40,821 nucleotides of DNA from Stramenopiles sp. TOSAG23-3. Lineage: Eukaryota. The notes under the pieces are model-generated. The model saw only the letters and a program-made list of their open reading frames with translations, was not told the DNA's origin and ran no database searches. The position numbers and the translations under genes were made by a program. Of the stretch, positions 1-40,821 are shown piece after piece; position 1 is the first letter of the stretch; each line of letters opens with the position of its first letter. The stretch covers positions 1 through 40,821 of the forward strand of contig LT642180.1 in NCBI GenBank assembly GCA_900128585.1, read 5' to 3'.

Positions 1-1203
1 TATCCTTAATACACATTTTTTTTTATCTACTAAAAAAACTTATTATTTCCTTATTTCCTTATTTTCATCTATTTCGTTACTTGATGGTCCCTGGACTAGT
101 GTCAGCAGGGAATTAGTCCTCTATTTTACAGATAGAGTATAATCGTTTCTAGACTATAACTACGAAGACGATTAACGAACGGTACGCGGGGTAACAACAA
201 TAACAACTAAAAAAAAAGGGGAAGAAGGACTTCTTGGTTATTTATTTAATTAGAAACAAACCCACCGTGGAAGACTACGAACCGTACGTAATTATAATAA
301 TAGGTACGGTAGGTAATTAAAATAATTGTATTGAAAGCTAGTCTAAACTAATAAATAGGAATAAAGGAGTTCTCGAAGTACCTTGGTATAAATAATACCA
401 ACCAGTATAACAAAACAATTTTGAAGTGTAACTCGATGTACATTAATTAGTCTAGGTTTAGGCCCTCCTCGTACTGTAGACGACTACAAGACAAGACTCT
501 AAATTATTATAATTTTCATTAGTCAGTATATAGCTACTATGAAGAAGAGAGTGAAATATTATCTATCAATAATGGACACTACAATACAGTACAGTACACA
601 AACACACACCTCCCTTTTTCCTTACTTTTTTTACACTGCTGAGCTTTTGATCAAAAGCAAGAAAAGATCTCAATAGGTGAAATTATAGGATCCACCCAAC
701 GTATTAATTATTACAGGCTATACGATGTAGTTTATAATATCTTCATATCATAATGCTGTGTTTATGATAAATATATATACAGAAGGATACAGCTACTACG
801 AACACACACATCATCGTCGTCGAACGATCTTCTTCTATCTTTTTGTTGTTGCATTTCTTCTTCTTTCTTCTTCTTTCTTCTTCTTTCTTCTTCTCTTTTT
901 TTTTTCTTCTTCTTCTTTCTTCTCTAAAAAAAAAATAAAATAATAATAATAATCCAATAAAAATAATAATTTAAAATAATAAATACTGTAATAATAATAT
1001 TGTAGCTAAACTCTACAATCCGAAGTCCGAAGTGAACCAATAAAAATGCTAAAATCCTACACCTAGTGTAAGTTGAAAGAATCCTTATTATTCTCGTTTG
1101 AGGCAATCATTTCTAAAAAAAACGATTACAGGTTTGAAGAGATATTCCTGTACTCCACCAATTTTTACACCACGCCCCGTTTATTGAAGGGTGTGAGGTG
1201 AGA

Positions 1204-1980
1204 ATGTCGAACCAACGCGAGCAAGTTTTCGCAACTCGCATGACACTTCAGACCTACAAGGGGAAGCACAAGGCTGCGGTCGTAGGATTCGAGTTGTTGA
1301 AAAAGAAGGCGGATGCGCTGAAATCAAGGATTCAAAAGATGATAAGGGCCATACATACTTTGAAATTGAGTATTGGGGACGATGTGAAGAGAGCCCACTT
1401 GGCGCTCGCGAAAGCTTCGTACGCCTCCTCCGGGGGAAATTTTGTTCGGCGCGTGCTGGAGAACGACCACAAAGCAACACTAAAGATTGAAGGAAAAGTT
1501 GAGAATGTTGCCGGGGTAAAGATAGCAAAGTACGTGTCCGTAAACATGCAAGAAGATAGCGAAGGGTCGATGTCTAGTCTCTACGGCTTGTCTGGGGGAG
1601 GCGCGCAGATAAACAAGTGCAAGGAGGAGTTCACGGCGCTGTTGGAGAAATTGATAAGGCTTGCCACTTTGCAGGCGGCGTTCAAGACTCTCGACGAGGC
1701 GATGAAGGTAACGAACCGAAGGGTAAACGCGTTAGACAATGTAGTTGTTCCTAGATTAGCAAATACTGTGCATTATATAACTCAAGAGCTGGACGAGCTA
1801 GAAAGAGAAGATTTCACTCGACTGAAAAAAGTTGTATCGCAGAAGCAAGAAACCGATGAGGCGGACGGGGCAGACGGTGCAGGAGAAATGGATCCGACAC
1901 TTGACGGGGGAAACTCAGGGCCAAGCGCTTTGGATGAGTACAACGTCGAGGAAGAGGACGAGGATTTATTGTCTTTCTGA
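1204..1980 (+). CDS. ATP6V1D: V-type proton ATPase subunit D
   Basis: Typical motifs GFELLKKKADALK, ENVAGVKI, GLSGGGAQI, LATLQAAFKTLDEAMKVTNRRVNALDNVVVPRL, ELDELEREDFTRLKKV. First ATG is at 1204 (the ORF track starts at GTG 1198). Confidence 0.97.
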   Translation: MSNQREQVFATRMTLQTYKGKHKAAVVGFELLKKKADALKSRIQKMIRAIHTLKLSIGDDVKRAHLALAKASYASSGGNFVRRVLENDHKATLKIEGKVENVAGVKIAKYVSVNMQEDSEGSMSSLYGLSGGGAQINKCKEEFTALLEKLIRLATLQAAFKTLDEAMKVTNRRVNALDNVVVPRLANTVHYITQELDELEREDFTRLKKVVSQKQETDEADGADGAGEMDPTLDGGNSGPSALDEYNVEEEDEDLLSF

Positions 1981-2092
1981 GTGGAACAATTGCCGCGCAA
2001 CACAGCATATACAATGTACAGCACACAGTGTGATTTTTTCATAGTAAAGAACTTATTTTCTTTTTTTAAAATGGCCTTCTCCTCTCGCGCCC

Positions 2093-3595
2093 CTAATTGC
2101 TGTCACCTCCATTTTGGCTGCCGACGCGCGGAGTGACTTCTGCGAACATTGGAACTTTCTTGTAGTCTACAAACAGATCTCCGTTGTTCGTCTGCTTCGT
2201 TGCTTCCACCCACGCATATTGCAACAATTCTTTGGAGGTCATATTGACCGAGTCCTTCAGAGCCTTGAACAGACTAAGTTGCGCGTCGTACTTGTATTTG
2301 AGCGCGTTTGCTTTCGCGGTCCCGTTCGATCTTCTCTCGTACGATTGCGCGCCCGCTTCAATGGCCCTGATCAACGCTTCAGACCGAGCTTGCAGCAATT
2401 CGCGTTGGAATCGGATGCTGGCCCTCTCCTTCTGGTTGTTGGCATCTGTTACTTTTAAGATCCTGTTTCGTTTGGCAACTTCAATATCTTTCTCAAGATT
2501 TATCAGTTTGATGTCCCGGTTACGCAGAATTTGTTTCTGCAGGACCAACGAATCCGTCAACGCTCTGGTAACTGCACCTTCCCTATTCAATCGCGCGTTG
2601 TTAATCTCTCTTTCAATGTCGATCAGCTTGACAGTAATGTCAGTTTCCAGGTCAATTTGAGCCTTGAGGTATTCATTCGTCTCGTTCATCAGTTGCAACT
2701 CTCGCAGCTGCATCGCCTGCTGCTGCTCCAGCCTTAACATGTATATCTCTCTAATCGTGTTTTCATATAGGTCGGGCAAATCTACGTGGAACAAGTGAAC
2801 GTTCAGGACTTCGGCATACATAGATTTGGCCGTCGCGTTAGCAGCAACGGCGAATTTGCGAGCCGCATGGCTACGGTTTCTTCCTAAAAATTGTGTTGCT
2901 TCAATTTTTGAAGCTACGTTTTGCATGGCACCGAAAATGGCGGTTTGAAAGTAAGGAATGTAATTGGCTCCGGTCAAATTGTACAACTCCAGGATGCCGT
3001 CACGATCTAATTTGTAATCCACTGCTACTTCCATTCGCAGTGGCAATCCTTCCAGCGTGCGGGCTTCGAAAAGAGGAAAATACTGTGACGACGTTTCTTT
3101 CTCCTCCAAGACCGTGTTCTCTTCTTCGGTTTGAGAAGGAGTCGTATAAATAAGCCTCTGTCGATTCTTCGGATAGCACACAAAATTATGATCTATCCCG
3201 ATAAAGTAGGTCCCAGATTGCCCATCGTTGTACAAATAGGGGTCAACCCTTTGGCTGATTGTCCCATATCGAATACAATATTGGAGCTCTGAAACGTACT
3301 TGAAAGACGTGGCAAACATAACGATGAAAGTGATAGCCCAGGCAACAACGAATCCATAACAACTTAATTTCACCTTTACGGGCAAGGAATCAAAACACTC
3401 AGCCGCTGATTCAGCAATATAAGTCAGAGACGGGAGACGGGATCCTTCATCTTCGGGGTCACTGCCGGCACGCTCGGCGGCCGCGCCCAGGTCTCCGCCC
3501 AGGTCTCCGCCCGGGTCTCCGCCCAGGTCGCGCATTTCTACCTCCCGGCGGTTCCTCCTCTTACCTAATGCTACAGCGGCGGACACCGTTCTCAT
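2093..3595 (-). CDS. SPFH/Band-7 (prohibitin/stomatin-like) membrane protein with long C-terminal coiled coil
   Basis: One TM segment (YGFVVAWAITFIVMFATSF), then SPFH-like GTYFIGIDHNF, ARTLEGLPLRMEVAVDYKL, VLNVHLFHVDLPDLYENTI, then a heptad-rich tail. Confidence 0.8.
   Translation of the reverse strand: MRTVSAAVALGKRRNRREVEMRDLGGDPGGDLGGDLGAAAERAGSDPEDEGSRLPSLTYIAESAAECFDSLPVKVKLSCYGFVVAWAITFIVMFATSFKYVSELQYCIRYGTISQRVDPYLYNDGQSGTYFIGIDHNFVCYPKNRQRLIYTTPSQTEEENTVLEEKETSSQYFPLFEARTLEGLPLRMEVAVDYKLDRDGILELYNLTGANYIPYFQTAIFGAMQNVASKIEATQFLGRNRSHAARKFAVAANATAKSMYAEVLNVHLFHVDLPDLYENTIREIYMLRLEQQQAMQLRELQLMNETNEYLKAQIDLETDITVKLIDIEREINNARLNREGAVTRALTDSLVLQKQILRNRDIKLINLEKDIEVAKRNRILKVTDANNQKERASIRFQRELLQARSEALIRAIEAGAQSYERRSNGTAKANALKYKYDAQLSLFKALKDSVNMTSKELLQYAWVEATKQTNNGDLFVDYKKVPMFAEVTPRVGSQNGGDSN
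3484..3531 (-). repeat. 12-bp x4 coding tandem repeat (DLGG/DPGG)
   Basis: + strand units cgcccaggtctc, cgcccaggtctc, cgcccgggtctc, cgcccaggtcgc. Confidence 0.9.
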
Positions 3596-4627
3596 TTTTG
3601 ACAGTGATATATAACTTCTAAAATTACATGTAAGAAGATGATTTTTCCCCGTCGAAAGATGAAAGACAAATAATCTGCATAAAAGGCATTAACATATACT
3701 CTGACACATTATAATTTAGTCTGCAAAGATTATTCCCTTTGTTGACAAGCTGGATAATAATTATTGTACAACAAGGTAGAAGAAGATACAATTCCTAGAC
3801 TATGAAATATAGTACGAATAAAAATAAAAAGATCTATAATAGCTATCTATATTTATTATCTCCCCCTTTTATCCCCCCCCCCCCCCTCTGAAAATGCTTT
3901 GCACGGAAGTCGCAGCGGAGTGTTCCTGGTTCGTCGGCACCAGCGGTATTTCGGTGGTCTCAGGAAGGTCATCTGTGATGGGGGACTTCACAGAGTTCAG
4001 TGGAAGGAAAGAGGAAAGGAAATAAAAGCATTGCTTTCGTCTGTTTGATGATGATCACATACGAGGGTACTCGCAAGGTAATACTTGATCTATATATTTT
4101 ATAATTATTAATACATCAAATTCATACTTTATTTTTAGTCGTCTGTCTATTACGCGTTCGTACATTACATTATTGTGACATTCTCTTGCAGTTTTTCTAT
4201 TCTATATAATTAGCTACATATCACAAATTAACGAATAGAAAATTTGGTTGTGTCCTTGATTTGATGATGTTGCGCAAATTGAGTAGGTACAACAGGTAGA
4301 CTAAGGTAGACTACGAAACCTCCATTAAATATAATTCACTCTTTTACTCCTCTTCTGTTTGTTGTTGTTGGTTGTTGCTGCTGCTATTGTTGTAATGGAT
4401 GATGATGATGATGCAGTTCTTATCCAGAGTTCTTCCGTTACTTCCTAGTCGTGGTGAGACTATAAACAGAAAGAATTGAGCAATGAACAGCTGCTCTCGA
4501 CAGTCGTGTCTTTCTGAAAGAAAAATGAACGTAGCGGATGAAAATTGCAAAGGAAAAGCATACTTTCAGAGTTGTATCTATATAATATAACAAGAAATTA
4601 AGTTAGAAAAAAACTTGTACACTCACG

Positions 4628-5503
4628 ATGGGCTGCGGTGGTTCAAAGTTGAAAATATGGGAGTTCAACCCGGCCGAAGCTGGACTAGAAGGAAAACAAA
4701 GAAAAAAGTTCGACAAACTCTGCAGGAATCTACAAATACACCAGGAAGATGCCACAATATTTTATTCTGTGTGGAGAAAAATAGAGCCTATTGGAAACAA
4801 TCTCATCAGCGAAACCGATTTCATTACGCATCTGAAGATAGAACAAACCCCTTTCTTGAAGAGGGCCCTTACAATAGTGGACGTGGTCGGTCATCATGAC
4901 CCAGACGCGAAAAACATTGACTTTATACATTACTTTCTAAAACTTTACCAAATTTGCGCATTGACTGCAGTAGGACTGGATTGCTTTTCTTTCGAACTGT
5001 ACGACGCAGATCAAAGTGGGATTATAGACACGAGAGAGTTGATACAACTGGCGAAAGACATGTATGGGGACGACTATGAGCACGACCATCGCTTAAAGCA
5101 CACCATCGACTTGATCACAAAGGATCACCCAAACACGGTAACACTGCAGCAGTTTGAACATGTAATACTGAAGCATCCGTTGCTGACATTTCCTGCACAC
5201 CAGGCTCAAAAAGACTTGCAAGCGCATACGGGAGGCAAAGCCTTTTGGAAAAAGTTGATGGAACGGCGGTTGTTGGGGCACGAACAAGGCGCCATGTACC
5301 ACATGAAGCATTTGATGTCGAATGTTGCTGAGATAGCAGAAGAGATTCAAGATGATGTCACTGGAAGCCACCATAAGCACAAACACCATCATCACGACAA
5401 TCACGAGGCACATGGTAAGTACGTACATCACGAGCACCATGAAAAGAAACACCACGCCACACACCACGAGAAGCGTTCTTCGGCCGCACTGATGTTTCAC
5501 TGA
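4628..5503 (+). CDS. Myristoylated EF-hand Ca2+ sensor (calcineurin-B/NCS-like) with His-rich tail
   Basis: N-terminal MGCGGS; canonical EF hand FELYDADQSGIIDTREL; further degenerate EF hands; C-terminal HHKHKHHHHDNHE. Confidence 0.8.
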   Translation: MGCGGSKLKIWEFNPAEAGLEGKQRKKFDKLCRNLQIHQEDATIFYSVWRKIEPIGNNLISETDFITHLKIEQTPFLKRALTIVDVVGHHDPDAKNIDFIHYFLKLYQICALTAVGLDCFSFELYDADQSGIIDTRELIQLAKDMYGDDYEHDHRLKHTIDLITKDHPNTVTLQQFEHVILKHPLLTFPAHQAQKDLQAHTGGKAFWKKLMERRLLGHEQGAMYHMKHLMSNVAEIAEEIQDDVTGSHHKHKHHHHDNHEAHGKYVHHEHHEKKHHATHHEKRSSAALMFH

Positions 5504-5574
5504 GTATTTTACAAAAAAATTACGAGAGTTAAGAAAATTAAAAATGTATCTTTGTGTTTCTGACATTAAAAAAT

Positions 5575-5595
5575 AAATTGGCTGTTATTTAAGTA
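5575..5595 (-). repeat. Convergent-gap micro-element copy (AAATAACAGCCAATTT core)
   Basis: aaattggctgttatttaagta is the exact reverse complement of 28926-28946; it lies between direct repeats tctgacatta (5559-5568 / 5619-5628). Confidence 0.85.
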
Positions 5596-5639
5596 GTTAA
5601 ATTTTATCGTCAGACATGTCTGACATTACCGTGCTTCAT

Positions 5640-6749
5640 TTACAATTCGGTATGGCTGTTGACCCAGTCTTCGGCGCGATAGCGCTTTATGCGCTTGCTT
5701 TTCTCAAGGCTTTTCGTGATTGCCACGAGAAGAGAGTCACTGTCTTTTTGGCATGTCCGTTGATGGGTTGTATCCTCACGGGGCACAGGCTTTAACCTAC
5801 AGTCTTGTCCAATCTCCCAAATCATCAATCCACCGATGCCTTTCTCCAGTGCCATAATGGATTTCTTTACAATCGTTTCGACACTATTAAAGCCAATATT
5901 ATTCACAATATCGACCCCAGGCTTCAATGGTGAATGCTTGTGTAGAATGTCTTCATACGTTGTCCATTCACCTCGCCCGTCTCTTCCGTAAAAGGGCACA
6001 CCAAGGGTCAACTTGGCAGCGGGCAAGCCAATCTCAATCCCCTGGTCAACAGATTTTTCCGCAAAGGCATAGCTAGAGTGCTGCGCTCCATGTTGATCGT
6101 ACGTCATCATATGCATAAAATCTGCATATTTATGTGCATTTAACGTTTTAAATAGATTTTCTTGTCTACCGTCCGGGTAGTACGCAAGCGTGATCTCCAG
6201 GCGGCGACCAGAGGTTGCATCTTTGGAATACTCGTCAAACACTGCCCTGGTTTCCTTTAACAAACTGAGAAGGCCCTGGTAATCTTTATCGACAACGTCT
6301 GTGTCAGAGTAACCGCTGGAAAAGCTATACCCTGGGTATTCCCAGTTGTAATCCACACCATCAAGGCTGTATTTAACAATATAACCCATTAGTGACGAAA
6401 TGAATTTTTTCCTTGACTTTCGGGACGATACCATTCCCGAAAAGCCAGCCGACCTCCCGTTTCCACCGAAGCACAATAGGATTTTTGAGCCGTGTCTACG
6501 GGCGGCAGTAGTAGCCTCTCCCATCAACTCCTTTCTAGGAAACCTGTCCCTTGCCGTTATTTTACCGCTAGACGTCATTTCCAAGGAAAATAAGATAATA
6601 TGGCTGACATGCCGAGACACGACATCCCAATTTACCGCTTCATACCTCCATTCTGGCAAATACCCAAAAATCCTGAACGAAGAAGCCTCCAGCGCAGACA
6701 CAGAAATGGCAAGCAAACTATTCAACAAAAATATCAAACGGGCGCGCAT
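5640..6749 (-). CDS. Glycoside hydrolase family 18 (chitinase-like) with signal peptide and C-terminal HTEL
   Basis: Hydrophobic N-terminus; GYLPEW, KILLCFGG, LDGVDYNWEYP, MMTYD, KLTLGVPFYGR, GGLMIWEIGQD. Confidence 0.93.
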   Translation of the reverse strand: MRARLIFLLNSLLAISVSALEASSFRIFGYLPEWRYEAVNWDVVSRHVSHIILFSLEMTSSGKITARDRFPRKELMGEATTAARRHGSKILLCFGGNGRSAGFSGMVSSRKSRKKFISSLMGYIVKYSLDGVDYNWEYPGYSFSSGYSDTDVVDKDYQGLLSLLKETRAVFDEYSKDATSGRRLEITLAYYPDGRQENLFKTLNAHKYADFMHMMTYDQHGAQHSSYAFAEKSVDQGIEIGLPAAKLTLGVPFYGRDGRGEWTTYEDILHKHSPLKPGVDIVNNIGFNSVETIVKKSIMALEKGIGGLMIWEIGQDCRLKPVPREDTTHQRTCQKDSDSLLVAITKSLEKSKRIKRYRAEDWVNSHTEL

Positions 6750-7388
6750 GCTGCTGCTGTTGTGGAAGAAAGCAAAGTTCTCAAAAACAAGAAATTGAAA
6801 AACCGACTAAGCTTGAATTATAAACAATATTCCTCTATACATTGACCACGACGTCATACAGTCATTTGCATGGAAGAGTCTTTTTACAATTCATATACTT
6901 GTACCAACATTCAACCAGAAGAAGAAAGGGAAAAGCGATTTTTCACAATCGCGCGTGGAGAGGAGAAGTAAGAGGTATATAATAATATTAATCGGGTTCG
7001 TCGTCGTTACTACTACTCTCTACCGTAGTTATATATTACCGCAAATATTCCATTATAAGTTATTTATTAGACGACTACTATTTATTATTATAAAAATACT
7101 ACAGACCACCACAGCAGTAACAGCCATGTGGTGATGTGATGATGATGATAATATATTTTGATGATGAATAATTGATTGTTGAAATTGAGAAGATATATTA
7201 TTATTATTTATTATTTATTATTTATTAGACGACTAAAATCAATCTTATTAAATCTGTCCTACGAGATCAAAATTCAACAAAGAATGATAAATAAAATGCT
7301 GCGAGTCAGTTTTCTCTGATTCCTGTGTAGATTAAATATTTTTCTCAGGGAAAAGCACATCGCGGCAGATTTTAGAGCTCTTGCGCCA

Positions 7389-8345
7389 ATGGAAATCAAT
7401 TTGCCTGTAATTGATCTTCGCTTGGAAGATTCGGAGGTGGCTAAGAGCCTTGGCCTCGCGTGCTCAGAGAGTGGATTCTTTGTCGTCACCAATCATGGCG
7501 TGCCTCCTGAGCTGATGAAAGGAGTTTATCGGTGTATGGTGGATTTCTTCTCCTTAAGTGAAGAACAAAAGTTTACTGCCCTCGTAAATAGCAGTAACCG
7601 TGGATTTACGCCTTTCAAGGAAGAGAAGCTGGACGTTGAAAACCAGACGACTGGGGATACCAAGGAAGGATATTACATTGGGAGGTCAGTTTCGTCGGAA
7701 GAAGTACGAAAGTTTCCACACCCCCTTCAGGGAGAGAATGTGTGGCCCGATGAGGAAAAGTTAGGATTAAAGAAGTGGAGGGAGACAATGGGGAAATATT
7801 TTGAACAAATGCACGTATTAGGAATGAAATTGCTACGCTTGGTGTCCATGAGCCTGAACTTGTCGGAAGACTATTTCAACGAATCGTTTACGCGTCCCAT
7901 GGAGACTTTACGCCTTTTGAAGTATGGTCCAGACCAGAGTGTTCCCGATGCAGGCGTCTTTGGATGCGGTGCCCATACAGATTACGGCATGTTGACGTTG
8001 CTGTCAACGGACAGCATCCCAGGTCTGCAAATTTACGACAGCAGGAAGGAACAATGGATCAGCGTCGTCCCCAGACCAAGCGATTTTATCGTCAATATTG
8101 GGGACATGCTGGCGCGTTGGACAAATTTCAAATACAAAAGTACCCTTCACCGTGTCGTTAATGTATCAGGAAAGGAGCGGTACTCCATTCCATTCTTTTT
8201 TGAGCCAAACTTTGAGGCAGTAGTCACATGCTTACCCTCCGTGCTTGGGGAGGACGAGGTGGCGGTGCACCCTCCCGTAATTTTCGGAGAACATCTCTTA
8301 AAAAAATTAACGTCTACCCACGACTTGCTCAGCGAAAAGTCCTGA
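7389..8345 (+). CDS. 2-oxoglutarate/Fe(II)-dependent dioxygenase (DIOX_N + 2OG-FeII_Oxy, IPNS-like)
   Basis: LPVIDL, ACSESGFFVVTNHGV, HTDYG (HxD), VNIGDMLARWTN, STLHRV, RYSIPFF (RxS). Confidence 0.95.
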   Translation: MEINLPVIDLRLEDSEVAKSLGLACSESGFFVVTNHGVPPELMKGVYRCMVDFFSLSEEQKFTALVNSSNRGFTPFKEEKLDVENQTTGDTKEGYYIGRSVSSEEVRKFPHPLQGENVWPDEEKLGLKKWRETMGKYFEQMHVLGMKLLRLVSMSLNLSEDYFNESFTRPMETLRLLKYGPDQSVPDAGVFGCGAHTDYGMLTLLSTDSIPGLQIYDSRKEQWISVVPRPSDFIVNIGDMLARWTNFKYKSTLHRVVNVSGKERYSIPFFFEPNFEAVVTCLPSVLGEDEVAVHPPVIFGEHLLKKLTSTHDLLSEKS

Positions 8346-8625
8346 TGATTTATGCTGCAGCGGCGAGGGATGTTGTTGCGCATATTTCATGTGTTTACTG
8401 CAACCAGTGTACGAATTATTGGTTTTGGTACAAGATCGTACGATTCTTACGATACGCTAAAATGTAGTCCTGTTTATATCATGCTAGAGTAAATGGTGGT
8501 GGTGTTTCTTAAAGCAATTATTGATTTTGAGAATTCATGTGGCCCTCAATATTCTTACGCATCATATTGTTTTGTTTTAAATTTATTTTAGTGCTCTCAA
8601 GTACACACACATCATTTTTTAAAAT

Positions 8626-8787
8626 CAAGAAAATTGGCTGTTATTTAAAGTAATTTATAAAATTAAAACAAGAAGAAAATTGGCTGTTATTTAAAAACAA
8701 AAAAATAATTGGCTGTTATTTCAGCAATTAAAAAAAACAAATTATATAGTATGTTTTATAACAGCCAATTTTCTTGTTTTTGTTTTA
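8626..8787. repeat. Cluster of four micro-element copies (three on -, one on +)
   Basis: aattggctgttattt within 8626-8646, 8673-8692 and 8707-8721; taacagccaattttcttgtttt at 8759-8780 flanked by tgtttta direct repeats. Confidence 0.9.
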
Positions 8788-8809
8788 AGACTCTCATTTT
8801 AAATCAATT

Positions 8810-8887
8810 GTGTACTTTTAAGACCAATCAATTGGAATCTTGACCAGAACTTGGGGAGGATCTGCAATAGGAGGAGACATTGTTCTT
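8810..8887 (+). repeat. Dispersed ~80-bp repeat, copy 1
   Basis: 58 bp identical to 28783-28840 (gtgtacttttaagaccaatcaattggaatcttgaccagaacttggggaggatctgcaa), then similar with small indels to ...ttgttctt. Confidence 0.92.
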
Positions 8888-9022
8888 ATTAGATTTTAAG
8901 TAATAAAAAAAATTATCTTTCCTCATGCACCGCGTAATTTAATCTCCACAAAAAAAAGTTATTTTTTGTCTTTGAATTACACCCCGACAAATTGCATCTT
9001 TATAATCGAGCACAAGGCCACC

Positions 9023-10603
9023 CTACCCTCTCCCCGTACGGTACCCTACTCTCGGCTGCCCTCTCCAATTTGCGGAGGCTTTCCTCCCCAATGGCATTTT
9101 TTTCTTCTTCCCTTGGTACCCTCTATTGCGACCGTTTTGTACAGACGTTGTAGGCGAAACAATTTGCTTTGGGGCAGCTGCGGCTTGGATTTTCCCCATT
9201 TGCTGTTGGTACTGGTGTTGGTTGTTAAATACCACAGGCACAAACGGCTCTATCGTGCTGGTCAGTTGGTCTATTTTTTCGCTCATCACGTTCAACTCAT
9301 TTAAGAATACATAAAACATTCGACCATCTCTTTTCTTGTGCTTAAGAATGCTGCAAGCCATCTCAAGGGCTGTAAGGGCGCGCTGACGCTCCGCTCGTGC
9401 CTGTGATAGTTCGTGCACCAGCCGACCATTTTGCTTCTCTTTGTAGGCGACAGATTGCTCTACTTTGATCCGATGTTTCATATTCCGTAGATTGGCCTGT
9501 TTCTCCTTTATTTCTGATACTGCGGCACTCCAAGCGTCCATTGTGGCACGATTGTCCTTCAGTTCATCGTTCATCTTTTTCAAAAGCCCGCGCTTTTTTC
9601 TACTCGCCCCTTTTTCATTTGCAATCTTTATTCTCAAAAATTCAAGGCTTTTCTCCAGCTCCATCAGTTCAGCCACGGACGCCTCGTCTGCGACTTCCTC
9701 CACGGGAATGTCGCCCACCGAAATTTCTTCGATCGGTTCAGGTTCTGGAAATTTTCCGAACTGAATATAGTGCGACTGGGGCTTTGCTGCCGTTCTAGAC
9801 CCTTTCCCTTCAAGGTTCGACCGGCGCGGTCTTGTCATCGCCATCAGTTTGCTCCGCCCTCCAGCAAGCTCGGGCGCGTCGATATGAATTACAACAGACT
9901 TTTTTCTATGTTGAGGGGTATGTTGGGGGCGTTTTTTCGGGGGCGTTCGTTTCACTTTCCTTTGCAACGAGGGACTAAGCTTGCTTTTGCCTTTGCTTTC
10001 GGGTTCTGCACGCGGTTTTAATAGCTTCTTTTCCTCCCTGTTCAATCTGGCGTGTGGAATTTTAGTTTGCTTCTTATGTACAGGAGAGTTTTTACGGTTG
10101 CTGCGCCCTCGATATAGTGCTTGAATTTTGGTTGCTGCGTTCTCCGATTCTACCCATTGCTGAATTCTGTCGTTGTCCTCTTTTAGTTTTCTTTGCGTTT
10201 CCCGCTCGTTTCTCCCCCTTAACCTGGCCTGTATTTTGACAACTGCCGCGCCCTGCTCTTGTAGCAATTTTCTCTCTTTCGCATGATTCGCAGCATTTCT
10301 ACCTTTCTTTCCTCGTTGCAGTGCTTGAATCTTCAATGCCGCCTGCTTTCTCTGCTCGAGTTCAAGTCTGTTTTTTTCTATCATCTCGTTGAACGCTGGA
10401 TCCTCCTCTTCACTTACATCGTCCATTAGGTCTAAATCATACGGCGCGTCTATACCCTCGTCGTCCAAGTCATCAAAATCAAAATTGTCGTTTTCAACGG
10501 CCTCTGCCCCTTGATCGTAATTTTCCACCAGCCCTTCATCCAACTCCAGGGTCCATCCTTCTTCATCACTCGAAACGAGGTTCGTTGAATCATAATCACT
10601 CAT
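9023..10603 (-). CDS. IQ calmodulin-binding motif, coiled-coil protein
   Basis: Three IQ motifs (IQALQRGKKGR, IQARLRGRNER, IQALYRGRSNR), acidic N-terminus, C-terminal coiled coil; 526-aa ORF. Confidence 0.8.
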   Translation of the reverse strand: MSDYDSTNLVSSDEEGWTLELDEGLVENYDQGAEAVENDNFDFDDLDDEGIDAPYDLDLMDDVSEEEDPAFNEMIEKNRLELEQRKQAALKIQALQRGKKGRNAANHAKERKLLQEQGAAVVKIQARLRGRNERETQRKLKEDNDRIQQWVESENAATKIQALYRGRSNRKNSPVHKKQTKIPHARLNREEKKLLKPRAEPESKGKSKLSPSLQRKVKRTPPKKRPQHTPQHRKKSVVIHIDAPELAGGRSKLMAMTRPRRSNLEGKGSRTAAKPQSHYIQFGKFPEPEPIEEISVGDIPVEEVADEASVAELMELEKSLEFLRIKIANEKGASRKKRGLLKKMNDELKDNRATMDAWSAAVSEIKEKQANLRNMKHRIKVEQSVAYKEKQNGRLVHELSQARAERQRALTALEMACSILKHKKRDGRMFYVFLNELNVMSEKIDQLTSTIEPFVPVVFNNQHQYQQQMGKIQAAAAPKQIVSPTTSVQNGRNRGYQGKKKKMPLGRKASANWRGQPRVGYRTGRG

Positions 10604-11477
10604 GCTGTACCAAGGAACACGAGGCTCTTATGCAGAACGACCACGCGCACACTTTCGTGTTTGCAGTAAATGTAAATGAAAACAAAATCATCATTACATG
10701 AATAATTCAACCTTTGATTATAAAATATTACAAACCTTATATAGAAATATAAATTCACTCAAATATTTTTCGTTGTGCTTGGTATACTTGGTATAGTAGT
10801 TGTATATATATTTAAATACAAAAGTAACGGGTAGAAATAGACACACTATCTATTAATTATAAATAAATAAATAACGAGTCAGGAGTCAGGAGTCAAGCCG
10901 CCACATTATATCTTAGTTAAGAAGAAGAAGAACAAATCTATTTTTAAATTCTCTTTTTTTTTGCTTAAATATTATAGTAGTGCCACTTATTGGCACTTAT
11001 AGGCACTTAAGACTAGTTATATAATAATTAGACTAGACTAATTTCCGAGTCGTCTTCTCTTTAAATGTTTCTTTCCTTCTTTTTGTTCTTGTCAACGATA
11101 TTGTTTCCATAGTGCCCTTTGATAAAGGTGTATATTGTACAGTACTTGTATAATCATTTCATTATTCTAAATAATGAGTATTCCTATCTAATCTATATAT
11201 TTCTTTTTTTTAAATTTTATTTAGTCCTCGTATAATAATAATAATACTTCTTCTTTTTTTTTTATAATAATATTATAATTCATATTATAATATTATTTTT
11301 CAATAATAATTATAAAAAAAAAATTGTTGATTCTTGTTGTTTTTGACTTTTCTTTGTTGGTGAACTTTTCTTATTCGACAATAAGTAAAAATGCATCGCG
11401 CGTTTTGTGTATAATGATTATCCTCAAATAATTTGTCACGTTTTAAACCACTGTCATCCCTGTGTCGTGATTGAATC

Positions 11478-12431
11478 ATGGGAAATAGTGCACCAGGGGC
11501 AGGTTTGCTCCGTGCCGTGGAAGATGGCAACTTAGTGGAAGTAAGAAAATGTCTTGGGTCAGGTGGCACGGTCAACGTGAACGAGTCTCGAAATAAGTAT
11601 GGGAAGTCAGCGTTAGAAATTGCCGTGGCAGCTCGTGATGGCGCATTAGTAGACTGTTTGCTGGCTGCTGGTGCAAACCCAGGTGTGTCAAACTCGTACA
11701 ACAACACGCCTTTGCACACTGCGGCGGGTTCCGGCGAAACTGTTATTGTAGACTTGCTGTTGAAGTACAAGGCACACCCGAGCGTGGTTAATATGGACGG
11801 AATGACACCATTGGATTGTTGCCTTCACTGGGAAAGATCCCAGCCAGCGCGCGCAACGAGCTGGCAGCAAATGCGTTGCGCTGCTATTCTACTGGCCTAC
11901 GGCGGGTACGCAGTAAAGTTTTCGTCGGGAAACCCCAACGCCGCTGCTACCGCGGTTCCCATCGGGGATGGCGCAAAGCTGACGTCGGGTGTGGCGACTA
12001 CCGTCCCAGTATCGGTCGATATCGTCCCCGTCGTCAACGCCGTTCCTGTTGATTTTGCCACGTTACTAGCTGTCCCTAGTTACTACAACCAGCACATACC
12101 TGGGACAGGGGTCCCAGTTGTCAAGGTAGAAGCGAGTGGCGCACAGATCAGCACTCAGTGGACCGCTTTGTTGAATCGATTTTCAAGTTGCACCGACGCA
12201 GAAGCACTGTTCACATGTTTGCAAGAGATTTCTGCAGTGTTACAATCCTCTTTAGCTAGCGACGGCAATGCTGCGGATCGCGAATTTTTGATTTCTCAGA
12301 AGCCTCACTTTATAGCCATCGGAACCTATAAATTTACAGGTTCCCCTCAAATTTGGAGTGCACAAGTAGCACAGTTGTACTCAAAAGTCTGCTGTCAATT
12401 TCAATTCCAGGCAGCATATTATAAAAATTAA
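11478..12431 (+). CDS. Ankyrin-repeat protein, probably N-myristoylated
   Basis: MGNSAP start; ANK repeats GKSALEIAV, NNTPLHTAAGSG, GMTPLDCC. Confidence 0.88.
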   Translation: MGNSAPGAGLLRAVEDGNLVEVRKCLGSGGTVNVNESRNKYGKSALEIAVAARDGALVDCLLAAGANPGVSNSYNNTPLHTAAGSGETVIVDLLLKYKAHPSVVNMDGMTPLDCCLHWERSQPARATSWQQMRCAAILLAYGGYAVKFSSGNPNAAATAVPIGDGAKLTSGVATTVPVSVDIVPVVNAVPVDFATLLAVPSYYNQHIPGTGVPVVKVEASGAQISTQWTALLNRFSSCTDAEALFTCLQEISAVLQSSLASDGNAADREFLISQKPHFIAIGTYKFTGSPQIWSAQVAQLYSKVCCQFQFQAAYYKN

Positions 12432-13441
12432 TACTAATATTTTGTACTATTAATGAACATATTCCTATTCATAAAATCAATCGAAACATCACGCACAAAT
12501 ATACTATACACACAATATTGAAACTATTCACCCAATTCCTTATTTTCTTCTTTTATTTTTCCTATATCTATAATACTATACATTTCAGTATTCTATTCAT
12601 TTTATTTTTCGCTATTTTTCCAAGAGAAGAGAGAGGAGAAGAGAAGAAAAAGAAAAAGAGGAAAGAAAGAAAAGAAAGACGAACAAAAAAAGAAAGAAAG
12701 AATAATGATTAATAAAATAATACAGTAATAATAGAAGAAGAAGAAGAAGAAAAAAACATTGAAGGAAGGAAAGAAAGAAGACACTCTCTACTCTACAGTC
12801 TTCTACATTATAACATATACACAGGATAGAAAAAAGCATCGCCACCACCAATCCCTTTTATATAGCTATAGTGAGGAGACATAATTCTCGGCCTTTGATT
12901 GACACAGCTCCAACTCTCATCTCTCAACTGTGGCACTACGTAAGCGTAAGCTCACACAGTATACACAAAAGTATAGCTAAATAGACCAGACCACTTTATT
13001 ATATTTTTTTATAATGATGATGTTAGTTGTGTGTTTATATAATAATTTAATTAAATAATACCACCACCAGGTATATAACATACACAGAGCACCAAGATAA
13101 TGGATAATAATAATAAAAAAATCATCATCATTAATTTATTTTATTATTTGTTTTGTTGTTTGTTGAGCGAATTATTTCTTTCATTTTAGTTTAGTTTAAA
13201 TCAGCAGGACGACCGGGGTTCACTTCCACTACACCACTATGACACACTTTTGATTTATAAATTTGATTGCCTTGCGTACATTCCAGATGGATTGCTAATT
13301 ATATTGTCACGCACAAACACTTTTGAATTTTGAGTTGGTAAACATCGTTCCCCACGACGCAGCTATTACACCTACGGCAAGTTGCAAAGGTCAGTTTTCT
13401 CCATTACCCCCCTGCAACACGTTGACGTTCGATCGGGCACC

Positions 13442-14281
13442 ATGGACGTTCTGGACTTGTTGTTTATCTCGACCTTGGTCGGTTCTGTGTATTTGGTTTA
13501 TAAATTCAAGATAGGACAGAAGATTCAAAAGATGTTTTTCAAACCTGATACAGATTCAGCACTTAAATATTTGAGAGCGGTGGACCCACTCAGTGGTGAG
13601 ATATGCGAGCGGTCGGGGGAAGAAGAGAGAGGCTTTGGCTGGGGCGATTTTTACGATGTACGTATACCAGTAAAGCAAATTAGGGAATATGAATTGGCAT
13701 CTGCTCATGCAAAGGAACACAAAGGCGTGCCCTCGGACGAGCAGCTGCAGCAAATGCTGCTAATCCGGGCCATTGCTTGCATTCCAGCCTTCCGTAGAAT
13801 TGAAAACGAAACTCCGGAAATGGAGGCCTGCTTTAAGAAGGGCAACCTCCCAGAGACCAACTGGAAAGAAGTCCGGGCGGCACGGGATTGGATGAACGAG
13901 GAGTTCATGGAGATCCAAGCAGAGGCAAACAGGCTCATTGAGGGTTGGGGGGCCCATATCATTGGCCACGCGGTGCAAAAGTACGACGAAATAACGCATC
14001 AAAGGCACGCGCACGAAATGGCCCAGCGCGAGGAAATGATGAAGGCCAGGCGCCGCAAAGCCGCGCGAAGCCAACAAAAGCACGACAAGGAAATCGAACG
14101 GCAGCAAGAAGTGAAGCGCCAGCGCGCAGCGGACAAAATGGCAGAGCAGATTTTGGAAGAAGAACAGGCCAACAGCCCCCGAGAGAGCCCAAAAGAGGGC
14201 TTGAAGCAGCGCAAGAAGGTGGACAGTTCTCCAACAAAGGGAAAAAAGAAGGCAGGGTTAAAGAAAGGCTTTCTGAACTGA
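13442..14281 (+). CDS. SEC66: Sec62/63 translocation complex subunit Sec66 (Sec71)-like
   Basis: N-terminal TM; Sec66-like core LQQMLLIRAI...KKGNLPETNW...EIQAEANRLIEGWGAHII. First ATG is at 13442. Confidence 0.75.
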   Translation: MDVLDLLFISTLVGSVYLVYKFKIGQKIQKMFFKPDTDSALKYLRAVDPLSGEICERSGEEERGFGWGDFYDVRIPVKQIREYELASAHAKEHKGVPSDEQLQQMLLIRAIACIPAFRRIENETPEMEACFKKGNLPETNWKEVRAARDWMNEEFMEIQAEANRLIEGWGAHIIGHAVQKYDEITHQRHAHEMAQREEMMKARRRKAARSQQKHDKEIERQQEVKRQRAADKMAEQILEEEQANSPRESPKEGLKQRKKVDSSPTKGKKKAGLKKGFLN

Positions 14282-14595
14282 ACCTGCAGGTAAACACAGC
14301 ACACTGTTGTCGTTTAGTCGCACTACATTTGTTCACGAGGAGGGAAAATTTTCTAAATTTAACTTAAGTTTTAAAAGGTTTTGTCAGTTTAATGATTCAA
14401 CGTATACTCCGTTGCTCTTTTCAAGTTAAGAAGAAAGAGAAACATTTTAGATATTAATTCAAATTTGTTTTTTTATAATTCAAATTTAAGTCCCTCGATA
14501 TTGAAAAAACACTCTCTGTGGGTTGATTTGAAATGCGTTCTGCCTCTCCGTACGAAAAGTGAACCAAGTACTTAGTAGTTGTTAGTATCATAAAT

Positions 14596-14615
14596 CTTAA
14601 ATAACAGCCAATTTT
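14596..14615 (+). repeat. Convergent-gap micro-element copy
   Basis: cttaaataacagccaatttt. Confidence 0.85.
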
Positions 14616-14760
14616 TCGGTGCTAAATTTTTTGTGTTTCAATTGATATCTGAAATTTAAATTAACTTTATATCTCAAAATAGTTATACACACAAGCCGAA
14701 AACGAATTCCCCCTGCTCCAGCAAGGCAACAAGTCTCTCATCTCATTCTGATAAACTTGA

Positions 14761-15321
14761 TTAGAACCCCGTGGATACGATCCGAATGGCATTTATCCTC
14801 GTCTTGATTTTCGCCTTCTCCGTTTCTATTCCAACTATCATAGTCTTTATGTCTTCAGCAGCCCCGTTGGTAACACCATTCTCCAGCGTTTCTCTCAAAT
14901 TTGATTCTTTCCGGCGCAAGCTGGTCAATTCCTCACGGAGTCTGACCCGTTCGTCGCTTGCCCCAGCAGTGTCTTGCTTCGCCCTTATTTCCTGTTCCGG
15001 AAACTCTTGTTGCGGCTCAGCGGGTTCAGGCAACGATCTGCCGGCTAGAACTTCATTCACAACGTCCTGGTCTTCTAACGTCGACCCATCCAGCAAGTCG
15101 CCAGTTTTGTTCCATTTGTACAAAAGCGAACAAAAGAGCAAAAAACCACCGGCTGCTAAGCCACGGGACAGTGCCGTGTTCCGTACCTCCGGAGGAGGCG
15201 GGGGAGGAGACAAACCGAACTCCTTCGTCGAAAACGCCGTTTTCCGAAAGGCTTGAATCTGCACCGATCTACTACAGACTCTACTTTTGCCAAGAAAGGC
15301 AACACCATATAGCCTTAACAT
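14761..15321 (-). CDS. Hypothetical single-TM coiled-coil protein, probable mitochondrial presequence
   Basis: From ATG 15321: MLRLYGVAFLGKSRVCSRSVQIQAFRKTAFS (R/S-rich, no acidic residues), a TM segment (GLAAGGFLLFCSLLY) and a coiled-coil C-terminus. Confidence 0.6.
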   Translation of the reverse strand: MLRLYGVAFLGKSRVCSRSVQIQAFRKTAFSTKEFGLSPPPPPPEVRNTALSRGLAAGGFLLFCSLLYKWNKTGDLLDGSTLEDQDVVNEVLAGRSLPEPAEPQQEFPEQEIRAKQDTAGASDERVRLREELTSLRRKESNLRETLENGVTNGAAEDIKTMIVGIETEKAKIKTRINAIRIVSTGF

Positions 15322-16181
15322 GTCGCGAGAAACTCCAAACGTATACAAACTGTACTCACAGAAAACGGCTATTCCAGGCAATAGTCACGCGACGAGTGGA
15401 AGTGGATTTCCTTCAATTCAATAAGGTGTGTAAATATATATAAGAATATCTTTCTATCTCAATCTACCAACGTAAGTAAGACAGAGGATATTTCTCAAAT
15501 GCTGACGTATATCAAAATCAATCGTTTCTATAATAATTATTATTAATTATTATAGAAAATACATTCATACGACGGACGGACGACAAAAAGAATAAAATAA
15601 TTATTATAATTGGCCCCAACACCCAACAACAGACCAACAGAGACGACTTCTTAATTATTCTCTTTTTTTTTATTTCTTCCGCCGTACCCCAGGAGGTAGG
15701 TAATATATTAATACCAGGTACGGAACCGGTGGAAGACGACTAGTAAATTTTTAATTGTGTAATATATAATTATCTATATAGAGAACTGACTAAAAAAATA
15801 TTAATAAAAAATAAAAATATACTGTAATACTGTACCGGTACAGAACTGTACTGTAATAAAAAAACATTTTTTCTTTCTTCTTCTCTTCTTCTTCTTTTTC
15901 TTCCAAATAATTAATAATTATTACTAATTTTATTTCATCATTAAAAAAAAAAGGAAAAATGAAAGAATAAGAAGGATGATGTGTCCTGTATTGGAGATGT
16001 ACAATAGGAGAATAGTAAAGGAATTCAAATTTTGTTGAATATTGTTGTGTGCGTGTTGTTTGAAAGAAAGAAACCAATTCAATGGTTTGGAGAGTATTAC
16101 ATAAAGCTTACGATTCATAACCATGGTTTACAAAAGAATGAGATGATACGATAGAATTACTCATCCTACACACGACATTGT

Positions 16182-16511
16182 TTACTCTGATGGGTGGAAC
16201 ATTCCTTTGAACTGGCTGTTTTGGAACTGCGTGAGTTTCAAGTATTGGTCCATATCTACCTCGTTCCAGGGGGTGTTTTTGAATTCCTGAACTTCTGCAG
16301 CTCCAGTTGCACGGCCAACAATTTCCACGTACGGGGAGTCATACGAACCGCCTCCACCTTGGGCTCGCACGATATTAATCGTGGTGCCATCTGCTGCTTG
16401 AACCTGCGCGTTCGACCCGTCGTCACTGAGGACCTTCCCCATCAATATGACACTTTTTCCGCTGTGTTGTTGGACATCGCTTCCACTTAGTCTTGGCATG
16501 TATCCTTCCAT
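16182..16511 (-). CDS. RPA3: Replication protein A 14-kDa subunit
   Basis: 109-aa OB fold: PRLSGSDV...GKSVILMGKV...AADG...YVEIVGR...VDMDQY. Confidence 0.85.
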   Translation of the reverse strand: MEGYMPRLSGSDVQQHSGKSVILMGKVLSDDGSNAQVQAADGTTINIVRAQGGGGSYDSPYVEIVGRATGAAEVQEFKNTPWNEVDMDQYLKLTQFQNSQFKGMFHPSE

Positions 16512-16792
16512 TGTATCCTGTTCGCTCGTAGTTTATCTCTCTCTCTCTCTCTGAATTTAGTCGTGTATGAAACGATTACTTTACTTACTGAAATGAAAAA
16601 ACTTCCGGGGTGTGAAAGGCACTTCGTATCAGTCTTCAATACTTATGTTATACATGTAAATGCCCGGCACGAAATCATATGAATCGTGTTTGTTAGTTTT
16701 GTTTGTGATAATAAATTAATAATAATAATAAAAAAAAAAATACAGTAATAATAATAAAAATTAAAAAAAAAAGAGAAGAACAACCTACCAGG

Positions 16793-16870
16793 AGAAGAAG
16801 AGAGTGAAGAAAGAAGAAGAAGAAGAAGAAGAAGAAGAAAAAAAGGGAAGAAGAAGGAGGCGAGAAGAAG
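16793..16870 (+). repeat. (GAA)n-rich purine tract
   Basis: Direct inspection. Confidence 0.85.
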
Positions 16871-17261
16871 GGGTAGTAAAATAAAATAACAACATTTATA
16901 TGCTATGATGATGTATTTTATAAAATGATTTTGATGCGCAACTCAATCGGGTCAATGAACAGGACAGAGCATTGATTCCAATAAAAATATATTGATTTGC
17001 GCGGGATTTAACAACAACCAATTTATATTTATAATTTGTATACATTTTATGACAGCCTATAAAATGAAATCAATTGGAAAGAATCAAAGAGTATGGATAT
17101 ATAAACGATGGAATTAAATGACGTAATATAGTACTATGTATTAATATTTACAAGTACAATATTGTTTGTACTTTTTTGTTATATTTTAATATTTACCTAA
17201 GCTATAATGATATAAACAACTGATGCGATGCTGTCCCCTGTGTGGTGCTTCAAATCAATCA

Positions 17262-17398
17262 CTTCCTTCTTCTTCTTTCTTCTTCTTCTTCTTCTTCTTC
17301 TTCTTCTTCTTCTTCTTCTTCTTCTTCTTCTTCTTCTTCTTCTTTTTCTTCTTTCTTTTTCTTCTTCTTCTTCTTCTTCTTTCTTCTTCTTCTTCTCT
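17262..17398 (+). repeat. (CTT)n microsatellite / pyrimidine tract
   Basis: Long near-perfect CTT run. Confidence 0.95.
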
Positions 17399-17749
17399 CA
17401 TGCTGTGTTTTTGTTTGTGTCAAGGGATCTCACCACAGCATCATCATCACTATTATTATTATTAAAAAAAATAATAATATAGACGACTACTGGTACAATA
17501 ATTTTAGTCTAGTCGAGACTAAAAAAATAATAATATAATAAAAAAAAGATATAATAAAATGTATTTACTATATATAATGCAAAGATGTTGAATAAATAGT
17601 AAAGGAAAAATCGGATTACTTGCCCGCGTGACACAAGCGGTGAATCAATCACCAAGTAAACAATTTCTAATTTTCCACCCCTTTCGCCGTTGGGGTAGTT
17701 GAGGGTCTGTTGACGACGAGAGTGTTTAGACGTGTTGCAAGCAAGCACG

Positions 17750-18403
17750 ATGATGGAGAAGTTAAGCGATAAGCTGAAACTGACGGGGGAGTGGCGTAAG
17801 GACAGCCGGACCATGCTGCGGCTGTACAGTTATCTTGATGCATTTCAGATTGGTTGTTGGTTTGTTACAGCCGTTGTATTTCAGTACCGGGCGAGCAAGG
17901 CGGCTTGTTCCCCTCTGTGGCGGGAGCATTTGTGCGCCTCGTCCATTGCACTGGACATGTTTGAGCCGTTTTTGTCTACCTTTGTCCCGGCCCTTGTTTT
18001 GTTTGGTTCGTACTGGAAGCTTCGAAAAGTTACCCGTTTCAACAGCGAAGATAGCTTGCCAAAGATGACCATCGCGTGCTTTATTCATCTGTACCTAAGC
18101 CTGGTCTACTTGTTGACGACAATATCCAGAAATTTTTGGTGGTTGATAGCGTTTGCTGCATTCGGCATTTTGCAAGATTTGCACATTTTGCTCCGGTTAA
18201 ACCTGCACTTTCGATTGGAGGAGTTTCCTAGCGAACAGAACGACAAAGGTCGTACCATGTGCGGGTGCATTCCTAGCCCCAAACAGTCTTCGTTTTTGTG
18301 GCCGTGCGCTTGGTTTGGAATATGCTTAGAATCTGTTCAACGAGATCGTAAACGTGATGAATGGCAACCAATGGAAACACAACCTTCAACAACCACGATT
18401 TGA
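17750..18403 (+). CDS. Hypothetical multi-pass membrane protein
   Basis: About four hydrophobic segments; coding-like GC content between AT-rich spacers; first ATG at 17750. Confidence 0.65.
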   Translation: MMEKLSDKLKLTGEWRKDSRTMLRLYSYLDAFQIGCWFVTAVVFQYRASKAACSPLWREHLCASSIALDMFEPFLSTFVPALVLFGSYWKLRKVTRFNSEDSLPKMTIACFIHLYLSLVYLLTTISRNFWWLIAFAAFGILQDLHILLRLNLHFRLEEFPSEQNDKGRTMCGCIPSPKQSSFLWPCAWFGICLESVQRDRKRDEWQPMETQPSTTTI

Positions 18404-18550
18404 GAAGATGTGGTAAGGAACATTATTTGAATAGGACATTAAATATAATTATAATTACAATCATTTGTATTAAATATATACTATATACTAATATGATACT
18501 ACTACTACGAGGACACTATAGGAATTAAAAAAAAAAAAAAGCGGACCTGG

Positions 18551-18586
18551 TACCTTGTACCGGTATTATACCTTGTACCGGTATTA
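18551..18586 (+). repeat. Exact 18-bp tandem duplication
   Basis: taccttgtaccggtatta x2. Confidence 0.9.
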
Positions 18587-18948
18587 ATACGTTAAAAAAA
18601 ATTATTATTAATACTACTACTGTACTATTACCATGGTAATTATATATTACTGTATATTATTTTATATATAAATGAAGAAAAAAAAGAAGAAGAAGAGGAA
18701 GGAGGAGATAATAATAATTACTACAGAAAAAAAAATAAAATGCGTTGTTCAATGCTTCATTATATCAACAATTTTTTTCCTTCTTCTCTGATTAATTTTG
18801 CTGTTAACTTTAGAAGAAAAATCGAGTAAGGCAGTGGATTACGTGCGCGCTCGCGTCTTGTTCGTGGTTCCTTGGAGTGAGGAATATTTTATTTGTTGAG
18901 TTAGAGGAAACGTTGCTGTTCAGGGCTGTCAAGGAACGGCGGTGTCCA

Positions 18949-20232
18949 ATGCCCACTGAAAAGTATGTCGAGACTGTGGGGGCGACTGCAATAGAGAAGG
19001 TTCTAGAGTTAGATTCGAAGCGTTTACATGGAATAGAGTCGCTGGAGAAATTCACAAAGTGCTTTCATGAAGAAGACGACGTGTACAGGTGTATTTACAG
19101 GGAAGAGTGGAGGACCAAAAAGGAAAAAATGCTGGTGGACGAGATCGAACGGTCCGGTATATTTAGAAAATCGGAAGTGCTAAAAGCACAGGGTGTAGAG
19201 TTGAAAACGTTTACGGAGTTGCAACAGTTGCTCTCGAAGCGCAGGGAAGAGTTTAAAAACGCCCTAATTGTATGCTTGAACTCCAAAGCCGACAAGGCCG
19301 CAGCCATACAAAGGGTCGTTCGACGATTCATCAGAAAGTTAAAGTTCAAACCCATAGAAGAGCATTTTGAAACTGTCCGCAAGAAGAACACTGTCAAACG
19401 GATACAGAAATGGTGGCGCTGGAGGCGAAACGCACACAAATGGCGAATGCACTGGGTGGATATGGGTGGACACGCGGCGATGGAGAAGTTAGAGGAGCTG
19501 CACGCTCGAAACATGCACTTGTTAGCTGGCGAGGGGCTCTCGAACGATACGCTGGATGACCCGAAGTTGCGGCGGAGGTACCACTTGGAGGTCTTGAGGG
19601 ACATCGTCATCATGCAATCGTGCGCGCGGCGTTGGTTCGCGTACAGACAGGTAAAATGGATGAAAGCGTTGATTCAAACAAAGAAGAGGAACCGGCGCCG
19701 AAACGCTTGGCAGCAGTTAAAGGGAGGGAACACACTTCCCGACCGAAGAGAGTACAGGCAGAAGCACGAGGAGTTAATCACTTGGTTTGTAAATGTAAAG
19801 AACGAAACAGCCAGGGTTGACCATGAAATTGCGATGGAACAGAAAAGGGTTGGGAAAGCCTTTCAGAAGTGGGACGAGAAGATGACCACGATTGTGCTCA
19901 GTCGGCCCTTGGGGAGAGACTGGTTGCCTCAGGTCGACAGCAAAAGCGGCGAAACGTCAAGTTACCTGAACCTGAAAACAGGAAAACAGCAGCCTGAGCA
20001 CCCACACATGCGCTACATCAAGACCTACCGCAAGCGTGAGTTCTCCAAAGCACAGGGGTTGTTGAACCAGCGAGTGGGGAATTTGACCAAGTACAAGACA
20101 AATTTGCTGGACAGCGAGCGAGTTCACCGATCCAAAATTTTCGATGAGATGCAAGGTATAATTAATAGAAAGGCCCCGATCATTCCAGTCGTAGACTTTT
20201 TTCATGGAACGAGCGTAGGTAGGAAAAAGTAA
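18949..20232 (+). CDS. IQ-motif protein with degenerate WW-like segment
   Basis: IQRVVRRFIRK, IQKWWRWRR, MQSCARRWFAY; LGRDWLPQVDSKSGETSSYLNLKTGKQQPEHP is WW-like. First ATG is at 18949. Confidence 0.7.
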   Translation: MPTEKYVETVGATAIEKVLELDSKRLHGIESLEKFTKCFHEEDDVYRCIYREEWRTKKEKMLVDEIERSGIFRKSEVLKAQGVELKTFTELQQLLSKRREEFKNALIVCLNSKADKAAAIQRVVRRFIRKLKFKPIEEHFETVRKKNTVKRIQKWWRWRRNAHKWRMHWVDMGGHAAMEKLEELHARNMHLLAGEGLSNDTLDDPKLRRRYHLEVLRDIVIMQSCARRWFAYRQVKWMKALIQTKKRNRRRNAWQQLKGGNTLPDRREYRQKHEELITWFVNVKNETARVDHEIAMEQKRVGKAFQKWDEKMTTIVLSRPLGRDWLPQVDSKSGETSSYLNLKTGKQQPEHPHMRYIKTYRKREFSKAQGLLNQRVGNLTKYKTNLLDSERVHRSKIFDEMQGIINRKAPIIPVVDFFHGTSVGRKK

Positions 20233-20465
20233 GAAACGAAACGGTGGTGGTGTGAAGAAGGGAACAATTGAAGAGCACAAACAGTTTTATTTTGCTGGTA
20301 CGTTCCGAAATTAAATTTTGATAATCGATTATCATACTGGTACTAATTAGAAAAAATCAAAAAATAGGTCTAGACTACGTACAAAGTATGATTTAAGATA
20401 TCACGCATCACACTATCCACATTAATCTTCGGATTTGTTTACAAAAAAAACCCGCGATGGAACTG

Positions 20466-20789
20466 TCACGACATTTTATCAACCTTATCTTTATGGACAA
20501 ATTGTGCAGCAACCTGTCCAACCACCAAACCACCAATATACAAGGCACCAGATAAAGCCAAGACCAAAACACCGAAAGAAACATTGGGGTGTGCTTCTAC
20601 CCAATCTTTTACTAGGCCGTGTTTGCAGTGGATATAGTAACCCCCTTGAAACGAGCACGACTTTCCTTCGGGACAAAAAATACCTGCAGTACAATCAAAC
20701 TCGATCGGACTAGGGTATGCAAGATACGGAGAAACAATTCCCAATACAGTTTTTCGGGCCTGTACAAAGTGTCCAACCACAGACTCCAT
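20466..20789 (-). CDS. Small hypothetical protein with Cys-rich segment and C-terminal TM
   Basis: ATG 20789; CTAGIFCPEGKSC...C followed by hydrophobic VSFGVLVLALSGALYIGGLVVG; GC-rich island between AT-rich spacers. Confidence 0.5.
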   Translation of the reverse strand: MESVVGHFVQARKTVLGIVSPYLAYPSPIEFDCTAGIFCPEGKSCSFQGGYYIHCKHGLVKDWVEAHPNVSFGVLVLALSGALYIGGLVVGQVAAQFVHKDKVDKMS

Positions 20790-21694
20790 GCCCGAGCAAC
20801 GACTTTGGTCGCACTTAAAGTTTAGCAATAGTCACACAAAAAAATCTAGAACAACTGTATATACACCGGACCTATAGACAATAAAATCAAAGTGTACACA
20901 TAACTTCCTTCAGAAAAAGAAGAAAAAAACATATGTGATATGTACAACCCAGATGTAGAAATTGAACCTACATAGTTTATATTTTAACCGACCACGGTTG
21001 ACGACGACGACGATGCGACGAGCGAAGAAGAAAAAAAAAAAAGAAGAAGATCGATCAACACCACCTCCGATCACTGTCGTTTTCCCCCCTTATTTATAAT
21101 TATACTCAAATAGAATTCAATTGTAAATGATCCCTTGGCATAAATGTAGAAATACTATAATAACTAAGATTAAACAGTGAGTAAAATAATAATCAAACTA
21201 ACTTCAAGATTACAATAAATACCTTATATATATAAATAGAATGGAAATAGCGTTGGTGTAATAATTTGTGGTTGTTGGCAAAGGAAGAAGTTTTTAATTC
21301 TCTTCTTCTTCTTCTTCTTCGCGCATTTATTATTATTTTATATATTAGCCTAATATATAATAATAATAATAATAAGAAGAAGAAAGATGATGACATATTT
21401 TATAATATAGACACACCATAAAAACAACAAACTACTCAACAACAAAAATAATTAATAATAAAAAAAAAAAAGTGCGAAGAAGAAGTAGTGATGAGCAAAA
21501 CGCAAGAAGATATTATAGTAGAAGAGGATAATAATAGAATGGACCTTCATTTCTTATTGATGTTTTGACTGTGTTGCTTTAGATTGGTAAGAATGGATAT
21601 CAGAGTAGATATTTTTGTATGTACGATAAGATTTTTTGTGTTTAATTTTGTGGAAGAAAAGCTTGTTGTATAAGTTTAGTTGGAGACTAAGAAG

Positions 21695-24361
21695 ATGTCC
21701 TACCACCACCGTTCTTCTTCGTTGAAGCAGAGCAACAAGAAGCATAAGACAGGGCGGGATACGTCGAAGCGCCGGGTCGATCGCCGTGACAATGTTGGCG
21801 GGCGCACAGGCAACGTGCGAAAAGTTGGAAAGTTTGCAAAAAGCACGCTAGGCGCCACCGGTCGGGTGAATCGCGCCAACCATGCAAAACAGACCGCTGC
21901 GAACAAAAAAGCTGCAGTGCTGAGGAATAAGCGGTTTGGCCCGGGGGGGGCCTACGGCCCCCCACGCTTTGTCGCGATTGTATCCCTGCACAAGGCACAG
22001 ACGTCGGCCAGGTCTCTCCACGACAACATTGTTTCTCTGATGACCAGAAAATCTACCAATTCGTCCGCGGGGGACTTTATTCAGACCACCGGGGTGGCCG
22101 AGAAATGGAACACGCGCTTAACGGTGTCAGTGACCCCAGAGTCTGGGGATGACGACACCGACATTTCAGCGTTATTGGACGTGTGTAAAGTTGCCGACCT
22201 GGTGCTGGTAGTCGTCCCAGCGACGCTCGACCCCGACGAGATCGTTGACGGCTTCGGGGAAAGGGCCCTCACGGCAATGCGTGCCCAGAGCACTCCGTCA
22301 ATATTAGGAATCGTTCAGGGCATGGAAAACATAAAGAACCCGAAGCGGCACACGAACGCGAAAAAGTTACTTCAGCGGTTTTTCGACACAGAGTTTGGGG
22401 ACGGGACAAAAGTATTGGAAGATTACTCAAAACTGTTAGCACAGAGCACCGAAGACGTTGAAATGGACGTCTGGTTGTCCGGCTCCAGCACCAGTGGAAA
22501 GAGCAAGATTACTTCACAGGACAGAAAGAGTGTAGCCACCAAGCAGGGCTTAGCAATTGACCAAGTATATAGGTTTGTATCTTCGTTGAAGTTGAAAGAC
22601 CTGGCCTATCGAAGCATGCGGCCGTATCTGGTTGCCGACAAGGCTACCGTTGAGGAGGGAAGCAGTTCGGAACTTGCCAACGTCCATGTGACTGGATTTA
22701 TCCGCGGGAAACCATTGGGTGTGAACCAATTGGTTCATATTACCGGGGTGGGCACGTACCGTATGGAGTCCATTTTACACGCTCTCGACCCCTGCCCCGC
22801 TCGAATTGAACGCAGAGGCGGCAACAGCGAATTCATCGCCGATGCGGGGAAACCTATCCTGTTCGCAGACGAGTCAATGCAGGAATCGCTTCAATCCTGG
22901 GCGGAAATAAACCCGTTGGCAGGAGAGCAGACGGTTTTCTCGGACACCGAGTTGGAAGAAGCGGGATTCGATACGAGCATGGGGGGTACCAATGTCGGCC
23001 CTTCCGACTTTGTGCAGCTCAAATCCAGTGGAGAGAGCAGCAGCGCAAAGAAGAAGAAGAAGAAGAAAAAGGACCGGTTTCCAGGACAATCGGAGACGCA
23101 AAAGGCATGGCTGGAAGTGGTAGAAAGCGAGGAGAGTGAAGACGACGACGGGCACGATGTAGACGAGGGAAGTGAGGAGGAGGAAATGGCCGTTGACAAT
23201 GAAGACGAAGACGAGGACGCTGACAGGTACGCCCTGGAGTTACGGAGGTGGAGGGAAAAGCGTGCTGAGCTTCGGGAACAGCAAGACCAGGACGTTATTT
23301 TCCCAGACGAGGTCGATACACCAGAGAATATCCCCGCCCGTGAGCGCTTTGCCCGTTACAGGGGATTGAAAAGCTTTCGTTCCAGCCCTTGGGACCCGAA
23401 AGAGAGTCTGCCGTTGGACTACGCTCGAATATTTCAGATTGAAAATATTGCGTATACGCAAAAGCGCTTGCTGGAGCAGTCGGAAGCCCGGCACCGTGCA
23501 TCTATTGGAAAATCCATGGCGGCATTATTGGATGCGCGAAAACGAGCAGCTGGCAAGAAAAAGGCAAGCACGACGGGCATGGAAGTAGAAAACAGCGGAA
23601 TGGGCCAAGACATTGAGATGGACAATGACGATCTGGTGGCAGATTGCGTCCCTGTTGGACAGTACGTGACGCTGGTTGTCAAAGATGTCAATCGCCAAGA
23701 GCTTTTGAAGCACAAGACGAACAATCCATTGGTATTGTCCGGACTTTTCTTGCATGAAAATCGCATGTCTGTTGTACATTTCAATGTTCGAAAGTCTTCC
23801 TCCTTTGAAGGCGTAGTCAAATCGAAAGATGCAATGGAAATACATTGCGGCTTCCGTCGAAGCATTTGCAAACCGCTGTTTTCGGAGAATAATTACAATT
23901 GCGACAAGCACAAGTTTGAGCGGTTTCTGCAACCAAACCGTTTTGTAGCTATGACGGCCTACCTTCCGATCACTTACTCGCCTGCCCCGGTGCTTGCATT
24001 CAAGAAAAATGTTACCTCGTCCTATTTGAAGAAGAAAGACTTGGCTCTCTCCGGATCGTTGATGAGCATAAATCCAGACAGAATTGTATTGAAGAGAATA
24101 TTGCTGTCTGGTACTCCGGTCAAAGTGAAGAAGAAAACTGCTACGGTTCGATTCATGTTCTTTAACCCAGATGACATTCGCTGGTTTAAACCGTTAGAGC
24201 TGTGGACCAAGCACGGAATTTCAGGCCACATTCGGCAGCCGATTGGTACACACGGTTCGATGAAGTGTGTGTTTAATGGTGCAATAAAGCAGCACGACAC
24301 GGTTTGCATGAGTTTGTACAAACGAGTGTACCCAAAGACTGTCGAAGAAACCGAAATTTAG
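21695..24361 (+). CDS. TSR1: Pre-rRNA-processing protein TSR1 (40S biogenesis)
   Basis: LKQSNKKHKTGR, LDVCKVADL, FPDEVDTP, ARERFARYRGLKSFRSSPWDPKESLPLDYARIF, RFMFFNPDDIRWFKP, GTHGSMKCVF, SLYKRVYPK. Confidence 0.97.
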   Translation: MSYHHRSSSLKQSNKKHKTGRDTSKRRVDRRDNVGGRTGNVRKVGKFAKSTLGATGRVNRANHAKQTAANKKAAVLRNKRFGPGGAYGPPRFVAIVSLHKAQTSARSLHDNIVSLMTRKSTNSSAGDFIQTTGVAEKWNTRLTVSVTPESGDDDTDISALLDVCKVADLVLVVVPATLDPDEIVDGFGERALTAMRAQSTPSILGIVQGMENIKNPKRHTNAKKLLQRFFDTEFGDGTKVLEDYSKLLAQSTEDVEMDVWLSGSSTSGKSKITSQDRKSVATKQGLAIDQVYRFVSSLKLKDLAYRSMRPYLVADKATVEEGSSSELANVHVTGFIRGKPLGVNQLVHITGVGTYRMESILHALDPCPARIERRGGNSEFIADAGKPILFADESMQESLQSWAEINPLAGEQTVFSDTELEEAGFDTSMGGTNVGPSDFVQLKSSGESSSAKKKKKKKKDRFPGQSETQKAWLEVVESEESEDDDGHDVDEGSEEEEMAVDNEDEDEDADRYALELRRWREKRAELREQQDQDVIFPDEVDTPENIPARERFARYRGLKSFRSSPWDPKESLPLDYARIFQIENIAYTQKRLLEQSEARHRASIGKSMAALLDARKRAAGKKKASTTGMEVENSGMGQDIEMDNDDLVADCVPVGQYVTLVVKDVNRQELLKHKTNNPLVLSGLFLHENRMSVVHFNVRKSSSFEGVVKSKDAMEIHCGFRRSICKPLFSENNYNCDKHKFERFLQPNRFVAMTAYLPITYSPAPVLAFKKNVTSSYLKKKDLALSGSLMSINPDRIVLKRILLSGTPVKVKKKTATVRFMFFNPDDIRWFKPLELWTKHGISGHIRQPIGTHGSMKCVFNGAIKQHDTVCMSLYKRVYPKTVEETEI

Positions 24362-24504
24362 AGTGGCGGAGAAAATATTTCTTTTTTTAAATATTCTTAC
24401 TACGAACGTACGAATTCTAGAATGTTTTTAATTCTATATGAATAATTGTAAAAAAAGGAGATGGAGGCCGGCGTAACTACGAATGAGTTCAGTGCGTGGA
24501 AATT

Positions 24505-25533
24505 TTACAAAAATTGATGTAGAATGTCAAACGCTCTGTCCTTGCTCTCTCTCGACTTCTCGATGACAGCCTTGCAGAATATCTGTAGTTGACTACTTCT
24601 GTTCATCAAGGATTGAAATCTTGGGAGAATTTCTGCTACTTTGACTCTGGTGTCACCTTGATTCATTGCCTCCCGTTTCTTGCAGCTATAGGGAATGAGC
24701 TTACAAGCAATCACTACTTCCTTTATGTAAGAGCTAGCAAATGGAAAATAGGCGTCAGAGAGGGCCGATGCATCTTCCGCATCACAAAATTGAATTTGTT
24801 TATTAGAGCCTGGTGAGTTGGGAAAATATAGGCGGTGAACGGCCTCTAGCATGGCAACAGATTGTTCGTTTTCCGCGCCCTTCTTGGCGATTGCCTCTAA
24901 CACCCAACGGACGATACAATCAGCAAAAATGTCAATGCTCTCTCTATTGTTGCGATCCACCTCTGTCAATAAATTGATCACAGGAAACGTTTTTGTTCGG
25001 ACGTCGAAAAAAGTAGAGTTTTCCTGGCTTACCAAATAGTTGAGGGTCGGGCCTCTACGACTTTTACGCTCTCCTCCATACTTCTCAAACAGCTTTTGCG
25101 TACTCTCATAAGCACGGACCATTTCGTTATATTTACAGTCTACTTTAATACGGTCGTTGATAATATCCTCTAAAGCTCTATTTTCAGAATCTAGCGTTTG
25201 AAAATACTCTATTGCCATGCGCATCAGCCGCGGGTTGAAGTCTACGAATTCGCTATGAAGAATGTATTTGATCAATAGTACGGTGGCCGATTGCAGCTCG
25301 GTATATCCGACTTTTGAAAAAAAACCGAGATTTGTTTTAATATACAAAGCGTGAACAGCCTTGGTAATTGTGCTTTCACTAGAGGTACCCGCGACTTGTT
25401 CAATACACTTGGCCCACCCAACAGCTCTCTGAAACTCCTTTTCACCCCATAGACCAATCTCTTTCGTCTGGGTCCGTGTTATGATATGGGCAAAACTATT
25501 CAAGTACTGCAACGCTTGGTCACTTGATGCCAT
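24505..25533 (-). CDS. FANCF-like protein (N-terminal FANCF signature)
   Basis: LQYLNSFAHIITRTQTKEIGLWGEKEFQRAVGWAKCIEQ resembles the FANCF N-terminus (human, from memory: LQHLDRFSELLAVSSTTYVSTWDPATVRRALQWARYL). The remainder is helical and not recognised. Confidence 0.55.
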   Translation of the reverse strand: MASSDQALQYLNSFAHIITRTQTKEIGLWGEKEFQRAVGWAKCIEQVAGTSSESTITKAVHALYIKTNLGFFSKVGYTELQSATVLLIKYILHSEFVDFNPRLMRMAIEYFQTLDSENRALEDIINDRIKVDCKYNEMVRAYESTQKLFEKYGGERKSRRGPTLNYLVSQENSTFFDVRTKTFPVINLLTEVDRNNRESIDIFADCIVRWVLEAIAKKGAENEQSVAMLEAVHRLYFPNSPGSNKQIQFCDAEDASALSDAYFPFASSYIKEVVIACKLIPYSCKKREAMNQGDTRVKVAEILPRFQSLMNRSSQLQIFCKAVIEKSRESKDRAFDILHQFL

Positions 25534-26363
25534 TCTTTCAATTGTAAAGACCCTTGCCTCAATTAATTATTTGAAATATTATCCACTCCTCAGTTTCACC
25601 TTCTTTTCTTTGCTCTAACGACATTTACTTGTGTATTGAATAAGAAAAGATTTTCTAATCAACTTTTATTATATAATATCTTCTTTTCCTCAACAATTAA
25701 TCATCCTCCATATTTCATAATAATAATAATGTAATATCTATCTCATTATTCATCATCATCACAAAAAAAAAGAAAGAAGGTAATGCTGTACGGTAGTATT
25801 ACAAGAAGAAAGGAGAAAAAAAAATATAATAATAATTATCACCACATACTCCTCGTATTATAATGTACATTATTACATCATACAGAAGAATGACAATGGC
25901 AAAACAATAAAATAATTATTTCTAATAAAAAAATACGACGACACAGCATTCCAAAACCCCACGCACCATCATAATTTTACACAGAACGAGGAGACCAATT
26001 AAATGAGAACAAAGAATGAGGAGGAGAGGAGGACATCAGAGAGTTTTTAAAATGGACAGAGCAAAGAAGGATTTTTCAAAACTCATCATCAAGAAGAAAG
26101 AAAAAACACTCTTTCTTTCTTCTCCTCCAGCAGTACCAAGGTAGAATAATAATATCCTTTTAAACAAAAGTTATTATAATATCCATTAATAGAGAGAGAC
26201 AACACATGCTGCTTGTTAATACTCTTTACATTCTCTACAAGACACGCGCAGGATTTCTAGCTTAAACCTGGTTGACAGCCTTTGCATCTTCTGTTGCGTT
26301 GCTGTCTTCCCAGAAACGTTTAGAGTTCGAACTACGCACGTGCTGTTGTATTGAAATTGTACC

Positions 26364-28742
26364 ATGGGAAACGTCGAGGCGGGCTGCTGTGCAGCCAACC
26401 GGGAAAAACCCAAAGGGAAGCTGAAACCTGGAGATATGGAAAAAGCAATTAAAAACTTTCAAAAAGATCTTTTGAAGGAGTGGAAAGCCACAAACAGAAA
26501 CTCGCACCGGTTTATTTACAAAAAAAACCTGGCTGGTAATATTTGGCCGGAGATTGCATGGGGTTTTATACAACACCAAGCCGGGCTGAACCCGAATTTC
26601 AAAAGAGCTGTGGAGGGCTTGGCATTACGGCCCAATTACCGTACAGTCTATGATCGAAAAATAATGACAGTATCGGAGTTATTGACAGTATTAAATACCA
26701 TCCAGGCCATGTTCATCATAGACAAAGGCAGGTTCAATGGCAAGAACGACACGAATATATTGAATCTTGACTCCGATGTTACCCTGAAATTTCTGGCAAA
26801 TAGTGAAATACTGACGAACTTTGCGATGCTGAATTTTGAAGACTTCGTGCTGAAGCAGTACGGAGATACTGAAAAGAAGTGGTGGAAGATAAATGCAAAA
26901 ATAAAGGACAATCTTCTGAAGGCAACTTCCAAGACGTACCCAGACTGTGGTTCTATACTTTCGGCGAAAATTGAAAAGTTTTTGAAGGCAAGAGACGAGG
27001 ACTACCCTGGCGTGTGCATTGAATTTTTGAATTTCTTGTATTGGAATAAAGATGACTCGACCTGCATCGATGAAGCATACTGCCAGCTGCTCCTTTCTGC
27101 CTCACGCACCACATCTTACAGCGACGGCCAGTTGACGAGAATATGGCGATGCCTTCAACTGTTAGCGCGGTGCCTTGCACCGAAGGAGGAATTAGGACGT
27201 GTGATAATTTCCTGGAGCAAAGAGCTATTGACAATAATGACGGAGCATGCGGGGTATGATTTGCGCGGCGTTATCCCTGAGTTGATCAAGCTATTTTTAG
27301 AAAATTTTCGTTCAGTTTTAAAGTCCGGTTCAAGGACATATTTTCCGTGCACTAATGAAATTGCGACACAGCTCCTGAATGCTGGGCAGCAATCACCACG
27401 ATCGTCTCATATAATGATGCGGCTTTGGTTCAAGAGCGGAGAAACCATTCTTCTGGACATTCCAGACCCGCACTGGACAGCACAGAACGTCATAGACCAC
27501 ATATTGGGCGCTATTGGAATATCGCCAGAAGCTGGACCACTTTTTCACCTTCATTTGATAGGCACAAAAGGCAAGGAGACAAAAGATCAGACCTATACCT
27601 GCGACCTGCCACGAACCGAGTTGTCCTTCAAGCTGCCAGAGGATTATTCAACGGCGCCCGGAACAATTAACGGAAGTGGCTTACCTGAGGACAAGGCCTT
27701 TCTCCACATGTCCAGCAATTCCGATTTTGTGAATGTTCCGTTTCTTCGTCAAAAAGAGCACAGCAAGATTTATAAAAGGTTTGAGTCTCAATTTGGCTTC
27801 ACAAACAACATGGTACAAGGCAGCAATTTCGTGTCTCAGGACGAACAAGGCACAGCATGCAAGCCTTTTGCTCTGGTCGGCGATACTGTCCATCGTACAC
27901 GCACCCTGGACAATGGTGATGTAATTTTGGACTTTCTTGGATACTGCGAAACCATTGAAACCAGCAGGATCAACCCCGACTTTTCGATGCACATTAGCTT
28001 GGAATCGTCAGTTGCGTTAATATTCGACAGAGAGAACGAGGACGAAGTTCGGTTTAAGTTCAACGAAACATTGTGGGATATAATATCTGGGCGATATAAT
28101 TTAGAGATGACAGACGTTGATGCTGTTAGTTTAGCAGCAGTGGCGCTTGTTGCCAAACTTGGACCCTTAAGTTCAATAACCCAACATATTCGAAACAAAA
28201 CAAATCAGGACGACGTCGACATCGAGTCAATACTGTGGAAACAGATCAACATCAATTTGTTCGTACCGAAACCTAAAATCGAGGCTGTAAAGGCAGATAC
28301 AAAAATCGTGATTTCGTGCATAAAAGGCTTGCAGAGAGCGACGAAGCACGAAGCCCGCTTGCTGTACTGGGACTTTTGTGTTAGTAAGTTTTTCCTTTTT
28401 GGTGCCCGTATGTTTACCCTGGACAATATTGAGATAGAAAAAGTCTTCGGGAACCGGGGAAGAGAAATTGCAGGAGACACCAAAAGCAACGTTATGGCAA
28501 TTAGCAAATCTGGTATTATTTTGATAGATGTGGCAAGTGGTTCCATCAGCTACAAGTTTACATATGCGCACATAACGTTTTACGAGGTGGATGGAAATGT
28601 GCTTCGATTTCAGCACAAAATCCTTGATCAAAAGGAGGCACAGAGTAGGTCTTTTTCGCTCAAAGGCCAAGGTCTAGGTCACGCGTTCACACTGTTAGAC
28701 ATGTACTGGAAGAATAGTAATTTAAAGGAAGGCCCGGGCTAG
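26364..28742 (+). CDS. MyTH4-FERM domain protein without motor domain, N-terminally acylated
   Basis: MGNVEAGCC; MyTH4-like IDEAYCQLL...RIWRCLQLLARCLAP...RTYFPCTNEI; FERM-like IISGRY...AVSLAAVAL, FFLFGARMF, MAISKSGIILID. Confidence 0.75.
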   Translation: MGNVEAGCCAANREKPKGKLKPGDMEKAIKNFQKDLLKEWKATNRNSHRFIYKKNLAGNIWPEIAWGFIQHQAGLNPNFKRAVEGLALRPNYRTVYDRKIMTVSELLTVLNTIQAMFIIDKGRFNGKNDTNILNLDSDVTLKFLANSEILTNFAMLNFEDFVLKQYGDTEKKWWKINAKIKDNLLKATSKTYPDCGSILSAKIEKFLKARDEDYPGVCIEFLNFLYWNKDDSTCIDEAYCQLLLSASRTTSYSDGQLTRIWRCLQLLARCLAPKEELGRVIISWSKELLTIMTEHAGYDLRGVIPELIKLFLENFRSVLKSGSRTYFPCTNEIATQLLNAGQQSPRSSHIMMRLWFKSGETILLDIPDPHWTAQNVIDHILGAIGISPEAGPLFHLHLIGTKGKETKDQTYTCDLPRTELSFKLPEDYSTAPGTINGSGLPEDKAFLHMSSNSDFVNVPFLRQKEHSKIYKRFESQFGFTNNMVQGSNFVSQDEQGTACKPFALVGDTVHRTRTLDNGDVILDFLGYCETIETSRINPDFSMHISLESSVALIFDRENEDEVRFKFNETLWDIISGRYNLEMTDVDAVSLAAVALVAKLGPLSSITQHIRNKTNQDDVDIESILWKQININLFVPKPKIEAVKADTKIVISCIKGLQRATKHEARLLYWDFCVSKFFLFGARMFTLDNIEIEKVFGNRGREIAGDTKSNVMAISKSGIILIDVASGSISYKFTYAHITFYEVDGNVLRFQHKILDQKEAQSRSFSLKGQGLGHAFTLLDMYWKNSNLKEGPG

Positions 28743-28782
28743 AAACGCGATGATCTCACATTGATTTAATAATGACACAAGA

Positions 28783-28863
28783 GTGTACTTTTAAGACCAA
28801 TCAATTGGAATCTTGACCAGAACTTGGGGAGGATCTGCAAATAGGAGGTCAGATATTGTTCTT
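28783..28863 (+). repeat. Dispersed ~80-bp repeat, copy 2
   Basis: 58-bp identity to 8810-8867. Confidence 0.92.
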
Positions 28864-28925
28864 GAACTGAGACACCTTCTTTTTTCTTTACTTTTATTAG
28901 AATCAATTTAAGAATTAAATTAATT

Positions 28926-29078
28926 TACTTAAATAACAGCCAATTTTCTTGTTTTTAATTACTATAAAATAACAGCCAATTTTCTTGTTTTATTTTTTTT
29001 TTCTTGTATTTAAGAAGCAATTCATTATTCTCACTCGTTAAATAACAGCCAATTTTCTTGTTTTTATTCTCACTCGTT
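28926..29078 (+). repeat. Cluster of three micro-element copies
   Basis: aaataacagccaattttcttgttt at 28931, 28967 and 29040; the last is flanked by ttattctcactcgtt x2. Confidence 0.92.
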
Positions 29079-29244
29079 TCCTTCTCATATTTAAGCTAAT
29101 GAACCCAGTACACACTCGTTAACTCTCGGTTGACTCATTTTGAAAAGTTTAACATTTTTTACGCCGTAGCTTAAATTTGGTGGGGTGGTACATTTAACCC
29201 CCCCAAGTGTCTTGTAATGTTCTCTCGCCAAGATTGTGGCGGTA

Positions 29245-30663
29245 CTATCTGCCAGATGACGGAGAAATTTTCTTTTTAGTCGCTCGTCGTTTTACGTGCT
29301 TGCTATTGTTCAAGCTTTTTGCCCTGAGCTGAGCCGGGGAAATAACGACCGCCCCTTGCGGCGTGCCCGTCGGTTTACCGTACTTCATATTCATACGGTT
29401 TTTTGCACTACCACTTCTACTGCCCGATCCATTTCTATCACGATAATCTTGATACACTATCGTTTTTCCAGCGTTTTGCATGTTGCTCTTCTGCCGTCTC
29501 TGGTTTGGACTCTGGCTCTTGGATGATGCTTGCTGATCCTTTGGAGGAACAAAACTTTGTTGCTGATTATAAGCATTGGGGTTTGAATACGGCATCGATG
29601 GGGCTGAAAAAGATTGCGGTGCAGAGTATGGCTGAGGGCTAGGATAGGGCGACATTTGTGAATTTTGACTGACACCTTGCTGACCATAAAAGGACGGTGG
29701 TTGCTGCCAGGCCGATTGCTGGGCTGCTGGCATTTGCTGCTGTGGCTGACCCCAAGTGTTGGGGTTCGGAGTTGCCATGTTGGGTGGATTTTGCTGCCAA
29801 CTGCCATTTTGCTGCGCACTTGGACCGCCGTGCTGTTGTTGTTGCTGCTGCTGCTGCTTCGGGTAAAACGATAACGGGGCCGATGAATTAAAAGCGTTTT
29901 GCGGGGCTTGCATTGGCGGGTTACTCGATTTTGGCGAAAAGTAACCTTGGGGCTGGGGTTGTCTTGGCTTCACGGATGCGGACGCAGACGATGGGGCATT
30001 CTTGGCCCCATTTCCACTGTACGGCGGCGGTTGATTTCCCCAGAAGTTCACCGTTTGCTTTTCCGCCACCACCGGGGCACTGAACGAAGTTCGACCAAGC
30101 GTTTGGCTGTCCCCCAAGGCATCGTTGTAATCGCCAATTATGATCGGAACTTCGTTTCGCGGAGAGCCATGGGAGTTAGCGCGTTGCACGCCGTGGCGAG
30201 GGGGGCGACCATTTGGTTGCCCATAGGCATCAAAACCACTCCCTTTTGACCGACCTTTGGGAGAAAACTGCATGCCGTTGTCTCCCTGAAATCCGACACC
30301 ATCACCATCCCCCGAGACCCCTTGCTGCTTTAATTGAATTGTCTTTGCGACGCGGTCCGCACTGTCCAATGCCCTCCGCGAGCGGGCAACTGCATCCAGC
30401 ACCTCTTGGTGTTGCTCGGGTGGGGTTCGACATCTCCACTCAATCGGCAAAAGTTTCGCTTCCTTTTCTGCATCGGCAGTAATACTTCTTCCATTGCCCC
30501 GCACGCGACCAGATCCATTTCCCTTTCCCCTCTTCCCACTCCCACCCCTGCTATTACGACTCGAACGACGGTCACTGCGGTCACCACTGCTGCTATTGTT
30601 TCGCGAGTTGCTAGCCCTTTCACCGCCCGTCCGCTTCGATGATCCACGCGGGTTTTGTCGCAT
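29245..30663 (-). CDS. Hypothetical low-complexity (R/S/G then Q/P/S/N-rich) disordered protein
   Basis: Long ORF from ATG 30663; polyQ and QQP-rich prion-like region. Confidence 0.7.
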   Translation of the reverse strand: MRQNPRGSSKRTGGERASNSRNNSSSGDRSDRRSSRNSRGGSGKRGKGNGSGRVRGNGRSITADAEKEAKLLPIEWRCRTPPEQHQEVLDAVARSRRALDSADRVAKTIQLKQQGVSGDGDGVGFQGDNGMQFSPKGRSKGSGFDAYGQPNGRPPRHGVQRANSHGSPRNEVPIIIGDYNDALGDSQTLGRTSFSAPVVAEKQTVNFWGNQPPPYSGNGAKNAPSSASASVKPRQPQPQGYFSPKSSNPPMQAPQNAFNSSAPLSFYPKQQQQQQQQHGGPSAQQNGSWQQNPPNMATPNPNTWGQPQQQMPAAQQSAWQQPPSFYGQQGVSQNSQMSPYPSPQPYSAPQSFSAPSMPYSNPNAYNQQQSFVPPKDQQASSKSQSPNQRRQKSNMQNAGKTIVYQDYRDRNGSGSRSGSAKNRMNMKYGKPTGTPQGAVVISPAQLRAKSLNNSKHVKRRATKKKISPSSGR

Positions 30664-32090
30664 GATACCGTGTGGTTTATTGTTCTTCCTCAAAAACTGC
30701 CACAGAATTCTTACCAATCTAATTCTTAACACTTCCCTCTACCATTCGCGTAAGTCTTTCATCCCTTTATCCTTGCCCCATAGATTCTTCGTTCATGCAC
30801 AGTGTCGACGTCCATCACAATCAATAAAAGAACGAAACTAGAGCTTCTTCGAGTGCGGATGATATTATAGATACTGTGTTTATGTTAAAATTTAATAGAG
30901 AGAGGATCATTATTATTACAATTATTAATATTACAGCATGATAAATTCGTTACATTAGTATGATTTTATGACTTAGTAAGTGCATAAATATTTATTTTAA
31001 ACTACATCCTTTTAATTGTACTAAGAGTTAATCACGATTCTTCTGCTTTACGTTTAAATATGAATTGTACTAAAATATCTAATTAGATATAATACGTAGA
31101 CGATAAACGACGGCTTGACAAAGAAATGAAAAAAAAAGAGATAGGGGTCCCCCCTTCATTTGCCTGTACCTGGTACCTGTGCCTGTACTGTGTAAATTAT
31201 ATATTTATTTTTTCTTCTTCTGATCGGTTACAAATAGATCTTTTATTTATAGAATTTATTCTATTGTATTCTATCGTTCCTATTAATTACTATGATTTTG
31301 TTTTTCGTTCAAGTTGACAACGCTGTGTGTATATATATATTACTCTGTGGTTTGTTCGGTTCTGTTGATAAAAATTGTTTCAATTTTGTGAATATATCAG
31401 CTATTTATTAACCCTATTTTTAAACATGCATACAATTCTATTATCTCGAGAAGAATCTTCTTTTCTCAAAAAAAAATAATAATAATAATAGAGTTTTATC
31501 CGTTCACCCCATCCAAATGCTGTACCTATGTAAAATGTAAACGAATTAAATTGACACTTATCTCTCCTCGTATTCCGATTATTAGCTGACGACAGTGCTG
31601 TGCTGCCTGCCTCTTCTATCTACCTAAAAAAACAACCCTTCTTTCCTTCTTGTTTTGCTTCTCTTTTTTTTTCTTTTGTTGAGCTCTTCTTCTTCTTTCT
31701 TCTTCTTCTATTATATTATTTTTTTATTCTTTCTTCCTCCACATTCCATCATAATTTTATTATAATTATCATCTCTTTCAACAAATTTCACGCTTAATAT
31801 AATATCTTGAATATAATAAAAAATGGTGCATTACAATCATGGAAGGTTTTCTAGTTGTGGTTTGTCATTACGAAAAACTTAGAAAGCTTAAGTAAGTGGT
31901 GCATTGACAGTAAAAAAGGTTATTTTTAATTTGTATCGCTGTTGTTCTTTCGTGCAAGGTTGCAGAGAGTTTCTAAGCGACCCACTTCACACTTGCGCCC
32001 AGGTAGTTGCGAGAGTGCGACATCGTTTCCTCCTCTCGCGAACGTGAACGGAAGAGTGCGCTTTTGGAGAGTATTTAGAATAGTATCAAA

Positions 32091-33185
32091 ATGCGTATGT
32101 CTGCCCCAAAAAAGAACGGGAGGCCGGAAGATATTATCACGGATCGTGCAGGTGGGTTGGACCTGTACAAGGAATCAGAGTCAACAAAGTGGAGGCATAT
32201 GATAAAGAAAGATGCCGCTATTGATTTGAATAACATTCGGTCTCACATTCGTAGGTTCCGAAACACTCAGCTGATCTCTGATTCGGATTTGTTGATTCAC
32301 GATGCAACTTTATCAAAACCAGCAGCGATGAACGAAGCAGTTTTGGCAGGTGGCAAAGACGCCAAAGTTTTCCCAAAACTTGGGTTAGGTCCAGTAATCC
32401 CAAAGTCTATCAATGCACTAACCCCAGAAGAATTTGAAAAGACCAAAAACTCAATTGGGGGGATTAAAGTAGTCAAAGGCGACAAAATTTCTCAAAAACA
32501 CTTGAAGGCTCGCCTGAAGCGTATGGAAAAAACGCTCAAAATAGTCAGAAAGGAAAGAAAACTGGCAGAAAATGAGCTTAATGGTCTCCAACGTCATTTA
32601 AACTTGCCCATGTCGCCTTCTGCGAACATTTCAGCACCGCCTTCTGGGAGAATAGAAGTTGGGAAAAAGGGAAACATGAATAAAAGTATTAGCACTCCAC
32701 AACTGACAGGAAGATCAAACGCTTTATCAATTACGTCTGCTAGGAAACAAATAATGTCAGCCAGATCAAATGTTTCCAGACGCTCCAACACACCAAATGC
32801 TTCAAACCGTTCGCGACGCTCTTCAAAGAGCAAGCCTCAATACAAAGAGGTAAAGGTTTGGAATAAGAGAACCAAGGTGTGGGAGCCGAAAAAGAGAAAG
32901 ATGGGAAAGTTTGGTTTGCCAGATACTTCAGAATCTTTTCGTAGCCAAAACATCGGGAATCTTTTCATTTCTCCAGATTCTAGGGGAATGACCACCACGA
33001 ATCAAATTGGACTAGTTGCTATTACCGATCTGATCAGACGTGGAGTCGTCGATCCGAACTTGTACTTAAAAATTGACATGCACCAGAAAGACTCTCGGTG
33101 CCCGAAGATTATGTCGCCGATAACAAAGTTTGCAGAACATGCAGTCAGAAATAGATTAAAACCTTTTGCGCTTGGAAGAGGGTAG
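32091..33185 (+). CDS. Hypothetical basic protein with short coiled coil
   Basis: 364-aa ORF with coding-like composition; no family recognised. Confidence 0.7.
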   Translation: MRMSAPKKNGRPEDIITDRAGGLDLYKESESTKWRHMIKKDAAIDLNNIRSHIRRFRNTQLISDSDLLIHDATLSKPAAMNEAVLAGGKDAKVFPKLGLGPVIPKSINALTPEEFEKTKNSIGGIKVVKGDKISQKHLKARLKRMEKTLKIVRKERKLAENELNGLQRHLNLPMSPSANISAPPSGRIEVGKKGNMNKSISTPQLTGRSNALSITSARKQIMSARSNVSRRSNTPNASNRSRRSSKSKPQYKEVKVWNKRTKVWEPKKRKMGKFGLPDTSESFRSQNIGNLFISPDSRGMTTTNQIGLVAITDLIRRGVVDPNLYLKIDMHQKDSRCPKIMSPITKFAEHAVRNRLKPFALGRG

Positions 33186-33489
33186 GCAAACATTATTGAA
33201 TGCAACAAGCGTAGAACGAAAAAGATCTCTATGCAAAAAACAGTTTTTCTAAAATGCATCATGATATACCATCTAAATCTAATATAATTTCGGAAAAAAA
33301 ACAAGTTTTATATGATATCATATAAGTATGTACGTTTTACTGAGAGATATGAAAAAAAACAAATTATATTGTATGCTTTAAGACTCTCATTTTATATTAG
33401 CATTAGTTTTTTTATATAATATGTTTTTTCTTCATATGTTTTCTATAAACTTCTAAAATTCCGTCTCGTTCCAAATATAAACCTACGGA

Positions 33490-33530
33490 TATAACAGCCA
33501 ATTTTCTTGTTTTTATAATTTGTTTTTTTT
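33490..33530 (+). repeat. Micro-element copy with T-rich tail, flanked by 12-bp direct repeat
   Basis: tataacagccaattttcttgtttttataatttgtttttttt between taaacctacgga copies (33478-33489 / 33531-33542). Confidence 0.9.
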
Positions 33531-33535
33531 TAAAC

Positions 33536-35401
33536 CTACGGACTTAAACTTTTACTTTGTAAAGTTGCTGGAGTCACACTTCCGCTCTTAAGAATCATGG
33601 GCAGGTTTTTAGTTTGCCCCTGCTCTCCACTAAATTTCATAGTTGGGTATAATTTTGACAATGTCTCCACAGAGTGCTCTATTTGACGATTCAGAGAGGA
33701 GTTTAGCTTCGGTCTTGGTTGATAAAGAGGTTTTCGGGTTACCATTTGCGTCTCGTTCGATTTCTTACTATTGTTGCTGCTTGGTTTCGGGCTCACTACC
33801 GAGTCCTTGGCTCGGTTCGACGATTTGTTGTACAGGACAGCGCCATCATCTCCAGTACGTTTACCCATTTTGCTCGAGCAATTATTTTTCTTTTTTCGGA
33901 ATCCTCCTTTACGGAATCTTCGGCTTTTCCGTATAGTCGATTTTCTCAGGTCTGCCTGTTTCTTTCTAATTTCGGCTCCCTTTTTTCTGACAGATTCTTC
34001 CGCTTTTTTTTGTCGTTTTAGAACTCGAGCATTGCCGGCTGTTGAGGGGCGCAAATTTCGCAATGCAGACAAGGGGGACCCTGCAGCAGTGGGTGTCGCT
34101 TTCGGAGTCTTTGGCCGCGATTCCTTGAGTAGCTTTATCGGAGATGAATAATGATACAGGGGGTTTCTACAAATTATGGGTTGGACAACGGGTTTCGGCT
34201 TAAAGTGTCCCGGTACTGTGGGAACGAGTCGATTTTTTTTTGCCATCAGTAGCAATCGGTAGCGGTAGTACTCGATGTTTTCCGCAAACGGTGGGAGCGT
34301 TAATCCGTCCCTTCGGACCACACGCTTTACACGGTCATGTTCGTCCATTGCAATTTTTCCACAAAAGAGCAATGCGATATCAATGCTAATAATGTTTTGG
34401 AGAATGTTGACAGCTCCTTCAAAGTAACACTGCGCCTTTCCATCACCACCAGGCTCGCTGGTGTCTTTCAGCCCACGTTTGGCGTTCACACAGAATTTCC
34501 AGCGTCTATCGGGGTCGGAAACGTATTTTTCCAGCATGTTGAAGAGTTCCCGAAACGAATGCTCTTTTGCTTTTGCAGACACAAAATATGTCACAGCATG
34601 CTGAGTCAATAGTTGTCCTGGGGTTACCAATGTATCGTTTATCGTCGCGAAGCCTTCTTCAGTTTGGGTGTCTGCACGCGTTTCCCCAGGCCTTCTCAAT
34701 TTGAAACGGGACCTCCCGAAATTCCAGGGCTGAACCTCCTCGTTGATTCTTCGTACTAGGTGAGTTCCTATTTCGTGCACCGCAAAACTTCTCAAACGGA
34801 CTGGGTTGCGCGGCAATCTAGTGGATACATACAAATAGTGTTTACTTGCAGAGGTATTGGACTTGTCAAAATATTCGTCTGTGCATTTGAACCGCGCATA
34901 GCTAACAGATTTCCTGTTTATAAAAGTACCACTGTTATGCATATCAGCAAACTTTATTTCGCAGTAGCTATCTACCCGTGTTTTGGCCATGTAATCGTTG
35001 AGATAAGCGGACGTCTGCTCTAGAGACCATTCGATATCGTCTTCTGAGCCTTTTTCAGGAAGGTTTCCTTCCAACACATTGCCCTCACCATATCGTTCAA
35101 TTGCGGCCTCCAAAATTCCAATAGCCTCAGGGAGTTTGTCCTGCTGCTGTTCGTGTATCTTCTTCTTAAACATGTCCTTGATTGTCTTCTGCGATATCTT
35201 ATACTCAAATTGTGGGTTGTAGTCATCCGATGCCTCAAACTTCTTAAGTTCTTCTTTAATGTTCTTTGCCAGCAGTTTATGCCTCGGGGCATACGATGAA
35301 GTCTTCACCTTTGGTATTTTCGGAGATTTGTCCGACACATAGTCGTCCGCATAGTCCGCAACATCGTCCGACAAGTCCCACAAATCGCACTCCCGGCACA
35401 T
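33536..35401 (-). CDS. MATCAP: MATCAP/KIAA0895-family microtubule-associated tyrosine carboxypeptidase-like metallopeptidase
   Basis: YNPQFEY, HEIGTH (HExxxH), TEEGFA, SFRELF, RWKFCVNAKRGLKDTSEPGG, QCYFEGA, GKIAMDE; basic C-terminal tail. Confidence 0.85.
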   Translation of the reverse strand: MCRECDLWDLSDDVADYADDYVSDKSPKIPKVKTSSYAPRHKLLAKNIKEELKKFEASDDYNPQFEYKISQKTIKDMFKKKIHEQQQDKLPEAIGILEAAIERYGEGNVLEGNLPEKGSEDDIEWSLEQTSAYLNDYMAKTRVDSYCEIKFADMHNSGTFINRKSVSYARFKCTDEYFDKSNTSASKHYLYVSTRLPRNPVRLRSFAVHEIGTHLVRRINEEVQPWNFGRSRFKLRRPGETRADTQTEEGFATINDTLVTPGQLLTQHAVTYFVSAKAKEHSFRELFNMLEKYVSDPDRRWKFCVNAKRGLKDTSEPGGDGKAQCYFEGAVNILQNIISIDIALLFCGKIAMDEHDRVKRVVRRDGLTLPPFAENIEYYRYRLLLMAKKNRLVPTVPGHFKPKPVVQPIICRNPLYHYSSPIKLLKESRPKTPKATPTAAGSPLSALRNLRPSTAGNARVLKRQKKAEESVRKKGAEIRKKQADLRKSTIRKSRRFRKGGFRKKKNNCSSKMGKRTGDDGAVLYNKSSNRAKDSVVSPKPSSNNSKKSNETQMVTRKPLYQPRPKLNSSLNRQIEHSVETLSKLYPTMKFSGEQGQTKNLPMILKSGSVTPATLQSKSLSP

Positions 35402-35978
35402 CGTTAAAACTCAGTTGTTCTTCGCTATTATCCGAGCTGTCGAACTCCCTGGGTTGCACTTCCTCACTGCACACCTCTGATGAACTTTGAAAAATAACAT
35501 TCTCTCCAATGAATAGCTGTCACGAAACATAAACTTCTTTGCAATAAAACAAACAGCGCCGACTCAATCTTTTTAGGAAGACGAATAAAGTCCGCGAAAA
35601 AATAATAAAAAAATGTTTGTAGTATATAATTATAGTATAGTAGATATTATTATGATGTCCCTCCTACATCCTACAACATACAACAAGAAGAACAGGTAAA
35701 ACAGCAGAGCAGCAAAAAAGAAGGGGAAATAAAAAGAAAAAGGAAGAAGAAGGACTTGGTGGATGCTGATGCTGTGTAATATTATACTAAATATTTTATT
35801 AAGGGGCGGGGGGGGGAGGGAATGAGTTTAACGGAATAATATATATATTAATATAGGTATAAAAGTACGGTATAGTATACGAGGACTACTATACTAAATT
35901 ACAATAGCAGAATACAGGAAACAGGAAGCTTTTTTATTTTTTTCATCAAAATTATATTATTATTATTATCGAGAAGAT

Positions 35979-38900
35979 TCAATGTTCGTACACCATACAG
36001 GTTCCAGACTTTGTGCCAATAGCTAAAGATTTACCCTCGTTGCCTACCCCAATTGCGGTGATGGGAGAGCCTTTTGTAGGCACCATAAATTCGAAAGTCT
36101 CTACCAACCCGCTCCCACCGTTACTATTCCAAACCTTAATGACGCCACCGGCGCAGCCTGTAACGACGAAGCTAGAATATGTGTCGAGGCAGAGAATGGA
36201 ATGCGACAGTCCGACGGAATACAGCACCGACCAGCCTGCATTTTCGTCGTGGATTGTAAGGCTCGCTTCACACGCACATATGAAGCGCTGATTTGAATAC
36301 CACTTAATATCTACTACTGGACTTTTGTTTTCAAAAAAAGCAAACGCCGGGCTACCATCTCCGTCCAACAAGTCATTGACCGCTAGGGTACCGTCGTTTC
36401 CCCCGGAAACAAAGATGTTCTTCCGCATTGCGACTGTTCTTCCGCATTGCGACACAATTGACTTCCGAGTCGTGATCATAGCCAGTAAAGACTGGGTTCA
36501 CATCTAAACCCTTCGACTCCAGCTTCCATACTTTCACAGTCGAATCCCACGACCCCGTGCAAACGTATTCACCGCTGTAAGCCAGACACGACACAGCGTC
36601 ATCGTGAGCATTTAACTGCTGGATCATCAAGCCCATTTCGACCGAGTACACGTACACGCTGTTGTCCCAAGACCCTACAACGATCACCTCTTTATTTTCA
36701 ACGTTAATTTTAGCGCATGACGACAGGGACAGGTTGCTTAAACGTATACTTCTTCGTTGGTTCCACGAAGAACTTTCTGTCTCGTATTCATGCAGTTTAA
36801 GCGTTGTGTCCTCGGAAGTCGTGAAGATGGACGTTTTTGTCTCGTCTATTCGAGAAATGCCCGTCAGTATCGAAGTTATTGCGCTCCGATGCATTGTCTT
36901 CTGACCGAAGACATCGTCGGCACTCTCGTCTCCAGTTAGAGCTCTTTCCAGTCTTTTCATGGTATTCCATTCCGTGGAAAATTTCGGGTTTTCGGGTTTT
37001 ACATTTCGTGAGCTAAGATCACCTGCCACATCCAAGCCACCGGCTCTTTCAGGCGTCGAACGGGTTGGAATGTCCCGGCTGGCAGCCGCGGCTGGCGGGG
37101 GCACCGGTTTCGAGGGCGCCGTGTGAAACGGGTTCTTGGGGTTGACAGCCGGCTTTACAGTGTCTGCTTGACTCGGCGCCACAACCTTATCATACATCGG
37201 AGGCGGCGGACCAGCTACTTCAGGCTTTCTTTCTTCCACCGCCTCTTTCAGCGGCTCCATAACGGCCCCGTTTCGTGACGGGTGCGGCTCCTTGAAGATC
37301 TGTTTTGGGGTTTGCCCAAATTCACTAATCTGATCTTCAATTGACGACCGCTCCCTGGGATCTTCAATGTTTTCTAAGTCTACGGCTCCCTCGTAGGTAA
37401 GGTGGTAAAATAAATTGTTCGCTTTCTCAGCTTCTTCGCCTCGCTGCCGGTATCCAAAAATGAGGTCAATCCACGAATGCAGATGCTCAGATACATATTC
37501 CGACTCAAGCGCCTCCCTAAACTTGGTTATCAATTCCTCGGGGGTTTTCGCCCAGGGCGGCAATTCAACATCATGTAGCCTTTTCCCATTTTGCCTCGTA
37601 CCCATCTTTAGCTCCTGATAATTTCTCAAAAATTCACCAGAGTACAGGCTAGAGGTGTCGTAAAATTCAGGAATAAGTTCTTTCAAGTCTGCAGGATTGC
37701 TCATAACACTGTCCCACGCCTTCCCTATGCTAAAAAACATACGGTCCGGGGCATCAAACATTCCATTCTGCAAGCACAGCATGTACTCGGGGGCAACACG
37801 AACGAGGTAGAAAAGGACATACCCTGGTGTGGAATAGTGTGTCCCATATAAAAACGGCGGGGGTATCCCTTCCGGCAATGGTCGGCCAGGTTTGGCCCTT
37901 GGCATGTCCTGAAATCGTTGTCGAAAGTGAGACAGGCGTTTGGGCGACAGGGCACCAATTGGTTTGGACAGATCTCTATAAGTGTTTGGATCGTCTAGAT
38001 CAAGCGACGCACTCTTGTAATCCCGAACCACCCAGGGGAAAACCGGGTACTGTGTCAAATCATTCACTGAACGGTCTGCATACGTGTTCAGGAACAAAAG
38101 GTACGTGTAGTTGTCTATTTCTCTCCTCTGCCAAGCACGGGTCTTCTCACGCAGCAGGAACTGGTCGTCGCCCGAGCTCAGGCCCGCCGCGTTTCCCGCA
38201 GCCTTCATCAACACGTCCGCGACCATATCGCGCTCAAAGCTGGAAGAAAACGCCAGAAATATACTGCTTCGTTCGTTGTCGTAGAATATTTCCATGCCAT
38301 TCTGCTGGAGCATATGGCGCCGTTTGTGCACGTGGTTGATGGTTCGGATAGCACATCGAAAGACGGGTTCGCCGACATTGTTCAGCTGCGCAGGTTGCAC
38401 GTACAAGTACTTTGAGGTCACCATCAAGCACCCAGGAGTTTTGACCAGGGGGAGCACGCGATCGACGTAGCACGCACTTTTCAGCAGAGGTCTTTCTGAA
38501 AAATCGGCGAGAAGGCTGTTGTCGAATTTTGTCGGAATTCGGTTTCTCAGCAAGGGCTCGAGCACTTTCTTTTCTTCCCAACGGGATCGGGAGTGTTGAC
38601 ATGCCTCCCACAACTGCTGCAGCTGACCAGACACGACTTGGTCCACCCTTGTATGCACTAGCGCAAACAGGCGGTTTTGCATATTCTGGACTTCCCCGGC
38701 CGCTCCGGAGGTGCCGTCCTTCGACCGCTTTGCACCTGATATCCCGCCACTTCCCCCGACGGACGTGTAAGGCCCATGCGTGCCATCCTCGCGCATTCTA
38801 GTCTCGGTGCTGCACGCAATAGTAAAAAGGTCCCCTCCAAGCTCGCGCGCCGTACCGTCGTTCCCACGGTAGTGCAGGGATGGGCAGTTCGGCATATCGC

Positions 38901-39141
38901 GGAACCGGTAACGTGTCACTGGCACGGATATATCGTCGGGATCGAACATTATGGATTTTGTGCATATCTTCAGCCGCCCTCTCACTTTCGAACTGAGTAA
39001 AATCCTCAGCTGCGGCATACCCCCAGGAGGCACGACACACATATTTGCGGAGAAATCATCGAGAAAAAATTCCCCGTCCTCCAGAAGCAACAGGTCAAAT
39101 CGGCCACGTTTATCCCGCTGCGACACAGACTTTTTGAACAT
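35979..39141 (-). CDS. NSMAF: FAN/NSMAF-like PH-BEACH-WD40 protein, frameshifted at a 19-bp tandem duplication (36416-36453)
   Basis: RFDLLLLEDGEFF N-terminus; BEACH motifs RSVNDLTQYPVFPW, YGTHYSTPG, KELIPEFY, FGQTPKQIF; WD40 repeats continue in ORF 35979-36479. Removing one duplicate copy gives a continuous 1047-aa ORF. Confidence 0.85.
36416..36453. repeat. Exact 19-bp tandem duplication within CDS
   Basis: tgttcttccgcattgcgac x2 (36416-36434, 36435-36453). Confidence 0.95.
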
Positions 39142-40078
39142 GCTTCTTCAACTTTTTCTGCAGCACGCACGCAAGCTAATTAAATAAACGCAAACGAGTG
39201 TATCAGAACGATGGAACAGAGTAAAAAATATCAACGTCCAAATTTAAAAAAAAATGTTTGTACGGATGACAGACATTGCACGTACAATTAATTATTTTAT
39301 TTGAATGAATTGAATGAATTGAATGAATTAATTAATTTTTTTAAAATTATTTTTTATTAAAAAATTAAATCTCCTACTACTAGACTATATTAAATTATAC
39401 TCGTCGAAGAATATAATAAGGAAGTACGAAGTACGAAGAACAACAGTGTACGGTAGTGTGGCCAATATTAATATAATAATAAAATACGCAATGTATTATT
39501 CCAATTATTGCGCCGCCCCCCCCGCGGCCATAATAAATGGAGGAGGAGGAGGAGGATCGATCTAACTGGACTAACTCTTCTAATTTAAAATAAAAAATGA
39601 AGATCTTCTCGTAATTCGAATGTAGTAAAATATTTACTACTCGTACTAGTCTAGTCAGTTCTAATAAGTGTATAATAATGTAATAGTAAAGATATACATA
39701 GAAATACAAGAGTATTAAATTAGAAAAAGCCATCTACTTTACTTCTATACTTGTAATAACATGTATGTATTTAATTTTTTTGTATATCTATCTATTAAAA
39801 AAGGAATATAGTTGTATTATGAATAATGATAGTGAATGTATTTATTTATATAGGATTATGTCTGAATGAGGCCGCCAGCCGCAAGAATTGATTATTCTAG
39901 TTGTTTTGTATATGAAAAATAAATAATTATAAATAACGGTAAAATTATAAAAGACATTGACCATTGTAAATTTTGTTTCAAGTTTAACACTAATAAATGA
40001 ATTGAAATTAGTGCGTGGAAAAAGGTACTAGTTCTTTCATTGCTTTAATTGAGAACACAAGCGATTGCGAAAATTATC

Positions 40079-40642
40079 ATGTCGGACGAAGAAAACAACG
40101 AACGAGGGGGGGGGGCTGGCCGGAAGAAGGTCCGGCGGCAGTCGCAGGTCATGTCATTTAGAGCGAAAATACAGGTCGCCAAGAAAAATAACGCGAAATC
40201 AAACCTGGATGAAAATCAAGTCGAAGAATTTAAAGAAGCATTTAAAGTGTTTGATGAGGACAATGGGGGTTCAATTGATGACGAAGAGTTTACGAATTTA
40301 ATCGGTATGCTTGGTTACAATTTTACTGAGGACGAAATCGCAAACATATTTAACGCGGTCGACGAAGCTGGAGAGGAGGAAATCCTATTTGACGACTTCT
40401 TGACGTTGATGGTAGTGCTGATGGCGAGTGACAACGATGCAATCATGATGGAAAATGCTTTTTCATCTCTAGACAAAAGCAACACAGGAAAAATACCCAT
40501 TAAGCATGTCGATAAAATTTTGAGATCGTTGGGCGAGCAGCTGACGCACAGGGAATTGAAGTACTTTCTGAAGCTAGTCGATCCGCTTGATAACGGATAC
40601 GTCACTTTGGCCGACATTGAAAGGATGGTAGAGCACGAATAA
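40079..40642 (+). CDS. Calmodulin/centrin-like EF-hand protein
   Basis: EEFKEAFKVFDEDNGGSID, VDEAGEEEILFDDFL, AFSSLDKSNTGKI, LRSLGEQLT, VDPLDNGYV; ATG at 40079. Confidence 0.88.
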   Translation: MSDEENNERGGGAGRKKVRRQSQVMSFRAKIQVAKKNNAKSNLDENQVEEFKEAFKVFDEDNGGSIDDEEFTNLIGMLGYNFTEDEIANIFNAVDEAGEEEILFDDFLTLMVVLMASDNDAIMMENAFSSLDKSNTGKIPIKHVDKILRSLGEQLTHRELKYFLKLVDPLDNGYVTLADIERMVEHE

Positions 40643-40821
40643 ATTTATGAGTCTCTGTGTCGGAAGAAAGAAACTATGAAGACGTTACGTGTAGGTGTTA
40701 AAGTTTTAAAAAGGACGTAAACATGTATCAGAGAAATAATAAGATACGATATCGTAGGAACGACAAAGGAGGTACCGACCGACTTTAAGTGATATGAATT
40801 TTAGCAGTTGCAAAATTAGAT

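Follow-up and report, generated by a model that had tools for sequence, protein, structure and literature searches.

Repeated short sequences between genes may be host signals or traces of mobile DNA, and this question is raised by the 40,821-nt contig LT642180.1 of Stramenopiles sp. TOSAG23-3 (hereafter the window, meaning this whole stretch). A sequence-only reading had described a motif of about 24 bp as a self-standing micro-insertion element, confined to gaps between convergent genes and copied by a reverse transcriptase from a short RNA. We find that these ~24-bp units are retrotransposon 3' ends reduced to an extreme degree, and that the family belongs to an uncultured marine protist, a picoeukaryote. 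The family is new and divergent; its kind, a non-LTR retrotransposon, is known.

Copies of the motif in the window

An exact-match scan for the 13-nt core ATAACAGCCAATT identified ten matches in the window, four on the minus strand (5576, 8632, 8678, and 8707) and six on the plus strand (8758, 14601, 28933, 28969, 29042, and 33491). With up to two mismatches, 12 matches were obtained compared to 1.88 expected, a count reached in 0 of 100 shuffles; the two additional 2-mismatch matches are probably due to chance. Scan and shuffles thus confirmed the ~24-bp motif, its ten copies, and their positions and strands as reported before. A tail profile (nhmmer) recovered the same ten copies and no others. 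While the cores of all ten are exact, their tails are variable. Two copies are not separate micro-insertions, as had been proposed for each of them: the one at 28969 is the tail of a ~150-bp non-coding element, and the one at 28933 is the end of a nested 60-bp insertion. Summed over the parts listed below, element debris makes up about 40-50% of the length of the two longest convergent gaps.

5569..5618, minus: 50-bp 5'-truncated copy (core 5576-5588), ~30 nt 5' extension, variant tail TTTATTTTTT
5559-5568 and 5619-5628: target-site duplication TCTGACATTA of the 5569..5618 copy
8620..8663, minus: copy with ~19 nt 5' extension (core 8632-8644), tail TTCTTGATTTT
8664..8692, minus: micro-copy (core 8678-8690), tail TTCTTCTTGTTTT, stacked onto the tail of the next copy
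8693..8722, minus: micro-copy (core 8707-8719), variant tail ATTTTTTTGTTTTT
8730..8804, minus: 3' end of a second, related lineage (tail-2, ending ...GAGAGTCTTAAAACATACTATATAATTTGTTTTTTTT), split at 8757/8787 by the 8758 copy
8758..8781, plus: 24-bp micro-copy inside the tail-2 copy, duplication GTTTT at 8753-8757 and 8782-8786
8810..8887, plus: tail-less body fragment of the non-coding SINE-like family C
14596..14620, plus: copy with exact core and degenerate tail (TTTTTCGGT), no recognisable duplication
28783..28993, plus: 5'-truncated family C element, its own tail being the 28969 copy (28957-28993)
28897..28956, plus: 60-bp copy (core 28933-28945), inserted into the tail region of family C element 28783..28993
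29040..29065, plus: 26-bp micro-copy AAATAACAGCCAATTTTCTTGTTTTT, duplication ATTCTCACTCGTT at 29027-29039 and 29066-29078
33352..33395, minus: uninterrupted tail-2 copy, empty-site comparison for the 8758 copy
33490..33531, plus: 42-bp chimeric insertion, a 25-nt tail-1 copy followed by 17 nt of tail-2 (ATAATTTGTTTTTTTTT)
33479-33489 and 33532-33542: single duplication AAACCTACGGA around the chimeric insertion 33490..33531
40743..40821, plus: start of a 3'UTR copy of the tail-2 lineage, which leaves the window; 96% identical to positions 6593-6671 of locus L082

Insertion anatomy

The wider sample comprised 120 related marine metagenome loci (823 kb), which may derive from several related strains or species. 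In these loci, the motif forms the last ~42 nt of longer repeats whose 5' ends are truncated in a staircase and whose T-rich 3' end is fixed; the copies are insertions, as had been proposed, but not a self-standing unit. Alignments against a long copy (L023) begin at many different positions and all finish at the tail, with truncation points forming a continuum from 0 to >460 nt. The elements themselves range from 150 bp to >3.6 kb, and their extreme 5' truncation is the reason why the unit had appeared far smaller than SINEs. By ungapped extension, 96 of 167 sites (including two chance sites later excluded) extend <8 nt in the 5' direction, and the 5' ends crowd near the core, within a few nt of it, more sharply than expected from random truncation. 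Among 244 profile matches in the loci, the core is exact in 180, carries one mismatch in 37, and two mismatches in 14, and variant tails recur. Copies occur singly or stacked at an irregular spacing of 27-111 nt, and every copy has a flank of its own. The overlapping loci L016 and L118, the only such pair with true copies, are 98.8% identical and have all three copies in common. In three DNA metagenomes, summed contig depth over the repeat reached ~600-1000x the unique depth. The repeats are also points at which metagenome contigs break.

We scored 165 non-redundant true sites for flanking duplications and derived expectations from swapped flanks. Exact repeats of ≥10 bp were found at a minority of the sites, 33 of 165, but more often than the 3.7 expected; for ≥12 bp and ≥13 bp, the counts were 19 (1.0 expected) and 13 (0.2 expected), respectively. 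Flanking repeats are therefore commoner than chance. The target-site duplications vary in length (5-15 bp) and enclose body and tail, with the upstream repeat located 0-317 nt 5' of the core and the downstream repeat beginning 6-12 nt past it. Most start with T (24/30), the preceding base is A in 15/30, and their sequence changes from site to site, T-rich starts being the only common feature. Insertion into one specific target sequence was not found among these 30 duplications. In the window, the direct repeats previously noticed beside several copies were recovered at 29042 (13 bp unambiguous, 15 bp with tail Ts), 33491 (11-12 bp), 5576 (10 bp), and 8758 (5-6 bp), and the 5' junction of the 5569..5618 copy contains a short palindrome of the target. 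An empty site is also available, as the repeat broken by the 8758 copy is intact in the paralogue 33352-33395. The reported geometry, a T-rich right end adjoining the duplication and a variable left end, was seen here as well. One fixed T-rich 3' end, one truncated end, and the duplications support target-primed reverse transcription, the mode of insertion suggested earlier.

Placement relative to genes

Using ORFs of ≥150 aa as gene proxies, we identified seven convergent gaps in the window, five of them occupied; divergent gaps, tandem gaps, and ORFs were all free of copies. The five occupied gaps agree with the sequence-only reading; its total of eight does not, the eighth probably having come from a 120-aa ORF at 20466-20828. 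Restriction to convergent gaps holds in the window, but not in the wider sample, where the 112 classifiable copies divide into 92 from convergent gaps, 19 from tandem gaps (close to the stop codon of the upstream gene), a single one from a divergent gap, and 0 from coding sequence. The spread among gap types is thus uneven, and the rule is the 3' flank of a gene (111/112). Almost all copies are located within ~50-300 bp downstream of stop codons (10th-90th percentile, 52-266 nt), with 1 to 4 copies per gap. Relative to the nearest gene, both orientations occur (46 sense, 65 antisense). The simple density of target motifs does not account for the 3'-flank bias.

Source element and non-coding relatives

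A longer source locus was found on contig L130, which is mis-binned in a bacterial MAG. It carries a 5'-open ORF of 1191 aa with reverse-transcriptase motifs, a Cys/His knuckle, and a restriction-like endonuclease motif set, followed by a ~90-nt 3'UTR and the tail. In the autonomous member, the 3'UTR measures 90-190 nt and ends in ...TAATTTTAATTACTTAAATAACAGCCAATTTTCTTGTTTTT. Judged from these sequences, the autonomous member would have one long ORF (>1191 aa) encoding a reverse transcriptase, a linker, the Cys/His knuckle, a PD-(D/E)xK endonuclease, and an acidic Ser/Pro-rich C-terminus. No complete element with a 5' end was seen and all ORFs seen are 5'-incomplete, which is why N-terminal zinc-finger/Myb DNA-binding motifs are unseen. 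Read by sequence, protein P0156 contributes reverse-transcriptase motif A (FPDAKNAFN) in addition to motifs B (QGDP) and C (YADD/FADD). Its first 229 aa, scanned alone, matched Pfam RVT_1 with E=2.9e-4 and 21.1 bits, below the gathering score of 29.6; whole proteins gave no reverse-transcriptase match in Pfam. In the Atlas, 24 of 30 feature matches fell into RVT_1-bearing clusters. A PDB sequence search with the element proteins yielded no match, a crude reverse-transcriptase motif scan of the 823 kb of loci found none, and the reverse-transcriptase part did not fold in structure prediction. The putative endonuclease domain was folded confidently (pLDDT 73-94), and C..C..H..C, PH, D, D-V-H-F, and K...Y are invariant in four proteins of 35-42% identity. 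Its best Foldseek matches were Bse634I, SgrAI, and R2 proteins, all with E≥0.4; no fold match reached E≤0.001, and no Pfam domain was found for this part. The reading frame is open over 633 aa in two lineages of 55% identity, a sign of constraint. A reverse transcriptase encoded elsewhere, as had been predicted, is probably represented by the non-LTR ORF on L130 and P0156; domain searches did not bear out the telomerase-like or Penelope-like options.

Aligned with one another, the different bodies of families A, B, and C have only ~42 nt in common. Within each family, the tail-body junction is constant and continuous with the conserved ORF and 3'UTR. Family C is non-coding (150-350 bp), carries an internal tandem duplication without a ribozyme, and shares only its last ~42 nt with the coding element. 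It revealed no tRNA-, 5S-, or 7SL-like head. The window contains no tRNA and no Rfam family at gathering score, and Rfam searches at E≤1 on L029, L097, and L001 gave only sub-threshold hairpin-type matches, located at an inverted pair. Family C is SINE-like by behaviour; the head search does not support the status of a Pol III SINE.

Alternative explanations

The copies are very probably non-LTR retrotransposon insertions made by target-primed reverse transcription, mostly aborted after ~25-70 nt, because the truncation staircase, the fixed 3' end, the variable duplications, and the source ORF on L130 all point to this origin. It is improbable that the 13-mer is instead a selected host cis-element (a Myb-like/CCAAT-type roadblock terminator, or an origin between convergent genes) beside which repeats insert. 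Such a site would agree with the ten exact cores among differing tails, with the strict 3'-flank placement, and with the putative Myb-type core in GCTGTTA, together with a CCAAT. However, the motif itself lies inside duplications (e.g., at 29040-29065; elsewhere in units of 22 nt to >300 nt) and is the constant end of both coding and non-coding repeats. Mixed orientation, variable distance to the stop codon, varying copy number per gap, and decayed and variant copies also speak against it, although some copies may have been co-opted secondarily.

It is similarly improbable that the usual template is a dedicated RNA of ~25-45 nt, which would be copied into breaks in a telomerase-like or Penelope-like manner, with longer elements as template-switch chimeras. 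The clustering of 5' ends near the core, two tails inside one duplication (33490-33531), and the restriction of common sequence to ~42 nt would fit, but the constant tail-body junctions, the continuous truncation points, and the lack of exact tandem-unit arrays do not, and Pfam and Rfam revealed neither a GIY-YIG or telomerase domain nor a hammerhead ribozyme. Rather than the short RNA proposed earlier, the enzyme very probably copies the 3' end of its own element's RNA, or that of non-coding relatives with the same ~42 nt. Penelope-like elements are further disfavoured, as no match to a pseudo-LTR was found in Pfam or Rfam, and so is telomerase-type addition, given the irregular spacing and missing head-to-tail arrays in the window and the loci. 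Most improbable of all is an origin from a DNA transposon or MITE, of which the copies would be ends or footprints, with the motif as a terminal inverted repeat and solo ends resulting from abortive transposition. Inverted pairs do exist (8707/8758 in the window; eight tail-to-tail and six head-to-head within 70 nt among the 165 sites), but no paired terminal inverted repeats with a fixed-length duplication were found. Rather, duplication length varies, single copies are bounded by their own duplications with one end fixed and the other truncated, the 8707/8758 pair is separated by an unrelated tail-2 copy with an intact form elsewhere, and the linked ORF carries reverse-transcriptase motifs and no transposase.

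Comparison with known systems

Work on R2 gives the endonuclease motif order as RH, D, D, K..(K)Y (PMC4838377), and the motifs seen here follow one another in this order. The element resembles R2 and other restriction-like-endonuclease (RLE) LINEs (R4/Dong, NeSL, CRE, Hero, and Utopia) in having a single ORF with a probable reverse transcriptase followed by the Cys/His knuckle and PD-(D/E)xK-type motifs (here PH for RH). Absence of a poly(A) tail, signatures of target-primed reverse transcription, and 5'-truncated copies are further common traits. The R2 reverse transcriptase performs end-to-end template jumping, and the chimeric copy 33490-33531 fits this activity. RLE LINEs insert into one specific target (rDNA, spliced-leader gene, microsatellite, or snRNA gene), whereas the element described here uses hundreds of targets with a loose A|T(T)AA-like preference; it further differs in its U/T-rich tail, its extreme truncation, its long acidic Ser/Pro-rich C-terminal extension, and a reverse transcriptase so divergent that it falls below the Pfam threshold.

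A tail common to SINE and LINE is expected when a reverse transcriptase recognises its own 3' end. In comparison to such pairs ('stringent' LINEs) and to ORF-less LINE derivatives, family C has just the last ~42 nt in common with the coding element and lacks a tRNA-, 5S-, or 7SL-like head. Human L1, with its 5' truncation and microhomology priming, likewise keeps the 3' end fixed while the 5' end varies, and has variable duplications; its duplication starts with A, the same base as its tail, and here with T. L1 uses an APE-type endonuclease and a poly(A) tail, and truncation is far more extreme here. In Entamoeba histolytica, EhLINE1 and its non-autonomous partner EhSINE1 show duplications and a T-rich insertion preference, and most copies of EhSINE1 approach full length (451-684 bp; PMC2996970). 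By this description, both systems combine a LINE and partners with duplications in a gene-dense protist genome, whereas most copies here are <70 bp.

Proposed mechanism and implications

We infer that the endonuclease nicks the bottom strand where an A-run meets a T-run, exposing an A-rich 3' end that anneals to the U-rich RNA tail and serves as the primer for cDNA. Either synthesis or the joining of the 5' end would mostly stop very early, leaving insertions with only the last ~24-70 nt, and a staggered second nick would produce the duplications of 5-15 bp. Family C and the sister lineage with another T-tail presumably use the same route, and template switching could generate the chimeric and stacked copies. 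Copies would pile up because older copies offer a matching priming site. A more far-reaching possibility, which we regard as rather unlikely, is a deep, undescribed endonuclease-bearing non-LTR lineage, primed via its U-rich tail and steered to termination zones (e.g., nucleosome-free 3' ends or R-loops), whose enzyme would normally abort after ~25 nt; thousands of micro-copies would then make up most of the 3' intergenic space and might influence its function, serving as terminators or as spacers that separate convergent genes.

What looked like a 24-bp mobile unit without precedent can be interpreted as a retrotransposon product, which shows the extent that 5' truncation can reach. Annotators should not label the motif as a regulatory site; they can use it as a sequence tag to recognise contigs of this organism that were mis-binned, such as L130 in a bacterial MAG. 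Our data document a divergent element with a probable reverse transcriptase and a putative restriction-like endonuclease, which Pfam thresholds miss; its host is an uncultured marine protist that is abundant. As its near-exclusive 3'-flank distribution (92:19:1) is not accounted for by motif density, it is a candidate system for telling integration targeting from selection in a compact genome.

Copies of the motif in the window

The window is gene-dense, intron-poor eukaryotic DNA of about 40% G+C, with ORF domains that include BEACH/FAN, MyTH4-FERM, Tsr1, GH18, and 2OG-oxygenase. The 13-mer core ATAACAGCCAATT has ten exact matches in it, with places and strands as in the sequence-only reading. 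With up to two mismatches allowed, 12 matches were obtained against 1.88 expected, a number that none of 100 shuffles reached, and a profile of the tail returned the same ten copies and no others; the ten-copy observation is confirmed. Readings of the motif as a tRNA/snoRNA gene or a simple-repeat artefact were rejected. Taking ORFs of at least 150 aa as gene proxies for gap typing, five of the seven convergent gaps hold all ten copies, while the other gap types and the ORFs are free of them, so that the confinement to convergent gaps claimed for the window holds. Long AAG/CTT and AAT low-complexity runs were seen in gene-upstream regions (16760–16870, 17260–17400, 830–930, and 31636–31750), some of which form inverted arms 400–490 nt apart; element copies are absent there. 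The direct repeats previously described beside the window copies are real, as in the following cases:

5569–5618: copy with duplication TCTGACATTA on both sides
29040–29065: copy with duplication ATTCTCACTCGTT on both sides
33490–33531: copy with duplication AAACCTACGGA on both sides

At the 5′ junction of the first of these (the 5576 copy), a short target-derived palindrome (tcagacatgtctga) lies in 5606–5628, which may be a hairpin or an inversion from 5′-end joining.

A wider sample of copies

The stretch turns up in marine metagenome runs of numerous studies, as well as in small runs from a single coded organism, and it therefore belongs to an abundant uncultured marine picoeukaryote. Scanning metagenome contigs for ATAACAGCCAATTTTCTTG yielded at least 120 loci (L-numbered below; 823,198 bases) with 182 exact cores, and further 19-mer scans covered viral contigs and a prokaryote genome-contig collection. 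Duplicates of other loci (L046, L113, L118, and L081) and chance matches in a viral or bacterial gene (L061, L081, and L100) were dropped; the final sets comprised 182 true copies for gene context, window included, and 165 sites for flanks. The five viral loci L121–L125, which are IMG/VR virus records of 27–147 kb, one with terminal repeats, were rejected together with L061 and L081 as chance matches in one conserved viral gene without a T-tail. Ten of the 11 prokaryote-collection loci, likewise L100, were coding or chance matches, and L130 alone is the element. Overlapping locus pairs holding true copies were near-identical pairs only. The contigs of L103 (2997–4350) and L113 (2874/2875) are 99.9% identical and differ by a 1354-bp coding and a 121-bp stretch, a difference that stems either from assembly or from a deletion and has no relation to the element.

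Among the contigs of three DNA and one RNA metagenome runs, none spans a copy, as contigs stop at the repeats; joints and indels in these contigs were rejected as polymorphism, since they derive from other genomic copies. Summed contig depth over 28514–29150 was 6315, 4003, and 3017 in the three DNA metagenomes versus approximately 3–9 for unique sequence, a ratio that points roughly to copies on the order of a thousand but is not a copy number. RNA metagenome contigs include the repeat at a summed depth of 185 versus about 4, which is not proof of independent transcription. Of the 244 profile matches in the loci, the core is exact in 180 and has one mismatch in 37 and two in 14, and variant tails recur among them; such a set is a family that comprises subfamilies and decayed copies rather than a single fixed site.

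Copies are the ends of longer repeats

At many loci, shared sequence extends tens to hundreds of bases 5′ of the motif; it groups into a few families, every one of which ends ...TAATTTTAATTACTTAAATAACAGCCAATTTTCTTGTTTTT (tail-1, the T-rich 3′ end that carries the core). Families A and B share the same ORF end (...DEEVDYGS...) with differing 3′UTRs, while family C is non-coding, 150–350 bp long, and contains an internal tandem duplication. Alignment to a long copy produced a staircase of start positions, every one reaching the tail, for families A, B, and C likewise. A second, related lineage has its own T-tail ...CATACTATATAATTTGTTTTTTTT (also given as ...GAGAGTCTTAAAACATACTATATAATTTGTTTTTT; tail-2) and sits in the same 3′ gaps as tail-1 copies. 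Its ORF is 31–34% identical to the database proteins P0004 and P0155 over approximately 415 aa, and in L057 it carries a frameshift. The following repeats were assigned:

28783–28993: family C element; the 28969 copy is its own tail
within 28783–28993: nested 60-bp insertion, whose end is the 28933 copy
8810–8887: family C fragment without tail
8730–8804, 33352–33395, and 40743–40821: second-lineage (tail-2) repeats in the window
L082 5123–6740 and L057 154–2431: second lineage outside the window

Two loci showed unusual arrangements: a mosaic of about 3.7 kb in L028 (2800–6540), a local graveyard of nested and inverted element pieces of several subfamilies, and head-to-head copies in L029 (968–1060) that form a hairpin with matches to Rfam miRNA models (best E = 0.0027, below the gathering score).

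Insertion signatures

The 45 nt that follow the tail were compared with the 600 nt that precede the core for exact direct repeats, with words common to a whole family masked and swapped flanks as the null. Repeats of at least 10 bp were found at 33 of 165 sites (3.7 expected), of at least 12 bp at 19 (1.0 expected), and of at least 13 bp at 13 (0.2 expected), and are far commoner than with swapped flanks. The downstream repeat starts 6–12 nt past the core and the upstream one lies 0–317 nt ahead of it; the duplication therefore encloses body and tail. For the 30 best-defined events, the 5′ extension was at most 10 nt in six, 11–45 nt in 11, 46–170 nt in nine, and more than 300 nt in four. Ungapped extension was below 8 nt at 96 of 167 sites, a count that includes two chance sites later removed. 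The duplication begins with T in 24 of the 30 events, and A precedes it in 15. These signatures support the earlier inference of target-primed reverse transcription (TPRT), in which an A-run on the strand that was nicked would prime the U-rich tail; the T at the start of duplications and the A before them fit such priming.

Three of the 30 insertions lie exactly at the tail end of an older copy (L010, L022, and L099), and another core occurs within 70 nt upstream at 22 of 165 sites, which explains the clusters of copies. The copy at 8758 is flanked by a 5-bp duplication and interrupts a repeat that is intact at 33352–33395, which gives an internal "empty site". In the copy at 33490–33531, 25 nt of tail-1 are followed by 17 nt of tail-2 within one enclosing duplication, as would be expected if a single insertion had switched templates between the RNAs of two elements.

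Coding capacity of the element

Host genes account for the ORFs immediately upstream of copies. Small ORFs of the repeat-rich loci L028 and L023 lack Pfam domains and are C-terminal pieces of the element ORF; the ORF fragment of long copies corresponds to the C-terminus of database proteins of 744–851 aa, also without Pfam domain. A library of 1.84 billion representatives contained 265 relatives; the 150 listed were all short fragments. A tblastn search retrieved L130, with a single 5′-open ORF of 1191 aa followed by approximately 90 nt and the tail. This 4.1-kb contig is filed in a bacterial (Dehalococcoidia-labelled) MAG; it is nearly all eukaryotic retrotransposon and therefore a binning contaminant.

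The N-terminal part of the L130 ORF carries reverse transcriptase (RT) motif B (SRQGTQQGDP) and motif C (FADD), and the database protein P0156 (1087 aa, 42% identical) has motif A (FPDAKNAFN) and YADD. Pfam RVT_1 matched the first 229 aa of P0156 with E = 2.9e-4 and 21.1 bits, under the cut-off of 29.6; whole element proteins gave no RT match. RVT_1-bearing clusters made up 24 of 30 Atlas feature matches. A crude regular expression for motifs A and C, with motif A obligatory, returned nothing relevant over 120 loci. Downstream of the RT part, four proteins of 35–42% identity share an invariant C..C..H..C knuckle followed by PH, ED, D, D-V-H-F, and K...Y, the same order as CCHC / RH / PD / (D/E) / K..KY of the R2 endonuclease in PMC4838377. 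The fold predicted for this domain (pLDDT 73–94) best matched type IIF restriction enzymes, cap-snatching endonucleases, and R2 proteins in the PDB, none significantly (E ≥ 0.4). Two AlphaFold models were poor overall (pLDDT 53.4 and 52.0), Foldseek with the second gave nothing useful, and PDB sequence searches with element proteins gave no match. The ORF thus probably encodes an RT and, also probably, a restriction-like endonuclease (RLE), and we class the element as a non-LTR retrotransposon whose domains follow an R2-like order. R2-type elements are usually site-specific, whereas the present one is not.

Distribution relative to genes

Seventy of the 182 copies lay too close to a locus end to be classed. 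The other 112 comprised 92 in convergent, 19 in tandem, and one in divergent gaps, with none in ORFs (chi-square against gap length 165, p = 1e-36); the motif, not the gap class, decided which loci were sampled. The strong preference for convergent gaps thus extends beyond the window, and the claimed exclusivity does not. Copies in tandem gaps lie 66–894 nt from the upstream stop and, in 18 of 19 cases, nearer to it than to the next start; in convergent gaps the nearest stop is at a median of 131 nt. Orientation was mixed (46 sense, 65 antisense, p = 0.09), and copies with intact duplications showed the same bias (18 convergent, four tandem, none divergent). The density of TTTTAA-type words in convergent gaps is only 1.6 times that in divergent gaps, with A+T content alike, so composition cannot account for copy densities that differ approximately 90-fold. 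On the present distribution data, the 3′-flank bias may come from targeting or from selection alike.

Alternative explanations and overall reading

The placement beside gene ends could suggest a host cis-element. This is contradicted by the duplications, which enclose the motif itself, by the mixed orientation and spacing of copies, and by the motif being the end of an ORF-bearing repeat; some copies may have been co-opted at a later time. The variable duplications and truncation at one end only are also where a MITE or DNA transposon fails. The sharply concentrated 5′ ends close to the core would favor a dedicated short template copied by a telomerase-like or Penelope-like enzyme, an option raised in the sequence-only reading. 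However, truncations form a continuum, body–tail junctions are constant, and GIY-YIG and hammerhead matches are absent, which leaves this enzyme and template a small probability. Nor does the self-standing element of about 24 bp survive: in the "micro-element", the truncation of a T-tailed LINE-like family and its non-coding partners reaches its extreme.

In full-text literature searches, we found no account of the element, nor of any RLE LINE with a T-tail from marine protists. The T-tailed LINE-like family is new and divergent, and it is unusual in its U-rich tail, its extreme truncation, its near-exclusive 3′-flank placement, and an RT/RLE protein that escapes standard profiles.

Follow-up and report, generated by a model that had tools for sequence, protein, structure and literature searches.

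The window analysed here, the whole stretch of 40,821 nucleotides of contig LT642180.1 from Stramenopiles sp. TOSAG23-3, has an intron-poor, eukaryotic gene content with V-ATPase D, Tsr1 and BEACH among its genes. The feature under study lies in a convergent spacer, between two host genes whose ends face each other (Table 1). Here the 15-mer TTATTCTCACTCGTT is found twice in identical form, and by direct reading of the window its two copies bracket the 24-mer AAATAACAGCCAATTTTCTTGTTT. The perfect 15-bp repeat around a 24-bp unit described in the initial annotation is exact to the base. The same annotation judged a chance origin unlikely, and the counts agree: with up to 2 mismatches allowed on both strands of the window, the 15-mer has 2 matches, the pair alone, with no third, while shuffled controls gave a mean of 0.15 matches and reached 2 matches in 1 of 100 shuffles. 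When the window was screened for exact, non-microsatellite direct repeats of at least 13 nt with a spacer of 15-70 nt, five pairs were returned; four of them consist of copies of the unit, and the remaining one is the 15-mer pair.

Both junctions of the unit are ambiguous by 2 nt, because the consensus of the family described below has TT directly before AAATAAC (T in about 70% of 143 listed copies at both positions) and the commonest ending of its tail is five T (66 of the 143). The duplication therefore measures 11-15 bp around an insert of 28-24 bp, and the stub could span 29038-29065 if the junction T's belong to the element.

Table 1. Features of the window (positions are those of the whole stretch)
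Feature	Position	Strand	Remarks
Further tail copy	5574..5588	-	In convergent spacer
Cluster of four tail copies	8630..8782	three -, one +	In another convergent spacer
Further tail copy	14601..14615	+	In convergent spacer
Host gene left of spacer	26364..28742	+	792 aa, weak MyTH4/FERM matches; 3' end toward spacer
Longer 5'-truncated copy, related subfamily	28783..28991	+	Interrupted by tail copy at about 28929-28956
Left copy of presumed target-site duplication	29025..29039	+	Unambiguous core 29027-29037; terminal two T's may be the element's
Putative 3' stub of retrotransposon (last 3' UTR bases and T-rich tail)	29040..29063	+	Fixed end common to listed copies
Right copy of presumed target-site duplication	29064..29078	+	Core 29066-29076
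Segment absent from X4 contig		29036..29105	.	70 bp: unit, one duplication copy and 31 bases
Host gene right of spacer	29245..30663	-	472 aa, low complexity, without Pfam match; end toward spacer
Second duplication-bracketed copy	33478..33542	+	Own 12-bp duplication (33478-33489, 33531-33542), 41-bp insert
Sister-family sites	33346-33395 and 8727-8800	-	Also in loci L019 (7560-7670, 9550-9945) and L071 (6100-6670)

Alleles of the locus could be compared in contigs of 4 of the 24 listed runs (X3, X4, X6 and X9). The contigs of X3 (29041-29412) and X6 (29039-31647), runs that come from other studies, hold the unit and the right-hand 15-mer, neither of them covering the left junction; for X9 no piece is listed at this site. 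In X4, 29035 is followed immediately by 29106 in one contig (4,355 nt, depth 25); window positions 28967-29035 lie at 4288-4355 of this record and 29106-31647 at 1741-4287, the two pieces being adjacent. This contig shows a haplotype without the unit, a state that may be ancestral or derived. The initial annotation had suggested looking for an allele with a single 15-mer and no insert. X4 does lack the unit, but its gap is 70 bp and not 39, so that a deletion after the insertion, and not the ancestral state, may account for its allele. The further 31 bases that X4 lacks (29075-29105) look by eye, on the reverse strand, like a scrambled piece of a subfamily 3' UTR and may stem from a small insertion of earlier date.

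The window contains 10 copies of the unit's core, where 0.34 would be expected, and by a reading of the ORF list these copies are in 5 of the 7 convergent spacers and in none of the 11 tandem or divergent ones. The tail copy that interrupts the longer truncated copy is identical to the region of the 24-bp unit over 29 nt and lies 109 bp upstream of it in the same orientation, which makes it a candidate local template. Contigs of runs X3, X4 and X6 all break at 28783, the start of the longer copy. The second duplication-bracketed copy is filled in runs X4, X6 and X9. Its insert (33490-33530) consists of the tail of the unit's family followed by the tail of a sister family within one 12-bp duplication; this arrangement could come from one insertion nested in another or from a switch of template from one RNA to a second. 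In the cluster of four tail copies, the plus-strand copy sits within a sister-family 3' end, which is found without interruption at about 33346-33395.

A reading of the unit as a small-RNA gene or spliced leader found no support, an Rfam search of the window having given no match. Long AAG/CTT microsatellites (828-923, 12622-12751, 16792-16856, 17266-17396 and 31639-31709) lie in spacers without element copies, and the tracts at 16792-16856 and 17266-17396 form an inverted pair.

A dispersed family with one fixed 3' end

A metagenome scan with a 22-mer of the unit yielded at least 132 stretches, grouped as 130 loci, and counts drawn from them describe samples chosen for holding the motif. Together with the window, the 130 listed loci contain at least 195 distinct copies of the core. 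One T-rich 3' end is common to all listed copies and the 5' stops vary; upstream of the fixed end the copies reach lengths from 24 bp to several hundred and fall into related subfamilies, of which there are at least three. On the strand of the ORF discussed below, the element ends in TTTTCTTGT, then 2-8 T in all. Judged from this sequence comparison, the 24-mer is the fixed 3' end of dispersed 5'-truncated elements and not a stand-alone unit.

Duplications were sought around 143 of the 152 copies with the canonical tail, 5 overlapping loci and near-identical flanks being left out, at a threshold of at least 10 bp with at least 2 G/C and with 200 shuffled pairings as the control. They are present at 29 of these 143 listed, de-duplicated copies, the 24-bp unit included (shuffled pairings: mean 0.96, maximum 5), and 114 show none at the threshold used. 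They are 10-17 bp long, have a different sequence at each copy and bracket inserts of 23-336 bp, often where family similarity begins. The 15-mer itself had been expected to recur around the motif at many other loci if it were part of a longer repeat unit; the duplications of the other copies differ from it in sequence.

A stricter set contains 26 duplication-bounded inserts, a few of them inside older element copies and two rows representing one orthologous site; 8 of the 26 are shorter than 35 bp. T stands before the left duplication copy in 18 of the 26 (69%) against a background of about 35% T, and the base directly 3' of the tail is A in 85% of the 143 listed copies. Another copy lies within 100 bp in 8 of 11 stubs of 50 bp or less versus 3 of 14 longer inserts (Fisher p=0.017, a post hoc comparison of few rows, with L101 left out as ortholog of L011); the other 3 of the 11 stubs have no close copy within that distance. 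Among the matches listed, a search for empty orthologous sites gave only nested insertions into other element copies, and in the few orthologous pairs among the listed loci both members are filled.

With the copies having a single fixed end joined to an ORF, a telomere-repeat or terminal-inverted-repeat reading was rejected. A DNA transposon or MITE was likewise rejected: only one end is constant, and the duplications of about 10-17 bp are not of fixed length with terminal inverted repeats. The 3' UTR of one subfamily contains a telomere-like TTAGGATTAGGG stretch (L034 at about 4470, L015, L019, L046 and others). L019 and L023 belong to one contig, which holds a nest of truncated copies of several subfamilies in both orientations (about 6200-15200 of L019); remnants in L019/L023 and in L050 extend to the endonuclease region.

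The ORF joined to the tail

In longer copies the end of an ORF, a stop codon, a UTR of 70-90 bp and the tail follow one another on the same strand. Protein searches from the remnant of a longer copy, with a cluster look-up, led to the proteins P0172 (1,689 aa) and P0186 (1,422 aa). The C-terminal 92 residues of P0172 (1598-1689) match L011 6829-7107 at 81%, with the core at 7177, 70 bp on; a longer part, residues 1578-1689, has a 74% match in L019, where the tail follows after about 90 bp. These matches link the tail to a predicted reverse transcriptase (RT)/endonuclease ORF, P0172 being joined to it through truncated copies and not through full-length element DNA. Both proteins were deposited under a Gammaproteobacteria MAG label, on contigs of 5.3-5.6 kb, and the phages and plasmids searched gave no match. 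P0192, a relative of P0172 that falls in the 90%-identity cluster of P0186 (a related subfamily), is labelled MAST-4, which makes a marine stramenopile the probable host. Probably, P0172 and P0186 are near-complete eukaryotic retrotransposon proteins misbinned under the bacterial label.

The sequence of P0172 has RT-like motifs in order between residues 315 and 590, at 315, 388, 460 (DAKNAFNS), 529 (GTQQGDP) and 586 (FADD), and these look CRE-like. Further on come a thumb-like motif (844), a C-x7-C-x8-H-x3-C knuckle (1237) with HN, QAD and D...K motifs downstream, and a long low-complexity C-terminus. The order of knuckle and putative endonuclease motifs fits the CRE/SLACS/MoTeR endonuclease pattern given in passages of PMC12857005, with altered spacings; the strict pattern has no match in P0186.

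With moderate confidence, the parent ORF can be predicted to carry a reverse transcriptase domain. P0192 matches Pfam RVT_1 at E=8e-5, under the curated cut-off, and among the Atlas neighbours of the RT C-terminal part 24 of the 30 named ones are in clusters with some RVT_1 members. This Atlas result, to be read as a lead only, had a score of 0.91, with RVT_1 in 20% and 36% of members in the two rows listed. Pfam gave no RT or endonuclease match in P0001-P0008, P0159-P0163, P0172, P0175, P0186 and P0178, nor did NCBIfam and PDB sequence searches with the family proteins, and a scan of the listed loci for generic RT and GIY-YIG motifs found nothing. Two AlphaFold models were of poor quality (mean pLDDT 48 and 53), and that fold searches with them gave no significant match does not count against the fold. 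In Foldseek, R2 chains came 3rd and 4th, with PA endonucleases near, all at E of about 0.9 and not significant.

Placement and origin of the copies

The placement of copies was counted over 601,541 bp of loci of at least 2 kb, with 7 duplicate or orthologous loci left out and mechanical ORFs as gene calls. None of the 140 copies lies inside an ORF of 150 aa or more, though such ORFs cover 67% of the DNA. Copies occupy 47 of 66 convergent spacers, 18 of 81 tandem ones and 1 of 43 divergent ones (convergent versus divergent, Fisher p=4e-14). Their density is 2.24 per kb in convergent spacers versus 0.03 in divergent ones (about 75-fold), although divergent spacers are longer. In tandem spacers 21 of 24 copies are nearer a gene 3' end, 14 being on the same strand and 10 on the opposite one; relative to the nearer gene, 46 copies in convergent spacers are antisense and 25 sense (p=0.017). 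This bias may come from targeting or from selection, the spacer counts fitting either equally.

How did the 24-bp unit arise? We read it, with a probability of about 0.7, as an aborted target-primed insertion with an 11-15-bp duplication, an extremely 5'-truncated copy of a single-ORF non-LTR retrotransposon of the restriction-like endonuclease (RLE) type. The initial annotation saw a target-site duplication from LINE-type integration or staggered-break fill-in; the target-site reading is upheld by the LINE-type 3' end of the unit and by duplications of similar length at other copies. We infer an RNA intermediate, priming at the tail and two nicks. The element protein would nick the target, and the freed 3' end would anneal to the U-rich 3' terminus of the element RNA, where it would prime reverse transcription. 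Synthesis would halt after about 24-28 nt, the cDNA would be joined through the 2-nt TT match to a second nick 11-15 bp off, and repair would duplicate the target between the nicks. The T before the left duplication and the A after the tail are what pairing of a U-rich tail with the target would predict. The X4 allele without the unit, set against X3 and X6 with it, counts for target-primed insertion and its 70-bp gap against; the 114 of 143 copies without duplication and the full-length proteins without a Pfam RT match weaken the case. The 24-bp copy is itself inert, with no coding sequence within it.

Target-primed insertion is more likely than fill-in from the neighbouring copy, an alternative that we find unlikely and that deserves discussion. 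In this scenario a staggered break, for which the endonuclease of the element may itself be responsible, would be followed by the copying of 24-29 nt from 28929-28957 and by re-annealing; the sequence would still be element-derived, but the 24-bp copy would have had no RNA intermediate. Repair of the polymerase-theta type copies nearby sequence, and the exact 29-nt identity with a same-orientation copy so close upstream, the 2-nt matches at both junctions and the more frequent neighbours of short stubs (8/11 vs 3/14) all fit such an event. However, the identity is no pointer to the neighbour, since these 29 nt equal the consensus of the family. Nesting in older copies is equally expected if the spacers are insertion hot spots, duplication lengths overlap between stubs and inserts of 100-336 bp, and the stubs without a close neighbour (3/11) indicate that stubs can arise without a local template.

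The presence of copies almost only behind gene ends (47/66 convergent vs 1/43 divergent) could also suggest a functional 3'-end signal, such as a termination, polyadenylation or protein-binding site, next to which the 15-bp repeat would be a separate small tandem duplication. This is highly improbable: orientation is mixed in both convergent (25 sense, 46 antisense) and tandem spacers (14 vs 10), 19 of the 66 convergent spacers lack the motif, and the motif is continuous with the element ORF, missing from one allele and without an Rfam match in the window. Hardly credible at all is an origin by chance, or through an artefact of assembly or amplification. In its favour, the spacer is rich in AT and in repeats, and the runs that cover the window best may themselves be its source. 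Against it, the unit with its right-hand 15-mer is present in X3 and X6 from other studies, and duplications across the family exceed the shuffled control by far.

A single 24-bp insertion is an ordinary kind of event. The retrotransposon family from which it would derive is a LINE of the endonuclease type that branches early, has a T-rich tail and belongs to an uncultured marine protist. It seems undescribed: no description was found in the literature searched, which covered few subscription journals and was without Repbase, and in the accessible text of a MAST-4 population paper (PMC13724720) transposable elements are mentioned once and retrotransposons never. If the convergent bias is targeting and not selection, it would represent a new survival route for a LINE in a compact genome; no LINE with a gene-end targeting strategy was found in the literature searched. 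A rather doubtful extension, which we put forward only tentatively, is a CRE-like element without a sequence target that is actively steered to gene 3' ends (convergent termination zones) and leaves mostly T-tailed stubs of 25-50 bp, some of them multiplied where the element itself nicks the DNA, through copying of a local DNA template. Were such active steering true, it would mean gene-end targeting in an abundant marine protist, with insertions still differing between cells. The stubs could serve as presence/absence markers in population work.

Relation to known retrotransposons and a sister family

Insertions of 5'-truncated L1 and R2 elements have a fixed 3' end, a variable 5' end, duplications of about 10-15 bp and short junction matches, features that recur in the stub family. 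Truncation to less than 35 bp, as in 8 of the 26 bounded inserts, goes far beyond what is usual for L1. SIDER retroposons of Leishmania accumulate in 3' UTRs; they derive from ingi elements of the APE type and measure hundreds of bases, whereas most copies of the stub family measure tens of bases. Passages of PMC12278014 describe SIDERs as short non-autonomous LINE remnants, and in this respect the stub family, also consisting of short LINE remnants in a protist, resembles them. According to parts of PMC4640811, L1 carries an endonuclease of the APE type and ends in poly(A), R2 inserts specifically into 28S rDNA, and most clades with a restriction-like endonuclease are target-specific, HERO being the main exception.

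The EhLINE1/EhSINE1 elements of Entamoeba histolytica have a restriction-like endonuclease, insert without a target sequence and only in intergenic DNA, make target-site duplications and carry a T-rich 3' tail, for which pairing with the target has been proposed (PMC1635306, in part). The stub family, likened to them by description only, is also T-tailed, untargeted by sequence and placed outside ORFs. EhSINE1 is a defined SINE, whereas the stub family consists mostly of stubs of tens of bases with a strong gene-3'-end bias.

By its order of knuckle and putative endonuclease motifs and by its RT motifs, the parent element looks CRE-like. As far as passages of PMC12278014 describe the CRE clade (SLACS, CZAR and CRE1/2; MoTeR and FoTeR in fungi), its members encode in a single ORF the RT and, after it, a CCHC knuckle and a restriction-like endonuclease, and their target-site duplications vary; trypanosomatid CRE elements have a fixed target and a poly(A) tail. 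The arrangement of RT, knuckle and endonuclease in one ORF, as predicted for the parent ORF, and the variable duplications are likenesses to the stub family. The candidate PD-(D/E)xK-type endonuclease of P0172 departs from the CRE pattern in having C-x7-C, PHN for RHN, QAD for R/KPD and a 56-residue insert before the next acidic residue, and its ORF of 1,689 aa differs from that of CRE in the long low-complexity C-terminus. CRE elements use fixed sites (spliced-leader genes, telomeres), whereas the stub family is dispersed without a shared target sequence: flanks and duplications differ, and only a T|A bias is seen at the tail junction. In contrast to the poly(A) end of trypanosomatid CRE, its tail is T-rich. 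With the fixed target and the poly(A) both absent, the element is not placed in the CRE clade.

A sister family has a different T-rich 3' end, GAGAGTCTTAAA...TATAATTTGTTTTT, with 22 matches of its 12-mer. In the window its tail is found both filled and empty, the unit being within 8730-8800 and absent from 33352-33395. The sister-family ORF runs on past the endonuclease region (L023:3124-4728), and stretches of this part presumably resemble Ulp1 and OTU proteases; a Pfam search did not confirm the Ulp1/OTU resemblance. In NeSL and Utopia, as described in parts of PMC4640811, the Ulp1-like domain is N-terminal, and a C-terminal one in the sister family would therefore be unusual.
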